Origin: Deltaproteobacteria bacterium
GTDB lineage: Bacteria > Myxococcota_A > Polyangia > Fen-1088
DNA length: 64,000 bases
Assembly (NCBI GenBank): GCA_033763315.1
Contig: JANRKS010000031.1
Location: 224,001 to 288,000, forward strand
Direction: 5' to 3'
In this document: one piece after another, positions 1-64,000 of the stretch
Layout: every line of letters starts with the position of its first letter
How positions within the stretch are numbered: position 1 is the first letter of the stretch
The notes under the pieces: generated by a model
Told to the model about the DNA's origin: nothing
The model's input: only the letters and a program-made list of their open reading frames with translations
The model's database searches: none
Made by a program: the position numbers and the translations under genes

Positions 1-1
1 C

Positions 2-373
2 GATAGGAAAGCGAGCATCCTGGTGGTGGACGATCACGAAGACACCGTCGAGATGGTGGCGCTGTTGCTTCAGGAAGAAGGCTTCGAAGTGCTGACTGCC
101 CGGACTGGCCGTGAAGCCGTAACTAAGGCATTAGAAGCCAGACCGTTCCTGATTTTGATGGACCTTGGTCTGCCTGACCGCTCGGGGATAGAGATATGCG
201 AGGCACTTCGTGCGGCGGTGCCCGCCAGCCGCATAGTTGCGGTTACGGGGTACCCCTTGCCCAGCATTAGGGAAGCCTTGACCCGTTCCGGCTTTCACGA
301 TGCCGTTCAGAAACCCGTCACGGTGGCGTCTTTCAGGAAGTTGGTGCTCGATGCGGGAGCCAGAGGCACATAA
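2..373 (+). CDS. CheY-like response regulator receiver domain protein (5' partial)
   Basis: Frame is open from the window start: ILVVDD...LILMDLGLP..SG...VAVTG...VQKPV receiver motifs. Confidence 0.9.
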   Translation, partial: DRKASILVVDDHEDTVEMVALLLQEEGFEVLTARTGREAVTKALEARPFLILMDLGLPDRSGIEICEALRAAVPASRIVAVTGYPLPSIREALTRSGFHDAVQKPVTVASFRKLVLDAGARGT

Positions 374-577
374 GGGAGGTGATTCCGTACACGGTTTTTT
401 TCGTCAACCCGTTGCGAGGGTAAGCAGTCTTGGGCGCCCAGAAGTTCAACCGTATCTACGGCGTGATGAGTTGAACCCGTCCATTGCGGCCACCAGTGCC
501 GTTTGAAACGGCGAGGCGGCCGACGCCCATGGACTCACTCGACTGCCCCGCCGGTTAACACTTTTTCATTGGCACGC

Positions 578-618
578 TAACCAGCAGGTCTTGGGTTCGA
601 ACACCGTCCCTCGAGCCA
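578..618 (+). pseudogene. Degenerate tRNA 3' half (possibly tRNA-Asn-like); candidate att remnant
   Basis: TAACCAGCAGGTCTTGGGTTCGAACACCGTCCCTCGAGCCA: variable-loop GGTC, T-loop GGTTCGAA, 3' GCCA; no 5' half seen. Confidence 0.45.
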
Positions 619-638
619 TCTGTTTCTCAAAACCGAAA

Positions 639-667
639 CGCCGACCTTGCGGTTAACGCGAGGGGCG
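639..667 (+). terminator. GC-rich hairpin downstream of tRNA remnant
   Basis: CCTTGCG-GTTAA-CGCGAGG stem (one G-U pair) flanked by CGCC/GGCG. Confidence 0.3.
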
Positions 668-980
668 CGGGAGAGAAGATAAGTTTACGCGTTTTTCGCG
701 GCGTTTTGGAGAGGTTTGGTTGCGGCGCTTTTGTGGCCGCGCTCTCTACGGAGAATGAGCCGTGCTTTCGCGGGTGTTGGCGACGCTATTGGGGGGCAAA
801 TCTCTCTCTGTTTGCGCGTTCCATGCCGGAGAAAGAACGGAGAAACTTAACAGGCGAGGCCACCAGCAGCGCGTTCTCTGTTTTGAATGGAACACACGGG
901 GTGGCAAGCGGGACGGGCCTGTCCCGCCTGTAAGCACAACAGGGACGGTTTTCGAATCGGCTCCTCTCGCTTGACTGCCC

Positions 981-1664
981 GTGCGCTTAACGGCGCTCGG
1001 AGAGCTCGAAGTCAGTGTGTCCGTGGCCGTATTGTATGCAGACGAGTTCATTTTCAGAAGGCCATCAGGCGGGCGTTGCCGGCCGGCCTCTGTTGCGTCT
1101 ATCGTCTCGCGCGTGCGGCTTCTTCGCGTCCTTACGCCTTGTCTGACGGTCCTTTCCGTCCTTTCCACTCCCGTCATGACTTTTGCGAAAGCGAGTCATG
1201 ATGCTGTCAACGCAACCGATGGCCCCGACATTGTGAAGTTTATCCAGTGCAAAGCCACGGCGCAGGAATACAACGCATTCGCCTTCGAATTTGCCGACAA
1301 CGAAAAGAAGGCGAAGCAATGGGGGTGGAAGAAGGCGAAGGCTGGAAAAGGCATGCTGTCGGTGTACACGCTTGCAAAACCTATAAACGTCTACGGTGAA
1401 CGAACGGCTCGCATTGCGTTTTCAGGTAGCGGGATTGTGGCCTTTCTGGCGGCGGGACGCGCACCTGCGTTGGTTCAAGAATTGGGTCTGGCACCCATTC
1501 ACCAGGGATCTCAGGCAAAGGTGTATGGCAAGACAATCTCATTCAGCAAAGAGAAGGTTGGCGACCAACTCATCACATCGTTGACGCAGGTCAGTGTTTC
1601 AACTTCGGCTGCGTATCAAAATGCAACGCTTGTTGGCTGTTCGTATTCCGTTAACTTCGAGTAG
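981..1664 (+). CDS. Hypothetical exported protein (true start probably near 1112)
   Basis: Signal-peptide-like stretch followed by a soluble domain with two Cys. Confidence 0.6.
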   Translation: MRLTALGELEVSVSVAVLYADEFIFRRPSGGRCRPASVASIVSRVRLLRVLTPCLTVLSVLSTPVMTFAKASHDAVNATDGPDIVKFIQCKATAQEYNAFAFEFADNEKKAKQWGWKKAKAGKGMLSVYTLAKPINVYGERTARIAFSGSGIVAFLAAGRAPALVQELGLAPIHQGSQAKVYGKTISFSKEKVGDQLITSLTQVSVSTSAAYQNATLVGCSYSVNFE

Positions 1665-1712
1665 AGGCGAAGCGGTTATCCGCGTTCGGTTAGGGTTAGG
1701 GTGCAAGCGCGC

Positions 1713-3650
1713 CTAGGGCAGCCCGTTGTCGGGGACAGAAAGCTCGAAAGACACGAATTGAAAAGTTTTCCCGACACCCAGTAGTACGTCCAAAACATTA
1801 GTGCCGCGGTTAAACCCCGGGGCCACAAACGTGGCGCTATTCTCCAACGACGCCCAGTCGACCTGCTGGCTATTCCAACGAAGCGTCATCTGCTCCTTCG
1901 CTGGTGGCGCATTTAAGTTCAACCGCACTGACAAGGGACCGTGCTTGCGATTGATTGGAATTAGGATGCGCAATCGATCACCGATTGGCACCACCGGATG
2001 AGCACCGGGCTCCAGCCCTACGAGAAATTTCTGGCTTGGATGTAGCGAAACGAGTTGTTTTCGGTCCGGGGGATTACTGTTAAGCCCGGGATAGAGTTCG
2101 CCGAGAAAATGCTTGCCGACCACCCAGTCGTAAGCGAAGCGATCGCCGCCATATGTTCGCGCGAACCAAAGCCGCGAAGGTTGTGTAACAAACCGAGAAA
2201 GTCCTGCAGTAACTTGATTCCACGGCGAAGGGATTCGCTTCTGCAGATCCTTGTAGATCGGCGTACCTCCATCAGAAAGCAGAGTCGGTGCCGATGTATT
2301 CGCGGTCATGAAAGTATTGCCGACACCCAAGGTAACCACATACGCTGCCAGCGCCATCGTTGCGGCGACGGTTAGTACCCGTCCAGGCAGTGGGCGATAT
2401 GCCAGGCAAAATTTTGCACTAACCCACTCGATGAAAAGCCGAAGGCGGTTCGGAAAAGCGAATAACGAGGCCAATCCAAAAGCAAACGCTACGTAACAAG
2501 AATCAAAGCGACGGCCGCCAAACGCACCGCCCGCCCACCAATCCCAGACCGCAGCGTTGACAATGGTTTGAACGACGGAAGCCATCAACAGCCACGCAGC
2601 GATAGAAAGGCGTTTGCGACTGGGCACAACCAGTCCGAGTAGGCATAGGGCAACCAGCGGCGTGAACGCGAGCAAACCGTTTCTGGACGAAAAAAGTACA
2701 GCTCCTATGCGAGGGGCGTCCCACCTCATAAACTCGGCTCCCTGGGGGATTGCAAACCAGCCGCCGTAGAGAACCTTCCAGGCATACAGTTGAGGGAAGA
2801 AGGCAGCGGCGAACGCCAGCAACGCCGACAATACGTTTAGGCAAAGTTTCCTTTTCGATTGGCTGACGTGAAATGCTCGCCATGCTGGACGGATGAGCAA
2901 CAGGCCCCACGTCAAGCACTGGGGGCGTGCCAGGGCAGCGGCACCAAGTAATGCTCCCGCACCGATCCACCACCATCGACGCTCAATGTGGCCTGCGTGT
3001 TCGGTGGCTCCTTTGTCGCAATGGTTAACGAATGCCGCCACCCAGAACATGGCGAAGGGATGTGAGTAGCCCGGCTGACGAACGGCGTAATATGCGGCGC
3101 TGGTCCCGGCCAGCGTTGCGACGGCGATGAACCAGGGACGAACACTGCCGCCAAAGTGCCGTCGGACAAGAAGAGCCGTTGGCCAAGTAGCGAGGGCCGT
3201 GAAGAACGCGGAGGCGAACATGGCCGCGCGAATTTCGTAAACGCCAAAGCCGGTTGGCGGCACTCCTTGCAGTTTCGAAAGCAGTAGACCAACCAGAAAG
3301 AACGGCAGCGTGAACACGGAAGGCCCGATCCCAAAGACATTGCCTGGCAACCCGGTCGGTGTTGGCGGCAGAAGGTACCAGTTGCCCGTGATCCGATATT
3401 CGTTCGTAAAATCGAGATCGTGGTCTAGGACAAGCGAAGGCAGATAGGCGTAGTAGTAGTTCGCATCGCCCACGTAGATTGCAGTGGATCCGAACTGGTC
3501 TTTCGATAAGAAAAAGAACGTTGTCAACACAGCCAAGACCAGTAGCGCGCACCACAAGTCAAAACTGCGAAAGAGTTTAAGAGTGGCGCGCAGCGATAGC
3601 TGCCTCCAGATCCCGCGAGGTGACTGGTCGGATTCGACGGCTAGATTCAC
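1713..3650 (-). CDS. GT-C fold (ArnT/PMT-like) multi-pass membrane glycosyltransferase
   Basis: Many TM helices; GDANYYYAYLPSLVLDHDLDFTNEY loop, ARPQ and WWAGGAFGGRRF motifs. Confidence 0.7.
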   Translation of the reverse strand: MNLAVESDQSPRGIWRQLSLRATLKLFRSFDLWCALLVLAVLTTFFFLSKDQFGSTAIYVGDANYYYAYLPSLVLDHDLDFTNEYRITGNWYLLPPTPTGLPGNVFGIGPSVFTLPFFLVGLLLSKLQGVPPTGFGVYEIRAAMFASAFFTALATWPTALLVRRHFGGSVRPWFIAVATLAGTSAAYYAVRQPGYSHPFAMFWVAAFVNHCDKGATEHAGHIERRWWWIGAGALLGAAALARPQCLTWGLLLIRPAWRAFHVSQSKRKLCLNVLSALLAFAAAFFPQLYAWKVLYGGWFAIPQGAEFMRWDAPRIGAVLFSSRNGLLAFTPLVALCLLGLVVPSRKRLSIAAWLLMASVVQTIVNAAVWDWWAGGAFGGRRFDSCYVAFAFGLASLFAFPNRLRLFIEWVSAKFCLAYRPLPGRVLTVAATMALAAYVVTLGVGNTFMTANTSAPTLLSDGGTPIYKDLQKRIPSPWNQVTAGLSRFVTQPSRLWFARTYGGDRFAYDWVVGKHFLGELYPGLNSNPPDRKQLVSLHPSQKFLVGLEPGAHPVVPIGDRLRILIPINRKHGPLSVRLNLNAPPAKEQMTLRWNSQQVDWASLENSATFVAPGFNRGTNVLDVLLGVGKTFQFVSFELSVPDNGLP

Positions 3651-5509
3651 GGAGCGATCGCTAGATCGAACTGGTTCTGAGCATCAGTCATGTATCTGTC
3701 GAGAAAGGGAGAATACGTCCGCACGCGCACAGTTCTCTTGTCGTTCAAGAACTCAAATATCCGCAAGTAGCCACCACCACCGAGAGGGTAATCTTGGTAG
3801 TTGAAAGCGAGCTGATGAACGACTTGGCCGGCGTTGTTGAGGCTCGCCATACGGCCGATGCCGTCTTTTCCCACGTGGCCGCTAAGTACGAGCCTTATGT
3901 TCGGTGTCACCGATACTAATTTTTCCCAGATCTCTTGTCCGTCGTTGACAGTCGCACCCTCGGGATTTGCACCAAAGTACCAATGCGGATTCCAAGGTTG
4001 AGAAGCGCTTCTCGATTTGTAATCGTACCGTGTCTCGTCGTTGAACATGTACGCGTGAGTGGCAATAATCGCCCTTAGGTTCGAGTGACTGTTCAAGACG
4101 CCCTTAGCCCATTCAAGTGTGCTGTTACGGGGGGCCCACTCAAGACCTAAAACAATCCAGGTCTCGCCGTTGATGTCGACGAGATGATAACTGTTTTCAG
4201 CAGTTTCGAGCGCCCCTCCGAAAGTACTCATGGCTCTGAAACGTTGAGTAGGGAAGTACTGGTCGAATGGCGTGCTGCGTATCCCGCCCGAACCGTTAGG
4301 TCCGTGATCATGGTTTCCAGTTGAAAGCAGAAGCGGCTGCTGAGCTGGCAAAATGCCGTACGCACTCACGGCGAGGTTCCATTCGGATGCAACGTTGTGC
4401 TCGACAATGTCGCCGAGGTTTAGCATGAACGCCGTGTTCAGCTGCTTTAGGTTCACGTTCGCCCAGGTCGTCTGACTGCGGAAGACGGCAGCGCTGTCAA
4501 AGCCGGCCATGGGGAACGAATAGTTCTGCGTGTCGGGAAACACGACTATGCTGGTGCTTCCCGGTTGCGGAGTTGCTGGCGCCGGTGCGACGTACGTTGG
4601 GGTAACGGTAGGCAGAGGAAGTTGAGCGCCCTTCAGGAGCTTCACGTATCTGGTCAGGTTATTGAAGAATTTTGCCGACGACGAGACGACCTGAGCCTCA
4701 ACGACTACGCCTCCAGCCGCATTGCGAACCTTGTCAAGATGCAGGGAAGATATGAGAATCCTGCCTAGGCCATTCGATGAGGCAGCCTCCAACAAAGCCG
4801 GAAACTCTCCATCACGCCTTCCAGCGGCGATGACCTTGAAACCAACTTGATCGTGAAAGCAATCCCAACATCCCGGCCGTGCCGCGATCCCAGATGGCGG
4901 GGTGGGGCTAGGGAGGTCGATGAGGTTGTCGTCACGCCCGGCTGCTCCAAGCCCCTCCATCAACGGATGGTTGGGGTCTACGGCGAAGACTTCGGCGATA
5001 TCGGTGTCCGTCCGCGCTGCCGATAGGCCGGACAACAAAAACGGCGGTTGGGGTTCCGCACCGCGTGCCTGAGTAAACTGAAGTATCGTTCCCCCCGAAT
5101 CGACGAACCTTCGCAGCGAGGGCGTTTGCTCCGCCATGTAAGGCGCATATCGGGGATCTTCTGTGACGAAGCTTCCGAAGACAATGACGTCGACGCCGAT
5201 GCTTTCTGGTGGTTTGTCCAGAGGTAGTGCTTGGCTACGCCACCCAGCCGCATCCAGACTTGCGCCTAGACCTAGGAGGGACGTTTGCCTGTCTGCAATC
5301 TCCCAATACGCAATATTCAAGCCATTGGGTGGCAGCGGAACCATTGTGTCCGTTACCGTGTCGCTGTCGGGGCGCGAGTCATCGGCAAAGCAGGTCGATG
5401 CATCCGCTTCGCACGAGGGTGAAGCGTCTGAGGATTGGATCGCGTCGTCGTCGCATGATGCGAAAATACTCGCGCATGAAATGACAACCGCTATCCGAAG
5501 TGTGTTCAC
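3647..5509 (-). CDS. Calcineurin-like metallophosphoesterase lipoprotein
   Basis: Lipobox IFAS-C; PDTQ, LGDIV, GNHD, THAY, SGHV metal-binding motifs; GTG start overlaps the upstream stop (GTGA). Confidence 0.85.
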   Translation of the reverse strand: MNTLRIAVVISCASIFASCDDDAIQSSDASPSCEADASTCFADDSRPDSDTVTDTMVPLPPNGLNIAYWEIADRQTSLLGLGASLDAAGWRSQALPLDKPPESIGVDVIVFGSFVTEDPRYAPYMAEQTPSLRRFVDSGGTILQFTQARGAEPQPPFLLSGLSAARTDTDIAEVFAVDPNHPLMEGLGAAGRDDNLIDLPSPTPPSGIAARPGCWDCFHDQVGFKVIAAGRRDGEFPALLEAASSNGLGRILISSLHLDKVRNAAGGVVVEAQVVSSSAKFFNNLTRYVKLLKGAQLPLPTVTPTYVAPAPATPQPGSTSIVVFPDTQNYSFPMAGFDSAAVFRSQTTWANVNLKQLNTAFMLNLGDIVEHNVASEWNLAVSAYGILPAQQPLLLSTGNHDHGPNGSGGIRSTPFDQYFPTQRFRAMSTFGGALETAENSYHLVDINGETWIVLGLEWAPRNSTLEWAKGVLNSHSNLRAIIATHAYMFNDETRYDYKSRSASQPWNPHWYFGANPEGATVNDGQEIWEKLVSVTPNIRLVLSGHVGKDGIGRMASLNNAGQVVHQLAFNYQDYPLGGGGYLRIFEFLNDKRTVRVRTYSPFLDRYMTDAQNQFDLAIAP

Positions 5510-6471
5510 GGAAGCGTCGCGTTCCCTAGGGTCATGCACAGAACATTCGCTTGCATCCCGCAGGTAGCGCCTGTTAGGCAAGTGAAGCGGCAGAGCATGG
5601 TGTTGAGGTCATTTCCGTTGGGGACGAAGGCTACGACATTAGGGTCGGACGGCTGCGTGGTGTCACGGCCACAGTAGCCAGAAATCATCCTTGTTCCGAC
5701 AGGGCAGCTGTTCATGACTGTAATGGCTGCCGCACCAGTCGTATATCCGAAAGTACCTTCCTTGTACTGAATGCCAAGGGCGTGGCCGTGTGTAAGGCTT
5801 CCAGGTGAGAGCTTCGCTGGGGTTATGGCGCCATTGGCGACTGAGGCAGTATCGACGCATCCCGCGCACGGGACCCCTGCCGGTCCTGCAGGCCCTGTGG
5901 CTCCAGTCGATCCCGCTGGGCCTTGTGGCCCTGCTGGACCACCTGGCCCTGCCGCCCCAGGATCACCCTTTGGGCCAACTAGACCTGCCGAATCGCCAAC
6001 CCATTTTCCTGAAGTGTCAATCACGGTCTTGCCGCCAACCGCCACCGACTTCGGTGTTATGGCGCCGTTTACATTTGCGCTGACCAGAGCGTACGGGACG
6101 GCAGCAATTTCTTCTCGCGGCTCCATTTCCGCGTCTTCGTTAACAGTCATCCCGATATAACGAATAGAGCCATCCCATAAGGTTGCTGGGAATTGGACGG
6201 TCGAGCCCAATTGCACGGAAAAGTACCCGCTATCGAGCGTCACTTGGAATGTTTCGGTCCACAATGCTGTTCCTCCCGTCGGTTCAGCGTAGACCGAAAA
6301 CTTGAGCTTTGCGGTACCCTCCGTAGGAACGCCGTCAGGGGAGGAGAGTCGACCCTGTTGCGTTAGGCGCCCAGGAACAGCGAAAGCGTTCGAAGCGTTA
6401 AGGCCGGCGATCAAAACGACTAAGCACCCGATCAACCGCCGAACCGAATTCACATTGCCAATCGTCTTCAT
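5506..6471 (-). CDS. Secreted collagen-like (Gly-X-Y) protein
   Basis: Signal peptide, PGRLTQQGRL N-domain, about 12 GXY triplets (GPKGDPGAAGPGG...), Cys-rich C-terminus. Confidence 0.8.
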   Translation of the reverse strand: MKTIGNVNSVRRLIGCLVVLIAGLNASNAFAVPGRLTQQGRLSSPDGVPTEGTAKLKFSVYAEPTGGTALWTETFQVTLDSGYFSVQLGSTVQFPATLWDGSIRYIGMTVNEDAEMEPREEIAAVPYALVSANVNGAITPKSVAVGGKTVIDTSGKWVGDSAGLVGPKGDPGAAGPGGPAGPQGPAGSTGATGPAGPAGVPCAGCVDTASVANGAITPAKLSPGSLTHGHALGIQYKEGTFGYTTGAAAITVMNSCPVGTRMISGYCGRDTTQPSDPNVVAFVPNGNDLNTMLCRFTCLTGATCGMQANVLCMTLGNATLP

Positions 6472-6935
6472 TTTTTCTTCTCCTGGGCAGTGCTGGTCGA
6501 TCCCACCAGACCGCCGACAAATCTGTAGTTAGCGCTTTTCATGACCCGATTTCCACCGGGTGGTTGTCCAGCTGTTACAACCGCTCGATAACTTGCTGAC
6601 TTCATCCTTGAGCCACCCGCGACCACCGCCCTACCGGACGGGGCTGGTAAGGCCTTGTGTGGTTCAAAGGCATCAACGGGCGGCTCGGCATCTTTTGGCT
6701 GCTCAGGTGACATCGTGTCATTCATCGGAGCTACGGAGGCATCGGTGTCAGAGGGACCAGTGCCATCCCGCCAGCAGTGGCCATCCGTGGCGCAATAAAA
6801 GCCGGAAGCGCATGGGTTAGACACCGACTCTGCGCAAAGCTGCTTGCCGTTCTCCGGCGCCGTCTCTAACGAGCACGAAGGCAGTGCGGCCCAGATCACG
6901 GACGTGGCCAAAAATTTAAATGTTCTATTCACCAT
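6468..6935 (-). CDS. Cys-rich lipoprotein
   Basis: Lipobox ALPS-C; C-x7-C-x5-C-x5-C module; C-terminal repeated MKSAxYR. Confidence 0.65.
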   Translation of the reverse strand: MVNRTFKFLATSVIWAALPSCSLETAPENGKQLCAESVSNPCASGFYCATDGHCWRDGTGPSDTDASVAPMNDTMSPEQPKDAEPPVDAFEPHKALPAPSGRAVVAGGSRMKSASYRAVVTAGQPPGGNRVMKSANYRFVGGLVGSTSTAQEKKK

Positions 6936-7885
6936 CTGCCCTGCCAATTGACGGTTGTTCCGCCGGCTAACAAGGAAGGCGCTACTGCGACCTCTGTCTC
7001 ACCCGGCAATCTGAAGTACAAGAATGTGCCGGCAGCGATTGCAGCCACCCCAGCCCCTAGACAAACCCATTGAAGGGTTTGCGCAGTGCTAGCGGCATCT
7101 TCTGAGCTCTTCGAATATCTCTCGGCCGTCCGCGCATCGTCGGCGTGCGACGCCGCCTTGACGCCGAAGAAAACGCCGGCGCCGAGCAAGGCAGCGCCGG
7201 CACCCCATCCGATCCAATGGCCGACCATTGAGCGGCGGCTCTCCTGAATTGGCGGCTGTGTTGGGCTCGCTGATACATCGGCTGCTGCCACGGGTTGCGA
7301 CTCGTTCTCTGCCGGAGCCGCATCAACGTGAGCCAGCTGGATGTTGACCACAGACGTCTCGCCGGCAGCGAAGGTTCGTGTTTCCTTGAACGGCACGTAA
7401 CCGTTTGCCGTTGCTGTAAGCTGAGTGGGTCCAGGGGCCACTTGAACGACCGGCGAGTCGCCGAGTCGGCCCAAGACGTCGCCACCAACGTTCACCATGG
7501 CATCTGCCGGCGTTCCCTTGACTTCGACGCGGGCTAGATGGCTTGCGACGTCGGCGAGGGACTTGCTCAACGTTTCGCGGTGTTGGGACACCCACGAATC
7601 AGACTCTGATGCCAAGGCCACCGAAAGGTGGAGGTGAGCCGAGAGCCATTTCTCCAGAGCTTGCTCGCACAGTCCGAGTTGGGCTGCGGCGCGGGGCGTG
7701 TGGGCAACCTCAAACGCCTTCTCGAACTCTGCTAGCGCCTCGGCGTTCTTCCCCTTCTTGCGAAGCTCGACGCCCTTGCGAATGAAGATTTCCTCGTGTC
7801 CACTTGCGCCCCAGGACGGCGGAACAGAAACGGCCGTCATGCACAATTGTGCAACCACAATAAGCGCTATGGTCTGTGTCTTCAC
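6929..7885 (-). CDS. TPR + PEGA domain protein
   Basis: Signal peptide, TPR helices (GVELRKKG..EALAEFEKA), PEGA beta domain, C-terminal TM pair; typical myxobacterial architecture. Confidence 0.85.
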   Translation of the reverse strand: MKTQTIALIVVAQLCMTAVSVPPSWGASGHEEIFIRKGVELRKKGKNAEALAEFEKAFEVAHTPRAAAQLGLCEQALEKWLSAHLHLSVALASESDSWVSQHRETLSKSLADVASHLARVEVKGTPADAMVNVGGDVLGRLGDSPVVQVAPGPTQLTATANGYVPFKETRTFAAGETSVVNIQLAHVDAAPAENESQPVAAADVSASPTQPPIQESRRSMVGHWIGWGAGAALLGAGVFFGVKAASHADDARTAERYSKSSEDAASTAQTLQWVCLGAGVAAIAAGTFLYFRLPGETEVAVAPSLLAGGTTVNWQGRW

Positions 7886-7977
7886 CGCGAGCGACGTTTA
7901 GCACAGGCCGTTGCCAATGACCAGAAGGGGTCGCAAATCGGTTAAACTGCGTCCCTATTCGGCGCCGGATTCACGTC

Positions 7978-9036
7978 ATGGACCTAACTAACACCACGCC
8001 ATTCGCGGTCGCGACCATGTTCTCGAGGAACCTTGCAGGGCAAGAGTGTGTGCTTGTCTGTATCAGCGGCCGCTTTGAATGGGGCGAAGGTCTTAAACTT
8101 AATCCGGTAGAGAATCAGGAAGTACCCACGTCCGTAGACCATTTCACGGACGACGACAGCTCAAAAAGCATGTGGAAAGGCGCTGAAGTTTCACCGCCCA
8201 AGCCGAATGTCGACATCTACGTCTGTGGCTCCATTCGCCTTGCGGAACCGAAGCCGTCAGTCGACTGCTCCCTCGTTGTCGGCGGTTTGCTCCACAAAGT
8301 TGTGCGGGTGTGGGGGCCCCGAGTCTGGCGCAAGTCTGGCGATAAGATGCTTCAGTCAGCCCCGGAGGCATTTCTAACCATGCCGGTTCAATGGGAGCGC
8401 GCTTTCGGGGGCGTGTATTCGGCGGATGTCACACGACACGACAAGAATAATCCTGTGGGTATTGGATGGTACGAGCCAAAGGATGCTGACAACAGGCCGC
8501 TACCCAACTTCGAGTCGCCGACCGCACCCCCCGTCTTGGGAGTGCCGTCCATACCCACATGCTTTGGCGCGATTGCGCCACACTGGGGGATGAGGGCCCA
8601 GTATGCAGGCACATACGATGAGTCTTGGCAGCGGCAGCGCGCTCCTTTGCTGCCCGCTGATTTTGATGATCGCTTCTACAACATCGCGCCCATTGATCAG
8701 CAGCTTGACCGTTATCCAGTGGGCGAAACGATCACGTTGGTCAATATGACACCGCGTGGCCACGAATCATTTCTGCTTCCTGAGTTTACGTTTCCAGTAG
8801 CCTTCGTGGATGCTGGACAACTGGTTGAGCGCGAAGCGCATCCCGATACCGTTTTCTTCGACCTGGACACGAGGCAAGTAACAATCCGCGCGGCAGTTGA
8901 GTACCTCCCGAAGGACTCGGTTTTGGATCTGGCAGCCGCGTTCGTTGGCGAAATGGGCGGGGGGAGAAGAAAGGCACTACTGCAGGGGAAGACTTACCTC
9001 GACTGGCATGAAGCACGGAAGGGAGTGAGACCTTGA
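7978..9036 (+). CDS. DUF2169 T6SS accessory/chaperone protein
   Basis: NTTPF start, PPKPNVD, WERAFGG, NPVGIG, RAQYAGTYDESW...LLPADFDDRFYNIAP motifs. Confidence 0.9.
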   Translation: MDLTNTTPFAVATMFSRNLAGQECVLVCISGRFEWGEGLKLNPVENQEVPTSVDHFTDDDSSKSMWKGAEVSPPKPNVDIYVCGSIRLAEPKPSVDCSLVVGGLLHKVVRVWGPRVWRKSGDKMLQSAPEAFLTMPVQWERAFGGVYSADVTRHDKNNPVGIGWYEPKDADNRPLPNFESPTAPPVLGVPSIPTCFGAIAPHWGMRAQYAGTYDESWQRQRAPLLPADFDDRFYNIAPIDQQLDRYPVGETITLVNMTPRGHESFLLPEFTFPVAFVDAGQLVEREAHPDTVFFDLDTRQVTIRAAVEYLPKDSVLDLAAAFVGEMGGGRRKALLQGKTYLDWHEARKGVRP

Positions 9037-10265
9037 CGCCCGAGGAGAAGAAGGCCCAGCGCGAGGCGAAGGCTGAGTTCGCGAAATTCAAACAGCTTGG
9101 ACCTGGCCCCATCAATCGCCTCCGACGCAAATACCGCGCGATGAAGGAGCAATGGCGGGTCGCGGATCACCAAGGCCGCCGCAAGTTGGCGAAGCATTGG
9201 GCGGTATGTTTCGGCGTCGTGTTCTGGAGTTTCGCCACCATAATCGTGGGCGTTATAGGGAGGCAGTCTCCCTACCAAGCCGGCTCGTTCGTGAATGTCT
9301 GGGTGGAACGCGGCTTTATGGTCTTCGTATTCTGGAAGTCGTTCATGTACCACGCTGCGGACTTTTACCCGCAGGAAGCAGGCAAGAAGCCTTCCGACGA
9401 TCTGCCCGGTACGGAACTGGTCTGGAGCATCGGGGGAGGGGCCGCCGTGGTCGCACTGGCGATCTCCTTCATTCTGCCTGGAGGTTTGTTCTTGACCTCC
9501 TTGTCAGGCTTGCTCGACCCATGGCCACATAAAGAAATGCGCCTTCGCTTGCATAGGGAATTCTTCATTGAGGAGCAAGTCAAGAGCACGCTGATAAAGC
9601 AGTACTATTTTGAGGTATCACGTGAAGGTTCGTCTTTAACCTGGGACATCCCGTACGACGATCGGAAGCTGCCAGGTGCAGTACCGATTGCGGTACAGGG
9701 TGGAGTGTATTTTGCCAGCGCCGAATGGCACTTTGGTCTGTTTGGTCTGCCTTGGGTTCGCCGAAAGACGGTGCAGCCGATCTTTGAACACCTCATTGAT
9801 GCTTCGCCCGTCCACTTGCCAGGAGGCTCGCCGCGCCGGAAGCCTGGAAAGGACAACCGGACCATACCTATCTCCCGACTTTACGATCGTCCGTTTCTCG
9901 TAATGGGTTCTTGCGCTTCGTTCCGCGCGCCAGATTATAGAGAAGAAGCGGTTTTCGACTTTCTCGACAGCATCAAGACCGCCGTCAGCTTCGTGTTCCG
10001 ACATTCAGAGAACAAAAAGATCAATGCATTGCCTCACTATGAGCCCGGACCGGACTACTATTTCGACGAGCTGATAGGCATAGAGGCAACGAGAACTTAT
10101 TGCAGGGGCACTTTGTTCTGCGCAAAACGAGATTTGGGACCGACCTATGAACTGCGAAACGTGCACGACCGAGCTCACCTTGTGAAACACCTCAAGGAAC
10201 GTTGTGGCGTTGCGATAGAAGGCGTCCGGTCCGCGGAACCTGCACGCGATTTAATGAACCATTGA
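9033..10265 (+). CDS. Membrane protein; candidate immunity protein for the convergent effector
   Basis: Three TM segments plus soluble domain; coupled to DUF2169; 3' end overlaps the effector by 74 bp. Confidence 0.5.
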   Translation: MTPEEKKAQREAKAEFAKFKQLGPGPINRLRRKYRAMKEQWRVADHQGRRKLAKHWAVCFGVVFWSFATIIVGVIGRQSPYQAGSFVNVWVERGFMVFVFWKSFMYHAADFYPQEAGKKPSDDLPGTELVWSIGGGAAVVALAISFILPGGLFLTSLSGLLDPWPHKEMRLRLHREFFIEEQVKSTLIKQYYFEVSREGSSLTWDIPYDDRKLPGAVPIAVQGGVYFASAEWHFGLFGLPWVRRKTVQPIFEHLIDASPVHLPGGSPRRKPGKDNRTIPISRLYDRPFLVMGSCASFRAPDYREEAVFDFLDSIKTAVSFVFRHSENKKINALPHYEPGPDYYFDELIGIEATRTYCRGTLFCAKRDLGPTYELRNVHDRAHLVKHLKERCGVAIEGVRSAEPARDLMNH

Positions 10266-12606
10266 TAGGCTTTGGGTCGTTCACAGGGATGGATATGACG
10301 TCCTGCTTGTTGGTCGATAGGCCCTTGTGCAACCTCACCCGGTATTGAAGGGGGCCAGATAGTAGTGACCGAGGGTCCTCGGGTGCGAATGCGATTGACA
10401 TAGCCATGGAAGTGCCCAAGTGCCTTCTAACTACAACGACCGGTGTATAGGCGGGATTGATTGTCCAGTCTTCGATCCATTCGCTTAAAGGAGGCACCCA
10501 TGGATGCTCAGAGAGTATTTGGATCGCGCCAAGTTTGGCGTCGCCACGACGAACCTCCACGTCAAGCCTGTCGTCCCAGTCTACGCTGGGGAAATCTACG
10601 GCGATCCCACCTTGTCCATCGCTCTTGGCTGTGAATGCGCAAAGCAAACCATAGAGCGTGCGCAACTGCTTTTCTAGCCCCTTGGATCCCTCAGCCCATT
10701 CGCTAAAGGTTCCCAGTGCCCATTCGGGGTGAACATCGTTCCAGAAGCTTTTGCCGTATTCTTTGCCAAAGATGCAGTGCTCAACGAAGTTTTCCAGATC
10801 CGAATTTTTGAGCATGACCGTCAGAGCCGATGTCAACAACATCACTCCCGCGGCAGCCATCGCCACCGGTGGGTTGACCCAGCCCACAGCAGCGAGCCCG
10901 TGCACTGCGCTCGCGATGCCCGAGGCCAGCGCCGATGCCCCTGCGCCGTATTCACCCGTTTCACTCGCCAACTGCCATCCTTCGAACACGCCGGCAGCGG
11001 CGTCCAAGAATGCTCCCGCAAAGGGTGCGGCCTTTTTTCCTCCAACGCCCAGCAAGGCTGGCCCTAGCGATTGACTCTTGGCCATCCTCTCCCAGGCGTA
11101 CATTTTGAGCATGCTGTTCACCGCGCTAAGAGCCTTGAGCTGCTCGTAGGTTTTCAGCTTTGGCTTCTCCGAATACTCGTGCAACGTCCAAACGTAGTAG
11201 AGCGTGTCGACGGATTTCTTAAACACGTCCAGCGCCTTCACCTTTAAGTCGGCTTTGTAGGCTGCTTCAAACTTCTTAACGGCGCGGGAATTTATTCTTA
11301 AGAGGTTTCGTTCGGTGGCGTAGTGGTCCACAGCCGCATAGAACCGTTCATTGCTTGCGAGCGCCTCCGCGGGTGAAGCATTTTTCGCAACGAGGAAGAC
11401 ACCGGCGTCTAGATCCTCATTAATCTTCGCAAAAATCTTCTGGATGCCATCCACCGACAATTGTGCCCCCTGGCGCGTGGCACTGGACAGCAGCAAGGGC
11501 GCCAGGGCCGTGACGTAGTAGGCCAGCCCGGTGACAGAACGCCTCGCAACGTTGAAAGACTCGCGCGAGGTGAAGGCGTTGGCAATGGGCGTCGTATAGG
11601 CCTTGATGAAGTCCGCGAGATAATTGGGTGGTTCTGTTCCCAATTCCTGACCTGGCAGAGATTCCAGCACCTGGTGAAGCGACGGCCCGGTTTGCACCAT
11701 CCAGTCACCAACGCCGTCGGTCTTGTCGAGCTTGTACAAGGCGTAAAGCAGCTCCATCGGCTTGGAGCGCAGCAGTGCGCATAGGCGCAATGCGGTGCGA
11801 TCTCGCTGAACTTTTCGCTTGTTGACCTCGGTGTTGAAATCGAACCTTACATCAAACGGTTCCTTTGCGCTTCGCAGCTTGTTGAGGAGCTTAGGAGAAC
11901 TGCGTGAAAGGTCGATAATCGCATTGGCCAAAACGTACTTTGTAATTCGGTCCGCGACCACCTCCCTATTTTTGTCGTCACCGCTGTTCGGTGGAACCAA
12001 GAAGTCATCGTAGTGCTGAAGTGCCGCTCGAAACTCAAGCGACAGATGCTCAGCTACCGAGATCAGGTCCATGACGGGAAGCCCTAGGTCGCCGTCCTTC
12101 GACTTAACGAAGATGTTTGGGTCGCGCAGATCTCGAAGGAGGAACGTGGTGCCTTGCCATCCCACACACTCGGCATAGTTGGCTGTGCCAATCCATTCGA
12201 AACGGCAAAGCAACCGCAAGGCTGCGCAGGTTAGCCGCGTTCGTGAACAGAAGAACCACCACCAATAACGCTCACCGTTTATGAAGACCGGGAATCGTTC
12301 CACCATGCCGATGTTTTTCCCAGGCGGGCACTTGGCAGGTTCCGTCACAAGCCGTTTGGCACCGTCGACCTTGAACAGGTTTCCTTCTGCATCGGCAAAA
12401 TACTCTGCGTGAAGAGAAGGTCGCTTCGCGTGACCAAAACGGAAGGCATAGATATACTTTTCGCCTCGAATCGAATGACGTTCGTGCTCTTCGGCGAATA
12501 GCGGCGCTTTCTGCCACGCTGGATCCGACGATCCCACCTTCGGAAGGGATCGGTACGAACGAGGCTCAACGAAATGGATCCCCGCCTTTTCTTCCGTGCC
12601 CTTCAT
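10192..12606 (-). CDS. Putative T6SS effector with hydrophobic C-terminal helices (VasX/colicin-like pore former)
   Basis: Directly downstream of the PAAR-like gene (ATGA overlap); Gly/Ala-rich TM bundle followed by DLENFVEHCIFG. Confidence 0.55.
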   Translation of the reverse strand: MKGTEEKAGIHFVEPRSYRSLPKVGSSDPAWQKAPLFAEEHERHSIRGEKYIYAFRFGHAKRPSLHAEYFADAEGNLFKVDGAKRLVTEPAKCPPGKNIGMVERFPVFINGERYWWWFFCSRTRLTCAALRLLCRFEWIGTANYAECVGWQGTTFLLRDLRDPNIFVKSKDGDLGLPVMDLISVAEHLSLEFRAALQHYDDFLVPPNSGDDKNREVVADRITKYVLANAIIDLSRSSPKLLNKLRSAKEPFDVRFDFNTEVNKRKVQRDRTALRLCALLRSKPMELLYALYKLDKTDGVGDWMVQTGPSLHQVLESLPGQELGTEPPNYLADFIKAYTTPIANAFTSRESFNVARRSVTGLAYYVTALAPLLLSSATRQGAQLSVDGIQKIFAKINEDLDAGVFLVAKNASPAEALASNERFYAAVDHYATERNLLRINSRAVKKFEAAYKADLKVKALDVFKKSVDTLYYVWTLHEYSEKPKLKTYEQLKALSAVNSMLKMYAWERMAKSQSLGPALLGVGGKKAAPFAGAFLDAAAGVFEGWQLASETGEYGAGASALASGIASAVHGLAAVGWVNPPVAMAAAGVMLLTSALTVMLKNSDLENFVEHCIFGKEYGKSFWNDVHPEWALGTFSEWAEGSKGLEKQLRTLYGLLCAFTAKSDGQGGIAVDFPSVDWDDRLDVEVRRGDAKLGAIQILSEHPWVPPLSEWIEDWTINPAYTPVVVVRRHLGTSMAMSIAFAPEDPRSLLSGPLQYRVRLHKGLSTNKQDVISIPVNDPKPINGSLNRVQVPRTGRLLSQRHNVP

Positions 12607-13448
12607 TCAGCCTCGTCCGTAGACTCAGGGGATTCAACGTCTGGTTCCAATTCAACCCTGGCAACCGATGAAACCTCACTGCCCGCCAATTGTGACGGGA
12701 AGTCACCGAATTTCTGATGCTCCGCAAGAAGGGAGGAGGGCACGTTAGCAAATAGCACCGAATCCACCTCGCTTTGGACCATGACCTTGAGAGAGTACGT
12801 TTTTGCAGGAAGCACCTTGGTGAACTTCAAAACGGTCAGGCCACCTTCGGTGCCACTTTGTTTTCCGTTCTCCCTGTATTCGCCGTCACTGCTGAGCAGC
12901 TGGTATGTCGGTGCTTGCGCTTGCTTGCCGCTGAGATCTACGAAGATTTTGTAGTCAAAGGGCTTGCCATCTTCCTTTCGCTCTTTGGGCTCAGGGATCA
13001 ACGGTCCCTTCGGCATTGCCATCTTCATTGAGCCCATGTACGTGCCTACGGCTTCGCCCGGCGAGGGAGCCGCGTGGTTGTGGGTCATCATGTCGAGGTG
13101 ACGGGGCACTGGCTCGCCCTCGATCTTCACGTTCATGGAGAAGCTCGCGAAATAGGCCTTGCCTTCAACGACGTGGGTCACGATACCGCCGCCCGTGCTA
13201 CGGGCCATGGCGTTGCCGGTGGACTTTGCAAAATAGGACGACTTCTTGGCCACAGGATTACCGTGAATCTTCACGCTGGTGGCTCCGCCAGCCAGATCCT
13301 TGGCTGCGGCAATGTTGGGAAGGGGCGTCGGCACCGGGCCCGCAGGTGGCGATGGCGGGCATAGGTTCACGTCTGGGAACGCCATGGACTTCCCCGGGCT
13401 GCCTTTGTGAATGGCGGAAAGCTTATTGATGAACACATCGTCGGCCAT
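12603..13448 (-). CDS. DUF4150 PAAR-like spike-tip protein with C-terminal extension
   Basis: AFPDVNLCPP..GPVPTPLPN, SMNVKIEGEPVPRHLDMMTHN motifs. Confidence 0.9.
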   Translation of the reverse strand: MADDVFINKLSAIHKGSPGKSMAFPDVNLCPPSPPAGPVPTPLPNIAAAKDLAGGATSVKIHGNPVAKKSSYFAKSTGNAMARSTGGGIVTHVVEGKAYFASFSMNVKIEGEPVPRHLDMMTHNHAAPSPGEAVGTYMGSMKMAMPKGPLIPEPKERKEDGKPFDYKIFVDLSGKQAQAPTYQLLSSDGEYRENGKQSGTEGGLTVLKFTKVLPAKTYSLKVMVQSEVDSVLFANVPSSLLAEHQKFGDFPSQLAGSEVSSVARVELEPDVESPESTDEAE

Positions 13449-13458
13449 GGCACTTCTC

Positions 13459-13938
13459 CTAATTGATCTCAACCGTGCCGCCGCGGATGCGGTTGGCACC
13501 CTTGGCACGGGTTTCCACCTGCACTCCGCGCACGATGACCCGGCCGTTCTTCATCAAGGAGATACAAGCATCACCACATCGCAGGGTCAGCTCCTCGTTT
13601 GCCACGAGTTCGACGCGTCGACCGTCGACGTGCACGTCCAAGCTTTCGTTTGAGGCCTCTGCCAGCTTAGGCGCCAACAGAGCGGTGATGATAGGGACGC
13701 CATCACGGGTAGTTACCACAAGTGCTTCGGCATGGTCCGCGCAAGCCTTTTCCAAAGCACTGCGCCCGATGGCGTTCGACCACCGTGCGAGCTTTGGGTC
13801 GCCTTCATGATTCGGGGCTATCAAAGGGCCTTCTTCGGTCCATTTGTGCAGCGTCACGATTTCGGGTCCTGGCGCCGCGTCTCCTTCAAGAGGTACCGCC
13901 GCAGAGTCCATGAGTTTTAGTTTTGGCTTCATGTGCAT
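13459..13938 (-). CDS. DUF6484 T6SS-associated protein
   Basis: VDGRRVELVANEELTLRCGDACISLMKNGRVIVRG...NRIRGGTVEIN. Confidence 0.8.
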   Translation of the reverse strand: MHMKPKLKLMDSAAVPLEGDAAPGPEIVTLHKWTEEGPLIAPNHEGDPKLARWSNAIGRSALEKACADHAEALVVTTRDGVPIITALLAPKLAEASNESLDVHVDGRRVELVANEELTLRCGDACISLMKNGRVIVRGVQVETRAKGANRIRGGTVEIN

Positions 13939-13943
13939 TTCCC

Positions 13944-16355
13944 TCAATTTTCCGTTCGTAGATAGATGCCCCACGACCCGGGCGCTTTCATAACTATGGC
14001 GCGCGCATGTTCGTTCGCTGCTTCCAACTGTTCTCGCTGTTGTGCAACAGTCGCGTCAGGTTCAACGAAAGGCCGGACGCCAAACACGCAGCCGAGTTCG
14101 TTAGCTAACGCCACTCTTAGCCGCGGCAACACCCACGGCAATGTAAGCGCTTCGACGGCAACGCGTGCATCGAGCGGACGCCCCAGTCTGTATCTTACGC
14201 CCGGCTGTAAGGGTGCGTTTTCGGCCAAGCGTTCCGCCCAAACGGCTGCGGTTTGACACAGGCGCACCTCTTCAGTTCGCGTGACACCGACGGTTTCATC
14301 GCCCGCTTTGCGTCGTTCAAGCTCGTCGGCGAAAAGTTCAACATCCGGCGCGCGTCTTACCTTTTCGATGGTCTCCCAGAGCTCGACACCCGTCAACAAT
14401 GCAAGGGCGGACGACGCTTCCCTGACCGTGCTTTCATGTTCGAGACCGAGCAGCAAATGCGGAAGCGCTGCAGGGTCGCCCAAGATGCCCAAGGCAAGAT
14501 AGAACGACGGCCGCAGCTTGTTCGCTTCTGCGTCGGCCAGCAGTATGGACACGGCGCGTGCGTCAGCCGTGTTCGCAAGCAGCAAGGGCACACTGCGCGC
14601 ATTCTCAAATACGAAGGGGTTGGCGGCCGAAGGGTCTAGGTACTGCCACGCGAAAACAGCGGCGTTCAAGACGGACGCATCGTCGGTGGCCAACCAAGGC
14701 TTGAGCCATTGTACGTCTCCTTGGTTGCATACACGCGACATCGCGAACGGCACCTTCCAGTCAAGTGCCTTAGGATTCTGTGCCGCTTTGACAACCAATC
14801 CTCGAAAGGTCGGATCTCCCGAATAGCCTGCAAGCGCCGCGGCGACCTGGGTCCAATTCGGATGGGCGGCAAACCGCTCCACCAGCTCTACGTATTTCGC
14901 TCCGGTGAACGTGTGCCGACACGCCTCCATCAAGCTCTCGAGGTGTTTGCTCGTGGATAGCGCCGTATTCGACGGCACAGGCTCCGATGAGCCTTCTGTC
15001 CGTTGCAGGGCCACCCGTGCACCCCAGTACGTGCCCAGGCTGGTGCCTGCTTTCAACGCTGCCTCGGCTCCTGCTTGGCCGAGCTCTCGGCACACCACCA
15101 ATGCCTGGACAAAACGGTCGATGCGCCGCTCAAGGGACGCCACGCTTGTCCAGTCCGGCAGCCCCTCTTGGGCCTGTCCCACCACGGCCGCGCGCTTGCG
15201 TTCAATCAACACGCCGAGCTCGGAAATCATGTCTTTCACGATCGCTTCGTCGTGCCGAGCGAGCACTGATTTAACCCGTGAACGACGAAACCAGTTTTTC
15301 TGTGCTTGGGATATGGGCGAAAGCCAAGCGGCGCCTCGCTGCTTGCCGTCCCCCGTGGTAGCGACCAAGCCGTCACCTGTGTGCCACCCCGCGGCCAGAT
15401 GAGCCGCCGCCAACGCCATCAAAGCCAACGGTGTGGCGACGCCCAAATCTCCTTGATTGGTGGCGGGGGTCACCACTTCAACATCCGACTGCAGCTTTGC
15501 TGTCATCCGCGGCGCTGAGAAGGCCCAATCATCGCTGCGTAGCCGTTCGCCGTTGAGATCCGAGAGAACCGCCGCAATCATGGGCGTGCCTTCTTTGGTT
15601 GCAAGCCCGATGGCCCGCGTGAGGTCTGCGCCCGCGACGCTTGAAGGTTTATCGCCGCCACCCGCTATGCCTGCCCCCATCACTGCCGCCAAGGGCGGGC
15701 ATTGTTTGGCGAGAGGATTTTGGGGATGTATCAGCACCAGGCAAGCAGCGCCTTCACCCGGCACGAGGCCCCAGGGGCGTGCCTCGGTGGCCAAGCGCCT
15801 CGCCTCTACCAAGTGATCCATGGCATCATCACTCACCAACGTGTCGCAAGCCGCGACGATGGCCACGCCGTGTTGAGGGTTAGCTGAAAGAAACGCTTGT
15901 GCTTCCACAAGCATGCCAAGGGCGTTGCTGACGGCATCGTCAACTAGCCTCACGTTCGTCGCGGCCACACCAGGCGCAGCTTCCAACAATATCCCTGTTA
16001 AATCAGTGCCCAATGTTTCATCGAAGGGAGGCCTGTTGGCAGGAATCCTGAGCCACGCCTTACAGACCTGCGATTCTGAACGAAGAGTGGCGGATCGCTC
16101 CACGGCCTCGGTCACCGCGGCCCACAAAAACGCACGCAGGCGGCTGTCGTCAGAGCCGTCGTCGGGGAAATACGTGGCGCGGGAAACGCGTGTGCTTGAT
16201 GGCGTGGGCTCACCGGTGTCGGGATGAAGGAAGATGCGACTAAGACCCGCACGAACCGCAGCGACCTGCACAGCCAGGGTGCCGCCCACGGCCGAGAGGC
16301 TTCCGGCGCCTATGATCACGGCCGGTGGCTGATTCGCAGGTGACACGAGGGACAT
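13944..16355 (-). CDS. Fusion of thiolase/ketoacyl-synthase-like (PRK06147-type) and TIGR02270 HEAT-repeat T6SS accessory domains
   Basis: N-half: AVRAGLSR, GLVPGEGAACL, SDLNGE, GDLGVA. C-half: HEAT-like repeats, ALGILGDPAALPHLL, RYRLGRP. Confidence 0.75.
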   Translation of the reverse strand: MSLVSPANQPPAVIIGAGSLSAVGGTLAVQVAAVRAGLSRIFLHPDTGEPTPSSTRVSRATYFPDDGSDDSRLRAFLWAAVTEAVERSATLRSESQVCKAWLRIPANRPPFDETLGTDLTGILLEAAPGVAATNVRLVDDAVSNALGMLVEAQAFLSANPQHGVAIVAACDTLVSDDAMDHLVEARRLATEARPWGLVPGEGAACLVLIHPQNPLAKQCPPLAAVMGAGIAGGGDKPSSVAGADLTRAIGLATKEGTPMIAAVLSDLNGERLRSDDWAFSAPRMTAKLQSDVEVVTPATNQGDLGVATPLALMALAAAHLAAGWHTGDGLVATTGDGKQRGAAWLSPISQAQKNWFRRSRVKSVLARHDEAIVKDMISELGVLIERKRAAVVGQAQEGLPDWTSVASLERRIDRFVQALVVCRELGQAGAEAALKAGTSLGTYWGARVALQRTEGSSEPVPSNTALSTSKHLESLMEACRHTFTGAKYVELVERFAAHPNWTQVAAALAGYSGDPTFRGLVVKAAQNPKALDWKVPFAMSRVCNQGDVQWLKPWLATDDASVLNAAVFAWQYLDPSAANPFVFENARSVPLLLANTADARAVSILLADAEANKLRPSFYLALGILGDPAALPHLLLGLEHESTVREASSALALLTGVELWETIEKVRRAPDVELFADELERRKAGDETVGVTRTEEVRLCQTAAVWAERLAENAPLQPGVRYRLGRPLDARVAVEALTLPWVLPRLRVALANELGCVFGVRPFVEPDATVAQQREQLEAANEHARAIVMKAPGSWGIYLRTEN

Positions 16356-16358
16356 CCG

Positions 16359-18470
16359 CTAGTTCTTGAGAACATTCGGACCTGAAAGAATCAGATCCCC
16401 ATCCGCTCTCGCCGTGAGCCCACCCTTAGACTTGATCACGACGTTTTTTCCCTCGATGACGACGTCGCCATCCTTGCTGAGCATGATGCTCGACGAGCCG
16501 CACTTGAACAGGATGTTTTCCTTGACGACCACTTCAAGCGTCTTGCCGACATTCAAGACCTCTTTGCCCGATACCTTCGACTCGTGATCGCCCGTGAGTT
16601 TGAGAACCAAGGGTCCCGTGACATCACTGTGGTCACCTCCTTCGGTGATGGTGAGCGTGCGTCCCTTGCCGATGGTTTCATCTTGTTTACCGACAACTTC
16701 GATCTTTTCGTTCTTGCCCACCGTGTGATGGTTTTGGCCGTCGATTGTCATCACCGCGTCACCATGAATTTGCACGGTGCGATTGAGGTCAACGGTGAGT
16801 ACATCATTGCCACCGTCGCCGTTTTCGCCTTTGAGCACGTGCTCGGTCCGGTCCCCGTAGATCGTTGACTGCTCGTTGCCATCCACGGTTTTGCTACGGT
16901 TGTGGCCAACGTTGAGGGTCTGGTCATGTTTGACGAGAGTCTTATGGTCACGCTCGGCCTGAACGTAGAGCTCTTCGTGGCCCTTGCGGTCCTCGAAACG
17001 AATCTCGTTGAAGTTATCCGCGTGGCCCTTGGGCGAGCTATGCGTCTTGACGCCAGATTGCGTGGCGTTGTCGGGCAGCTTGTAGGGGGGCCGGTTCTTG
17101 CCGTTGTAGAGCCGGCCGACAATGACCGGTCGATCAGGATCGCCATCGAGAAAATCGACGAGCACCTCTTCGCCCACGCGTGGGATCTGAACGGCACCAA
17201 AGCCAGCACCGGCCCATGGTTGCGAAACGCGCACCCAGCAAGACGTGTTGTTCTTCGTCGAATCAGCGTACCGATCCCAATGAAATTGAACCAGCACGCG
17301 GCCGAGGCCATCGGGGTCGGTGTAGATCTCAACACCGGTAGGCCCCGTCACCACGGCACTGTGGGGTCCTTGCATGAGCGGCTTCTTGGCGCGACGTTGC
17401 GGCCGGTATTCACGGTTGGCCGTCATCGCGATGAAGCTTGCGCTAAACAACATCGTGCCGGCCTTTGGGCCGCCGCTTTCGAGGCCGTTTGACTGGATCA
17501 CATAGTCGGCCCGAACTGCGAGAAAGTTTTCGCTTTCCGATACGTCATCGAGCCCACGAACACGAAACGTAGCACCCGGATAAAGACCTCGGGCGTTCGT
17601 CTTGAAGTGGATGAATTCCCGATCTGCCTGCAGCCGTTCAAGGCTTACGGCAATGGCTTGCCGTCCGTGGGTCTCGTCGGTGTAGCCTCCGGGGTAGTCG
17701 AACATCTCAAAGTGGTCGTTCGCGTGACCCTGCGGATCGTTTGCTCGCGTTGCCAAGGCCACCTGCTGGTACTGGTAGTCGTAATCATTAAGCGCAGCGT
17801 TGCCCGGGACCATGTTGCGGTTGACGTCCCATGAGCTGATGTGTTCTTCGTCCCGACGGCCTCCCGTTGGGGGATAGTACGGAATGGAAGGGTAGTCGGG
17901 CGCGGGCTCGAGCTTCGCCACAGCGTCAGTCAACATGATGCTGTGGTGGCCGCCGCTATGGAGGAAGTGATAGTAGATGCCCTCCTCTTCGAGCAGACGC
18001 GACACGAAATTGAAGTCGGTCTCGCGGTACTGCACCGTGTAAGGCCTGGTTGGGAAACCTCCCAACTTCATCTCGATCGAAACGGGGATGCCCAGGTTTT
18101 GCGACACGAGGCCGAAGATGTCCGGGACGGCTTGGTCCGCGAAGATGCGGCAATCGGAGCGGTACTTCATCAGGCCGAGCCAAGGAACCAAAACCGCACG
18201 ATAGGAGAAGTATCGCCCCTGACGCCCCAGACGCTCGAAACGGGTAACGAAGCCGGTGAACTCCCTGTTCTTCAGTGCGGATAGTTCAAGGTTGAGCACC
18301 ATCTCGGTGCCGAGAAGCTGCTCGGCCTGGATGTGGCCTTGTTCGCTAAGAAGCTCCAGGGTGTAACGGTAAGGCTGGCTTAGCTCTTCGCGGCCAGAGA
18401 AGGCCTGTAAGTGGAACCTGACGTCCTCGAGCGCGGATTTCACACTGACTTGTCGTTCGTCCAGAAGCAT
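16359..18470 (-). CDS. vgrG: T6SS spike protein VgrG
   Basis: EELSQPY, VQYRETDFNFVSRLLEEEGIYY, WVRVSQPWAG, PRVGEEVLVDFLDGDPDRP, NEIRFED, gp5-like beta-helix repeats. Confidence 0.97.
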   Translation of the reverse strand: MLLDERQVSVKSALEDVRFHLQAFSGREELSQPYRYTLELLSEQGHIQAEQLLGTEMVLNLELSALKNREFTGFVTRFERLGRQGRYFSYRAVLVPWLGLMKYRSDCRIFADQAVPDIFGLVSQNLGIPVSIEMKLGGFPTRPYTVQYRETDFNFVSRLLEEEGIYYHFLHSGGHHSIMLTDAVAKLEPAPDYPSIPYYPPTGGRRDEEHISSWDVNRNMVPGNAALNDYDYQYQQVALATRANDPQGHANDHFEMFDYPGGYTDETHGRQAIAVSLERLQADREFIHFKTNARGLYPGATFRVRGLDDVSESENFLAVRADYVIQSNGLESGGPKAGTMLFSASFIAMTANREYRPQRRAKKPLMQGPHSAVVTGPTGVEIYTDPDGLGRVLVQFHWDRYADSTKNNTSCWVRVSQPWAGAGFGAVQIPRVGEEVLVDFLDGDPDRPVIVGRLYNGKNRPPYKLPDNATQSGVKTHSSPKGHADNFNEIRFEDRKGHEELYVQAERDHKTLVKHDQTLNVGHNRSKTVDGNEQSTIYGDRTEHVLKGENGDGGNDVLTVDLNRTVQIHGDAVMTIDGQNHHTVGKNEKIEVVGKQDETIGKGRTLTITEGGDHSDVTGPLVLKLTGDHESKVSGKEVLNVGKTLEVVVKENILFKCGSSSIMLSKDGDVVIEGKNVVIKSKGGLTARADGDLILSGPNVLKN

Positions 18471-18667
18471 CAGAGCCCCAATCTCCTTCAAAAACCACCG
18501 AGAATCCACGGGCAATCGCCCCGCCTTGACCGTTATCGGCTTTGGGGCGGGAGATGTTGCTAGAAAATTGAGAAAGTCACGTCCCACGTTAGGTTTTGCG
18601 CAACAATTGGCGGGCCTGGGCCGATAAAACCACCTGGTATCTTCTCCGTCAGCACACCCCCTCTGCA

Positions 18668-19663
18668 ATGTCCGTCCCCCCATTGATTCTTGAAACCGTC
18701 TTCGGCCCGGTGCAGCTGGTGCGCGGCAGTGCGCCATCAGCGCAGAATATGGTTCCGCTCGCCACCGGCGCCGATGGCATTCAAAGGGCGCTGGAAGACG
18801 CGCTGGCTTATGGCGATTCAATGATCGTCATGGCCCTTGCGCTGGAAGCCGGCATCCTCGACAGCGCCTTCGGTGTCGACGATGCCGAAGTGGTACAGAC
18901 GTTGATGGTTGCCCTCGAGGGAGGCCACGTGGTGGCTGTGGCTCCGGGGGGGAACGCGGGCGGGCAAGATCAAGAGGGCGCCGCTGCGTGGTCTGCCTAC
19001 GACGCATTTGCCGCGCGCGTGGGAAAGGAGTTTATGGTTGCCCTACGTAAGCACCGTGTGGTGCCGAGCGGCCAGGTTCAAGAGATTCGGCAAGCGGAAG
19101 ATTACGATGTCGTCGCAGTGAAAGAGGCTGCCACCATCCTCGTTCGTCAGGCGAAGTCATCAGGAGGAAAGCCTTCACAGGCTGCGGCAGAGGCGTTGGT
19201 CAAGCACCTGGTTGATATGCACAGCGCCCCGAGCAAACGCGCGAGCTTCATGCTCTTGCGCGCGCCTCCCTCGGTTGCCGAACGTCTCGCTTCGCCTGAA
19301 GAGGTGGTGACGCCGGCAAAGCTCAAGAAGCTCAAAGAGCAAAAAGAAGCCGTTCATGAGATCAAGCTCGAACAGCGCTATCACGACGATTCGCCAGTTG
19401 TGGGCGCTGCCTTCACGATCGAATTTGAAGACGGCGTCAAGGTAGACGGCGCGCTCGATGCAAAGGGAAAGGCCGTTGTCAAAGGAGTGCCCGATAAGCC
19501 AGGGGTCGTAACATTTGCCCCGGACACGCGCGCTTACGTACCATCGCCGGTGAAACAAGCGGCGCACTATAAGGGCCGTGTTCCAAGCGACTCGGATTTG
19601 GATGAGCAGTTAGCGGCCGCCTTGCGAGAGGGAGCGCACGAGGGGGAGGCCGCCAATGGCTGA
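18668..19663 (+). CDS. Hypothetical protein with C-terminal transthyretin-like adaptor domain
   Basis: C-terminus YHDDSPVVGAAFTIEFEDG..DGALDAKGKA..GVP resembles TTR-like extensions of VgrG/PAAR proteins. Confidence 0.55.
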   Translation: MSVPPLILETVFGPVQLVRGSAPSAQNMVPLATGADGIQRALEDALAYGDSMIVMALALEAGILDSAFGVDDAEVVQTLMVALEGGHVVAVAPGGNAGGQDQEGAAAWSAYDAFAARVGKEFMVALRKHRVVPSGQVQEIRQAEDYDVVAVKEAATILVRQAKSSGGKPSQAAAEALVKHLVDMHSAPSKRASFMLLRAPPSVAERLASPEEVVTPAKLKKLKEQKEAVHEIKLEQRYHDDSPVVGAAFTIEFEDGVKVDGALDAKGKAVVKGVPDKPGVVTFAPDTRAYVPSPVKQAAHYKGRVPSDSDLDEQLAAALREGAHEGEAANG

Positions 19664-21176
19664 CTCTGAGGCGAAAGAATCCGATAGCGGGACGTGGGCA
19701 CTCATCAAGAGCGTGGCGCACGATAGCGGGCAGTGGATCTGGGGAACCGTTGAAGGCCAATTCAACGAGAAGGCCTCCACGAGTCAAATCATCGTCGATG
19801 CTGTCATCAGCCTTATTCCGTTGGTGGGAGACGTAACCGCTGCCCGCGACCTCATCGCGGTTTCTATCGGTCTGATTGACGACCCCAAAAAGCGTGAAGA
19901 CAAGATGCAGTGGGTGATGTTGGTCTTGCTGACCTTCGCACTCATCCCTGTCATAGGCGGTGCGATCAAAGGGGTGGGACGCCTGGCTCTCAAAGCTGTG
20001 GAAGAGGCTGCGCATTTGGCAAGCGCAAGCGCCCGAACTGCAAAGTTCATGGAGGTGGCCAAGGATATGGTTGCGTTCCTGAACCACGTAGGCAAAGGCT
20101 CGGCTGAAAAGTGGCTATTGAGCTTACGTGTTGCCGAGCATCAAGCGCGAGTAGTGCAAGAGCTGAACAAGTTCTTCGATACGTTTCTAAGTGCCTTGGC
20201 GGCGGTCGAAAGACGCCTCCACCTTGTAATTCCAGACTCCGTGCTCGCGCGCATTAAGTGGTTGCGGGATGGACTAAAGAAGCTCAAGGAGTTGGTCTCT
20301 AAGTACGTGCCCGATGCCATCCAGGAGTTAGACCAAAAGCTTCGCGAGATCCAACAATTCGTTCACGAAGGCGGGCAGATCACGAGCCGCGCCGCCAGTC
20401 ACACTGTTGCTGTCGGTGCCGAAAACATGTCGCGCGTGGAGCAGGCCCGGCTGGTTCAATCCGTGATGAGCGAAGAGGTATCGTTCACGGGCCACGTGTC
20501 GCAGAACTCATCAAAGGTTGGCGAATTCGATTCTGTATATAAACACGAGGCGGGCTTTCCGGATGTGGCTGGTTACAAAGAGAAGGGGCACGCTCCAAAC
20601 ATCCAAACTTACGGTGGCAAGATCGTAAACAAGGCGCTCGAACCCGGGGAACAAATCTTTCGTGTTTTTGGCCCTGAGGGTGTCACGCGAGGAAAGCTTG
20701 TCCGCGGAAGTATGCCTGCTGGTAACCGTAGTGTCGCGTTTTGGGGTTATGGGGCGCCTCCTGCAAACGCCAAGGCTTGGCGGTACGGGTCTGCGGTGTT
20801 AGACGAGTGGAATCGAGATGGCTATATCCTGGTCGGCCGCATTGAATCGCCTAATGCGGTGAAAGCGGCCATCGGGAAAATCTCGAAGCAACGAGGCAGG
20901 GATCTAAAGAGTCAGATTCTCACCGGCGGCGACATGCAAGCGATGATTGAATTTTCACCGGATGTGACAGTGGCGCTCAACGACTTAGGCGCTCGTGCCG
21001 TGGCATCAGGCAAAGCCGAAACCTTGTCGATTGGTGGCGTCGTTTGGGAAGTGAAGCCGACAGGTTGGAATGATGTCAACGGTATCCACGGCTATGTTCG
21101 GTCGCACCAAGCGGAAAGCCTCGCTGTTAGCGTTTGCCGACTGAGCGACGACGAACCCACCATGTCTGAGGAGTAG
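19656..21176 (+). CDS. Polymorphic toxin/T6SS effector (pre-toxin N-terminus, Ntox48-like C-terminus)
   Basis: WIWGTVEGQFNE..IPLVGDVTAARDL N-terminus; C-terminal RVFG..FWG..WR..AVLDEWN..GGDMQ; followed by Imm71/72. Confidence 0.7.
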   Translation: MADSEAKESDSGTWALIKSVAHDSGQWIWGTVEGQFNEKASTSQIIVDAVISLIPLVGDVTAARDLIAVSIGLIDDPKKREDKMQWVMLVLLTFALIPVIGGAIKGVGRLALKAVEEAAHLASASARTAKFMEVAKDMVAFLNHVGKGSAEKWLLSLRVAEHQARVVQELNKFFDTFLSALAAVERRLHLVIPDSVLARIKWLRDGLKKLKELVSKYVPDAIQELDQKLREIQQFVHEGGQITSRAASHTVAVGAENMSRVEQARLVQSVMSEEVSFTGHVSQNSSKVGEFDSVYKHEAGFPDVAGYKEKGHAPNIQTYGGKIVNKALEPGEQIFRVFGPEGVTRGKLVRGSMPAGNRSVAFWGYGAPPANAKAWRYGSAVLDEWNRDGYILVGRIESPNAVKAAIGKISKQRGRDLKSQILTGGDMQAMIEFSPDVTVALNDLGARAVASGKAETLSIGGVVWEVKPTGWNDVNGIHGYVRSHQAESLAVSVCRLSDDEPTMSEE

Positions 21177-21179
21177 AAC

Positions 21180-22061
21180 TTGTCACCAACGATTCCAGAT
21201 GATGCCGAGAGATACCGCATCTTCGCGTACCTAAAACGCGCGAGCTCCTTGACTGCGTGGCGGTACGGCCTTCGTATGTGCACGCAATTCACCCAAGCCT
21301 ACGAGCGGGTTGCAAAGAAGGCCGAGGGCAAGACTGTCATGATTTTAGGCCAGCCTTCGGTTCTGCTTCATCCCCAGGAGTTGGGCTTCGCTTTGAGGGG
21401 GCAGGCCGCGTTTGTCGAGGCCGTAAAGAGGCTCGAGCGCGGAGATCGGTTTTGCTTTCGGTATGCAGAGGCTCTCGGCCACTTTTTCGAGGGGTTTCGG
21501 GGCTACGATTGTCATATGAGCATGGTGCAGGGCCACATGATGGGTCATGCCACGTTTCCCATCGTGGAATCTGAGTTGTATCCAGAATTGGACGAAGCGA
21601 GCCAGGGCATAGGATATTTTGCGAACGCCCACCGCGTTGTTCTAGAGCCGCAGTACTACGAGCCTGCAGCTGTGGAATCGGCTTCATCGTTGAAGGACGT
21701 ACCTGAATACATGAATCTGCCTGAAAGCGGTGACGTCCCAACGCCAAGCAAGGAGGTGCTGGTACACACGAAGTCTCGGGTGCCGTACCACGGTATCTAC
21801 GAGCCCGTGAAATTCGAGATGGTCCGCTCGATGTGGCGGTTGTTTGGCCAAGCGGCCACGAACGAGAACACCGTGTTCGAGAGGCAGGGCTGGTTGAACT
21901 ATCTTACGGCAGGCAGCAAAGCGCCTCCGCTAAGGGTGGACATGGGGGATGTTTACACGCACACCACCAACACCGTGTGGCGGCTCATTTGGAAGGACGA
22001 ACGCTATGTAAATGGCGTGGTGCCTGAGGAAGAATCCAGCTACGGCTATCCGATCGACTAG
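21180..22061 (+). CDS. Imm71-Imm72 family immunity protein
   Basis: RIFAYLKRASSLTAW N-terminus; GIYE (GxxE) and WKDERY (WxDxRY) motifs. Confidence 0.8.
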   Translation: MSPTIPDDAERYRIFAYLKRASSLTAWRYGLRMCTQFTQAYERVAKKAEGKTVMILGQPSVLLHPQELGFALRGQAAFVEAVKRLERGDRFCFRYAEALGHFFEGFRGYDCHMSMVQGHMMGHATFPIVESELYPELDEASQGIGYFANAHRVVLEPQYYEPAAVESASSLKDVPEYMNLPESGDVPTPSKEVLVHTKSRVPYHGIYEPVKFEMVRSMWRLFGQAATNENTVFERQGWLNYLTAGSKAPPLRVDMGDVYTHTTNTVWRLIWKDERYVNGVVPEEESSYGYPID

Positions 22062-22067
22062 GGCGAA

Positions 22068-22964
22068 ATGAACGCGCCTGCATACCGACAGTACAAGACC
22101 TCAGGCAAGGTCTCGTGGCGAGCGCCCTTGCTGGTGCTCACAGTGGCGTTGCCTATAAGTGCACTGTGCGCGGGTATCTACGCGCTGGTGGTTCGCTACA
22201 ACCCCTTCATCTACTTCACCGTGCTTGCTTCCCTCGCGTTCGGCGCGTGCGTGGGTCTCGTCGCGCAAATGACCGCCGAGAAGGGCAATTCCCGAAACCG
22301 TAGGTTCGACGTGGCCGCCTCGCTCTGTGCGGCGATCTTTGCTTTGTGGGTTCACTGGCTGGTCTGGATCGCTCTCAGAAGAACGGAGGGCCTGGAAGTC
22401 GCCATGCGAATGGCCACTTCGGGCGTTCACTCGTGGCTAATGTTCTTCGACGATTTGTCCTCCCGCCGGTTGCTCAGCATCACAAGAGGCGGCGCCCGTG
22501 GCGCGCTATCGCCCACCACGATGGTGATTCTGTGGATCGTGGAAGCTCTCCTGGTATCACTCGCGGCCATGGGGGCCGCCTTCGTTTGCCATGGCAAACA
22601 GGCGTTCTCTGAACGCACCGGCAAGTGGTCGAAGACGGACGCGCAGGCGGCGCTTTATTTCAACCACGGCAACTTCTCCGATGTGCTTGCCTCAATCAAC
22701 GAACATGGGCTTGGGTGGCTTAACGGTCTCCCCCTGGATAGCGATCCCCATCCGCGCGCGGTTGATGGGTGGAATATCTTGAACGTAGAGTGCGTATCTG
22801 AGCCCAGCGATCCGGAGTTCCGATTCGTGACAATCACTGGCGCCACGACGAAGCCGCGGCCGAAAGGTCGGCCGGTGACGCAGCACAAAGCCGACATCTG
22901 CACGCTTCTTCACGCCGAGCCTTCAGCCTACGAATCTTTGGTGGTGCGGCTGACGCAGCAATGA
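22068..22964 (+). CDS. Hypothetical four-TM membrane protein
   Basis: Four hydrophobic helices plus soluble C-terminus; 6 bp after the immunity gene. Confidence 0.65.
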   Translation: MNAPAYRQYKTSGKVSWRAPLLVLTVALPISALCAGIYALVVRYNPFIYFTVLASLAFGACVGLVAQMTAEKGNSRNRRFDVAASLCAAIFALWVHWLVWIALRRTEGLEVAMRMATSGVHSWLMFFDDLSSRRLLSITRGGARGALSPTTMVILWIVEALLVSLAAMGAAFVCHGKQAFSERTGKWSKTDAQAALYFNHGNFSDVLASINEHGLGWLNGLPLDSDPHPRAVDGWNILNVECVSEPSDPEFRFVTITGATTKPRPKGRPVTQHKADICTLLHAEPSAYESLVVRLTQQ

Positions 22965-23120
22965 TGTCTTCGGACATCCATGGACGTCCCCGGGCAGCGA
23001 CGATGCTTGTCCCTATTTGGGCTCACTTCCCAAAAGAGACAGAGGAGTGGGGGGGGCGCCATCTGTGCTGATGGCATTGACGCTGCGCCAGCCGGTTCCT
23101 ATGGTGGCGCCGTTATTACG

Positions 23121-23540
23121 ATGCCGCCAAATGATTCACGGGATGAGCAGAGCGACGGTCTGATCACGATTGTCCCGGGAGTATCCATTGGTCCCATTCG
23201 CCTCGGAAGCCTTGACGCCGCTTTTCAAGGTCCTAGGGACGCGTGTGGGCATCTTATCGTGCCCGCTGGCCTGAGTGCTCTTGTGAGCCGCGAGGGTGTT
23301 CTGGACATTTGGATCGACAACCTGCGAACATTGCGAACGCCCGTTTTCATCGAAGGCAAGTTGCTGCCGCGCAATGCATCCTACGATGAACTTTTCGAGG
23401 TGTTGGGGCCGTGTGGAGAGGTCGGTCGCGATGAAAAGGGCACGACGTATAACTGCGTGTATGATCTGTCGTTTCGACTTGTGGTGGCAAGACCAGCGGG
23501 AGCTCTCACAATCTGGGTCAAACGACGTCAAGTGGGCTAA
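23121..23540 (+). CDS. Hypothetical protein, possible orphan immunity protein
   Basis: IVPGVSIGPIRLG N-terminal motif; position at the end of a toxin operon. Confidence 0.4.
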   Translation: MPPNDSRDEQSDGLITIVPGVSIGPIRLGSLDAAFQGPRDACGHLIVPAGLSALVSREGVLDIWIDNLRTLRTPVFIEGKLLPRNASYDELFEVLGPCGEVGRDEKGTTYNCVYDLSFRLVVARPAGALTIWVKRRQVG

Positions 23541-23553
23541 GCCGTCTTTGCGG

Positions 23554-24519
23554 CTACTGAGCCGTATGTACGCGGTTACCGCCGCCGGCCTTTGCTAATT
23601 CTAATGCAAATTCCGCGAAGGCTTTGAGGCCGCCCAAGGTCGACTGATGTCCCGGGATGGCGGCAACGCCTGCACTGAGGGTCATCTTCCATCTTGCGTT
23701 GCCAAGCCGAAACGGCTGATCCGCCACTTCGGCTCTTATTCTCTCCGCAAATTTTAGTGCGTCCTGTCGGGAGGTTTGCCGGTAGAGAACGGCGAAGCGG
23801 TTCTGTCCGAGATGGCACAGCAAATCTTGCTTCCGTACGGCGTTTCGAATGCGGCGGGCCAATTCTTTGGCCAACACGAGCGAGTCCTCGGCAGTGGGCG
23901 GCTTGTCGATGTCGGCTACGACGTATGCCAAAGGCAGATCGTATCTGGCATGGAAGGCAAGTTCGCACAGTGCCCGCACGTCAAAATCGCTCGGTGCCAT
24001 GGTGTTGGTCACCGGATCGCGCGGGCCGATCGTAGTCATACGCCCGCGATAAACATCGTCAGCCATCGGATCGTCGATGTAGCGAAACACGGCACCGTTG
24101 CCCAAGTTGATTAGATCGTCGTTACTCAACTTGACTGGCAGACCAATGAGGTGGTGATTGAGAAGCGTGCCGTTCTTCGATCCTAAATCCTCGATAAACC
24201 ATTCACCCCGTTGCCAGAAAATTTGGGCATGACGACGAGACACACCCCGATGGTTGATAGGCAATGTAGGTTGCTGGTCGCGGCCGAGGACGAATTGTGC
24301 TTCGTCGATTCGCACTAGATCCCCGTGACCTTCTCCCTCCAAGCGCAGAAGATGCGGAGCGGACGCCCTTCTCGAATCCGTTCCGTCCCCTGCAGCAGCC
24401 CTAGGTGCGAGCTCGACCACCTTCCGAGGCGCCGGTGTATCGCCGGGAGTCTCGCCATCGCCCTGCATTGCGGGCAGCGCGACATGAACCTCGGCTTTGA
24501 AGCTTAGCGCCTGAGACAT
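23554..24519 (-). CDS. FHA + degenerate GGDEF domain protein
   Basis: LGRD..VSRRHA..DLGSKNGT FHA motifs; GGDEF fold with the signature changed to GQNRF. Confidence 0.85.
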   Translation of the reverse strand: MSQALSFKAEVHVALPAMQGDGETPGDTPAPRKVVELAPRAAAGDGTDSRRASAPHLLRLEGEGHGDLVRIDEAQFVLGRDQQPTLPINHRGVSRRHAQIFWQRGEWFIEDLGSKNGTLLNHHLIGLPVKLSNDDLINLGNGAVFRYIDDPMADDVYRGRMTTIGPRDPVTNTMAPSDFDVRALCELAFHARYDLPLAYVVADIDKPPTAEDSLVLAKELARRIRNAVRKQDLLCHLGQNRFAVLYRQTSRQDALKFAERIRAEVADQPFRLGNARWKMTLSAGVAAIPGHQSTLGGLKAFAEFALELAKAGGGNRVHTAQ

Positions 24520-25052
24520 TGCTTCTTTCCCGTGAAACGCGCTTGCGCATCCCATGACACTTCTTCTTTATGCAGGTTCATGAAGCTATTATCGGCCTCG
24601 GTCTTCGAGAAGTTGTTGAGAAAATATTGAATGTGCGGGCTCAGCCCTGTGTTCGTGGAAAACCATGCACTTTTACCCCTTCAAGCCTGCTCAACAATGC
24701 TCAACCTCACGTGGGACACGCTGCCCGCGACACGCTGTCCGTTCTTGCTGTACAAGTGCCTCATGAGGGCATCGCGACAAAGCGCAGGTATTGCCCTCAT
24801 ACGCAAGGCAAGTCGCTACGGCATGGGTTAGGAGGTGCAACGGTACATCGATCATCAGGACGGTTCCCGTTTCCTCAACGCGAAGGCAAGGTAGACCGGA
24901 GTTCATCAATGCGCGAGCCGCACCGTTCAGTTTGTCGACCGGGAAGGCGAAGCTGAATCGAGCGATGGCTCGCTGTGCGGCTCGCTTTACGATGTCGTCG
25001 GCAAGACAGTCAGGGGCGCGCGAACGGTCGTCGATTTGCATTGGTCGCCACC

Positions 25053-25970
25053 TTATCCGTTCTCGATCAGCTGGCGCGCCTGTTCGGCCAACGAGTCCAT
25101 GTTCGGTGCCTCACACCCTTCGACATTAAACAGCCCAGCCGCTTCTGTGATGCCGATCTCGGCACGCGCGAGCGCTGCCTTTAGCGGATCTGCATTTCGG
25201 AACCCAGCACCGTGACCGTTGTTCTTCAACGTCTGTGCCGATCCACCTTCGATCCAGGCATCGGCGAGGACGCCGGCAATGGCCGAGAGGCGTCCCAAGC
25301 GAGCGATGGCGTCGTCGCCCCCGTCTGTTCGCCCGTGGCTCAACGCCACCGCACGGACTAAGTCGTCGGGAAAGTTCCACCGCTGCAGCAACCACGCGCC
25401 AATCTCGCAGTGGTCGACGCCCATGCGTTCCTGCTCCACGGTGGCAAGGGCCGCATGATTAGTACCGGTCTCGAGGACAAGGACTTCGTACACCTCGCCG
25501 AGCACCGTCATGAACGCCAGACTTCCAATGTCTTGCAGAAGCGCCGCTAAGGCCGCTTCCTCGCCAGGTAGCCCCGTCCATCGGTCGAGCGCGGTTAACT
25601 CTCGTGCGAAGACGCTGGCCAAAACGCTTCGGCGCCAGAACGAGCGGTAGGCCGTGCCCTTGCCTTTGGCGAAGGCCACAAGAGCAAAGGACAGCACGAC
25701 GTTTCGCACCTGCCGCGGGCCGAGCATGGTCACGGCCTGCGAGACCGTTCGCGCAGGCTGCCGTAGGGCGAATGCCGCCGAGTTCGCGTAGCGGAGGACC
25801 TTTGCCGCCATGGCCGGATCGTCGGCGACGACGCGGGCGACGTCGACGACTTCGGGCAACGCGCCGTCTTTCCAAAACGCGACAATCCTTTGAGCTACGG
25901 CTGGAAGGGTGGGCAGGGCCGGATCTTGTTCGAGCCGGAATCGTATGGCGTGCGGCAGTGTCGGCGTCAT
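25053..25970 (-). CDS. HDOD domain protein
   Basis: LPTLP, DPAMAAKVLRYANSA, FWRRS, ALLQDIG, GVDHCEIGAWLLQRWNFP. Confidence 0.92.
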   Translation of the reverse strand: MTPTLPHAIRFRLEQDPALPTLPAVAQRIVAFWKDGALPEVVDVARVVADDPAMAAKVLRYANSAAFALRQPARTVSQAVTMLGPRQVRNVVLSFALVAFAKGKGTAYRSFWRRSVLASVFARELTALDRWTGLPGEEAALAALLQDIGSLAFMTVLGEVYEVLVLETGTNHAALATVEQERMGVDHCEIGAWLLQRWNFPDDLVRAVALSHGRTDGGDDAIARLGRLSAIAGVLADAWIEGGSAQTLKNNGHGAGFRNADPLKAALARAEIGITEAAGLFNVEGCEAPNMDSLAEQARQLIENG

Positions 25971-26294
25971 CGGGCACGCCTTGGCGTCTTGCCGGTCTCC
26001 ATTTGGCCGCCCAGGGCGAGCGCCGCTCCCCAGGGGCCCGTAGCCCACGGCGCTCGCCCTTTGCTGCAAGAGAAGGCGCCACCAGTCGATGCGAGCCGCC
26101 CACCACGAAAGCTGCGCTTACGTGGCTCGGGTCGCGAACTGCCTCTTTGTGTATTGTGGAGCATGCCCGCTGTCATCTCCTGCGTATAGGTCAACGTATA
26201 TCACGCGTTGCTCAGAATAACAGCCAGTTTGTATGGTGCCTATACTACTACGTTCTCGTGGGGGAAGGCCGAACCGGAAAAGGTGCCTGGCTAC

Positions 26295-26663
26295 ATGCAC
26301 AGGCGCCGGGACAAAGACTTAGGACGCAAAATTGGGGATGCGATTGCCAAGGGGCGACGCGATCTGGGCTGGACGCAAGAGCGTCTGGCCGAGGCGCTGG
26401 ATATCTCTGTTGTGCATGCCGGTCTGCTCGAGCGCGGTCAACGGCTCCCATCAATCCCGACGCTCATTTCAATGGCCCAGGTGCTGGGGCTGTCCCTCGA
26501 TAGCTTGTTTTTGCAGAAGCGCCAAGGCGGGGCCAAGTCGGTGGACGAAGTAAGCCGATTGGTAAACGCTCTCAATACCGAGATGCGGCCGATGGTTATC
26601 GCGTTTTTACGCGCAGGCGCGGCGTCGGCGCGGCCAAAGGCTACCGGGCGCAGGCGCTCGTAG
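26295..26663 (+). CDS. XRE-family HTH regulator
   Basis: RRDLGWTQERLAEALDIS...LERGQRLPSIPTL. Confidence 0.9.
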   Translation: MHRRRDKDLGRKIGDAIAKGRRDLGWTQERLAEALDISVVHAGLLERGQRLPSIPTLISMAQVLGLSLDSLFLQKRQGGAKSVDEVSRLVNALNTEMRPMVIAFLRAGAASARPKATGRRRS

Positions 26664-27432
26664 CCGCAGTGGCGGAAGGTGCGTCCCCGCGGGAATTCCG
26701 TCGCTGCGCTGCCAAGTTGAGGACGAGGTGGTCGTGCCACAGGCAGTTTAGTGTTTTGGCAGCGGCAGCTTTGGTCGCAACGCCGCGAGTTTGCGGCGAA
26801 AACGTAAATCATGAGCCCCTAAAAAGTAGCCACAGGCACGTCGCCGTGGCACACGCAGCCGTGGCGGCACGGTCGAAAATCAAGACGTGCGCCCGCCTCG
26901 CAATATCGCGATCTTGCGCTGCAGGTGCGGGGTATGCCGGCTAACAGCAATCGATACCCTCCAACAACCGTGCCTGAGGCAGCACGGGTTTGCCGTGGCA
27001 TAAAAGCTTGCGTCGTAAGTCCGCGAACAGGCGCGAAACGAAGCATTCTCAAATCCCTGCCGCACTCGCTTTTACCAGCTCAGTCCTCGGTTTTGGTCGA
27101 GGCGTCGAGGCTTTTCGGTCTTTGCTACGCTCTTGCAGGGCCAAGGGACTGGTGCCACACAGAAACGCGCTACCACTTCTCACTCTGAGGTGGGCCGTAC
27201 ACGTCCTGTGGCGCAGCACCACCCGTGGGCGACGATGACAAGCGCCCCCTGGGGGCCGATAATCTGCCCCCTTTGCTCCCTTCAGAAACTCCGACACTTG
27301 ACTTGAGCGGCGCACGGTCGTTGACGCTAAATTCCAGTTGCGTTGACGACAATTCGTCGCGACTCGGGCGGCTACGCCTCTTCCCGGAACAAAAGTTTCT
27401 AAGGCAGTGGGGTCACGTTAAACTCGCGATTT

Positions 27433-28329
27433 GTGGACCAACCTACGCAAAATTTCGGATCACGCCTCAAGGACGCGCGCCGAGCCGCAGGGCTTACTCG
27501 AGCGGAGCTGGCCGAACGAGTGGGGCTATCACTCGACTACCTTCGTTATTTCGAGAACGGAGGTGCCATCAGTTGGCCCACCGCTGAAATTATCGGCCAA
27601 GCCCTGGGCATGCAATCAGGAGCGCTCATGGTCGAGTCCGTCGAACACATGCGCAAGAAGGCATTGCGGCCCGAGGAGTTACCACACCTTGCCTGGAACG
27701 AGTCCAAGCTTGTTGAAGAGTTTGCGGCCATGGGGCTCAACATCCATCCGGCGCACTGGACACTCAAGGTCAGGTTCCGGGGCGGCACGGTCGAATACTT
27801 GGACATATCGGCGGTGGACGTCGAGCGCTTTTGGCGTGCGTTCCGAGGCGACCATGATGACCAGATGTTTTTCGGTTTCGATTCTGTGGGCAGGACAAGA
27901 GCGATCAACTTGGCATCGATCGTCTATGCGCATGTGCTGTTCGATGGGCCCGGGGGCTCTCTGCTATCGGAGGATGACGCATGCCAAATCAAGGTGCTGT
28001 TTGTGGATTCGGCAGAGAAAGCTACCTTCGGGTCGGAGCCGGACGAGCCCACCGACTACGAAAACGATCCGGACGCTTCGCTGCCGAATCTCGCCTCGTT
28101 TTTGGACGACTTGGAAAACTGCCCACATGCTGGGATGATCAGTGGTTTCGACGATGAGGATGGAGAGCGTGTCGAATTCCAACTGGAACAAGTCTGCATG
28201 ATCGAAGTTTCCCAATACCTGCTGTGGGGGTACGACGATGACGATCACGACGAAGACATGGGCGAAGAAAGCCGCGAGATCGACGAGGCGCCTCGCAAGG
28301 AACGCCTAGGCCCGCGACTTGTGAAGTGA
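27433..28329 (+). CDS. XRE-family HTH protein with acidic C-terminal domain (candidate element repressor)
   Basis: FGSRLKDARRAAGLTRAELAERVGLS..YLRYFENG. Confidence 0.8.
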   Translation: MDQPTQNFGSRLKDARRAAGLTRAELAERVGLSLDYLRYFENGGAISWPTAEIIGQALGMQSGALMVESVEHMRKKALRPEELPHLAWNESKLVEEFAAMGLNIHPAHWTLKVRFRGGTVEYLDISAVDVERFWRAFRGDHDDQMFFGFDSVGRTRAINLASIVYAHVLFDGPGGSLLSEDDACQIKVLFVDSAEKATFGSEPDEPTDYENDPDASLPNLASFLDDLENCPHAGMISGFDDEDGERVEFQLEQVCMIEVSQYLLWGYDDDDHDEDMGEESREIDEAPRKERLGPRLVK

Positions 28330-28782
28330 GCGCCGAGCGCTGAATTTTACGGCTCGGTCTCCGCGCACGTGGCAGAGGTGGGCGCCTTGAACGAGGCCAA
28401 TTCGATCACGCCTCACACACGGTCACGTTGGCCGTTTCGCAACGCACGTTTTGGCCACCCGCCCGACATTGCGACGAGATGAACAGGCGCAAACCTTCAC
28501 GCACCCTCAAACACTGAGTCTTTGGTGGCAAGCGTCTGAGCTCCCGACGTTCGGTGCCGCGACGATTTCGCGAGCTTGCGCGCCAAATGGGCGACCTCGC
28601 GGCTAACAGTAACCAACATCGCCCCATCACCTGCTGACGGCGGCGGAGGTGCTACCGCGGCCAAGCGGCTCGGTTCTGTGGGTGCGCGATATTCAGGCGT
28701 GTTGTTTTTCCGCTTCTGCATTTTTCGCCAGGTTGATGTCCCCAAAACGCTCCCAAAAAGGGCTTAACAGGAGGGGAGGACG

Positions 28783-29007
28783 TTGCGGATGGTGGAGGAA
28801 GAATGGGAAGTCGATGCAAGCACCTCGTCGTCGGGCCTCGTCCCGGGCGTGGCGGAGGGCCGAAAGGCTGTAGCGGCCATCTTGGCGCGAGGCGTTTTGC
28901 GGGTTTTGGCGAAACGCCGTTTGGTCGCAGAGACGACTTGCTTGTCGCCGCCAAGCAAGCCTTGCTTGGACACGGTTAACACTGGAGAGGAGCCCACAAG
29001 TGTCTGA
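28783..29007 (+). CDS. Small hypothetical protein preceding DUF2924
   Basis: AVAAILARGVLR helix; overlaps the next gene. Confidence 0.45.
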   Translation: MRMVEEEWEVDASTSSSGLVPGVAEGRKAVAAILARGVLRVLAKRRLVAETTCLSPPSKPCLDTVNTGEEPTSV

Positions 29008-29488
29008 GTCAATGCTTAACGAAATCAGGGTTTTGTCGAAGATGTCGGTCGCCGACCTGCGCCTTCGGCATGTCGAACTATTCGGCGAGGAATCACGCAG
29101 CCGCAACCGAGACTACCTCTGGAAACGCATTGCCTGGCGTATTCAAGAAGTCGCCGAAGGCGGCCTCGACGAGCGAGTGAAAGCAAAAGCCAGGGAACTG
29201 GCGCGCGACCCTGATTTGCGGGTCACGCAGCCTCGCCCATTGAGGGGAGTAACGGTGGTCGACACGACCAAGGGCACCAACCTCAAAGACGAGCGACTAC
29301 CGGAGCCTGGCACGACTTTGCAGCGAGAGTTTCGCGGCCGTACGTACTCGGTAGCTGTACTGCCGGACGGCTTCGAATACGAAGGCGAGCGCTTCAAGTC
29401 ATTATCTGCCGTTGCGCGCATGATTACCGGGACCCGCTGGAACGGCCTCGCGTTCTTCGGAATCGCCGGTGCCAAGGAGCCTGCCTAA
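29000..29488 (+). CDS. DUF2924 domain protein
   Basis: LWKRIAWRIQE...GGL; PGTTLQREFRG..V.VLPDGFEYEG..FKSLSAVARMITGTRWNG..FFG. Confidence 0.92.
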   Translation: MSESMLNEIRVLSKMSVADLRLRHVELFGEESRSRNRDYLWKRIAWRIQEVAEGGLDERVKAKARELARDPDLRVTQPRPLRGVTVVDTTKGTNLKDERLPEPGTTLQREFRGRTYSVAVLPDGFEYEGERFKSLSAVARMITGTRWNGLAFFGIAGAKEPA

Positions 29489-31089
29489 TGGCATCGAAGG
29501 CTTTAGTCACAACGCCCGCGCGGCGTGTGTGCGCCATTTACACGCGCAAGTCCACTGAGGAGGGACTCGACCAAGAATTCAATACGCTCGACGCCCAGCG
29601 CGAAGCGGGCGAGGCGTACGTACAAAGCCAAAGGACTGAAGGTTGGGAAGTCTCCCCGACTCGCTACGACGATGGCGGTTATACGGGCGCCAACACGGAC
29701 CGCCCAGCGCTACAAAGGCTACTAGCCGACATCCAGCGCGGAATGGTGGATGTAGTTGTGGTCTACAAGATCGACCGGCTTTCACGCAGCTTGCTCGATT
29801 TCGCGAAGCTCATAGAGGTGTTCGACAAGAACAAGGTCTCATTGGTGGCCGTCACGCAGCAGTTCAACACGTCGACCTCGCTTGGGCGCCTGGTGCTCAA
29901 CATCCTGCTGTCCTTCGCTCAATTCGAGCGTGAAATGATAGCTGAACGCACCCGCGATAAGATGCGTGCGGCCCGACGTAAGGGCAAGTGGATAGGCGGC
30001 ACGATGCCGTTCGGTTACGACGTCAAAGACAAGAAGCTCGTCATCAACGACGAAGAGACGCAGAAGGTTAAAGCGCTCTTCGACATGTATCTTGAGCATC
30101 ATTCGGTCCTGAAGCTCGTCGAGCACGCCAATGGCCTTGGTTGGCGCGCGAAGAGCTGGACGACGAAAAAAGGCATCGAGCATCACGGAGGGACCTGGAC
30201 AAAAAGCATGATGGGGCGGCTACTTCGTAACCCGCTTTATATGGGCAAGGTCTCGATCGACGGCGAACTCTTCGACGGCGAGCACGAGGCAATCGTCGAC
30301 GAAACGAAGTTCACGCGGGTGGCGGCGCAGCTCGACGCTGGCCGCAATGGCAGGGACGTGGTGGCCAGGAACCTGCACGGGTTTATGCTGCGGGGCTTGG
30401 TTCGCTGCGTAACCTGCAAAAGCGCCATGATTTCATCGACCGGGCGCTCGAAGGGCAAGGACTATCGCTATTACACGTGCCTCTCCGTCAGGCAAAAGGG
30501 CACGGGCGCTTGCTCGGTGAGAAGCGTGCCTGCCCAAGCGCTCGAGGATTTCGTTGTCGAACGCATACGCGATGTCGCCAAGGCTCCCTCGCTCATCACT
30601 GAGACGGTTGCTGCGGTCGCGGCTGAACGGATGGCCGCGCTGCCTGCGCTGTCTACGGAGCGCAAGCACCTTGAACATGAACGAGCCACCGTTCGGACAG
30701 AGGCGCGCAGCCTCGTCAGCCGACTCGCCAAGGCTGAAGTCAGCGCAGCGACATCGATTACGGAGCGGCTCGCGGAACTCGACCTAAGAACGGCGCAAAT
30801 CGATGCACGCATTGCCGAAGTCGTAAGCCAGATTGCAGCTGCCCACGAAGGTGAGATTGCGCCCGAGACCATCGAGCAAGCGTTGAGCGCCTTTGATGAG
30901 GTTTGGGATGCACTTACCGTAAACGAGCGCGGCCGAGTCATTCGCCTCGTTGCCGAACGCATCGACTTCGACGGAATGGCGGGCACCTTATCGATCGCAT
31001 ATTCGCCGACGGGGCTCGCGCTCTTGCACGAGGAATCGAACAAACCCACCCACACGGGCAAACGTGGCCGTAAGGAGAAAGCAGCATGA
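29488..31089 (+). CDS. Large serine recombinase (integrase)
   Basis: AIYTRKS catalytic Ser, DRPALQRLL, KIDRLSRS, recombinase domain, Zn-ribbon CVTC..YYTC..C, coiled coil. Confidence 0.95.
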   Translation: MASKALVTTPARRVCAIYTRKSTEEGLDQEFNTLDAQREAGEAYVQSQRTEGWEVSPTRYDDGGYTGANTDRPALQRLLADIQRGMVDVVVVYKIDRLSRSLLDFAKLIEVFDKNKVSLVAVTQQFNTSTSLGRLVLNILLSFAQFEREMIAERTRDKMRAARRKGKWIGGTMPFGYDVKDKKLVINDEETQKVKALFDMYLEHHSVLKLVEHANGLGWRAKSWTTKKGIEHHGGTWTKSMMGRLLRNPLYMGKVSIDGELFDGEHEAIVDETKFTRVAAQLDAGRNGRDVVARNLHGFMLRGLVRCVTCKSAMISSTGRSKGKDYRYYTCLSVRQKGTGACSVRSVPAQALEDFVVERIRDVAKAPSLITETVAAVAAERMAALPALSTERKHLEHERATVRTEARSLVSRLAKAEVSAATSITERLAELDLRTAQIDARIAEVVSQIAAAHEGEIAPETIEQALSAFDEVWDALTVNERGRVIRLVAERIDFDGMAGTLSIAYSPTGLALLHEESNKPTHTGKRGRKEKAA

Positions 31090-31586
31090 GCGCAATTCCC
31101 GCCAAGATTACCTACAACTTTCGCCGCAGCCGCGCGCTGAGCAACACAGGCATCGAACTCGTGAATGTCGACGGGGTCAATGAGGACGAAATACGGGAAG
31201 GCTCACTCAACACTTCGTCCATCGCACCCGCAGCACAACCTGCAGGCAAGGTGCCTCGGATAACGCGGATGCTTGCGCTCGCGCACAAGTTCGAGGCCAT
31301 GCTCAAGAGGGGGGAAGTAGAGTCTCTGGCTGACGTCGCGCGGGCCGGTCGCGTGACGCGAGCTCGGCTATCGCAGATCATGGATCTGGTTCTCCTCGCG
31401 CCCGACATTCAGGAGCAGATCATGGGTTTTGAGCGCGTGATGGCCGGCCGCGATCCAGTGACGATGCGTGACGTGCAAGCGCTGGTTCGGTTACCCTACT
31501 GGCCAGAGCAGCGTACCGCGTGGCGCAGGATCCTAGACTGGCGAAGCGCAAAGGCGCCGTTGTTGGCAAGAAAGGCCGGTGGTTGA
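31086..31586 (+). CDS. Recombinase-associated HTH-like protein
   Basis: RITRMLALAH..GEV.SLADVAR.GRVTRARLSQIMDL.LLAPDIQE, a type often found after DUF2924-linked recombinases. Confidence 0.75.
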   Translation: MSAIPAKITYNFRRSRALSNTGIELVNVDGVNEDEIREGSLNTSSIAPAAQPAGKVPRITRMLALAHKFEAMLKRGEVESLADVARAGRVTRARLSQIMDLVLLAPDIQEQIMGFERVMAGRDPVTMRDVQALVRLPYWPEQRTAWRRILDWRSAKAPLLARKAGG

Positions 31587-31721
31587 CCTCCGTCGGCCGT
31601 TCACGCCAAGGCGCGATACGCATCGCAGCGCATGCCCATAGCAGTGAAAGCGCTTTGGCCCTTGAAGGCAGCGATTCTAGAAGGCATCGTCCTTGCGGGT
31701 GCTCCCCCTAAGGATTTGCCT

Positions 31722-31746
31722 GGCCCCTCTTTAACTGAGAGGGGCC
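31722..31746. terminator. Probable bidirectional terminator hairpin
   Basis: Perfect 9-bp stem GGCCCCTCT-TTAACTG-AGAGGGGCC between convergent genes. Confidence 0.65.
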
Positions 31747-31790
31747 GGGCCCCCAACTCGCCGCTCTTGCTGCTCCATCTGCACGTGTAA

Positions 31791-32477
31791 TCACGAGTCA
31801 GAAAGAGTCTGGGGATCTTGATCGTCAGCGTCTAAATCAGGCACCGCAATGGCGGGTGGGCTTGTCCTCGGATCGCGTGGCGCGCCCTCCTTTTCGGCGG
31901 AACGCAGCGCTCGCTTTGCAATGGCAATCAAGATGGGAATGGACGCGGTCATAAGAGACGCCGTAGCGGGCTCACCCACAGAATCTCCCGCTAGGGCGGT
32001 ACCCACGAGTTTACCGAAGATACCGCGGCGCTTGACGTAAGCCGTGGCCCACCGTTGGGCGATCGCCAATTCGATCTGGTCGGGTTTCATGCTCCGCCGC
32101 CGCTGCCATGACAAGAGCCGCGCTCGGCGTGCAATGAGCTTGCGAAAGAAGGCGCGGAAGACTTTACGCCGTAGCGGCCCTGTGGCCGCCTTTAAGCCCC
32201 GCGCCGCGTATTTGGTAGTGGAAGCCGTCAAAGCCAAAGGATGCGCCCGTAGCGCCACACGCGACGCCCTCGATGCGAGAGCGCGGGACCCGCGCTTGGC
32301 CCTTTTTATGACATTGAGGGCTCCTGCCACTTCCGCAGGACACAGATCGCAATGCTTAGCCGCCCTTTGCAGCGGAACCCCCTGAGCTAGGGCCGTGGAG
32401 AAGCCTTTGAGGTGGGCCCGATAGGCGTAAGGCGCCCCTATAAGCAAGTCGAAAAGGCGATCGTCACTCTTCGCCAT
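31791..32477 (-). CDS. Basic Arg/Ala-rich hypothetical protein (possible virion core protein)
   Basis: AAGGAG RBS; very basic core, hydrophobic C-terminal helix, acidic tail. Confidence 0.6.
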   Translation of the reverse strand: MAKSDDRLFDLLIGAPYAYRAHLKGFSTALAQGVPLQRAAKHCDLCPAEVAGALNVIKRAKRGSRALASRASRVALRAHPLALTASTTKYAARGLKAATGPLRRKVFRAFFRKLIARRARLLSWQRRRSMKPDQIELAIAQRWATAYVKRRGIFGKLVGTALAGDSVGEPATASLMTASIPILIAIAKRALRSAEKEGAPRDPRTSPPAIAVPDLDADDQDPQTLSDS

Positions 32478-33147
32478 CGTTCGCTCCTTGCAAAGCGTCT
32501 GCTGGCTTCCCATCCTCGGCGTGTTGCCCATTCCCAGCCTGTTCAGGTTTGGCTTGCTGGACAGGTGCGGAAACCGGCGCAGGGTTCTTGCGAGGCTGCA
32601 CAGGCCGGAACTTGCCGGTTGCCGGATCGAGCACCTGGCCGAATTCGAGCGAATCGACGCGGCCTTCCTCGAAACGGGCGTCGAGCGCACTACAAAGAGC
32701 TGGCATCAAGTCGTCGACTTGACGAACCTGGCGGCCGAGTACCGTCGCAAGCTGACCAAGCACACGCGGCGGCACAAGGAGGCTGCGGCGCATCTCGTCG
32801 TATTCGGCGCGCAATTGCCAGATTGTGCGCGGCGACTTCTTGGTCGTCATGACGACCTTGGGCAAACTCTTCTTTGCCTCGAAAAGAGCGAATACGGTGG
32901 CGGCGGTTTCGTCATCCGGATCGCCATTTGCACTGGAGCGCTCGGTAAGACCAGCTCTTTGCAAGAGTACCGCGCGCACTTCGTCGGACCTATACTGCCA
33001 AACGCGGCTGCTCGTGCGCGTGGGGTGAAGTTGGTGGCCGTCCATCATGGCCACTTCCTCATCCGAGACGCCGAGAAGGCTCGCGACTTGCGCTCTCGCG
33101 AGCCGTCCTTTGGCCCCGTGGTCTGTTGACTTCGCCGTTTTATTCAT
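32464..33147 (-). CDS. Putative HTH DNA-binding protein
   Basis: LARAQVASLLGVS MerR/excisionase-like HTH plus a second HTH-like segment; GGGAGC RBS. Confidence 0.6.
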   Translation of the reverse strand: MNKTAKSTDHGAKGRLARAQVASLLGVSDEEVAMMDGHQLHPTRTSSRVWQYRSDEVRAVLLQRAGLTERSSANGDPDDETAATVFALFEAKKSLPKVVMTTKKSPRTIWQLRAEYDEMRRSLLVPPRVLGQLATVLGRQVRQVDDLMPALCSALDARFEEGRVDSLEFGQVLDPATGKFRPVQPRKNPAPVSAPVQQAKPEQAGNGQHAEDGKPADALQGANDGEE

Positions 33148-33237
33148 CTTGCTCCCTCCCCCTTAAACAACCGTGACATGAAACGACTGCGTTCAGCTCT
33201 CGATCGAATATGAGCACGTGGATGAAAGAGACAAGTC

Positions 33238-34403
33238 AAATCCCGGGAGGATTTGCAGCGAGGCATTTGGCCCTTCGGCCGTGAGTAAATGAAGCGGCAA
33301 CACAAGCACACGCAAGCCGGACGAAAACCAGCAACGTGCCGATTGTTGCTTTCGCGATTGCGCCGAAGACGCCTAAGGGACCGATATGACGGCATAGCGG
33401 TGCGGCAATTTCGCGGTCACAACGTGCCTTTTCTTCAGCACGTGCGGATGCATCGACACGCACCACCAAACACGGAGCCCGTCGCTTTCGTGACAGCGGC
33501 GTCGTCCGCGCCGTTTGGCGGACTTGCGAGCCATTAGGCGGCGACCGTGGGTGAGCAATATCGCTGCGTTTACTGCACGCGCTCGGTCGTTGCACGTACA
33601 GCATGTGGCAGCAGCAAGTCCGCGAAAACACGTCGGGGCATTCGGGCACTCATCGAAAATGGCGTTCTGTAATCCGCGTCTTGCCGGAAAAACTCGCCGC
33701 CACGCTGGCAAGACTCTTTCGGGCCCCGACACTTTGTGAGCAATCGCTGCTGCAGGCGGCAATGCTTGCCTCGGGTCGCAGGCAAAAGCGCTTAAGACCA
33801 TTGAGTGTGGCTACTCGAAATCATCCATCGTAATGACTCAACAGATCCGGGGGATTTGCAGCGATGGGTTGGGCCCCAGCTGCCTTCGAGTGAACCAAAA
33901 GCGCAGACACGAGCACAAGCAAACGGGCCAAAAGCCAGCAACGTGCTGATTCTGGCCGTCGTTGTTTCGCCATAGCCGGCTAAACCGCCGATATGACGGC
34001 ATAGTGACGCGGCAATTGCAGATCACGAGGTGCCTTTTTATCTGCAGGTGCAGACACATCGACGACCAGCACAAACAACAAGCACAACGATTTCGTCATC
34101 GCACCGACTGTCGCCTCGTTTGGCGGACTTAGAAGCGGTTTGGTCGCTTCGTTCGGCGAGCATTGTTGGTCTCTTGACTGCACACGCTTGGTTGTTGCAC
34201 GTGCCGCACGCGGCGGCAGCAAGTCCGCGAAAAGACGTCGAGGCATTCGGGCACTTATCGAAAAATGCGTTTCCGTGACGGGCGTTTTGCCAAAGACGTC
34301 GGGGCCACGCTGGCAAAACTGTTCGGGACCGAGCGCTTTGTGGGCTGTTTCCGCCGCAGGTACAAATTCTCGCCTCGGGTGGCCACCATAAACGCTGCAG
34401 ACG
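33238..34403. repeat. Two tandem diverged non-coding units of about 570 bp (period about 604 bp)
   Basis: Shared collinear blocks: GGATTTGCAGCGA, CCAGCAACGTGC, CCGATATGACGGCATAG, CGTTTGGCGGACTT, GCAGCAAGTCCGCGAAAA, GGCATTCGGGCACT, GCCACGCTGGCAA, GCCTCGGGT. Confidence 0.9.
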
Positions 34404-34642
34404 AATGACTGGGGATGAGCAAGAGCGTCTCCCGCAATAGCTCGACGGGGTGTCCATCTATCTATATGCGAGGGGGGTCGAACATCGCGGAGGGCCGGCG
34501 GGAGGTTCATCGAGAATCGTCGACCATTGTCACCGATCGTTGGCGTCGCGGAAGGCGCTTGCAAAAGCTCCCGGGTTCGGCTCGACAGAACTTGATTGAC
34601 GGTCCACACCTAAATCATGGGCAAGGGGGATGGGAGGTCAAC

Positions 34643-35935
34643 ATGGCAGCGAATGCAAGAGAGAGAATCGATTCGTGGGTAGGGCAGCTCTTGGCGAACA
34701 CACCACAAGCTGAGGGCGTCGCGATAGTGCTGGTTCACGCGGCAGTCGACCAAACGCAAAGGGTCGTCAAATCCTGGCGCCTAGAGGATGCCGTCACGAA
34801 CCTCGAGGCATTGGTCACAGAGATTGACGAAGTTGCCGAGGGGGACGCAGAGGGATTGGGGGGCCGGCAGCGTTACCTCCTTAAGGCGCAAGTGCGTGGC
34901 AAAGACATTGGCAGCATGGCTGTGCGCTACGAGTTGCGTAACGACGGCGGCACGGCGGCGGTAGATAGCGAGCCTGCCACCACGGCAGGCAGCATGGCGC
35001 TTTTGCAGCGGCATGCCGAAGGAGCGATGCGGATGATGGTGCAAAGCTTTGGCGGCGTCATCGAATCCTACAAAGAGCAAGTCAACGCGCAAAAGGCACT
35101 GATCGCGGAGTTCCAAAAGCAGGCAGCCGATAACTTCCGGCTGCAAGAAGAGCTGGCCTCACGCAAGCTCGAACAAGACCTGCTGCTGCAAGAGCGTCAG
35201 ACGCAGCTGCAACTGAGCGCCGCCAAAGAGGCGAACGAGATTCAAAAGAGCCAACTTCTTTGGGGTCACGGCCTAACGACACTTATGAAAATGGCGCCGT
35301 CGTTCTTGTATTACGTTTCGGGTGGCAAGGCTGGTACCCGTCCCGAGGAGTTACTCGACGCAAAGGCGACACCAACGCCCGTAAGTGATCAAATTTCTGA
35401 CGAGCAAGAGCGGCAACTGTTCGGCAACGCTACGGAAGACACCATCGCTGCGTGGAAAGCCGAGCTTGCTCCCGCGCAAGTCGAGTACCTCATGGCACGG
35501 CTCGCCGATTACCGCGCACGCAATCCTGCCGTCGTTTCGTCAAACGGCGACCCGAGCGTTGCCCCCACGCATGCACCACTCCGTAAAGCGGATACCGCGC
35601 TCGCCCAGTTTGCGACCCATCTTTACGAAACGCTCGCCCGCCATAGGCACGTACTGCAACCGTTGGCGATGGCACTCATGGCTCGACAAAATTTCGCGAG
35701 CCTGTCCGAGGACGATGCGCGTCTACTTGGAAAGGTTGCAGCCGACGCTGGAATCGACGGTGTGGCCGAAAGCCAAGGGGGCGAGCGACTATGGATGGCG
35801 CTGCTATCCCAAGAGCTGATGTCGCTTGCTCCCATCGTGACCGGGCTCAACGCCGGAAAGACTTGGTCGGGACTCCCCCAAGGGGACAAGCTGCTGCTCT
35901 TGAAGATGGCACAGCAGGTGGGACAATTGGGCTAG
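34643..35935 (+). CDS. Coiled-coil hypothetical protein with amphipathic/hydrophobic segment
   Basis: GGAGG RBS; Q/E/L-rich heptads followed by LWGHGLTTLMKMAPSFLYYV. Confidence 0.7.
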   Translation: MAANARERIDSWVGQLLANTPQAEGVAIVLVHAAVDQTQRVVKSWRLEDAVTNLEALVTEIDEVAEGDAEGLGGRQRYLLKAQVRGKDIGSMAVRYELRNDGGTAAVDSEPATTAGSMALLQRHAEGAMRMMVQSFGGVIESYKEQVNAQKALIAEFQKQAADNFRLQEELASRKLEQDLLLQERQTQLQLSAAKEANEIQKSQLLWGHGLTTLMKMAPSFLYYVSGGKAGTRPEELLDAKATPTPVSDQISDEQERQLFGNATEDTIAAWKAELAPAQVEYLMARLADYRARNPAVVSSNGDPSVAPTHAPLRKADTALAQFATHLYETLARHRHVLQPLAMALMARQNFASLSEDDARLLGKVAADAGIDGVAESQGGERLWMALLSQELMSLAPIVTGLNAGKTWSGLPQGDKLLLLKMAQQVGQLG

Positions 35936-36221
35936 GTTTGGTGCGCAAGCCCAAGTGTCAATGAAACGTAAAAGATGACTCGTGACAGCTAGAAAATAGA
36001 CTGTTAGAGTAAATGTCAGAACACTGGCTCTTGTCAAAAGTGCAGCGGTGGGCCAGGCCCGAGTCGGGATGTCGCATGCGCGGTGCGTTGTGGTGGAGAC
36101 GGGGCGGCCGAAACTGGGCGGTTAGCGCGGGTTCACATTCACGAATGGGTGCTGGCCCGCTTGGTCTGCAGATTGCTTTACGGCCAGTTCATGGGAAAGC
36201 GGCGCCTGGAGGACAAGACGG

Positions 36222-36422
36222 ATGGTCAATGAGCTGCGATGCAAAGGTTGCAAGACGTTGCTTGGGACCGACGACGATGAAGGTCTCGTCATCCGCCGCG
36301 GCGGCATGCAGGCAACGGTGCCTCACGCAGAGACGGCATCGATTGTCTGTTACAAGTGCGGACGACTCAACTCAATGATCTTGGCGGCGGGGCGGGCGTC
36401 TGCGAACGACGCAGACAAATAG
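36222..36422 (+). CDS. Com-like zinc-ribbon protein
   Basis: ELRCKGCKTLLG...IVCYKCGRLN, similar to Mu Com-type regulators. Confidence 0.7.
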   Translation: MVNELRCKGCKTLLGTDDDEGLVIRRGGMQATVPHAETASIVCYKCGRLNSMILAAGRASANDADK

Positions 36423-36556
36423 ACTACCGTCGAAGGCTTGAAATATTTTTGACCTAACCGACTGTTTGGATCGTTCAAACGTACGAAGAGCGCATTTGAC
36501 GCCAAAACCTACGCGGCCCTCGTGAGCGCATGACGCCGGCCCGATGGAGGGGCCCT

Positions 36557-37774
36557 ATGTGTAAACGTTGGAAGGCGATGGAATGCGCGTTCGAGCGCAG
36601 TGTTGCTGGTGCGGCGGCTCAGAGTTGGAAGTCGCTCGTAGACGCAGAGCCCGAATTGCTCGGCTACGAAGATGGCAAAGCGCTTCTCAATCATCTTCAT
36701 GGGCAGATGGGATCGGATGCGGAGCGAGATAGAATCTTGTCTGCGCTCGTGCAGGCGTCGCGGGTGCGTAGTCCGAGTGGGCATCTTGCGCGCGATCTGA
36801 TCTGGCTTGCACTATGGCCTGGGTTGACGGCACTGCGGCGCCGTCTTGCAGGTTGGGGCGCGGAAGACGAAGATGAGCTTTCCGCTCAAATAGCAATGAC
36901 GTTCACCGAGGTGCTCGCGCGCCTTGCGCCGACGACGTCGACGAAGGTCGCGGCGACCTTACTTTGGAACACGCGCAAATACGTCTCACGGCTTTTGCAC
37001 GAAAGCGTGGTCGCGCGTGGAACCGAAGTCAGCGTCACCACCGAAAAGATAATGAGTGCCTCGGACACAGCTGGCTGTGACTGGACGGAGTTCATCTCAG
37101 ATCTCGTCGCCCAGGCGGGCCCTGATGCCGAACTCGTCTTGGCTTGCGTCGTCGAGGGACTCACTGTGCGCGAGGCGGCGACACGTTGCCAGTTGCCGGC
37201 CGAAGCCATCAAGAAGCGTATGCAGCGAGTGATGCGGCGGTTGCGCGCGAACGTTTCTGCGAATTTTGCGCAGTCTGATGTCCCTTTTTCCGCAGAAAAA
37301 GAGCTTATAGGAGGTGAAAGACGCAAACGCTTGGGGCCTGACCAACGGGAAGAAGTTGGCGAGCGAGCCCGCGCAGCGCAACCGGAGGCAAGGCATGTGC
37401 TCGAAAAGCAAATGGCTCCCGTCGACAAAGCTCAAGCTCGAAAGACGCGCCCGGCATTACACACGCGTCGTCGGATACGAAGCCACCTTCGCCACCTGCG
37501 GCGCCTGGGAGGTGCATGCAGAGCGCTTAGAAAAACCAAGGACGCAGACGCCATGAAGACGATGACATTACCCGTGGCGGTGTTGGTGGCGCCCGCCAAC
37601 GAGCGAAGTTTGTCGGGCGCCGAGAAGGTGGTGGCCTATTGCGATGTGTGTCGGCGTTGGGGCGAGCGAGGCAGCCTTCACGTTTGCGGCGAGAACTGGA
37701 GCGAACACCTGCTCTCCGTTTTGGCCATCACAGGACAAAGCACAGCAGCACCCACCACGAGGAGGCCCCAATGA
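36557..37774 (+). CDS. Sigma-70 (ECF)-like protein; C-terminal part may be read-through into small genes
   Basis: LIWLALWPGL region and region-4 HTH (VEGLTVREAATRCQLPAEAIKKRMQR); internal RBS/ATG at 37395 and an in-frame ATG at 37553. Confidence 0.6.
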   Translation: MCKRWKAMECAFERSVAGAAAQSWKSLVDAEPELLGYEDGKALLNHLHGQMGSDAERDRILSALVQASRVRSPSGHLARDLIWLALWPGLTALRRRLAGWGAEDEDELSAQIAMTFTEVLARLAPTTSTKVAATLLWNTRKYVSRLLHESVVARGTEVSVTTEKIMSASDTAGCDWTEFISDLVAQAGPDAELVLACVVEGLTVREAATRCQLPAEAIKKRMQRVMRRLRANVSANFAQSDVPFSAEKELIGGERRKRLGPDQREEVGERARAAQPEARHVLEKQMAPVDKAQARKTRPALHTRRRIRSHLRHLRRLGGACRALRKTKDADAMKTMTLPVAVLVAPANERSLSGAEKVVAYCDVCRRWGERGSLHVCGENWSEHLLSVLAITGQSTAAPTTRRPQ

Positions 37775-38142
37775 AGATTCACATCGCCGCTCGCCGCGTT
37801 CTGTTGCCGAAGGCTAGCGCCGTCGCCGAACACCTCGAAGCCGCTGGGCATCGGGTGGTGTCACGCTGGCTTCGTGGTCCTGCCAAGCGCGCGACGCTAG
37901 CGGAGCAAGCCATGGGGGACATGACGGACATCGCGGTCGCCGACTGTCTGGTGCTGATCGGGGAAAAGGCCGACGAGGAAACGGGAGCGCAGCGAGATTG
38001 TGAGCGTTACGTGGAGTTTGGGTACGCGCTCAAGTCAGGAAAACGCCTTTGTGTCTTTGGTCCCCTCGAGACCGCGTTCGGGCACTTAGAGCACGTACAA
38101 CAATATCGCTCGATCCGGGAGCTTCTCGATGGGTTGCGCTAA
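37771..38142 (+). CDS. Nucleoside 2-deoxyribosyltransferase-like protein
   Basis: KIHIAA..GHRVVSRW..D..DI..ADCLV..YVEFGYAL..GK. Confidence 0.7.
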   Translation: MKIHIAARRVLLPKASAVAEHLEAAGHRVVSRWLRGPAKRATLAEQAMGDMTDIAVADCLVLIGEKADEETGAQRDCERYVEFGYALKSGKRLCVFGPLETAFGHLEHVQQYRSIRELLDGLR

Positions 38143-38446
38143 TCGAAAGGGCGCCTTGCCCGACGCCGCTCAAGCGCTGCTTGCCGAGCACGAGGCGAAG
38201 CTCGAGGCTTTGGCAAAGTTATACGTGGGTAAAGTCGAGGCCGTACGGGCGGCGCGGGAAAAGGCCATCGCCACGATTCGCTCGAAGGCGAGTCAAGCGC
38301 TCATCGAGCTCGTCGCGGATTTCGAGAAAGAGCGTTCGATCATGCTGGTGAAGTGTGCGCTCGCATGTGAGGGCGCCCGGGGCGAGCCCGATGCCGCCGC
38401 CGCAGACGGGGTTCCACGCCGTCAACGCAGAACTGGAGCCAACTGA
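38129..38446 (+). CDS. Hypothetical helical protein
   Basis: Coupled ORF with amphipathic helices. Confidence 0.5.
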   Translation: MGCANRKGALPDAAQALLAEHEAKLEALAKLYVGKVEAVRAAREKAIATIRSKASQALIELVADFEKERSIMLVKCALACEGARGEPDAAAADGVPRRQRRTGAN

Positions 38447-38754
38447 TGCTCCCTGCAAGTGCTCTTAATGAGCCGTGCAGAAGTCGTGTAACCAAAGGGC
38501 ATGGCTTCGACATATGGGCTCAGTATTTCGCCGACCCACGTCTCGGCGCCACCAGCGCACTTCATTTGGCAGCGATGGCAGTGGACTTACCGACGCACCG
38601 TGGGCATGAGCATAGGGCTCGACGTCTCTTGCTCGTTGAAGGTGTCATCGCGGGACCACGAGGGCGAACGAAGTTTGTCGCCGCCAGGCTCTTTGCAAAA
38701 GAGCGCGGAGCGCGCGCTCGAAACGACCAGTTTTCAAACGTAGGAGAGGAGGCG

Positions 38755-39132
38755 ATGCACATGACCGATAAGGAGTTGTCCGAATTTGGCGGCAAGCTTT
38801 ATGAAGCCGTGTTGTTCACGCCGCTTCCAGCCGCCACGGTCTTCAGCTTGGCGCTCGCCGTTCGGCAAGCCATTCCGTGGGCGCACCTACCGCAGCATCT
38901 AAAGTTCGCGGTGTTCAAGATTGCCGCCAGTTGCACAGGCGAAGTGGTGGCCGATGCGCCGTCGCACGCGGCGAGCGACGCTGCGCCAGAGAGTCACACA
39001 AGTTCAGGCGCCGTGGTGGACCACGTGCCGCTCCGCGACGATGTGGATGTCGAGCCAAGCGTCAGCGCCGAACAAGTTGGCGCCTCGCTGCCTGGCACAT
39101 CAGCAGGAGATGGCGAAGCGTCAGCGGCCTAA
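38755..39132 (+). CDS. Hypothetical protein
   Basis: Strong RBS GGAGAGGAGG before ATG 38755. Confidence 0.55.
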   Translation: MHMTDKELSEFGGKLYEAVLFTPLPAATVFSLALAVRQAIPWAHLPQHLKFAVFKIAASCTGEVVADAPSHAASDAAPESHTSSGAVVDHVPLRDDVDVEPSVSAEQVGASLPGTSAGDGEASAA

Positions 39133-39185
39133 GGCCGCGAGGGGTTGGAAAAGTTCGTTTCACGCCTTGGGAAGGGGATAAAGAC

Positions 39186-39716
39186 ATGGCACTCGATTCA
39201 TTGACACGGACACCGTCAGGAGGGCTCGAACAAAGCCGCCGCGCGCCTTCGGTGCTCGAACGCTTGGCAGCGGGGCAAAACCGGTTCTTGCGGCTAAGCG
39301 GGCGACCGTCGGGAACAGGGCAAAACAACGAGGGGCTGATGCACAGGCTCAAAGCCGCCGGCATCGCGCAAGCCGAATCGGGCGCCGTGTCGCTCGCGCT
39401 TGGGTATCTCGCCGCGCGCTCCCCAGAACACTTGCGTGTGGGGCCGCTGCCGCTTGAGTTCCTGATGGGTGTGGGCAGCCACGCGGTAGCGCTCATCGCC
39501 TCGCCCGAGGCCGCTGTCCATCTGCACTCGGTAGGCACAGGGGCCATCGATTCCTTTTTGAATTCGCTTGGCCGAGGCTTTGGCCGGCGGGCTCGTAAGG
39601 CGGCCGGGCTACCGCCGCCAGCAGAAACATTCTTGGCTGGCGACGACGGTGCCGAGACATCGGGGGGCGGCGCGCTTTCGGACGAAGAGCTCGCAAGTCT
39701 TGCAAGGCGAATCTGA
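39186..39716 (+). CDS. Putative virion membrane protein
   Basis: Gly/Ala-rich hydrophobic helices; immediately upstream of the capsid candidate. Confidence 0.5.
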   Translation: MALDSLTRTPSGGLEQSRRAPSVLERLAAGQNRFLRLSGRPSGTGQNNEGLMHRLKAAGIAQAESGAVSLALGYLAARSPEHLRVGPLPLEFLMGVGSHAVALIASPEAAVHLHSVGTGAIDSFLNSLGRGFGRRARKAAGLPPPAETFLAGDDGAETSGGGALSDEELASLARRI

Positions 39717-39812
39717 CGAATTTTGTGAAATGCCCGCGCAGCGCGCGGCATAGAGCAGCGCGGTCGAGGGTCGAAGGGTTTGTGGAATTTCAATTGTGGG
39801 GAGGACACGCAA

Positions 39813-40487
39813 ATGCACACGGACATCATGGGTGACGATTTTCTCGGCGACGACTTGGGCGACGATTTGGAGGGCGAAGAGCTCGGCGAAGACGAACTCG
39901 GCGACGACATCATGGGTGACGACATCATGGGCGATGAACTCGTCGGCGTAGACGACATCCTTGGTGACGACATCATGGGCGACTACTTGGTGGGTGCTCA
40001 AGCGGCGCGACGCCGAAGACTTCGCCAGGCACGGCCAGCCGTTTCAGCCGCCGCGGCGGCGAATGCGAAGAAGGCTCTCATGCGCAAGGCGATTTTGGCC
40101 AAGCGCTTGCGAAACGCGGCCATCGTCCACAAGCGTGGTCCAAGCAAAAGCCGTGTGCAGCCACTCGGCTTTAGCCGCGAGGCGATTGCGCCTGGTGATA
40201 CGACCGAAATTACGGCACGGCCACAGGTGCTGTTTCGTGGCCGCCGTTTGCTGGTGGGGTCGACGATCGCGGGCAGTTTCACCATTGAAGACATCAAGGT
40301 GGGCCGCAACAGCCAATTCGTAGGCACGGGCCCGCAACCGGCGGAAGCGTTCCGCGACACGGCAACTGGCGACAATATCTCGCTCGATACGTGCAAGCCT
40401 GGCGTCGACATCAGCATCACGGTCCGCAACATCACGGGTGCGGCGGCGGACTTTCGCGCGACACTGTTCGGCGACGTGGTCGAGTAG
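39813..40487 (+). CDS. Candidate single jelly-roll major capsid protein with acidic propeptide and basic arm
   Basis: GGGGAGG RBS; (I/L/M/V)GDD repeats, then an Arg/Lys arm, then about 110 aa of alternating beta strands (PQVLFRGRRLLV..FTIEDIKVG..PAEAF..LDTC..ISITVRN..FRATLFG). Confidence 0.55.
   Translation: MHTDIMGDDFLGDDLGDDLEGEELGEDELGDDIMGDDIMGDELVGVDDILGDDIMGDYLVGAQAARRRRLRQARPAVSAAAAANAKKALMRKAILAKRLRNAAIVHKRGPSKSRVQPLGFSREAIAPGDTTEITARPQVLFRGRRLLVGSTIAGSFTIEDIKVGRNSQFVGTGPQPAEAFRDTATGDNISLDTCKPGVDISITVRNITGAAADFRATLFGDVVE
39823..39994 (+). repeat. Imperfect ~15-bp coding tandem repeats (GACATCATGGG[T/C]GA)
   Basis: Four near-identical copies plus degenerate ones, encoding DIMGD/DLGD/ELGE. 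Confidence 0.85.
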
Positions 40488-40726
40488 GGCGAGCAGCCGA
40501 GAAGCGATTTCAAACGGGCGGCGGGTAGGGGAGGGAAGAACGCGCGCGCGTTCACAAGAAGAGCCGCGCAGTGGACGCGGCCATCAGCTGCGACGGCGGC
40601 TGCAAGGGGGGAGAGGGCGGCGGCGTGGAGTGTCGAGGCAGTGGCGGCGGGAGAAGCGGGGCCCGAGGCGTCGATAGCCGAAGCATGGCGAAGGCGCCTC
40701 GGGCCAGGCGGGAAGAAGGTGCACCG

Positions 40727-41212
40727 ATGATGCAACCAGTGGTCTTCAAGGTTCAGTTGTTTAAAGACGCAGACGATCGGCCTCGCTCGCAGGAAGCGCT
40801 GCTGTGGATGCTCGAAGCGCTTTGTAAGATCAACGACGGCCATCTCGCCGAGCGGCCTTACCCACCGCTTTACGAATCGGGTGTGCGGTACCAACGGGAA
40901 CTCGGCACCGAAGAGTGGCTCGACATTCCGTCAATCATTCAAGCGGGGTGGGGCGACTGCGAAGATTTGGCGTGTTGGCGTGTCGCGGAACTCCGCCGGC
41001 AGGGGCAGCACGCGGGACCTTATGTGCGGTACCGAAGCCTCGACGGCGTTTTTCATTACCACGCGCTCGTCATGCGCTATCGGCGTGTGCTTCGACCCGG
41101 TCCTAGGGGTCGCTTGGTGGAAAGCTTCGTGCCCGACCATATCGAAGATCCGTCGAAGAAATTGGGCATGGGCTCGGCCGCCGATGCCATCCAAAGGGAG
41201 CTCGAATCGTGA
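40727..41212 (+). CDS. Transglutaminase-like cysteine protease (candidate maturation protease)
   Basis: GDCEDLACW (Cys), YHALV (His), IEDPS (Asp) triad. Confidence 0.7.
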   Translation: MMQPVVFKVQLFKDADDRPRSQEALLWMLEALCKINDGHLAERPYPPLYESGVRYQRELGTEEWLDIPSIIQAGWGDCEDLACWRVAELRRQGQHAGPYVRYRSLDGVFHYHALVMRYRRVLRPGPRGRLVESFVPDHIEDPSKKLGMGSAADAIQRELES

Positions 41213-41925
41213 TTCTCTTTGCCGGCATCGCCCTTGCCATCGTGCTCTTGGCCCTTTTTCGCAAAGGCGCGAGCAACGAGGAGATTGTCTCGAGGCTTAG
41301 CAAGCAAACAGATCCGCGCGTCGTCGCCATTGCGGCGAAGCTCTTGTCGGAGCGGGGCATGAGACTCACGGCCGAGGTGCTCGAAGCGCGCGCAAAGCGA
41401 CTGGCTGCGGGCAACAATGCGGTAAGCGGTGATGAAGGTGCATCGACACTGCGCTCGCCGTTTTTGGCGGCGTCAGATGGAGCGTGGACCAATTTTGTGC
41501 GGCTACTGGTGCAAAGCGATCCGCACGCAAGGTCTTCGCGAGGAAGGCTCGGTCGTTTCGATATTCATCTACGCCGGCTCGAAGAAATCGGGTGGGTGAC
41601 TGGGGTTCGCTTCAACGAAGAAGGGGTGGCACAGGCCAAGTGGGTGCCACCCATGAGCGAAGAGCGCTTCCTAGCCGATGCATGGGCGCAATACCGGGCG
41701 CTCGTAGCGACGCTCAAGCTTTGTCGCCGTCAACTCGTGGGTTGTGGCGTCGACGCGGCCACGGGAGCGCCGGTCAAGGATTCAGGGCCCACATTGTCGG
41801 GTGTCTTGGCGGTGGCCCATCGATTGGGGGCGGAGGGCGCAGTCAAGTGGCTGCGCTCGCCGCTCGAGCGGGCTCGGCAGCCGGTGGCAACGGCGCTGTT
41901 TAGGAGCGCGAACGGACTTTTCTAG
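41209..41925 (+). CDS. N-terminally anchored lysozyme-like protein, possibly inactive
   Basis: N-terminal TM; LGRFDI..L..IG, FL..Q, TLSGVLAVAHRLGAEG; catalytic Glu position appears as Gln (LVQS). Confidence 0.5.
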   Translation: MILFAGIALAIVLLALFRKGASNEEIVSRLSKQTDPRVVAIAAKLLSERGMRLTAEVLEARAKRLAAGNNAVSGDEGASTLRSPFLAASDGAWTNFVRLLVQSDPHARSSRGRLGRFDIHLRRLEEIGWVTGVRFNEEGVAQAKWVPPMSEERFLADAWAQYRALVATLKLCRRQLVGCGVDAATGAPVKDSGPTLSGVLAVAHRLGAEGAVKWLRSPLERARQPVATALFRSANGLF

Positions 41926-41936
41926 GAGGACGCACG

Positions 41937-43268
41937 ATGCACATCCAAGGCGACATAAAGATTTGGTCTGACGGACACAAAGTGTGCGCTCGACTCGAGG
42001 CCGATGGCCCCGAGGGTCCCATCGTCATTCAAGCCTCTGCACCGATAGGTCCCGTGAGACGCAAAATGGCCCGCGTGTTCGCTCGCCAAGGCGTCACTGT
42101 GTCGGGCGCGGACCCCGCGTTTGCCGCCAAGGTGCAACAAGTGGCGAGGCGCAAAGCGCTCAAGCGTCTACAGCGCATGGCCCCGGGAGCGTTTCGCAAA
42201 GGCGGGCTCGGTCCCTACCTTGCGCAACAAGAGCTGCTCAAGCGCAAGAAGCGTCGACGCGCGTTGGCTGGGGCCGGGCGACCGGTGGGGGCAAAGCCCG
42301 TGGGACCACTGCCAGCCAAGAAGACTCGACCCGCCCCGCAAAACTGGCGCGCACGAATGCGCGCGACGGCACGTGGGCCGGCCGGAGGGCCGCGCGCTCT
42401 TTTGCCTGCGACACCGAAGAAGGTGGCTGCGCTCATGGCGCCTTCGTCGCTGCTCGTGCGCCCGTCAATACCGCGGCCCATACCGTCGCGCAGCCCTGGA
42501 GGTGGACGTGGTGGCGGTAGTGCCCACGGCTCATCGTCGGATAGGCCTGGGGCCGCTGCGCGTGAAGAGGACGGACTCGATGCGGCAAGCGAAGCCAGGG
42601 ACGAACAAAGTCAAGCGCCGACCGGGCAAGATGAGGAATACGCCGAAGGTGAAGCCGATGCTGGACAAGACGCTGGGGACGGCGGCGAAGGTGACGAAGC
42701 CGACGCCGAAGATGAAGAAAGCGAAGGCTCCGATGAAGGTGCGGAGCAAGAAGGCGAAAGCGACGGCGTAAGCGGTTACGGTTTTCGCGGCAGGCGTCAA
42801 CGCTTCGATGAGCGACGCCAATTGCAGGCCCGGCGCAACATCGCGATCAAACGACTACGCGCAGCCATGAGGCTCTTGTTGGCGGCGTACCACGATCCAG
42901 ATGCACGCCAGCGCATCGTCGATATCGCAGCCATGGCTGGCGAAGGACATCCCGGCGCGAAGAAGAGCTTCAAGGCTTTGGCGGTGGCTCACAAGCTGCA
43001 CAAGAAGGCACAGGTCCGATCGGCCACTAAGGCGCTCGCGCCGCGACGACCCGTTTACGGCAAAGCTTTAGCTACAAGCAAGGCCAAGCCGCAAAACAAG
43101 GCTCTCATAGCCACGATAACGAAGGCGACTGCGTCGCGAGCATCATCCACGACGAACGCAAAACCAAAAGCGCTCACGGCACCATCGCCACCCTTTACAC
43201 CGGGTACGCCCGCGGACGCCGTGAGGTGGTGGGACATCCTGGCGGCTTGGCGACGCGGCATGGGTTGA
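41937..43268 (+). CDS. Low-complexity basic/acidic block protein (putative virion core protein)
   Basis: AGGAGG RBS; Arg/Lys-rich block, ~70-aa Asp/Glu block, second basic block, C-terminal WWDILAAW. Confidence 0.65.
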   Translation: MHIQGDIKIWSDGHKVCARLEADGPEGPIVIQASAPIGPVRRKMARVFARQGVTVSGADPAFAAKVQQVARRKALKRLQRMAPGAFRKGGLGPYLAQQELLKRKKRRRALAGAGRPVGAKPVGPLPAKKTRPAPQNWRARMRATARGPAGGPRALLPATPKKVAALMAPSSLLVRPSIPRPIPSRSPGGGRGGGSAHGSSSDRPGAAAREEDGLDAASEARDEQSQAPTGQDEEYAEGEADAGQDAGDGGEGDEADAEDEESEGSDEGAEQEGESDGVSGYGFRGRRQRFDERRQLQARRNIAIKRLRAAMRLLLAAYHDPDARQRIVDIAAMAGEGHPGAKKSFKALAVAHKLHKKAQVRSATKALAPRRPVYGKALATSKAKPQNKALIATITKATASRASSTTNAKPKALTAPSPPFTPGTPADAVRWWDILAAWRRGMG

Positions 43269-43337
43269 GGACGCGACAAGAGGCGATTCGGCGCAACGTT
43301 AAGACCACAAAAAGGCAACGGCATTACGGGGAGGCAG

Positions 43338-43628
43338 ATGATGGCAAAGCTCGACGAAGTGGAACAAACGGCGATCGATTTCATCAGGGGTGCAGGCCGC
43401 TATGGCGTGTATCTGACGCACTTGGGGCTCGAGGTCGCCGGTGTGGCCGATTGGCTCGAGAACCAAGTTCCACGACTGCGACGCGCATTTGGCCTCATCG
43501 CCACGGTGGCCACGACGGAATGCGTTCGGGCAGCCGAAGAGTTTCGTGACGTCCATGGCGGGCCGAGTCGCCCACCGAGGGACGAAGAACACCGCCGCAA
43601 TCACAACGCGTCCGCCCGGGAAATGTAG
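43338..43628 (+). CDS. Hypothetical protein
   Basis: GGGGAGG RBS; operon position. Confidence 0.5.
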   Translation: MMAKLDEVEQTAIDFIRGAGRYGVYLTHLGLEVAGVADWLENQVPRLRRAFGLIATVATTECVRAAEEFRDVHGGPSRPPRDEEHRRNHNASAREM

Positions 43629-43650
43629 CGACGTTGCCGAGGAGACGACC

Positions 43651-44376
43651 ATGGCAGTGAACGGCACCACGAACTCGCCTTACGAGCCTATCTTCGCCAA
43701 GTATGCGGGCGCGATTCCGCAGGCGTATTTGCGAACGCTCGCCTACAAGGAAAGCAGCTTCAAAGCTGACGTGGTTCATCCGCAAAGCAATGCCACAGGG
43801 CTCTTTCAGATCACTAGCATCTGTCTGCAGGGTTTCAACAAGGCCAAGGGTACGGCGTTGAAGCTCGCGCAGCTAAAGGATCCGAATCTCAACACGATTG
43901 TGGCTGTCTATCATCTCGGCCATGTCATAGGCGTGTACGCCCAAGTCCGATCGCTAAAGCCCGATTGGACGAGCCGCCGTTGGCTCGAACTCCTTACGCT
44001 CGGTTGGAATGCGGGCCACAACGCCATCATCGGCCTTGCAAAACAAATGGAAGCGTCAGGCCTACCGCCCGAGCGCATCACCGTCGATTCCGCAAGCCAG
44101 CTCGCGCGAGCGACAGGCAAGGGCAAATACGTCGCCGAACCAGATCGCGTGGCTTGGTCGAAAAGCGTGGCAACCATGTTTTTGGGCGGTGGAATCATCC
44201 CCACGGGCAAGTCGCGACTGCGGCAACTGGCGTCGATGTTGCCGGCTCTGCCGGCGGCCAAAGGCGGCGGCATTGCGGTCGCTTTCGCGCTCGCAGCCGC
44301 TGGTGCCGCACTGATTTTGAAGAAGAAGGAGGCAAGCGATGACTTCACGGGAAGAGCAGCTTATGCCCGCACCTGA
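43651..44376 (+). CDS. Lytic transglycosylase (SLT) with C-terminal membrane anchor
   Basis: LAYKESSF (catalytic Glu), ATGLFQI, DPNLN, WNAG; C-terminal GIAVAFALAAAGAALILKKK. Confidence 0.85.
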   Translation: MAVNGTTNSPYEPIFAKYAGAIPQAYLRTLAYKESSFKADVVHPQSNATGLFQITSICLQGFNKAKGTALKLAQLKDPNLNTIVAVYHLGHVIGVYAQVRSLKPDWTSRRWLELLTLGWNAGHNAIIGLAKQMEASGLPPERITVDSASQLARATGKGKYVAEPDRVAWSKSVATMFLGGGIIPTGKSRLRQLASMLPALPAAKGGGIAVAFALAAAGAALILKKKEASDDFTGRAAYART

Positions 44377-45412
44377 TGTAACGGCGGCGCCCGAAACCGT
44401 TGCCGGCGCCGACGGCGCGGCGCCCGCCAAGGCGCTGCTAAGGCGCATCGATGCCAGCATCGATGCATTTGGCCAGGCGGTTCGCAGAAGCACCGTAGAA
44501 AAAAGGCTTCGCAAAGATTGGCAGGACTTTGCTCGGCAATGGCGAGCGTTCTTGCTCGAGGAGAAAAGCCATCCGTCGACGACCGGAATGCGTGAAGCCT
44601 CTCGCTTTGCCTCAGAACTTGTCGACTGGAAGAAGCGCTTTACAGCGGCCCTTCGACATCCGGAGCGCGACGGAATGGAAGGAGCGCCTGTCTCGCCATC
44701 GCCATCGCCATCGAAATCTATATCCTCCGAGACCCCCACGGTCACGCCCGGCTCGATTCGCTACGAGTGGCAGGCGAGTAAAAAAGAAGTTGACGACGTC
44801 GACCGCGACATCATGCCTAGCGACGTGAGTGACACGTTCAAGCAGGCGTGGCGACGCTACGCGGGCCATTGGCAGCAAGCCTTCGAGCGCTGCACCGCCA
44901 ATCAACGCCTCTCGCCAGCTGCGAGTTGGCGGCTGGCTCGCGCCTACCGCCATCGCACTCGAGCGTGGGCGCAAGCGTTCGGGCGTGAGTGCTCGGGAAA
45001 TCATGCGAGCTCCGAGCTAGGCGCACTCATCGTCACCCCGGGCGCGATGCTCGACGAACTCAACACCGTCAACAATGGCGTCAAGCAACTGGACGCCGAC
45101 ATCAGCGCGAGCAAGGTGCGGGAGGCTTTCAAAAAAGCGTGGGCCGACTTCACGGTCGAGTGGAAGAAGTTCTACGACAGCAAGCAAGGCTTCTTTAGCC
45201 GCACGTGGGGCTCAACGATGGAGAAGACCATCGAATACCGCAAGCGCGTGGATGAGTGGCGCGCGGCTTTCAACCGCGAAGGCGGCCTCACGACCGGGCC
45301 CACGCTCAATGTCCCCGAGCCGAAGGGTGCAACAGGAGGCTCTTGGAGGTGGTGGGCCGTAGGCGGCTTGCTGGCAGGGGGCGCCTATATCGGTGTCAAG
45401 GTGCTGCGATGA
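44339..45412 (+). CDS. Three-repeat helical protein with C-terminal TM anchor
   Basis: Three Trp-rich repeats (W..F...W..F ... W...F); WWAVGGLLAGGAYIGVKVLR tail. Confidence 0.7.
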   Translation: MTSREEQLMPAPDVTAAPETVAGADGAAPAKALLRRIDASIDAFGQAVRRSTVEKRLRKDWQDFARQWRAFLLEEKSHPSTTGMREASRFASELVDWKKRFTAALRHPERDGMEGAPVSPSPSPSKSISSETPTVTPGSIRYEWQASKKEVDDVDRDIMPSDVSDTFKQAWRRYAGHWQQAFERCTANQRLSPAASWRLARAYRHRTRAWAQAFGRECSGNHASSELGALIVTPGAMLDELNTVNNGVKQLDADISASKVREAFKKAWADFTVEWKKFYDSKQGFFSRTWGSTMEKTIEYRKRVDEWRAAFNREGGLTTGPTLNVPEPKGATGGSWRWWAVGGLLAGGAYIGVKVLR

Positions 45413-45454
45413 GGGCGGGGCTTATGGCGCTGACGACAGCGCGGGAGGGTGGCA

Positions 45455-45667
45455 ATGGACAAGGTGGACAAGCTTGCCTACGAGATAGAGGCGATGGTCG
45501 ATCGCAACAGCATGGCGCGCGTGCTCGATTTACTCGCCATCATGTGCGCCATGAAGGCCGACCACATTCATTCGAATTGGGGCGATCGGAATCTCGCGAA
45601 AGCCTGGACGCAACTTGCGGAAAAAGTCGCGAAGGCGTGTGCATTCGCGGAACAACAGCAGCTCTAA
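45455..45667 (+). CDS. Small hypothetical protein
   Basis: GGGAGG RBS; helical. Confidence 0.5.
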   Translation: MDKVDKLAYEIEAMVDRNSMARVLDLLAIMCAMKADHIHSNWGDRNLAKAWTQLAEKVAKACAFAEQQQL

Positions 45668-45704
45668 GCTACCGGCAACCAGACGCACGGGCAAGGAGCA
45701 AGCG

Positions 45705-46442
45705 ATGAAAGTCGGCAAGGATGGCTGGTTGCAAGCCGAGCCGGGCGGCGCCAAAGTCGTAAAGCTTCCCACGGTACGCCTAGTGAAGCTTTCAGTGCCC
45801 GCACCCATCGCGCTCGTATGGCATGCAACGGGTGGCGTGGGTGGTCCGCGGTTCGCTGAAGGATTGGCCCGTCGAATTCAAACCTACAAGCGCGGTATAG
45901 ACCGTCCTGCGTCCTGGCACATCGTCATCGCCGCGGATACGGGTGACGTCTTCCAAAGCGCGCCTTTGAGCATAGGCACGTGGCACGTAGGACGCCCCGG
46001 CACCATCGATGGGGTTCATCACCCGTACATCAATCGCGTCACCCTCGGCGTCGAGCTCGAAAACGCCGGCAGCCTCATCAAAGTCGGCGATGCGTTTTAC
46101 GCTTATCCATATTGGCTCAATCGCGAAAAGCGGCTTCCGCATCCCGGGTGTCGTCTGCCCAAAGAGCGCGTCCGTTACCACGAAGGTCGTGCTTACGATC
46201 GGTTCAGCGATGCGCAAGCCGACACTGCACGCGAGCTCGTCGCTGCGCTTTCAGAGCATTTTGGCTGGCAGCCCAACGCTTTTGGTTACGCGCACGCCGA
46301 CTTCGGGGCGCCAGAGAAGACCGACCCGGGACCCTTATGGATGAAGGCTCGCTTGCCTTCGGTCCTTTGCAACGTCTTTACGGGTGACGGGCCCACGGTC
46401 GTCACGGGACCACCGGTGTTTGACGAAAGGCCCTCTTCATGA
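45705..46442 (+). CDS. N-acetylmuramoyl-L-alanine amidase (Amidase_2) endolysin
   Basis: VWHAT, ASWHIVI, WHVG, N..TLGVELEN, HADF..KTDPG zinc-amidase motifs. Confidence 0.88.
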   Translation: MKVGKDGWLQAEPGGAKVVKLPTVRLVKLSVPAPIALVWHATGGVGGPRFAEGLARRIQTYKRGIDRPASWHIVIAADTGDVFQSAPLSIGTWHVGRPGTIDGVHHPYINRVTLGVELENAGSLIKVGDAFYAYPYWLNREKRLPHPGCRLPKERVRYHEGRAYDRFSDAQADTARELVAALSEHFGWQPNAFGYAHADFGAPEKTDPGPLWMKARLPSVLCNVFTGDGPTVVTGPPVFDERPSS

Positions 46443-46921
46443 GCCCAGATGACATGAGCACGTGCGCGACACAGACTTTGCTGCCGACACTCGCCGCAGC
46501 GGTAACTTGGGCCGCTACACACGCAGGGAGGTCCCTCCGACACAAGCGTCACGCGGCCGAGGTCGCCAACGCGATTGTGCGGCTCGACCATGTCGTGAAC
46601 GCAGTCGTGCGCGAACTCGAGCAGCGCGCGGCGGGGGTGTTGCGGCAAGTGACGAAAGACGCGCGTCTTAGCGACATGGTCAAGGACATGCTTCGTAAGG
46701 CTGCTCTTTTAAAAACCAAGCAACTGCTCGGCGAGAGGCAACTCGCTCAACTGGCGAAGGTCGTCGGTTCCAAAACCGCCGGCATCGACGAGTTTATCAT
46801 CACGCGCATCGAAGCCGCCGTGCATGGCTTGGCTCAGGCCAGACGCCTGCAACAGGCGCGCAGCCGAGCCGCTGCGGCTTCACAGACCGCGTTCCCGAAA
46901 CTTGCAACGAAAGGGAGATGA
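46439..46921 (+). CDS. Holin-like protein (LL-H type), paralog 1
   Basis: LAAAVTW..RLD.VV..VVRE..IEAAVH shared with 49556..50026. Confidence 0.6.
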   Translation: MSPDDMSTCATQTLLPTLAAAVTWAATHAGRSLRHKRHAAEVANAIVRLDHVVNAVVRELEQRAAGVLRQVTKDARLSDMVKDMLRKAALLKTKQLLGERQLAQLAKVVGSKTAGIDEFIITRIEAAVHGLAQARRLQQARSRAAAASQTAFPKLATKGR

Positions 46922-46922
46922 C

Positions 46923-47993
46923 ATGCCAAATACCTTCATTACACTCGATGTGCCTAACGTCGCCAATGGCGCGGGCGTGCCGACGCTCGTCGGAGGCACG
47001 GGGCATCCCAAAAGCTTTGTGCTCACCGGTGCTCTTACGGGCCGCTATATCGTCGAAGGCAGCAACGACGGGGGGACGACCTGGGACATCCTCAAAGATG
47101 ATAACGATGGAACCGAAGCGCTGTTTACTTCGCAGAATGCCGGCACCAAAAGCGTCGACTGTATCGTCGAACGTGTGCGCGTCCGTGTGGCGCGGGCATT
47201 GCCGACGTCCACGCCACCTTCGGTAACGATGGGCGCCCCGCCTGCGCTGGGCTTCAACTTCTTTGGCAGGTTGGATGTCCCCGACGCCGCCGGCACGGGC
47301 GCAGTGCTCGATTTGGGCCTCAATGTCGGCCCGCTCAAGACGTTCGTATTGCGCGGCATGGTACCTGAGCGAGCGCGCTTTACGATTCAGGCGTCGATGG
47401 ATGGGGCGCGTTTCGATGAAGCGATGCTGTTTACTTCAGATCAGCAAGGCGCACGTTCCGTGCACGTCATGTGCCGTTATCTTCGCGTGCAACGCACGGG
47501 TGGCTCAGGCCCGGCTCCCGCCATCAGCGTGGGCTGCGAGCCCGTCTTCGAGCCTGCTGGCAGTGAAAGCGGCGGCATTGCGCCATCAGGCCCATACGTC
47601 TCGTTTGGCGACGAGTCCGTCAAATCCACGACAGGCATCTATGACGAAGAAGTCATCGAAGAGTTTTTGGCACCTCCTACGAGTGTAACGGGTGCAGCCG
47701 AAAAAGTGGTGGCGTGGTTTTCGGGGTTGGGGCGCAAAGGCAGCCCCGAGGGTGGAGCCGTGACGTTTCGGTTGCGCATGGGAGGAACGCCTGGTGTGGC
47801 CGACGGCGAAGTCTTGGCGACGGCGCAAGTCTCAACGTTAGAGCGATCGCCCTGCGTGGCGAGAAGCGAACCCTTCGTTCGCTCGGCACCCACGCTCATC
47901 AAGGTGACCGGTCGGGGAAATGGCGAAGCGGCAGCGGTGCTTGGCGGTCTCGTCGTCTCCATCGAGCCCGCACCTGGGCCGAGCGGGACGTGA
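46923..47993 (+). CDS. Beta-rich spike/vertex-like protein
   Basis: Two repeated N-domains (LDVP..G.G..K.FVL.G..I..S.DG) plus a C-domain shared with the next gene. Confidence 0.55.
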   Translation: MPNTFITLDVPNVANGAGVPTLVGGTGHPKSFVLTGALTGRYIVEGSNDGGTTWDILKDDNDGTEALFTSQNAGTKSVDCIVERVRVRVARALPTSTPPSVTMGAPPALGFNFFGRLDVPDAAGTGAVLDLGLNVGPLKTFVLRGMVPERARFTIQASMDGARFDEAMLFTSDQQGARSVHVMCRYLRVQRTGGSGPAPAISVGCEPVFEPAGSESGGIAPSGPYVSFGDESVKSTTGIYDEEVIEEFLAPPTSVTGAAEKVVAWFSGLGRKGSPEGGAVTFRLRMGGTPGVADGEVLATAQVSTLERSPCVARSEPFVRSAPTLIKVTGRGNGEAAAVLGGLVVSIEPAPGPSGT

Positions 47994-48049
47994 CGTGACG
48001 AGATGAATTTCTTGTGACTGGGCTGGAAAACAAAAGGGGAGGAGCGGAC

Positions 48050-48640
48050 ATGGCAAAAGACATCGCACAACGGGAACTCGATCAAGCAGGCTTTCGCATC
48101 GGCAACCTCGGCAATCCAATCGCCGCAGGAGACGCCACCAAGACCGACAACCAATCTGTGCCGAAGGCAAACGCTGGCAACGGCTCCGCGGGCACGAGCT
48201 TCTTGGCAGCAGCGGCAGATCACGTGCATCCAGCGGGAGGCGACGCGGGAGGCGCAGATGGCTGCGGCTTCATCGACGTGTCGGACCCGAGTTGCCAAGC
48301 GGTCAAAGGGAAGACCGAGGAGATTGTGGCTGAGTTCAACGTGGATTTTGGCGGCCTCAAGTCGCCGCAGATGTTGGTGAGCTTTTGCGCCATCGCGAAA
48401 GCCGCTGGCGGCACCGCGACTTTGAAAGTGAGACTCGGAGGCACTGTGGGCCTGCCGGACGGCAACGTCATCGCCACGGCAACGACCAACGGCGGCACGT
48501 TTTCGCCCGTACAGGGCCAACAGCCCGCGGACAACCCAGGGCAGCCGTCGCTCGTGAAGATCACCGCGGTCACGGATTCAGACGGTGGTGAAGCGTTCCT
48601 ATATGGCAAGACAGTAGAGTTTAGAAAGGCGGCCGCGTAG
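48050..48640 (+). CDS. Fibre/spike-like protein
   Basis: IGNLGNP..GDA and GTSFLAAAADHVHP fibre motifs; C-domain RLGGT.G..DG.V.AT. Confidence 0.6.
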   Translation: MAKDIAQRELDQAGFRIGNLGNPIAAGDATKTDNQSVPKANAGNGSAGTSFLAAAADHVHPAGGDAGGADGCGFIDVSDPSCQAVKGKTEEIVAEFNVDFGGLKSPQMLVSFCAIAKAAGGTATLKVRLGGTVGLPDGNVIATATTNGGTFSPVQGQQPADNPGQPSLVKITAVTDSDGGEAFLYGKTVEFRKAAA

Positions 48641-48642
48641 TC

Positions 48643-49137
48643 ATGTCCGTACGCGACGTCTTACGAAAGCCGCTCGATGCCGGCGGTCACGTGCTCGGCA
48701 ATCTCGGTACACCCGAGACGTCCCGAGATGCAACGTTCACGGACTTGGCTAGTAAACCCAAACCGGTTGCACTTGAGCCTGCACCGGGAACGAGCTTGCT
48801 TGCGGCGCCAGCCGACCACGTGCATTCGAGCCCCACGCCCATGCGCATCCCCGTGGCGGGTTTTGGCATCGTGGGTCCTGGGGCGCGGGTGACGCTCGCC
48901 ACGTTCAAGCGCCTCGATGGGGAGTTGTTCATGCCGGGTGGCTTCGCATTTATCCGGGACGACATCGACGGGGTCACTTGGGAGAACGAAGTCGATGGCG
49001 GCACGAACATCTCCACCTATCACGAACGCACCGCCACCCCGAACGAGCTGCGTTTTCGGCTTCACAACGCGAGCAACAAGTCGTTGACGGTCGAATACGC
49101 GACAGTGGGCTTATCGCTGCCCCGGCAAAACGCGTGA
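48643..49137 (+). CDS. Fibre/spike-like protein, paralogous N-terminus
   Basis: LGNLGTP..RDA and GTSLLAAPADHVHS; different C-domain. Confidence 0.6.
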   Translation: MSVRDVLRKPLDAGGHVLGNLGTPETSRDATFTDLASKPKPVALEPAPGTSLLAAPADHVHSSPTPMRIPVAGFGIVGPGARVTLATFKRLDGELFMPGGFAFIRDDIDGVTWENEVDGGTNISTYHERTATPNELRFRLHNASNKSLTVEYATVGLSLPRQNA

Positions 49138-49191
49138 AAAAATACACGGCCACGAAGGCCGGGTGTGAACAGCCAAGAAGGAGAGCGCAAC

Positions 49192-49467
49192 ATGGTCACA
49201 ACGGCAATCATCTGCCCGCAATGTCAACGCGTCCTGGCCTTGGGTGCAAGGCTTCCTGCCACGTGTTTTGGCGCGATTGCACCCGCAGAGCGCGAACGGC
49301 TCAGTGGCGCCGCTCTCGAGGCTGATGAGCGTAGCCACAAGATGTGCGTGCAAATCGATGTGCAGGTTCCGGATGAACTCAACGCCGAGCAGATGCTGGC
49401 AGAAGTGACACGTATCTACGCTGACCAGATTGCCGCCCTGGGTGCACTTGCATTGGGGCAGCTCTAG
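49192..49467 (+). CDS. Small hypothetical protein with CxxC
   Basis: AAGGAG RBS; ICPQC. Confidence 0.45.
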   Translation: MVTTAIICPQCQRVLALGARLPATCFGAIAPAERERLSGAALEADERSHKMCVQIDVQVPDELNAEQMLAEVTRIYADQIAALGALALGQL

Positions 49468-49555
49468 AAGGAGGGCAACGGCGAACAGAAACGAAAAGCA
49501 CGTGGAGAGTCAAAGGTGGCAAGCGGGGTTTCGAGTAACGAAGGGGTAGGGAACG

Positions 49556-50026
49556 ATGCAAACCGAAGACATTGCGTTGGGTGTGGTCAAGGTGCTTTCG
49601 CCAATCGTGTTGGCGGCCGTGACGTGGGTGACAGCGAAGCTCGGTCAATGGATCAATGCGCGGGTCAAAAACGAATACCTGCGCGGCGTGCTGGCGCGCC
49701 TCGATGACACGGTCTTGTCCGTCGTCCGCGAGGTGCATCAAGTGACCGTGGATGCCCTCAAGGCGTCGACCGTGGATGGCAAGCTGACGCCGGGCGCCCG
49801 TGATGCAGTCAAAGCCGCAGCTATCGGCGCTATAAAATCGCACATTGGCACGAAGGGCCTCTTGGAGTTGGCGCGGGTCCTTGGCATCGATGCCTCCGGC
49901 GTAGAACGCCTCATAGGCACCAAAATCGAGGCCGCTGTGCATGACATCAAGTCCGAGCGACGCGTGCTCAATGGCGTCAATCACGCTGCGCCAGCACTGG
50001 CAGACCTGCCAAATTTTCAGGGTTGA
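49556..50026 (+). CDS. Holin-like protein (LL-H type), paralog 2
   Basis: N-terminal TM, amphipathic helices, KIEAAVHDIK. Confidence 0.7.
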   Translation: MQTEDIALGVVKVLSPIVLAAVTWVTAKLGQWINARVKNEYLRGVLARLDDTVLSVVREVHQVTVDALKASTVDGKLTPGARDAVKAAAIGAIKSHIGTKGLLELARVLGIDASGVERLIGTKIEAAVHDIKSERRVLNGVNHAAPALADLPNFQG

Positions 50027-50262
50027 GGGAGGCCTTGAACGGCGCCGCTTCCCTCAAGCCTGGCACGGGGCGCATCGATTTGACGGCATTCGCGACACTC
50101 GATCGGATGGGAGCGGCGCTCGATTACCAGCAGCGCTTGGCGCGAACGTCGGTCTCGACGTTCGCCCAAGCCTGGGCGGGTTTGTCCAAACTCGACGCAG
50201 GTAGCGGTGGTGGTTGGAGAGCGGATGGCGGTGTGAACGCAGGTTTGCGCTGGTCGTTTTGA
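50023..50262 (+). CDS. Small beta-strand protein ending in LRWSF
   Basis: Overlaps the holin stop; alternating beta pattern. Confidence 0.45.
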   Translation: MREALNGAASLKPGTGRIDLTAFATLDRMGAALDYQQRLARTSVSTFAQAWAGLSKLDAGSGGGWRADGGVNAGLRWSF

Positions 50263-50274
50263 ACGGAGGCAGGG

Positions 50275-50544
50275 ATGCGAGGAGAGAGTCATAGCGACGT
50301 CGAGTACGTAGTCGATTGCCGAGGCACCCAGCGCATCTATGGCACCTTCGACGAAGCGCTATCCGCTGCCTTCGGTGTCGCGGTGTCCTCTGGGCGCGCT
50401 CAGCTCGATGTGTTGATCTACAGCGAAGAAGGTGCCGAGGTGTTTGGGGGCGATTCGGCCGTCGACGAATACAACGAAGATCCGGAAGCGTCCGTCTTTA
50501 GACGCTTCGAGATCAAAGTCAACGACAGGGGGAGGGTGCCTTAG
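50275..50544 (+). CDS. Small acidic hypothetical protein
   Basis: GGAGG RBS. Confidence 0.55.
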   Translation: MRGESHSDVEYVVDCRGTQRIYGTFDEALSAAFGVAVSSGRAQLDVLIYSEEGAEVFGGDSAVDEYNEDPEASVFRRFEIKVNDRGRVP

Positions 50545-50614
50545 GCGTAAGCGTCAATAGCTTTATGTGGCTTGTGGTTGGTTTGGCTTTTGGTGGACGG
50601 GGCAGGAGGAAAAA

Positions 50615-51469
50615 ATGAACGGTACCGAAAAGGTTGTGGCGAAGGGGCGGTTGGATAAAAAGCGTTTCGTGAGCGATGGGCCCTTGCTCGATTCAGAAGT
50701 GGCAGACGTCATAGACGGCCAGCGGCGCTGGGCCTTGGCGGAAGGTGAAGCGGTCAGCGTTTTGCGCGCGTTGCCAGCGGCATCAATCGATGCCGTAATA
50801 ACGGATCCACCTTATTCGAGTGGCGGCTCGCAATCAGCGGGACGCACGGTTCAACCGCCGAGCAAGAAGTACGGGCTCAGCAACGGAGATGGCCACAAGC
50901 GCCCTGATTTTCACGGCGACAACCGCGATCAACGATCGTTTCTTCGTTGGTGCTCGTTGTGGTTGTCCGAGTGCTTGCGTGCTTCGGCTTCTGGCGCTCC
51001 CGTCGTCGTGTTTACGGATTGGCGGCAGTTGCCGACCGTGACGGATGCACTTCAGATAGCGGGATGGGTGTGGCGAGGCATCGCGGTTTGGGACAAGACT
51101 GAAGGCGCGCGGCCACAGATGGGGCGCTTTCGTTCGCAGTGCGAATATATGGTGTGGGGCACGAATGGGCCTTCAGATAGGGCTATCGACAATGCCGTCG
51201 GTGTTCTGCCGGGATGCTTTCGGCATTTCGTCAAGAAGGTCGATCGGTTCCATGTGACTGGCAAACCGACGCCGCTGATGGAGGACGTGGTCAAGATTTG
51301 CCGGCCCAAAGGCGTGGTGCTCGATCCTTTTGCTGGCAGCGGCACCACACTCGTCGCGGCCTTGGCTCAAGGCCGTCGGGCGATCGGATGCGAGTTGTCA
51401 GACGAATATGCCGAGATCGCTCGTGGCCGTTGCTCAAGCGCTGCCGCGGCGACTTCGACAAAGGTGTAA
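50615..51469 (+). CDS. N4/N6 DNA methyltransferase (beta class)
   Basis: ITDPPY motif IV precedes H..GKP and VLDPFAGSGTT motif I. Confidence 0.93.
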   Translation: MNGTEKVVAKGRLDKKRFVSDGPLLDSEVADVIDGQRRWALAEGEAVSVLRALPAASIDAVITDPPYSSGGSQSAGRTVQPPSKKYGLSNGDGHKRPDFHGDNRDQRSFLRWCSLWLSECLRASASGAPVVVFTDWRQLPTVTDALQIAGWVWRGIAVWDKTEGARPQMGRFRSQCEYMVWGTNGPSDRAIDNAVGVLPGCFRHFVKKVDRFHVTGKPTPLMEDVVKICRPKGVVLDPFAGSGTTLVAALAQGRRAIGCELSDEYAEIARGRCSSAAAATSTKV

Positions 51470-51471
51470 GC

Positions 51472-52269
51472 ATGGGTCGCCCAACGCGTGTCGAAGGAAT
51501 CTTTGCGGACGAAGAGCTGCCCATCGTTCATCCCGATAGAACGATTGGCGATAGCGCCGAACTCGTGCCCGGCAATGCTCCGGGAGATCGAGGACCGGTC
51601 AAGGAGATCCTTCGCACGCGTGGCGGTGACGCCCGCGCTCAGCTTCTCACGGTCACCGTCGTAGGCTCTGGTGTATACGAATCAGATCTGCGAGGAGCAT
51701 CGCTTGCGCCTCGTGGGCCTCTCGTGGGCCTCATCGAATGGGGGGTGGGGGGAGCCAAATCGAAGGCGGAGTTCGACATCCCGTTGGGCGGTGTCGTGTT
51801 TTCGGTCGTCGCGAGCTACGTGCATATCGCGGCTCGTTATGACGGGCTTGTGCTCGTCAACGGCTTGCAACTGGATCCGGTTGCAGTCGGAGGCGCCACG
51901 CCAGGCCCTAAACAACGCGTGGGAGCCATGGTCGGGTACGGCTCCTATGGCGCGACAGGGAAGCTTACGCGAACGATTCGCGTGCCCAGTCTTACAGCCG
52001 AGACCGCCGAAGGCCTCAACATCAGCGATAGGGTCCGTATTCCGCCCTTTGCGCGGCGAATGTCGGTGCTGGGGCTGCAACTTGATCTCACGAGCTACCG
52101 CATTCGCTTCGGTACGTTTAGAGATCCGCACGACGGCGATGTGCTGGTGCCGCTTGGGCAACCGCCGCAAGCCATCGAGCTGCCCGGGGACGGAACCTTC
52201 GTCGAAGTTGAGAACCTCGGCCCGACGGTGCTCAGAAATCCCACGTTCGTCTTTGAACTGAAGGTGTGA
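51472..52269 (+). CDS. Two-domain beta-sandwich protein (possible minor capsid/penton)
   Basis: Beta-strand-rich throughout (IEWGVGG..EFDI, VRIPPFARR, FVEVEN..FVFELKV). Confidence 0.45.
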   Translation: MGRPTRVEGIFADEELPIVHPDRTIGDSAELVPGNAPGDRGPVKEILRTRGGDARAQLLTVTVVGSGVYESDLRGASLAPRGPLVGLIEWGVGGAKSKAEFDIPLGGVVFSVVASYVHIAARYDGLVLVNGLQLDPVAVGGATPGPKQRVGAMVGYGSYGATGKLTRTIRVPSLTAETAEGLNISDRVRIPPFARRMSVLGLQLDLTSYRIRFGTFRDPHDGDVLVPLGQPPQAIELPGDGTFVEVENLGPTVLRNPTFVFELKV

Positions 52270-52284
52270 AAGGGGAGGGGAGCT

Positions 52285-52485
52285 ATGACGGACACAAATC
52301 TCTTGCTAGTCGAGGAAGTGGCTTCCATCTGCCGCACGAGCCCAAGCACCGTGCGCTTTTGGATCAAGACCGGCAGACTGAAAAGCGTTCGTCCCGGACA
52401 CCGCCTACTCGTGGCTGCGGCGGAATTGCACAGATTTCTCGGCTTCCGGGCGGGTCGGAAGAAGCGTCTGAACAAGAGTCGCTGA
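52285..52485 (+). CDS. Excisionase-like HTH protein
   Basis: LLLVEEVASICRTSPSTVRFWIKTGRLKSVRPG. Confidence 0.85.
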   Translation: MTDTNLLLVEEVASICRTSPSTVRFWIKTGRLKSVRPGHRLLVAAAELHRFLGFRAGRKKRLNKSR

Positions 52486-52496
52486 AACGGACTTTC

Positions 52497-54356
52497 ATGA
52501 ATCGTGGGTGGCCATACGACGTCGATGATGGGGCGCCGCTGACCGTGGCACCGGGGCCCGACGACGGGGCAATCGACGCGGGCTATGCCATACGCGATGG
52601 CTGCACGGTTCGGATCGACGTCGACCGCAATGGCGATGAACGCGTCGATGTACTGGCCACTTTTGTGGCCCGCATCGAAGAGGAAATTACCATTGACGAT
52701 GGCGTCGACACCTCACGTATCTTTCGCATCTCCTGTCGTCTCAAAGACGGCACAAGGGTCAAAGACGCTCTCGTGCCCGCGTTGGAATTTGAGGGCTTGT
52801 CGTGGGTACTTCGCAACTGGGGTTTGCGCGCGTTGGTGTTTTCGGGGGGAGGGCGGCGCGACCACTTGCGCACGGCCATCCAGTTGATGTCTTGCACCGC
52901 CGGACGGCGAACCGTCTACACGCACACCGGATGGCGGCAAGAAGGCGACGAATGGATCTACCTCTATCAGGGCGGCGCGGTGGGCATCGAAGGCGTCGAA
53001 GTGCGCCTAGATGGGGCGTTCGAGCGTTTTGCGTTGCCCGCACAGACATTGGAGGTTGAACGCGCAATTGCCGCCTCGTTGAGCTTGCTCGATTGTGGCC
53101 CCTCGGAAGTGACCGTGCCGCTTTTGGCAGCCACGTACGCCGCGCCGTTGTCGTTCATTCTGAATCCAGACTTCGCGGTTTGGGTCGTGGGGCTCACTGG
53201 GAGCCTCAAGAGTGAGCTTGCTTCGTTGGCTCAAAGGCATTTTGGACCGTTTACGCGTAAGACCCTGCCGGGGAGCTGGTCATCGACGTCCAACTCCCTC
53301 GAATCTCTGCTTTCGGTGACGAAGGACATGTTGGCAGTCATCGACGATTTTGCCCCTCAAGCGGACGGGCAGACACAGCGTGAGCAGACCAAACGCGCCG
53401 AAGTCATCCTTCGCAACGTCGGCAACCATGCCGGGCGCGGGCGCCTCAAGCCCGATCTGACTCAACGGCCGGTGCGCCCACCGCGAGCACTTGTCTTGTG
53501 TACGGGCGAAGATCATCCGCCAACTCCCTCCATCGTAGCTCGGCTTGTGCTCGTGCAGGTGGATAGAACAAAGCTCGATTTTGCGGCTGTGTCGCGGACG
53601 CAAGCCGAAGGCGAGCGTCTCCCCCACGCCATGCGTGCTTACGTTGAATGGCTGCGCCCGCGCATTGTCGCGCTTAAAGAATCGCTCCCGCGTGAACTTG
53701 CTGAGCTGATGACCACGACGTTTTCATCCGCCACGCTTGGCGGCCACATGCGGGCCCCGAGCGGTCTTGCCACGTTGTATCTGGGACTGCGCACGTTTGC
53801 CGAGTTTGCTGTCGACAATGGGGTGCTCGAAGGAATGCAGGCTCTAAAGCTCCTTGAGGAGGCGAAGGTGGCACTTATCGCCATCGGCAAACGGCAAGCC
53901 GCCCTCGGCGACCCTGAGGGCACCTCGAATGCTCGAACTGATGCCCACACCGAGTCGCCGAGCCAAAGGTTTATTACGGCTCTTCGGGAACTGTTGGCGG
54001 CTGGGCGCGTGTGGCTTGGGTCGAGCGAAGGCTTGCATGCCTGCGGACCGTCGACCGCTTTCGTCGGTTGGTGCAAGGGCGAGGTCGTTCATTTTTTGCC
54101 AGAGCCCGCCCATCGGGCCGTGACTTCGTATCTGCGTGAATGCCGCCGTCCGTTGGTGCTTTCGTGTTCAAAGCTGGTGGAACTGCTCGTGGCTGAAGGC
54201 TTGGTGCTCGACTCGGACACGGCTCACGGTTTTCTCCAGCAAGTAAATGCCGAACGACGCGTCCTCGTGTTGCCGGCCAAGTTGATCTTGCCTGAGAAGG
54301 GGGGGGCAAAACCGCGGCTGTCGATCGTCGCTTCGCCTCAAAGGTTACCGCGATAG
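52497..54356 (+). CDS. DUF927-like replicative helicase/ATPase
   Basis: VYTHTGW, Walker A GLTGSLKS, Walker B AVIDDF, GRGRL, CTGED. Confidence 0.75.
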   Translation: MNRGWPYDVDDGAPLTVAPGPDDGAIDAGYAIRDGCTVRIDVDRNGDERVDVLATFVARIEEEITIDDGVDTSRIFRISCRLKDGTRVKDALVPALEFEGLSWVLRNWGLRALVFSGGGRRDHLRTAIQLMSCTAGRRTVYTHTGWRQEGDEWIYLYQGGAVGIEGVEVRLDGAFERFALPAQTLEVERAIAASLSLLDCGPSEVTVPLLAATYAAPLSFILNPDFAVWVVGLTGSLKSELASLAQRHFGPFTRKTLPGSWSSTSNSLESLLSVTKDMLAVIDDFAPQADGQTQREQTKRAEVILRNVGNHAGRGRLKPDLTQRPVRPPRALVLCTGEDHPPTPSIVARLVLVQVDRTKLDFAAVSRTQAEGERLPHAMRAYVEWLRPRIVALKESLPRELAELMTTTFSSATLGGHMRAPSGLATLYLGLRTFAEFAVDNGVLEGMQALKLLEEAKVALIAIGKRQAALGDPEGTSNARTDAHTESPSQRFITALRELLAAGRVWLGSSEGLHACGPSTAFVGWCKGEVVHFLPEPAHRAVTSYLRECRRPLVLSCSKLVELLVAEGLVLDSDTAHGFLQQVNAERRVLVLPAKLILPEKGGAKPRLSIVASPQRLPR

Positions 54357-54445
54357 CCGACACACATTCCACGAAGTTCTCGGCACCTTCTGGCGGTGCA
54401 GAAGCGAAAACACGACGGTGAATCCACAAAGAAAAGGAAGGCACC

Positions 54446-54781
54446 ATGGTAGGACGTAGAAACGCTGAGCCACCTGATCTGCAGTTTCAAATAAGGCTGA
54501 GTTCAACGATGGCTGGATCCGTTCGGATGCAGTTCGTACCAAGGCCACCGCTACGATCGTTTTACGGGGTCGAGCGTAAACTGGCCGCTGTGATTTATAC
54601 CTTGGCCGCTGAGTTCGAAAGAAGGTCCGAGAGACTCAATGCCAACTGGGTCGTTGTCGCTGAGCCGAGCAGCAACCAGCTGGTAATTGAGCTCGTGGAT
54701 GGCGATCGATTCGAGTTGGCGCTGCAATTCGTTCAACAAACGTTCGGCGACTTCGCGATCGACCATCTGATCGAGACGTAG
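54446..54781 (+). CDS. Hypothetical protein, paralog of 55243..55569
   Basis: AGSVRMQFVPRPP.R.F.G..LA..IY. Confidence 0.6.
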   Translation: MVGRRNAEPPDLQFQIRLSSTMAGSVRMQFVPRPPLRSFYGVERKLAAVIYTLAAEFERRSERLNANWVVVAEPSSNQLVIELVDGDRFELALQFVQQTFGDFAIDHLIET

Positions 54782-54889
54782 GGAGCGACTGGACTGGACC
54801 TCAGCCGCCGCGAACAAGGCGGACCGTCGAAGAGGTCCCATGGCTCAATTCGAGTAGGACCAAAGACCAATCACAACGGAGGGGCGCAT

Positions 54890-55171
54890 ATGAGAGTGAA
54901 GGAATTGATCGAGATTTTGGAGGATCAAGATCCTAATGCCGAGGTCCTGACCATTTCACAGAAAAGCTGGCCTTTTGAATATGAAGTAGCCGGAGTGACG
55001 GCGAGGCGAGAGGTCAGACGTGCAGAACGCGAAGAAAATGGCGAGGAAGATGACAATGATGCTGCTGACGCAGAGGAGGATCGGAGAGAGCGGACGGCGC
55101 CTACCGACGTATTGATCGTTGAAGGTAAGCAGCTGCGTTATGGCTCGAAGGCTGCGTGGCGGGTGGTTTGA
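54890..55171 (+). CDS. Small acidic hypothetical protein
   Basis: MRVKELIEILEDQDPNAEV; GGAGG RBS. Confidence 0.65.
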   Translation: MRVKELIEILEDQDPNAEVLTISQKSWPFEYEVAGVTARREVRRAEREENGEEDDNDAADAEEDRRERTAPTDVLIVEGKQLRYGSKAAWRVV

Positions 55172-55242
55172 TGCACGACGACCCCTAGCCGCACCTTACC
55201 TGGGCGAAAAGAGGGCCGCTTGAACACAAGAAGGAGGCGTTC

Positions 55243-55569
55243 ATGTCGAATAGAAGGAAGGAATGGCGTGAGTTCGTTGTGGTTGTAGGAAGGACGGAAG
55301 CCGGTAGCGTTCGCCTTAAATTCGTGCCTAAGCCACCGCAGCGAGCATTCGATGGGAACTACCGGCAACTTGCCATCGCCATCTACAAGGTCGCCATCGC
55401 ATGTGAGCAGCTATGTCACGACGTCGATCTCAATTTCGTGATTTCCCCAGAGACGTTCAACAATAGGCTGGATATCGAGGCAAGCGGCAGGGTCAGCGAT
55501 GCGTTGGCGCAGGAGTTTGTGGAAAAGGCAATGTTGCGCGCGGGCCTCGAAAACGTCGTCATCGAATAG
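55243..55569 (+). CDS. Hypothetical protein, paralog of 54446..54781
   Basis: AGSVRLKFVPKPP.R.F.G..LA..IY; AGGAGG RBS. Confidence 0.65.
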   Translation: MSNRRKEWREFVVVVGRTEAGSVRLKFVPKPPQRAFDGNYRQLAIAIYKVAIACEQLCHDVDLNFVISPETFNNRLDIEASGRVSDALAQEFVEKAMLRAGLENVVIE

Positions 55570-55787
55570 GAAATTGCGGCGTGATCCCCCGTTCGGATTC
55601 GCCCTGATGGTGCCACCCTGCGCCGTGACACGCAAAGCGCGGGAACGCTGGGGCCTTTGGGGCAAACAGTGGCGAAAGAGCGCTTTGTTTGTCTTCCGAC
55701 TGGACTGTTCAGAGAAGTGGAGCGACGAATCGTCCAAGGGCGATGGGCGAGGGGAAGGCGAAGTCAGCACCACAACGGAGAACATCC

Positions 55788-56489
55788 ATGTCGAAGAAGA
55801 AGTCTGAAACGAAGAAGCCAAAGATCGTTGCGACGATAAAAACCAAGGTGACCAGCAAGGCCGAATCCAAGCGGCCAACACAGGAGGCTTCGTCCGCCAG
55901 ACCCAAAGTGGTTGCAGAAGCCGAGAGCCCTGCGGCCGCCCTTCCGCAATCTTCCTTGGAACTGGTGAAGCCCGCGAGCAATTTCACTGCACCGCTGCCG
56001 GTTTGGGACGCAACGGCAATGCCGGCACTCGCCCCTGAGAGCGAAGCGTCTGTGGCAAAATCCGATCACGGTGGCGACAGGAAACGTGGCATACCGCGAA
56101 CGGCAGATCCGCGCCTTCCACAAGTCCCCACGACTCTGGTGCGCCACGACCGCCACGGGGTGGTCCTGTGCGAATGCAGCGTGGGGCCAGACGGAATTTT
56201 CTATAAGGGCCAACAGTACGGGTCGCTATCGGGAGCTGCCAGCGCGGCGTCGAAGGATCTAGGTCTAAACCCCGTGGTCAACGGCTATGTATTCTTTGGC
56301 CTAGAGAAGCCCGCCCGCGAGCGCACCAGTGACGTGGAGCGGCTTAAGCGGCTCGGTCAACGATACGAAGAACTATTTGGCGCCATGCTGATGGCGCGTG
56401 CGCCAGAGGCAGCGGGAGATAGCATCAAGGAGGAGATCAAGGCACACAAGGAGCGCCTGCAGAAGATTCTCGCACTGGCGGCGGCGTAG
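55788..56489 (+). CDS. Lys-rich protein with C-terminal DUF2924-like domain
   Basis: DPRLP..TTLVR..G.FYKG..YGSLSGAA..NGYVFFGL resembles the C-half of 29000..29488. Confidence 0.7.
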   Translation: MSKKKSETKKPKIVATIKTKVTSKAESKRPTQEASSARPKVVAEAESPAAALPQSSLELVKPASNFTAPLPVWDATAMPALAPESEASVAKSDHGGDRKRGIPRTADPRLPQVPTTLVRHDRHGVVLCECSVGPDGIFYKGQQYGSLSGAASAASKDLGLNPVVNGYVFFGLEKPARERTSDVERLKRLGQRYEELFGAMLMARAPEAAGDSIKEEIKAHKERLQKILALAAA

Positions 56490-56566
56490 TGGTCGTGCGT
56501 TGAGCCGATACTCTGATCCAAAGAAGGAACGCAGAAATCTGGGCCGCGGCCCCTGCGCTGCCTACG

Positions 56567-56953
56567 ACGGATCCGCGGCTGCCGCAGGTTCCAACAACGC
56601 TCGTGCGGCGCGATCGCCGTGGGGTGGTCCAGTGGGAATACTCGGTGGGCCCTGCAGGGATTTTCTATAATGGCCGCAAGTTCCAGTCGCTTTCGGGGTC
56701 GGCCAGTGCAGCGTCCAAAGACCTGGGTCTCAACCCGGTGGTCAATGGCTACGTATTTTTTCAACTGGCCAAACCCGCACGTGCGAAGCTCGGTGACGTC
56801 GAACGTCAAAGGCGCATAGGTAGTCGATACGAGGAGCAGCTTGGCGCCATGCGTATGGCACGCGCGGGCGAAGAGCCGGACATGGCATAGGCGGAGGAGA
56901 TAGAAGCGCACACGCAACGCCACCGAAAGAGTTTTTCGGTGAACGCGGAGTAG
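56567..56953 (+). pseudogene. Truncated tandem duplicate of the DUF2924-like domain
   Basis: Collinear with about 56100-56489; lacks a start; premature TAG at 56888-56890. Confidence 0.75.
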
Positions 56954-57329
56954 GGGCCATCCGGTAGGGGCCAGCCGGTCAACTCGCAATCATCGGGTCG
57001 GCTGGCGACGGAGGCATCTGCGGCGTTCGCTCGTGGTGATGGTGTATGGCCACTCTGAATGGCAATCGAAAACGGCGCTTCAATGAATTTTCGGGCGTGC
57101 CGAAAGCTTTGCGGCCACCTTTTTGAGGGCAAGTACATCAAGCGCGCTCGCTCAAGACCGCCTCCGTGATCGCGAAAAGATTCGACAGCCGGTGCGGAGA
57201 CGCCCGTGTCGAGCTCAGGGCCGCGCAGAGGGGGGCACCGCGTACCAGCGCGCCGCGACGTTACCCAAAGCCGAGGGGGCCCCGGTGCGGGCCGGAGGAC
57301 CATTGGGCTCGACCAAATCTCCGTTGCTG

Positions 57330-58286
57330 TCAGGCGAGCAGCGATCCCACGAGATACGCACGGCTTACGAGCCCACTCGCGCCGGTATCTACAAACTGCA
57401 GCACCCGGTCACGGATGGGGCCGGCCAATCGTTTGCTAACATCGATTGATAGAAGCCTCGCTCGTGCGGCCTGGGCACGGCAGCCCCCTCGACGAAGCGC
57501 GAATCCAACGCGTTCAGCGTCCTGGATATTTAAAGAAAAAATGCTCTGAAGAATTGCCCAAAGCTGTTCATGGTAGAGCATCCTGCCCTGTGTTGACGAC
57601 AAAAATGGTTCCAGACATGCGGGACAATGCGGTTCCACCGATTCTTCCCGCTGGCCCGCGTTTTTGATCGACAGCGCTCTTGTTGAACCATCTTCATCGC
57701 GCGGTGAAACCTTAGAGGCACCCGGAATCGGGTCTATGAATGCCTTTGAAGGAAGGAGCAGAATGTTCGGGACCCTAAATCGCCGAGCAATGCCTTTTAT
57801 TGAGAGATGTTCGCCGCAATCCAAGGGAAATGCCCCCCACGCTCTTGCGCCAGGCTCGTCAAGTTCAACGAAGATACCAAGGTCAAAGCGTGCGAGAACT
57901 TCGGCGGCCACATTCATGCCGTGGGGTGCGAGCGATAAAGCAACGGATGGAGCAGTAATGGCGCCGCATAGGAATGGTTCGAAATAGAGACTCTCCTCGA
58001 CTGGGTCAATGCGCGAGAGACCAAGCGCGAACATCACGAGCGATCCGTTGATTTTGCCCGGAAGAACCGAGTAAGCGAATTTCTTCCGTTGCGATATATC
58101 GAGCACTCGCTTGGCAGCAAGAACGAACGGTGCAAGACCGCTCGCCTCGACTACACACAGCTCCGCTTCAGCTCGGTCAAAATATGGTGCTCGTGAGGGC
58201 CGAAGTTGCCGGGTGCCGACGTAGGAGTTCAACGCTCGGAAAACCCTGGCCCGAAGCGTTTGGTTGTAGTCTTGGGGCATCGCCAT
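57330..58286 (-). CDS. Diverged, catalytically inactive DnaE (Pol III alpha) palm/fingers-like protein
   Basis: YFDRAEAEL, GSLVMFALGLSRIDP..LYFEPFL, LEPFLSSTQGRMLYHEQ; PDID replaced by PSVA. Confidence 0.65.
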   Translation of the reverse strand: MAMPQDYNQTLRARVFRALNSYVGTRQLRPSRAPYFDRAEAELCVVEASGLAPFVLAAKRVLDISQRKKFAYSVLPGKINGSLVMFALGLSRIDPVEESLYFEPFLCGAITAPSVALSLAPHGMNVAAEVLARFDLGIFVELDEPGARAWGAFPLDCGEHLSIKGIARRFRVPNILLLPSKAFIDPIPGASKVSPRDEDGSTRALSIKNAGQREESVEPHCPACLEPFLSSTQGRMLYHEQLWAILQSIFSLNIQDAERVGFALRRGGCRAQAARARLLSIDVSKRLAGPIRDRVLQFVDTGASGLVSRAYLVGSLLA

Positions 58287-59210
58287 TTATTTGCCGCGAT
58301 TGAGCGTTGATTGTCCGGCCCTTGGCACTTCTGCGAGGATGAGGTTGCCCTTGTCGTTGAACGTGTAAAGCAGAACAGAAAGAGACAGATCGAACCCACC
58401 AATCTTGGCGGTGCCCATCTGCGAAAGCACGGACTGGCACGCTTCCGAACTGCAGGTGCCGTTCTTTTCGACGACGGCGGTTGCTTCCAAAGAAGAGGGC
58501 GGGGTGCCTTTTGCGTAGCCGTAGAGCTTCCAAAGCGCTTCGCTACGTGCTTCGACGATGCCTACGCAGTACGCGATCGCTTGTTCAAGTGTCTTGCGGA
58601 CATCCACCCTACCAGGCTTCTTCAGTTCAAGAACGCGAAGCACCGAACCACGTCCCGTGCCACGGCGAGCAAGAATATCGACATGTCCGGTATTGTTACC
58701 ACCACGAGGTGATGCTGGATTAGGAAATTGAATGCGAAGGCCTGCATGGGGATACTTCACTGCCGCATGTCTTCTGAGCGGATGCCCGGGAGCCCGATCT
58801 TCTTCGAGCATCGTAAGCAAGGCCGCCTCAACATTCTTCTCGGCCAAAGGGATTTTTCTATCCGAGTGCGACCGGATGAGTGCCAGTACGGCGTTGCTAT
58901 TCCAATTTTCATCTTTTAGTTCGCCACCTGTGAACTTCGGAACGCCGCTCTTGAACGTCACGGTGCCAACCACGGCCCCTTTTACCCGCACGCTGATCTT
59001 GTTCGTGGCACTTATGCTGACGTAGAAGCTCGCATGAAACTGATTCCTTGAACGCATGCTTTTCTTAAGCAGCATGATGGTGTCGGTCTCGCCGCTAACC
59101 AGCGCCTCGGCTCTTTGCCGCTCCCTCTCAACAGTGACGGAGTTAAGCAGTTTCGCTTGAACATCACGAACACATTCGTTGGCAGTCATTGTGAAGATTC
59201 CTTTGTGCAT
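58287..59210 (-). CDS. Putative PD-(D/E)XK nuclease-like protein
   Basis: E..VE..L, GHVDILA...VLELKK, QAIAY. Confidence 0.55.
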   Translation of the reverse strand: MHKGIFTMTANECVRDVQAKLLNSVTVERERQRAEALVSGETDTIMLLKKSMRSRNQFHASFYVSISATNKISVRVKGAVVGTVTFKSGVPKFTGGELKDENWNSNAVLALIRSHSDRKIPLAEKNVEAALLTMLEEDRAPGHPLRRHAAVKYPHAGLRIQFPNPASPRGGNNTGHVDILARRGTGRGSVLRVLELKKPGRVDVRKTLEQAIAYCVGIVEARSEALWKLYGYAKGTPPSSLEATAVVEKNGTCSSEACQSVLSQMGTAKIGGFDLSLSVLLYTFNDKGNLILAEVPRAGQSTLNRGK

Positions 59211-59284
59211 TCGGAGGAAGCGGCCTGACCAATGTATCACCTCCTGAAAGTTGGATGAGCTGGTTCCGCCGGTTGACTGGGCTT

Positions 59285-60070
59285 TTACGCCGCCACCAAA
59301 AATTGGGGACGAACGGACCGAATCAAAGGCACCATGGTAGCGGCACCGGCGGATATCTCGGTGCCCCATGCTTTCTCCGGTACCACTTTTGCGGTATGCG
59401 CGGACATTGCTACCTCCCATTCGCCATGGGTTGAAAAGGACTCGCGTGTTCCGTTCTTCATTTCATCGGCGCCGACAACGCCCAGAAAGACGAGCACGAC
59501 GGGAACGCCAAGACTTGCAAGCTTCCAGGCCAAGGCAAACCGGTTGGCGACTTGATAGTGGTGGTCGCGGTCAAGGTTCCATCCAGGCAGACGGTCGTTG
59601 AGATCCGCGTTTGCCTTGCGAATGGCTTCGCCAATGGATTCGTGGTTGCCTGAATGGCTGTTGGAGTCGAATCTCTTTCCACCCGAATCTAGTTCTTGTG
59701 TATGGGCTTTGGCTTCGACGAGAAGCAATCCTGCTTTGCCTCCTATTTGACATGAGGACGCTATGTCCCAGGTTGGCAGACGCGCGGTCGGTGCGGGCCT
59801 CGCTAACCATGACTCGGTCAGTCGCTCTGCTACTACCTCACTAACGAAGCCAGGGCTGCGGCCGATCTGTGCTTCTCCAGTATGCAAAAATCCCCGCGGC
59901 ATGATCAAGGCGTCACTTGGCACACGTGCGAGGCCACCGACCAAGGAGTCGAGGCGAGACGCAACCTGCTCAGCGGAGCCATTGGTGAAAGATAGGCAGA
60001 AAAGTCTGCTTCCCTTAAGATCACGTGGTTCTAGGTTGAGCGACGAACTCGGCGAGCGGTCAGGGATCAT
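59285..60070 (-). CDS. Putative PD-(D/E)XK nuclease-like protein
   Basis: PTWDI...LLVEAKAH..E, HYQVANRFA. Confidence 0.6.
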   Translation of the reverse strand: MIPDRSPSSSLNLEPRDLKGSRLFCLSFTNGSAEQVASRLDSLVGGLARVPSDALIMPRGFLHTGEAQIGRSPGFVSEVVAERLTESWLARPAPTARLPTWDIASSCQIGGKAGLLLVEAKAHTQELDSGGKRFDSNSHSGNHESIGEAIRKANADLNDRLPGWNLDRDHHYQVANRFALAWKLASLGVPVVLVFLGVVGADEMKNGTRESFSTHGEWEVAMSAHTAKVVPEKAWGTEISAGAATMVPLIRSVRPQFLVAA

Positions 60071-60330
60071 CGGTGTGCCCACTTTCCGCAGTTGGAGCAC
60101 TTGGCTTCGGTTTCGCCTTTGGGAACCAAAATACCCTGTCCGCACCCAGGGCAAGGAACCTGGGTAGGAGTTTCTGTTCCGGGTTTGACTTGGTGTACTT
60201 GGCTGCGATGATTTGTCATGGCTCTTGAATACAAGGGCAACTCCGTAGACTTTGAAACCTTCTGTATGTCCATGAAATCATGTGTATATTTCAAGGCCTC
60301 TTGAGTCACTTGAAAAATAGGCGGCCGTAG

Positions 60331-60780
60331 ATGATCTTGTCCAGCCGCAAAGGTTCGGTGACCTTTTCGGCAGCCGACGAGGCACGCCTTCGGGCATGGC
60401 GTGGGAAGTCAGACCGGTCGATACCGTCGCCCCTAATGAACGACTTGGCCAACCGGGCTCGCGCAGTTCTGTTGCTTGCTGGCGCACATTCCGATCGCCG
60501 TTTGAGCGCCGTAGCCGCAAAGGTGCAGCTAAGTGCCGCGACCGTTATGCGCTTGCGGGATCGCGTGATTGCTCGAGGGGTTGAAGCGCTGGCAGAGGGC
60601 TTGTCTCACGCCCGCCGCATCGACCGGCGGGTAAGGGCCAACCTCAAGATTGAGCGTGCAGAGGCTATCGCTCGAGGGCGACGAGATGGTTCAACCACGC
60701 GTGAATTGGCGGCGAAGTTCCATGTTAGCCAAGCGACCGCCGGACGCTGGATTCGCGAAGGCGCCCATCCCAAGCGGTGA
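60331..60780 (+). CDS. HTH protein resembling an IS630 transposase N-terminus (no DDE domain)
   Basis: RARAVLLLA..VA....S..TV.R.R.R....GVEAL; second HTH at the C-terminus. Confidence 0.5.
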   Translation: MILSSRKGSVTFSAADEARLRAWRGKSDRSIPSPLMNDLANRARAVLLLAGAHSDRRLSAVAAKVQLSAATVMRLRDRVIARGVEALAEGLSHARRIDRRVRANLKIERAEAIARGRRDGSTTRELAAKFHVSQATAGRWIREGAHPKR

Positions 60781-60907
60781 TTGGCAGGGGGGGGCCGCTG
60801 TCATTGGCGCATGCCCTTTAGGGGCGCACTACGGGGCTCGGTCTACCTTTCGTCAAGACCATTTCTGCTTGTCGTGAATGTCATAGGCCTGCGACAATGC
60901 AGGCGTC

Positions 60908-63900
60908 ATGGCCACCAGCCTCCTTCGCTTCACGCCCACAGCCCTCAGTGGCTTCTTCGAGTGCCACCGTAAAACGTGGCTCGATATGTCCGTTGCCCGC
61001 GGTGAACGTGACATGCCCGGGCAAAGTGAGATTGAACGACGGCTTTTGGAGATTCGTGGCGCTGCGCACGAAGCTTTCGTGCTTGAGCAATTCAAGACAC
61101 GGAAGTTAAACGTTATCGAAATTGGGCGTGCAGCACCGACGACCGAAGGTCGCAAGCAGCAAGCATTAGAAACCCTTGCTGCGATGTCATCTGGCGCCGA
61201 TGTCATTTACCAAGGCCTGATCGAGGTCGACAATTGGGTTGGTTACCCTGATTTTCTGCTCAAGACTCAAGGCCATAGCCACTTTGGAAATTACTCCTAC
61301 GAGGTGTTGGACGCCAAGTTGGCGAAGGCCACGAAGGCCCAAGCAATCATCCAGCTCTGCGTCTACACCGAGCACCTTGGCAACGTGCAGGGCGCCCTGC
61401 CCGAATATTTCTGGATCGCTCCGGGCGGTCTTGAGCCAAGTCCCGTGCGCTATCGCTTCGCTGACTACGCCGCCTACTACCGTAGGGCGCGTGCTGCGTT
61501 TGAAGCGTTCGTCCAGCGTGACGATCAAGACGAGCCCTATCCCGAGCCAGTCGAACATTGTGACGTATGTAAATGGTGGTCCTCGTGCGAGAAGCGAAGG
61601 CGAGACGACGACCACCTTTCGCTGGTCGCAAACATCACGCGGCGGCAGCGTGAGCGGTTCATAGACCACGGGGTGACGAAGTTGGCGACGTTGGGTGCGC
61701 TCGACGCCACAGTAAAGGTGCGCGGCATAGAGCCTGCGCCTTTGGCGCGAGCAAGGGAGCAGGCCCGAATACAGGCGCAAGGGAGGCAGGAGGGCGGGGT
61801 CATATACGAGCTTTTGACCAATGCAGATCCGGGCAGCGGGCTTGAGCGGCTACCCAAGCCAACGCCCGGAGACGTCTTCTTGGATTTGGAAGGCGACGCC
61901 TTCGCCTTTGGCCACGGACTCAACTACCTGTTTGGCATCGTGCAACTTGGTGACCCTCCCACGGACTTCGTTGAGCGTACGCATGCACACCCCCCGCGTT
62001 ATGTGAAGTATTGGGCCACGAATCCGCAAGAGGAGAAGGCTGCCTTCGAAGCCGTGATCAAACGCATCAAGCAATGGCGTGATGATTTTCCAGACATGCA
62101 TGTTTTTCACTTTGGCCACCGCGAGGCGGATGCGCTGAAAACCCTGGCATGTCGCTATGCCACGTGTGAGAAGCAGGTTGACGAACTTCTTCGTGACCAG
62201 GTTCTGGTTGATCTGCACGCCGTGACCAAGAAGGCCATTCGCGCTTCGGTCGAGGGTTACACGCTAAAGCAGCTGGAAGTTCTGTTCGGATTCGAGCGCA
62301 AGACGCCCAAGCGTTTGGCTGCAGAAGCCATGCAGCTGTTCGGCTGGTGGCTTGAGGTGAGGGCAGAAGAGCCGAAGCTTGACGAGTTCCGCGCGACGAT
62401 TGAGCGGTACAACGAAGACGACTGCATGGCGACGTGGCATCTGCGCAACTGGCTTGAGGCTCGTCGCCCTGAACTATCAGCTTTACTCAACAGGGATCTT
62501 GCACGGCCTTCGTTCGAGAAAAGGCCTGCTACGGAAGCGGCGAAAGAGAGACAGGCGGCAGTTGCCCACCTTGAACAGTCTCTTCGTGCAGGCGTGTCCA
62601 CTGATGCGCCCCTTGGCAGTGCCAGATCCGCCAAGCGCCTGTTGGCGGATCTGCTTTCATGGCATTGGCGCGAACAAAAATCGGCACATTGGGAACACTA
62701 CTCTGCGAAGGATGTTCAGCCCAGCGATCGAGCCGAAAACCGCTTAGTTCTCTCAGGCTTGTCATACGAAGGCGTTGTGGGTGAGATTAAGCAGTCGTTG
62801 ATTCACCGATACAGGTTTCCGTCGGACCAGGATCACGTCATTCGCCGGTACCCCGGCGCTATCGATCCGGACACTAATAAATCTGCCAACGTGGTTGCGA
62901 TCGGACCGGATTTCGTCGACATCAGCAGATGGAAGAAATTGATCGAGCCACACCCAACGGCTCTGATACCTGGGAAGCCGAAATACAACGAGGATCGGGA
63001 AGGACGTCTACGTTCGTTGGCTGATTCGATCATTCGCTTCGGGCTCGACGAAGCTAAACCCTTCCCAGCCAGCCGAGCCTTACTTTTGGGGTTGCCCCCG
63101 GACGTTGGGCAGGAGCCGGGCGCTCCGTTGCTCCCAGAAGACGCCGACACGGTTGACGGTATTACCGATTTGATGCTGCGTCTCAAGCAGGGCGTACTGG
63201 CAGTTCAAGGTCCCCCTGGTTCTGGCAAAACGTACCGGGCCGCGCGCGCTATCAAGGCGTTGCTTACGGGAAGAAAAGTGGGCGTCACTGCTAACAGCCA
63301 CTCAGTGGTCAAGAAGCTGCTGCAGGAAGTGGTTGTGGAATGTCGTAAAGATGGTGTCCAGGTAGGTGCTCATCATTTGGAAAAAGACGAGAAGGGTGAA
63401 AGCGAAGATTTTTTCGTCATCGCCAAGGACTACCCCGGGGTGGAGAAAGGTCTGGCCGGCGGGACGATAAATCTGGTTGGCGGAACATCGTTCGCATGGT
63501 CTCGGCCCTCGTTCGAGAACATCGTTGATGTGCTGGTGGTCGACGAGGCGGGGCAGATGTCATTGGCAAATGCGTTGGCGGTTGCTGCTGCGGCGCCCGC
63601 GTTGCTGCTCGTAGGAGACCCTGCTCAGCTTGATCAGCCTCAAAAGGGTGTCCATCCGAACGGTGCGGACGTATCAGCGCTTGAGCACTGGTTGGGAGAC
63701 GCTGCCACCATGCCCGCCGACCGCGGTGTCCTCCTGCGTGAAACGCGGAGGCTTCACCCCGAGATCACGCGGTTTACGTCCGAGGTTTTCTACGAAGGCA
63801 AGCTTACGTCGATGCCGGCTTTGCTTCAGCGACGAATTGATGGTGCCGGAATGTTCCAAGGTGCTGGCCTACGCGTGGCGTTGGTTGAGCATCGAGGAAA

Positions 63901-64000
63901 CACGAGCCGTGCCGACGAAGAGGTCGCTGCGATCAAGGTGATGATCGAAGGGCTCCTTGCCAGCGGCGCCACCCAAGTGGATGACATGGGCGTTCAAGGC
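60908..64000 (+). CDS. TM0106-family RecB-like nuclease fused to DNA2/NAM7-like SF1 helicase (3' partial; absent from the ORF track)
   Basis: MATSLLRFTPTALSGFFEC; GYPDFL..VLDAK; CDVCKW..C; FLDLEGD and YNEDDC; QGPPGSGKT, VDEAGQ, VGDPAQLDQP. Confidence 0.92.
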   Translation, partial: MATSLLRFTPTALSGFFECHRKTWLDMSVARGERDMPGQSEIERRLLEIRGAAHEAFVLEQFKTRKLNVIEIGRAAPTTEGRKQQALETLAAMSSGADVIYQGLIEVDNWVGYPDFLLKTQGHSHFGNYSYEVLDAKLAKATKAQAIIQLCVYTEHLGNVQGALPEYFWIAPGGLEPSPVRYRFADYAAYYRRARAAFEAFVQRDDQDEPYPEPVEHCDVCKWWSSCEKRRRDDDHLSLVANITRRQRERFIDHGVTKLATLGALDATVKVRGIEPAPLARAREQARIQAQGRQEGGVIYELLTNADPGSGLERLPKPTPGDVFLDLEGDAFAFGHGLNYLFGIVQLGDPPTDFVERTHAHPPRYVKYWATNPQEEKAAFEAVIKRIKQWRDDFPDMHVFHFGHREADALKTLACRYATCEKQVDELLRDQVLVDLHAVTKKAIRASVEGYTLKQLEVLFGFERKTPKRLAAEAMQLFGWWLEVRAEEPKLDEFRATIERYNEDDCMATWHLRNWLEARRPELSALLNRDLARPSFEKRPATEAAKERQAAVAHLEQSLRAGVSTDAPLGSARSAKRLLADLLSWHWREQKSAHWEHYSAKDVQPSDRAENRLVLSGLSYEGVVGEIKQSLIHRYRFPSDQDHVIRRYPGAIDPDTNKSANVVAIGPDFVDISRWKKLIEPHPTALIPGKPKYNEDREGRLRSLADSIIRFGLDEAKPFPASRALLLGLPPDVGQEPGAPLLPEDADTVDGITDLMLRLKQGVLAVQGPPGSGKTYRAARAIKALLTGRKVGVTANSHSVVKKLLQEVVVECRKDGVQVGAHHLEKDEKGESEDFFVIAKDYPGVEKGLAGGTINLVGGTSFAWSRPSFENIVDVLVVDEAGQMSLANALAVAAAAPALLLVGDPAQLDQPQKGVHPNGADVSALEHWLGDAATMPADRGVLLRETRRLHPEITRFTSEVFYEGKLTSMPALLQRRIDGAGMFQGAGLRVALVEHRGNTSRADEEVAAIKVMIEGLLASGATQVDDMGVQG

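What the first reader, a model, noticed from the sequence alone, without database searches (positions are those of the whole stretch)
28783..56953. Integrated tailless, probably membrane-containing virus with a single jelly-roll capsid and no recognisable packaging ATPase
Seen: about 28 kb bounded by DUF2924/serine recombinase and DUF2924-like genes. It holds a co-oriented block with amidase, two holins, two membrane-anchored lysozyme-fold proteins, fibres, MTase, excisionase and helicase. I find no terminase, portal, HK97 capsid, tail or FtsK/A32 gene; the only Walker A motif I see is in the helicase. Known: vertical single jelly-roll viruses (Halopanivirales; Portogloboviridae, which lack a packaging ATPase) are described from archaea and Thermus. 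PRD1 P7 is an SLT with a C-terminal membrane anchor. Inference: this is a temperate, lipid-containing jelly-roll virus lineage of a myxobacteria-like host that standard prophage finders would miss.
Basis: partly seen in the sequence, partly recalled or inferred. Interest (0 to 1): 0.92.

Follow-up and report, generated by a model that had tools for sequence, protein, structure and literature searches.

The report
Integrated virus-like element without known capsid genes
A 28 kb mobile element inserted in a myxobacterial genome carries lysis, fibre and replication genes plus a conserved block of unknown proteins, but none of the hallmark genes of tailed phages, so it may be an undescribed kind of bacterial virus whose shell protein is still unproven.

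Summary
Window 28.8-56.95 kb is a mobile element with DUF2924 + large serine recombinase, an SLT with a C-terminal anchor, an amidase, two holin-like genes, three fibre paralogs, a methylase and a DUF927-like helicase. I found no terminase, portal, HK97 capsid, tail or FtsK-type hit and no strict Walker A motif. The same gene set, circularly permuted and in other flanks, lies in a Kofleriaceae MAG. A 29,914-bp IMG/VR contig with a 97-nt terminal repeat carries the same core.

The core is F2 (39186-39716), F0 (39813-40487) and F3 (40571-41212), plus F4 and F32. It recurs in 46 of 47 related loci, beside different replication modules that include protein-primed polymerase B. F0 has a disordered N-terminal arm and a ~115-aa beta-sandwich domain of a large unnamed family (3998 clusters). 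F3 looks like a Cys-His-Asp transglutaminase-type protease.

The ESM Atlas model shows only a beta sandwich close to virus-labelled unknowns and more distantly TasA-like. Profiles show no likeness to PRD1 or P23-77 capsid proteins. Lipid content is untested. The most likely reading is a temperate virus-like element of an undescribed lineage; the capsid fold and packaging mechanism remain open.

The parts
29000..29488 (+). DUF2924 protein, partner gene of the recombinase
   Evidence: Pfam PF11149, E 1e-43. 63% identical homolog next to the recombinase in G031.
29488..31089 (+). Large serine recombinase (integrase)
   Evidence: Resolvase 2e-39, Recombinase 4e-13, Zn_ribbon_recom 2.5e-13. 70% identical homolog at the other end of the G031 element.
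31086..31586 (+). Conserved ORF of 166 aa that follows the recombinase
   Evidence: 50% identical homolog in the same position in G031. No Pfam hit.
31791..33147 (-). Two overlapping minus-strand ORFs (31791-32690, 32464-33147); the second is the HTH regulator family F6
   Evidence: Both are about 50% identical in G031. The F6 homolog in L005 has HTH_17/MerR. The window copies have no Pfam hit.
33292..34271 (-). Tandem duplication of about 605 bp holding paralogous ORFs 33373-33801 and 33980-34609
   Evidence: Direct repeats D3/D4, 74-75% identity, spacing 605-607. No Pfam hit. Coding status unproven.
34643..35935 (+). F4, 430-aa helical/coiled-coil core protein
   Evidence: 19 homologs, with the start set by P0082. 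Present in 19 of 29 long loci. No Pfam, PHROG or PDB hit.
36530..37774 (+). Protein with a sigma-70 region 4-like HTH
   Evidence: Sigma70_r4_2 at 3.5e-5, below the cut-off. 36% identical homolog in G031.
37639..39132 (+). Three small conserved ORFs (37639-38142, 38129-38446, 38446-39132); the last has one hydrophobic segment
   Evidence: Homologs in G031 at 36-51% identity. Hydrophobic scan.
39186..39716 (+). F2, small Gly-rich hydrophobic protein directly upstream of F0
   Evidence: Lies within 600 nt upstream of F0 in 33 of 39 loci. 74% identical in G031.
39813..40487 (+). F0: acidic GDD-type repeats, then a poly-Arg stretch, then a ~115-aa beta-sandwich domain.
   Evidence: 81 homologs. 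3998 clusters at E <= 1e-3. Atlas neighbours. No Pfam, PHROG or PDB hit.
40571..41212 (+). F3, transglutaminase-like Cys-His-Asp protease candidate
   Evidence: Invariant GDCEDLA..WR..AELR Cys and invariant His, with Asp in 90% or more, in 30 sequences. Weak hit to chain 4u65_E, 'putative cystine protease', aligning the Cys, E 0.19. Lies downstream of F0 in 29 of 38 loci.
41209..43268 (+). F20 (N-terminal membrane segment) and F19 (443 aa, basic/acidic low-complexity)
   Evidence: Homologs in G031 at 39-41% identity. Hydrophobic segment. F20 resembles part of the LysM proteins, hhalign 73%.
43441..44376 (+). Lytic transglycosylase (SLT) with a C-terminal membrane anchor
   Evidence: PF01464 at 2.3e-11. 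Hydrophobic segment at residues 206-224 of the 242-aa form.
44339..45412 (+). F31/F12, 357-aa protein with a hydrophobic C-terminal tail
   Evidence: The F12 HMM matches at 5.8e-12. Sequence. No lysozyme hit.
45615..46442 (+). N-acetylmuramoyl-L-alanine amidase (endolysin)
   Evidence: Amidase_2 at 7e-14. PHROG endolysin families.
46439..46921 (+). Holin-like protein a
   Evidence: phrog_36209 'holin' at 5e-5. Paralog of 49556-50026.
46923..49137 (+). Three fibre-like paralogs (46923-47993, 48014-48640, 48643-49137)
   Evidence: They form one BLAST family, F18. 50-59% identical in G031. No Pfam, PHROG or PDB hit. The 'fibre' label rests on sequence motifs recalled from tail fibres.
49556..50026 (+). 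Holin-like protein b
   Evidence: phrog_36209 at 3e-4. N-terminal hydrophobic segment.
50567..51469 (+). N6/N4 DNA methyltransferase
   Evidence: PF01555 at 6.5e-30.
51472..52269 (+). F32, 265-aa beta-rich core protein, the second shell candidate
   Evidence: Homologous to family F8 of the other loci, hhalign 93%, E 3e-7. 38 homologs, none named. Atlas model poor, pLDDT 0.51.
52266..54356 (+). DUF927-like primase/helicase with a deviant P-loop (GLTGSLKS)
   Evidence: PF06048 at 3e-4, below the cut-off. Sequence. 65% identical in G031.
54446..55569 (+). Three small ORFs; 54446-54781 and 55243-55569 are paralogs
   Evidence: Sequences. Both paralogs match one G031 ORF.
55689..56947 (+). DUF2924-like gene (55689-56489) plus a truncated second copy (56564-56947); probable right end
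   Evidence: PF11149 at 2e-4. Second copy is 66% identical over 128 aa. Direct repeat D1.

Best explanation
Window ~28.8-56.95 kb is an integrated, probably temperate, virus-like element of an undescribed lineage.

Shown:
- It is a discrete mobile unit inserted by a large serine recombinase.
- It has relatives that are circularly permuted in another genome, and one relative is a circular 29.9 kb contig.
- It carries a lysis set (amidase, two holin-like proteins), a membrane-anchored transglycosylase, three fibre-like paralogs and its own helicase and methylase.
- It shares a conserved block of unknown proteins (F2-F0-F3, F4, F32/F8, F31/F12) with dozens of elements whose replication modules differ.

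Inferred:
- The conserved block is the particle-forming module.
- F0 (beta sandwich with a disordered acidic and basic arm) and/or F32 build the shell.
- F3 (Cys-His-Asp protease) trims F0.
- The anchored SLT and the fibres serve entry.
- DNA is enclosed without a terminase or an FtsK-type motor.

The fold of the shell protein, the presence of lipid and the packaging route are not established.
For: Mobility:
- The same 30 or so genes occur in Kofleriaceae MAG G031:C70. There the recombinase cassette lies at the opposite end and none of the window's right-flank genes that were queried is present.
- F0 was found in only 4 of 401 Myxococcota genomes.
- The left flank is not conserved in 2 same-genus genomes.

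Autonomous circular relative: IMG/VR contig G428 (29,914 bp) has a 97-nt direct terminal repeat and carries F4, F2, F0, F3, F5, F14 and F32.

Conserved core:
- F0 in 46 of 47 loci of 4 kb or more. These loci were fetched with F0, so that count is by construction.
- F2 upstream in 33 of 39 loci.
- F3 downstream in 29 of 38 loci.
- F4 in 19 of 29 loci.
- F8/F32 in 15 of 29 loci.

Swapped replication modules, as in virus families:
- DUF927-like helicase in the window.
- Protein-primed PolB in L080 and L075.
- Toprim/DnaG primase and AAA_25.
- P-loop proteins of about 1200 aa.

Virus-type functions: amidase, holin-like proteins and SLT. In relatives, LysM, PG_binding_1 and Peptidase_M23.

No tailed-phage or FtsK hallmarks:
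- ORF scans.
- Six-frame searches.
- No strict Walker A in any ORF of 60 aa or more of the complete contig G428.

Atlas: the nearest clusters to F0 (TM 0.79-0.84) are unnamed and carry 80-95% virus labels.
Against: - No particle protein is identified by any test.
- The F0 domain occurs in 2-5 tandem copies in some proteins, and its annotated structural neighbours are cell-surface/TasA-like sandwiches. That fits a non-capsid role as well.
- IMG/VR's virus call for G428 comes with a CheckV completeness estimate of only 31%. A terminal repeat also fits a plasmid.
- The holin assignments are weak (E 5e-5 and 3e-4).
- The fibre label rests on recalled motifs.
- The att sites were not found.
- No excised or circular form of this copy was seen. 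The runs held only small shares, as contigs.
- Very divergent capsid or terminase genes cannot be excluded by sequence methods alone.
Confidence: 0.55

Rival explanations
1. A very divergent tailed prophage (Caudoviricetes) whose terminase, portal, HK97 capsid and tail genes have drifted beyond sequence recognition.
For: The element is prophage-sized and co-oriented, with a lysis cassette and fibre-like genes. Many proteins are dark. Atlas neighbours of F0 are labelled Uroviricota, though that label is often a default.
Against: - No terminase, portal or capsid family hit in about 40 window ORFs, 30 ORFs of relatives scanned singly and 85 scanned as a set.
- No hit in six-frame searches either.
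- No strict Walker A motif in the element or in the complete contig G428.
- The larger ORFs are coiled-coil, low-complexity or glycine-zipper proteins.
- 7 tblastn queries with core or neighbouring proteins found no cultured phage. One search found only methylases.
- The one Terminase_6N borderline hit, in distant contig G429, is an SF2 helicase.
Confidence: 0.12
2. A non-viral integrative element (plasmid-like or defective). Its conserved F2-F0-F3 block makes a cell-envelope or secreted beta-sandwich structure processed by a LapG-like protease. The lysis and fibre genes are cargo or remnants.
For: - F0's annotated structural neighbours are TasA/Peptidase_M73, LPXTG and SLH proteins, at TM 0.53-0.63.
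- F3's best PDB hit is a 'putative cystine protease', with the catalytic Cys aligned.
- The F0 domain occurs in up to 5 tandem copies, like surface repeat proteins.
- A terminal-repeat contig also fits a plasmid.
- No capsid or packaging gene was found.
Against: - F0 has no signal peptide. Its N-terminus is an acidic or His-rich disordered arm followed by poly-Arg.
- No conjugation ATPase or any strict P-loop was found.
- The core travels with virus-type modules: protein-primed PolB, endolysins, holin-like genes and anchored transglycosylases.
- The lysis and fibre genes are conserved in order in W, G031, L004, L025 and L029, so they are not remnants.
Confidence: 0.2
3. A phage satellite. It brings its own fibres, lysis genes and replication genes but borrows the capsid and packaging machinery of a helper phage.
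For: It lacks every capsid and packaging hallmark while keeping an integrase, regulators, a helicase and a sigma-like HTH protein. This resembles the portal-less, terminase-less mini elements described in PMC13669383 (section 9 read).
Against: - At 28-30 kb it is larger than most satellites.
- No Terminase_6N or Phage_portal hit anywhere in the 90.85%-complete host genome, so no obvious helper is at hand.
- A 10-kb conserved block of unknown structural-looking genes is not expected of a satellite.
- The elements in that paper do encode an HK97 capsid protein; none was found here.
Confidence: 0.1

Closest known systems
Tectiviridae (PRD1; record AY848689 read)
   Same: A compact co-oriented genome with a holin, a muramidase and a virion transglycosylase (PRD1 P7), many small membrane proteins, spike/fibre genes and no tail genes. 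Two relatives of the window element (L080, L075) encode a protein-primed family B polymerase, as PRD1 does.
   Different: PRD1 has a P9 packaging ATPase and a P3 double jelly-roll capsid protein. No FtsK-type hit was found here, and hhalign of the F0 and F8/F32 profiles against P3, P31, P5 and P9 gives under 1%. The window element is twice as long, integrates by a serine recombinase and replicates with a DUF927-like helicase.
Matshushitaviridae / Halopanivirales (Thermus phage P23-77; record GQ403789 read)
   Same: The window element likewise has two conserved beta-rich proteins (F0, F32), an amidase and an SLT.
   Different: P23-77 has a packaging ATPase (ORF13) next to VP16/VP17; none was found here. 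hhalign of F0 and F8/F32 against VP16, VP17 and the ATPase gives under 1%. F0 and F32 are not adjacent in the window. The fold was not tested.
Portal-less, terminase-less mini elements with encapsulin-like HK97 capsid genes (PMC13669383; passages and section 9 read)
   Same: Integrase, excisionase, sigma factor or repressor, helicase or Rep, and no terminase, portal or tail genes.
   Different: Those elements are about 8.75 kb, come from the human gut and do encode an HK97-fold capsid protein and a scaffold. Here no HK97 family hit was found, and the element is 28 kb with lysis and fibre genes.
TasA / Peptidase_M73 (camelysin) beta-sandwich proteins
   Same: They are the nearest annotated structural neighbours of the Atlas model of the F0 domain (TM by query 0.55-0.63).
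   Different: The TM values are low. No Pfam PF12389 hit in 108 family members even at E 0.5. F0 has no signal peptide and sits on mobile elements.

Membership tests
Caudoviricetes (tailed phages) | Large terminase subunit | tested here: not met
   No terminase family hit in the ORF scans. No six-frame PF03237 match in G000, G031 or G428. Other terminase families were tested only through hmmscan of called ORFs.
Caudoviricetes (tailed phages) | Portal protein | tested here: not met
   No six-frame PF04860 match in G000, G428, G031 or G032. No hit in the ORF scans.
Caudoviricetes (tailed phages) | HK97-fold major capsid protein | tested here: inconclusive
   No Pfam or PHROG capsid hit in the ORF scans. 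PF05065 absent from G428, G429 and G430.
Halopanivirales (vertical single jelly-roll viruses) | Two single jelly-roll major capsid proteins | not testable with these tools
   Structure prediction and fold search were unusable. At the sequence level, hhalign against P23-77 VP16/VP17 gives under 1%, and PDB profile searches find nothing.
Halopanivirales / Bamfordvirae | FtsK/HerA-type (A32-like) packaging ATPase | tested here: not met
   No PF01580 match inside the element or in G428. No strict Walker A motif. The Pox_A32 family was covered only through the ORF hmmscan.
Tectiviridae | Double jelly-roll capsid protein and protein-primed PolB | tested here: inconclusive
   PolB (PF03175) is present in relatives L080 and L075 but not in the window. 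hhalign against PRD1 P3 and P31 gives under 1%. The fold was not testable.
Portogloboviridae | Capsid proteins and lack of a packaging ATPase | not tested
No sequence of this family was fetched.
Large serine recombinase integrative elements | Resolvase + Recombinase + zinc-ribbon domains at an element end | tested here: met
   The homolog lies at the other end of the permuted G031 element.
Transglutaminase-like cysteine proteases (for F3) | Conserved Cys, His and Asp in order | tested here: met
   C95 and H129 are invariant and D158 is present in 90% or more of 30 sequences.
Transglutaminase-like cysteine proteases (for F3) | Significant sequence match to a family member | tested here: inconclusive
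   The best relevant PDB hit, 4u65_E 'putative cystine protease', has E 0.19 with the Cys aligned. No Pfam hit.

The most novel reading that the evidence does not exclude
The element and its many metagenomic relatives are a new high-rank lineage of tailless dsDNA bacterial viruses. Their shell is built from a previously unnamed ~115-aa beta-sandwich protein (F0, with a disordered arm cut by the F3 protease), alone or together with F32/F8. They enclose 15-30 kb genomes without any P-loop packaging motor.
Probability: 0.25. Interest if true: 0.95.

Novelty: new variant of a known kind. Interest (0 to 1): 0.8.

Why it matters
If the conserved block builds a particle, this is a group of bacterial viruses that current detection methods, which rely on marker genes, hardly see. 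IMG/VR scans with three profiles returned four contigs, yet the F0 domain family has 3998 clusters in metagenomes. It would add a capsid protein family and a packaging route without a terminase or FtsK-type ATPase. It would also give Myxococcota, known so far only with tailed phages, a second kind of virus. The 2026 preprint whose passages I read reports only Caudoviricetes.

Even if the block is not a capsid module, a very large unnamed protein family tied to mobile elements would be defined.

Tried and rejected
- PDB profile or sequence searches with F0, F8/F32, F5, F4, the first fibre and the helicase gave only chance-level hits.
- Pfam at E 0.5 and PHROGs at 1e-3 on 108 F0 family members showed no recurrent family.
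- tblastn of F0 (4 members) and F3 against 50,697 phage records found no match.
- I considered that the polymerase III alpha-like ORF at 57330-58286 was a host gene split by the insertion. I rejected this: only 123 aa align weakly to the genome's dnaE, and no other half lies at the left end.
- I considered that the DUF2924-like duplicate marks a split target gene. No matching N-terminal part lies at the left junction.
- att sites were not found by repeat search.
- Empty-site comparison failed. The left flank has no DNA match in 30 relatives, including 2 of the same genus.
- Sequencing runs: no RNA holder was listed. 6 runs held 5-13% of the sampled words, all as contigs. Laying 4 of them gave short fragments and one loose end at 28925, which is too little to fix a junction or show a circle.
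- Contig G429 looked like a tailed phage because of a Terminase_6N hit at 23.1 bits. The ORF is an SF2 helicase, its neighbour is a methylase and a 642-aa ORF has no phage match.
- No complete circular contig was found among 34 wholly held small loci.
- Literature: searches found no description of such elements. PMC5894146 held none of my six terms. Supplements were not seen and may list related contigs.

Full report
**What is in the window.** ORF listing and Pfam/PHROG scans show a mostly co-oriented block from about 29.0 to 56.9 kb.
- DUF2924 (29000-29488) and a large serine recombinase (29488-31089).
- Two minus-strand regulator-like ORFs (31791-33147).
- A 430-aa helical protein, F4 (34643-35935).
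- A protein with a sigma-70 region 4-like HTH (36530-37774).
- Several small ORFs.
- The triplet F2 (39186-39716), F0 (39813-40487) and F3 (40571-41212).
- A membrane protein, and a 443-aa low-complexity protein.
- An SLT transglycosylase with a C-terminal anchor (43441-44376).
- A tail-anchored 357-aa protein.
- An Amidase_2 endolysin (45615-46442).
- Two holin-like paralogs (46439-46921, 49556-50026) that flank three fibre-like paralogs (46923-49137).
- A DNA methylase (50567-51469).
- A 265-aa beta-rich protein, F32 (51472-52269).
- A DUF927-like helicase (52266-54356).
- Small ORFs, then a DUF2924-like gene (55689-56489) with a truncated duplicate (56564-56947).

No ORF hit a terminase, portal, HK97 capsid, tail or FtsK/A32 family at E <= 0.01. 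Six-frame searches found no Terminase_6N or Phage_portal anywhere in the genome. The only real FtsK lies outside the window. The strict Walker A pattern is absent from the coding frames apart from one in the SLT tail. The helicase has a deviant GLTGSLKS.

**It is a mobile unit.** The closest relative is a Kofleriaceae MAG. Rebuilding its contig shows homologs of nearly every gene, at 31-78% identity and in the same order. The DUF2924-recombinase-ORF166 cassette, however, sits at the far end, and the DUF2924-like gene sits at the near end. That is a circular permutation of the window's map. None of the window's right-flank genes that were queried is present there.

Other points:
- The F0 profile found 4 carriers among 401 Myxococcota genomes.
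- The left flank has no DNA match in 30 relatives.
- Boundaries of about 28.8 and 56.95 kb fit, but att sites were not identified.
- Public runs gave only fragments.

**A conserved dark core.** F0 has 81 homologs by word search. By full HMM search it has 3998 clusters at E <= 1e-3, of which 1958 are at 1e-10. All are unnamed. Loci were fetched from genomes (15), metagenomes (80) and IMG/VR. I clustered the ORFs of the 47 loci of 4 kb or more.
- F2 lies directly upstream of F0 in 33 of 39 loci.
- F3 lies downstream in 29 of 38 loci.
- F4 is present in 19 of 29 long loci.
- F8/F32 is present in 15 of 29 long loci.

These loci were chosen by carrying F0, so F0's own count (46 of 47) is by construction. 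F32 of the window and F8 of the other loci are homologous (hhalign 93%, E 3e-7), and F31 matches F12. Around the core, relatives carry LysM, PG_binding_1, Peptidase_M23 or lysozyme-like anchored proteins and glycine-zipper proteins.

Their replication modules differ:
- Protein-primed PolB in L080 and L075.
- Toprim/DnaG primases and AAA_25.
- P-loop proteins of about 1200 aa.
- The DUF927-like helicase in the window type.

A stable module of this kind joined to interchangeable replication genes is the pattern of virus families (established knowledge).

**A complete circular relative.** IMG/VR contig G428 (29,914 bp) is classed as having direct terminal repeats. I confirmed a 97-nt repeat. It carries F4, F2, F0, F3, F5, F14 and F32. 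It has no Terminase_6N, Phage_capsid, FtsK or portal match and no strict Walker A in any ORF of 60 aa or more. CheckV rates it only 31% complete, which fits a genome unlike anything in its reference set.

**What the core proteins look like.**
- *F0* has a variable disordered N-terminus. This is acidic GDD-type repeats in the window and His/Gln-rich in others, and it ends in a basic stretch. A conserved ~115-aa domain follows, with about eight beta-like segments.
- *F0 in the ESM Atlas.* The Atlas holds this protein (pTM 0.49). Its nearest clusters are unnamed proteins of 190-196 aa with 80-95% virus labels (TM 0.79-0.84). The nearest annotated ones are TasA/Peptidase_M73, DUF4352, SLH and LPXTG proteins (TM 0.53-0.63). 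This shows a beta sandwich, not specifically a capsid jelly roll.
- *F0 copy number.* Some family members hold 2-5 tandem copies of the domain.
- *F3* has an invariant GDCEDLA Cys, an invariant His and a near-invariant Asp. A sub-threshold PDB hit to a 'putative cystine protease' aligns the Cys (E 0.19). I read F3 as a transglutaminase-type protease that may trim F0's arm; that is inference.
- *F32/F8* is beta-rich with an IEWGxGGA motif. Its Atlas model is poor (pLDDT 0.51, all TM below 0.4).
- *Comparison with known capsids.* Profiles of F0 and F8/F32 have no likeness to PRD1 or P23-77 structural proteins (all under 1%) or to any PDB sequence.

**What could not be done.** Lipid content is supported only by about 4-6 proteins with single hydrophobic segments and by analogy with PRD1 P7.

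**Verdict.** The best reading (0.55) is a temperate virus-like element of an undescribed lineage that lacks every tailed-phage and FtsK-type hallmark, with F0 and/or F32 as unproven shell candidates. The rivals are:
- a non-particle integrative element whose core makes a surface structure (0.2);
- an unrecognisably divergent tailed phage (0.12);
- a satellite (0.1).

Searches of the paper library found no description of such elements. A 2026 preprint on myxobacterial viruses reports only Caudoviricetes groups (passages read). A 2026 paper describes portal-less mini elements, but those have HK97 capsids (section 9 read).

Noticed in passing
window 57330-58286 (-): A 318-aa ORF just right of the element has a weak DNA polymerase III alpha domain (PF07733, 1.6e-6). 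The genome has full dnaE-like genes of 1273 and 1048 aa on other contigs, and only 123 aa of this ORF align to one of them.
   Followed up: partly
window 33292-34271: A tandem duplication of about 605 bp (74-75% identity) holds two paralogous minus-strand ORFs of unknown function between the regulators and F4.
   Followed up: no
window 56564-56947: A truncated second copy (66% identity over 128 aa) of the DUF2924-like gene lies at the right end of the element. No matching N-terminal piece lies at the left end.
   Followed up: partly
proteins P0101, P0113, P0115, P0135, P0066: Some F0 family members carry 2, 3, 4 or 5 tandem copies of the ~115-aa domain in one protein of 350-720 aa.
   Followed up: no
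L080 6825-8681 and L075 238-1977: Two metagenome relatives carry a protein-primed family B DNA polymerase (YCDTDS/YCDTDG motif) just upstream of F2-F0. L080's contig is 16.7 kb and co-oriented throughout.
   Followed up: partly
G429 (IMG/VR contig, 49,593 bp; L119, L123-L125): A low-GC (37%) contig holds distant F0 and F3 homologs three small genes apart, within a long operon that also has a DnaB-like helicase, an SF2 helicase and a methylase. The Terminase_6N hit at 23.1 bits is the SF2 helicase.
   Followed up: yes
window 54446-54781 and 55243-55569: Two small paralogous ORFs between the helicase and the DUF2924-like gene. Both match a single ORF in the G031 element.
   Followed up: no
window 24500-28800: The left flank (an HDOD protein at 25053-26069 and an HTH_31 protein at 27433-28329) has no DNA match in 30 relatives, including 2 of the same genus, so the neighbourhood itself may be variable.
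   Followed up: partly
IMG/VR contig G430 (194,181 bp; L002, L021): One long IMG/VR contig holds three F0-family genes (two in L021, one in L002), together with F2, F3, F18 and F38 relatives.
   Followed up: no

Follow-up and report, generated by a model that had tools for sequence, protein, structure and literature searches.

Does a small cysteine enzyme encoded beside a capsid gene drive the proteolytic maturation of a bacterial virus, as enzymes of another family do in adenoviruses and poxviruses? The question is raised by a 64,000-nucleotide stretch of DNA from a Deltaproteobacteria bacterium (the window). A sequence-only reading had proposed that a transglutaminase-fold enzyme acts there on neighbouring proteins at short motifs of the form hydrophobic-(S/A)-Gly. 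All eight of the motifs that it quoted exist in the sequence, in the proteins named. Judged from sequence, the enzyme is probably a protease of virion maturation, removing acidic propeptides from particle proteins of a single-jelly-roll virus for which no packaging ATPase was found.

The Element and Its Particle-Building Module

Sequence comparisons suggest that the window carries the genes with which an uncultured single-jelly-roll virus of Myxococcota, likely tailless and likely integrated, builds its particle. The host genome of the provirus is likely myxobacterial, and 14 of the 19 related loci on genome contigs are labelled as Myxococcales, Polyangia and kin, Kofleriaceae or Deltaproteobacteria. 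The element spans from ~26–29 kb to ~57 kb of the window; these ends are only approximate because neither att repeats nor a tRNA was found at them. No excision joint was present in the contigs of two other runs that cover the region at 90–99% identity. Gene calls in the relatives and the host are rough. The features are as follows.

29000..31586 (+): DUF2924 gene, large serine recombinase and recombinase-like gene (integration module; family matches)
31791..32477 (-): g31791, basic protein, likely start 32477; two orthologues found
34643..35935 (+): g34415, conserved module gene, role unassigned; kept in relatives
39186..39716 (+): g39186, conserved hydrophobic protein upstream of the capsid gene (56/99 loci)
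39813..40487 (+): capsid candidate (leader, basic helix, single jelly roll)
40727..41212 (+): transglutaminase-like Cys-His-Asp enzyme, 161 aa, predicted maturation protease
41209..41925 (+): g41209, N-terminal hydrophobic segment; possibly lysozyme-like (by eye only)
41937..43268 (+): g41937, basic-acidic-basic protein, predicted core/DNA-condensing precursor
43651..44376 (+): SLT lytic transglycosylase, C-terminal hydrophobic anchor (PF01464)
44339..45412 (+): g44339, three tandem helical repeats and a C-terminal hydrophobic anchor
45615..46921 (+): amidase and holin-like gene (lysis; PF01510, phrog_36209)
46923..49137 (+): three beta-rich proteins, from their sequences probably parts of a vertex or spike; kept in relatives
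51472..52269 (+): g51214, conserved beta-rich protein in two parts; candidate for a second capsid or a vertex protein (33/99 loci)
52266..54356 (+): DUF927-type replication protein (family match)

Gene order varies among the relatives. The g34415 gene is displaced upstream here and lies downstream of g44339 in most relatives, the g31791 gene is on the structural-gene strand in relative locus G462, and the g51214 gene sits between the capsid and enzyme genes in loci L111, L113 and L114. A Toprim primase domain, present in relatives, was not detected in the DUF927-type protein here. Profile searches of Pfam, PHROGs and NCBIfam gave no family match for g41209 and no match to an HK97 capsid, portal or terminase. 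No packaging ATPase was found: the 42 window proteins gave no P-loop family match (Pfam, PHROGs); the two Walker-A-like strings in the window fall in the SLT tail and in an antisense ORF. No ATPase family recurs across the 99 loci, many of which are partial.

The Enzyme and Its Linkage to the Capsid Gene

The Cys-His-Asp transglutaminase-fold gene does come next after the capsid candidate, as had been claimed, with its start 239 nt downstream of the capsid stop. The triad codons are those of Cys78 (40958–40960), His112 (41060–41062) and Asp141 (41147–41149). An inactive enzyme had been named as an objection; the triad is kept. It is invariant in a 63-sequence alignment, in the order Cys, His, Asp, and of 209 homologues 198 have it intact and in that order, while the other 11 look like fragments or frameshifts. 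At least 1000 homologues exist.

The enzyme model (pLDDT 91.5) has a transglutaminase-type papain-like core fold. The fold search gave a best match of Z 7.8 (rmsd 5.7); all 14 listed matches at Z≥5 are or appear transglutaminase-like, and the best 34 of the 50 listed (Z 3.2–7.8) include transglutaminase-like peptidases of solved structure, among them 3kd4, PeiP, PeiW and LapG. LapG reaches Z 5.4 against the enzyme, with a profile match to 4u65 at E 0.18. Adenain/Ulp1 structures are absent among the 50 matches listed, which does not prove a difference of fold. The window enzyme has no match to PF01841, and its homologues P0119 and P0122 score above the cut-off of that family. Sequence and profile searches of the PDB gave nothing significant, Foldseek gave nothing at E≤0.001 against the PDB and was uninformative against viral models, and tblastn with the enzyme found no match in cultured phages.

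The enzyme and capsid genes are tightly linked and travel together. A capsid match is present in 83 of the 99 loci picked by the enzyme (median gap 92 nt; 82/83 within 1.5 kb). In loci picked by the capsid alone, the enzyme adjoins the capsid gene in 12 of 12 checked, six of them new. The same tip pairs recur in the capsid and enzyme trees, and the two sets of distances correlate weakly (Mantel rho 0.18, p 0.03).

The Capsid Candidate and Its Leader

The 224-aa capsid candidate consists of an acidic leader of low pLDDT (aa 1–61, net −24), a basic helix (aa 62–112, net +16) and a single jelly roll (aa 113–224). In a wide search, the best structural match of the jelly roll is the capsid of Sulfolobus polyhedral virus 1 (SPV1; Z 8.3, rmsd 2.9, 111 residues, 7% identity), but this is a tie, since GOLD domains and the capsids of a nanovirus and of haloviruses score less than 1 Z away; no sequence-profile match was found in the PDB. 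The capsid domain profile matches 5,128 clusters at 50% identity and has one match in the whole genome. In the polyprotein-like relatives P0330 and P0287, a basic protein is joined to the jelly roll via motif arrays. Some relatives are leaderless tandem jelly-roll proteins. Cultured-phage tblastn with the jelly roll returned three chance-level matches only. Scans of IMG/VR, whose queries were the enzyme, the capsid, alignment A1 and a relative with tandem domains, gave no confirmed relative, an absence that is weak because these scans demand exact peptide patterns.

The motif YLVG/A (39984–39995, +; the slash marks the presumed cut) lies at the acid-to-basic switch of the leader and is the predicted maturation site. 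It is strongly conserved among relatives and, rather than a lone junction, is the last of ~10 G-D-x-h-h-G repeats of which the leader is built.

The caution that such short motifs could occur by chance was partly justified. In 4,561 roughly called host proteins the background is 4.3 hydrophobic-(S/A)-G motifs per 1000 aa, so that a 250-aa protein holds at least one at P=0.66. The enrichment suggested as a check is clear in the window only for the capsid candidate (10 hhG versus 1.2 expected) and not for the other proteins; the signal therefore comes from relatives. The motif is present in 111 of 117 diverse capsid leaders, which hold 485 copies versus 192 ± 11 in composition-matched shuffles (2.5-fold). 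It occupies the leader charge minimum in 78/117, versus 39 expected with charges held fixed. At acid-to-basic switches it is found in 15/19 and 47/61 cases for capsids, compared with 8/31 for other module proteins, 2/23 for other locus genes and 43/522 for the host.

Certain properties of the motif temper these counts. Its regular expression was drawn partly after these sites had been seen, and Fisher p-values overstate the case because relatives are not independent. Pro occurs at P1′ in 3 of 503 sites versus 32 expected, a depletion that is not specific because Pro is low at P4–P7 too; the P1′ residues are varied (D, A, E, Y, G, R). The motif is degenerate: control families conserve similar h-x-G columns in their folded or membrane regions, so accessibility would have to supply the selectivity of cutting. 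Outside the capsid, a two-position matrix gave no whole-protein enrichment, and a four-position matrix trained on the capsid gave it for g41937 (z 4.5) and otherwise just for two tiny groups.

Motifs in the Other Module Proteins

Recurring Gly motifs had been proposed for six proteins. Homologue comparisons uphold most sites and suggest a tag kept in four likely particle-protein families, namely the capsid leader, g41937, g44339 and g31791 (the last with two relatives); g39186 and g41209 fall away.

The segments of g41937 carry net charges of +30, −28 and +27. Its TVSG (42096–42107, +) is kept in 8/9 relatives. At its GVSG (42765–42776, +), the Gly stands at the acid-to-basic switch in all seven full-length core orthologues, and the column is hydrophobic-type in four of them. 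The window protein has no amphipathic helix right after any motif. In g44339, TVAG (44396–44407) precedes repeat 1, GMEG (44672–44683) repeat 2 and SELG (45011–45022, +) repeat 3. An anchored test began with 37 matches, dropped three without the core pattern and one without the anchor, and left 16 relatives after de-duplication. SELG is kept in 12 of these versus 4.3 when shuffled, and 0/5000 shuffles reach 12. The g31791 motifs (-) are LLIG (32436–32447), EVAG (32322–32333), ALAG (31986–31997) and DSVG (31974–31985), of which the sequence-only reading had overlooked EVAG. In the only two orthologues found, LAG and SVG are kept in both and LLIG in one, and two motifs are retained although 6 aa have been inserted between them.

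The g39186 site FLAG (39630–39641, +) is present in 14/23 relatives versus 11.2 shuffled (p=0.14), and in 10/13 versus 9.2 on retesting (p=0.44); conservation of FLAG/DD as a tag is not supported because the g39186 tail is Gly-rich. AVSG of g41209 (41419–41430, +) was seen, among 51 matches, only in the two nearest relatives and forms no conserved column. No motif column is conserved among relatives of the SLT transglycosylase. MAFFT columns misalign the g39186 and g44339 sites because linker lengths vary.

Proposed Mechanism and Alternatives

In the proposed scheme, capsid and core precursors would assemble with their basic segments masked by acidic propeptides. The enzyme, itself packaged, would then cut after the short hydrophobic-Gly tags, the position of the bond after Gly being assumed from the shape of the motif. 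The repeat leader of the capsid would be chopped into short peptides, freeing the basic helix on every capsid subunit, and basic g41937 fragments would be released and, with the capsid helices, condense the DNA. Condensation driven by proteolysis would fit this virus, for which the searches found no packaging ATPase. Cleavage in some relatives would uncover amphipathic helices of cationic character, as in adenovirus protein VI.

The tags might instead be uncut signals that dock proteins on the capsid lattice, a scaffold or the viral membrane, with the enzyme otherwise employed. Tandem hydrophobic-Gly repeats in a disordered leader would suit multivalent binding; adenovirus pVI and pVII propeptides are described as binding a hexon pocket (PMC8156859), and T4 propeptides as directing proteins to the prohead (PMC10052503). 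Since propeptides also target proteins, loading is compatible with a protease; as a substitute for cleavage it is unlikely, leaving unexplained the triad-intact enzyme beside the capsid gene in every checked capsid-picked locus, the motif arrays between fused domains and the motif-like tails in which long enzyme variants end.

It is quite improbable that the enzyme cross-links or ligates particle proteins, either as a Gln-Lys transglutaminase or as a transpeptidase that cuts after Gly and passes the acyl end to an amine. Factor XIII, TG2 and TG3 are among its fold matches (Z 4–5) and three jelly-roll Gln columns are conserved (20, 21 and 15 of 26), but these residues may be structural, the shared motif lacks Gln and Lys, and hydrolases or putative proteases head the fold matches. 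More improbable still is that the enzyme serves entry or lysis as a cell-wall peptidase, with the motifs unrelated, even though the methanogen-phage enzymes PeiP and PeiW rank 2 and 3 in the fold search (Z 6.9 and 6.5). Pseudomurein is archaeal, no signal, anchor or wall-binding domain was found in the enzyme, and 206 of 209 homologues have no membrane segment; the element already encodes the SLT transglycosylase and an amidase, and lysis genes differ among relatives whereas the enzyme gene does not. The least credible account makes the non-capsid motifs by-products of chance or composition and the leader repeat merely an acidic scaffold or metal-binding tract. The high background rate, the weak whole-protein enrichment and the failure of FLAG and AVSG would suit it, against which stand the anchored conservation in g44339 and g41937, the charge switches and the excess in the leaders.

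Comparison with Known Systems

Gly-directed maturation proteolysis has been described in eukaryotic jelly-roll viruses, whose enzymes are Ulp1-like. In the adenain/Ulp1-like core His precedes Cys, unlike the transglutaminase-like enzyme here, in which Cys78 precedes His112. According to PMC1198262, I7L cuts Ala-Gly/X and the adenovirus and ASFV proteases cut Gly-Gly/X; in adenovirus, cleavage is described as releasing basic core proteins and a membrane-lytic helix (PMC8156859). The contention that adenain, pS273R and I7 have a different fold was overstated: they form a separate, permuted cluster, but share one papain-like superfamily with the transglutaminases, as classified in PMC10318531. 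Convergence would therefore be one of role between separate families. As with adenain, ASFV pS273R, vaccinia I7L and the mavirus protease, a viral Cys enzyme appears to be paired with several Gly-tagged virion precursors. The differences from the adenovirus and poxvirus systems are the bacterial host, the single jelly roll, hydrophobic P3/P2 residues and ~10 tandem leader sites, with cleavage here predicted.

Portogloboviridae have an internal membrane and nucleoprotein-wrapped circular DNA; the several proteins with hydrophobic anchors and the basic g41937 recall these traits, a likeness that is only suggestive. Halopanivirales have two paralogous SJR capsid genes and an FtsK-like packaging ATPase, whereas here no such ATPase was found and the domain profile matches one gene, with g51214 as a candidate. 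The element resembles the portoglobovirus SPV1, whose single-jelly-roll major capsid protein is VP4, in its one predicted jelly-roll gene and in the absence of a detected packaging ATPase (for SPV1, PMC8812541). It differs from that archaeal family of Sulfolobales in its bacterial host, its integrase and its 7% capsid identity.

The cultured bacterial virus SSIP-1 (Salisaeta icosahedral phage 1) encodes gp34, a PF01841-positive Cys-His-Asp protein that is structural per its GenBank record, and whose catalytic Cys and His align with those of the enzyme family (hhalign E 0.0025, probability 12%). It is remote from that family, at 304 aa and with a C-terminal anchor. SSIP-1 has a P-loop ATPase (gp40), unlike the element here, in which none was found; no significant match to the capsid candidate and no acidic repeat leader were seen in SSIP-1.

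Bacterial viruses already provide a case of maturation that is guided by a motif and acts on several substrates, namely SPN3US gp245, which cleaves at A-X-E (PMC10052503). The prohead proteases of SPN3US, phiKZ and T4 (gp245, gp175 and gp21) resemble the predicted system in that one enzyme takes propeptides off many head proteins at a three-residue motif; a propeptide can hold several sites, and the protease has a C-terminal tail that it cleaves itself (PMC10052503). They differ in recognizing A-X-E and in serving tailed-phage heads, whose terminase, portal and HK97 capsid have no match here. LapG, a transglutaminase-like enzyme with a C-H-D triad, has been shown to cut a protein at a short site, and LapG/BTLCP enzymes use this fold to cleave the product of a nearby gene at a specific site, as is predicted here (PMC3032545). 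Unlike the viral enzyme, LapG is cellular and periplasmic and cuts an Ala-Ala bond in an adhesin (PMC3032545). The Charybdis preprint (10.1101/2025.08.03.668216) was considered as a description of this system and rejected, as its account concerns a different element.

Implications

The searches found no paper on this system, and none that attributes Gly-directed maturation to a jelly-roll virus of prokaryotes or to an enzyme of transglutaminase fold; subscription papers and supplements outside the search may hold annotation. A broader and more tentative proposal, which falls somewhat short of even chances, is that the locus represents a very large, unclassified bacterial virus lineage of >5,000 capsid clusters (50% identity) with motorless SPV1-like single-jelly-roll particles, a transglutaminase-fold protease as a charge switch and independently invented adenovirus/poxvirus-type proteolysis. 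In such viruses, removal of acidic propeptides from capsid and core precursors would trigger DNA condensation, and some members would arm pVI-like membrane-lytic helices. The locus flags a large virus lineage for which no relative was found in the cultured-phage collection or in four IMG/VR protein scans, and its minimal 161-aa enzyme could become a small sequence-specific protease tool. If the protease reading is true, two different papain-like families would each have given rise to the same solution, and viruses that lack a packaging ATPase would have a mechanism for timing the condensation of their DNA.

A putative maturation protease

The motif considered here is a short hydrophobic tag ending in Gly, and the enzyme probably functions as a protease that cuts it to mature the particle. 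The recognizable features of the surrounding region are as follows.

40727-41212: enzyme, 161 aa
within ~29 kb to 57 kb: DUF2924 gene, large serine recombinase, sigma-like gene
within ~29-57 kb: unannotated gene run, SLT transglycosylase, amidase, holin-like genes, DNA methylase, DUF927 protein

Of 1057 candidates in the enzyme search, 1000 were reported as homologues. In an alignment of 63 sequences, D77-C78-E79-D80, H112 and D141-P142 are invariant, and the triad order is intact in 198/209 sequences, the remainder appearing truncated or frameshifted. The sequence-only reading had called a transglutaminase fold, and this is borne out by the predicted model (pLDDT 91.5), which matches transglutaminase-like structures (BDI_1141, Z 7.8; PeiP, 6.9; PeiW, 6.5; TglA, 5.6; LapG, 5.4), and by two homologues that pass the PF01841 cut-off. 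The Z values are middling, with the same structural family recurring consistently down the match list. That reading had also set the fold apart from adenain. The contrast is softer than that: in PMC10318531 both types are papain-like, adenain, I7, pS273R and Ulp1 forming a permuted cluster. Three homologues (P0089, P0104 and P0106) carry, ahead of the intact copy, a tandem N-terminal one without the catalytic Cys.

The capsid candidate and its leader

The adjoining gene (39813-40487) encodes the inferred major capsid protein. Residues 1-61 form an acidic leader (net -24) modelled at low confidence, followed by a basic arm (net +16) containing a helix at 63-101 and a beta domain at 113-223. This domain is, as modelled, a jelly roll. 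Compared with 48,161 chains, it comes closest to the capsid protein of SPV1 (Z 8.3, rmsd 2.9, 111 residues aligned), but a GOLD domain, a nanovirus capsid and proteins of HCIV-1, HHIV-2 and STIV score within 1 Z of this and are tied with it. The domain profile matched 5,128 clusters at 50% identity. No packaging ATPase is present in SPV1 (PMC8812541), and none recurs across the loci of the relatives. Proteins in the range P0198-P0338 (e.g., P0198, P0209, P0211, P0229, P0200 and P0217) have 2-5 tandem jelly-roll copies, most without the acidic leader; the two-copy proteins of 230-250 aa look like double jelly rolls that originated separately by duplication. Another gene product, g51214 (51472-52269), belongs to a two-part beta-rich family of 220-265 aa whose gene, in distant members (L111, L113, L114), is flanked by those for the capsid and the enzyme; it is a possible second capsid or vertex protein.

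The host background of hydrophobic-(S/A)-G is 4.3 per 1000 aa, and within the window the capsid candidate alone is clearly enriched. A single jelly roll with a leader of at least 25 aa is found in 117 of the 150 best representatives. The motif is present in 111 of these leaders, with 485 sites against 192 +/- 11 in 500 shuffles. The sites follow the consensus (D/E/Y)-(I/L/V/E/M)-(V/L/I/A/S/M)-G, and the next residue varies but is seldom Pro. The charge changes sign around the last motif, being net negative ahead of it in 95% and net positive behind it in 84%, and in 78/117 a motif coincides with the charge minimum, against 39 (maximum 55) with charged residues fixed. When acid-to-basic switches were picked by charge alone, the motif was found at 15/19 and 47/61 capsid switches, at 8/31 in the remaining module proteins (g41937-like in nearly all cases), at 2/23 in other locus genes and at 43/522 in host proteins; these relatives do not count as independent cases, and the pattern was chosen in part with the data already in view. 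An unrelated protein (L080:17652-18557) has the same design as the capsid leaders, with many acidic EILG/EIVG/FVG repeats and then a basic block.

Motifs in other module proteins

Motifs had been proposed in six window proteins, with the caveat that they could be chance. The signal in the window by itself is weak; in relatives the feature proves real and conserved for four of these proteins, with the qualification that control families too conserve h-x-G columns, within folded or membrane regions. In anchored tests, site 1 of g41937 is kept in 8/9 sequences, site 2 has Gly in 7/7 (hydrophobic-type in 4), and the g44339 motif is found in 12/16 against 4.3 in shuffles. In the latter protein, a motif-like Gly precedes each of three internal repeats, by 10-20 aa for repeats 1 and 2 and directly for repeat 3. 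Both orthologues of g31791 keep LAG, SVG and an extra EVAG, six residues being inserted between two motifs in one case. Two of the proposed sites count against the claim, the g39186 tail, which shows no excess over shuffles, and AVSG of g41209, which is confined to the two nearest relatives. A matrix trained solely on capsid leaders found enrichment in g41937 (22 vs 9.2, z 4.5) and none across the whole proteins g39186, g44339, g41209, SLT, g34415 and g51214, and a two-position matrix found none outside the capsid.

Gene linkage and the element

Of 99 enzyme-picked loci, 83 show the capsid gene, with 92 nt as the median gap; short contigs account for many of the other 16. Loci were also picked by the capsid alone, as a guard against circularity, and the enzyme lay within ~1.2 kb in 7/7 and 5/5 of those checked. 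Six of the 12 (L110-L114 and G412) added new loci, and the others repeat known ones; G453 was left out. The order g39186-capsid-enzyme-g41209-g41937-SLT-g44339-g34415 is kept. Across 25 de-duplicated pairs, capsid and enzyme trees have tip pairs in common at poor resolution, and their distances correlate weakly (rho 0.18, p 0.03).

Replication genes vary beside this order, with Toprim-DUF927 in some relatives and a PF03175 polymerase in others. In L045:5813-7609, L049:2042-3796, L076:1918-3651 and L056, the same structural module is accompanied by the PF03175 family-B polymerase (confirmed for L045 and L049) in place of Toprim-DUF927. No integrase was seen in the stretches examined of these four loci, which are possibly lytic members. 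In ORF translations inspected by eye, the replication and structural modules of the related G412:C9 provirus (L128-L130) are separated by an inserted type I restriction-modification cluster together with a nucleotidyltransferase-like pair.

The ~29-57 kb region is read as an integrated virus with approximate ends. Scans of 42 proteins (Pfam, PHROGs) and of 18 (NCBIfam) gave no hit to a terminase, portal, HK97 capsid, tail or P-loop ATPase. Myxococcota MAGs supply the majority of named genome contigs carrying relatives; capsid profile matches occur in 6/88 genomes of the window's own family and in 7/401 of the phylum sample, the window's genome counted in. The DUF927 protein (52266-54356, 696 aa) is without the Toprim primase domain of its ~900-aa relatives, and the element may be rearranged or replication-defective. 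One sigma-like ORF (36530-37774, 414 aa) corresponds to two genes (~260 and ~70 aa) in most relatives. Between g32464 and g34415 lies a ~600-nt tandem duplication with no clear gene (33292-33729/33899-34334, 74-75% identity), possibly an origin or regulatory region. Duplicated DUF2924-like segments at the right end (56100-56399/56564-56863) are kin to the left-end DUF2924 gene (29000-29488). To the right of the element, at 57330-60154, a fragment resembling DNA polymerase III alpha is accompanied by two unannotated ORFs that look like nucleases; the stretch is a possible defence or mobile island.

Cutting and its alternatives

Chance is the least credible source of the motifs, given their conservation in relatives, and a wall hydrolase is scarcely more plausible for an enzyme in which no signal or anchor was found. 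Cross-linking or transpeptidation is improbable. An uncut loading tag is unlikely, if a more serious contender.

Cutting is favoured because the intact enzyme adjoins the capsid gene, and because the P1 residue is strict and P1' loose. The acidic multi-site leaders resemble the multi-cut propeptides of SPN3US (PMC10052503). Fusions P0330 and P0287, single chains in which a basic protein and a jelly roll are combined with an acidic motif array, argue for cutting too, as do the tails of long enzyme variants, which contain motif-like sites. So do cationic amphipathic helices directly after the motif, present in 7/19 g41937-like sequences and P0330 and absent from the g41937 of the window. These helices in relatives recall adenovirus pVI (PMC8156859). 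LapG shows that an enzyme of this fold can cleave protein at a short site (PMC3032545), but its site is Ala-Ala, so that cutting after Gly here is a tentative prediction.

The proposed maturation mechanism is likely. I7L cleaves Ala-Gly|X, Gly-Gly|X is the site of the adenovirus and ASFV enzymes (PMC1198262), and the polinton-type enzyme is named as Ulp1-family in PMC11161782. If it cuts, the present system works alike; it is not a member of that group, since the catalytic order differs. The annotated structural protein gp34 of SSIP-1 passes the PF01841 cut-off and is remote from this enzyme family. In the same phage (L131, 36043-36813), gp47 follows the register of the jelly-roll profile, though the alignment is not significant (hhalign E 0.07). 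Literature searches found no description of the system, and the virus lineage is apparently undescribed. The maturation system would be a new version of a known kind of virus maturation.
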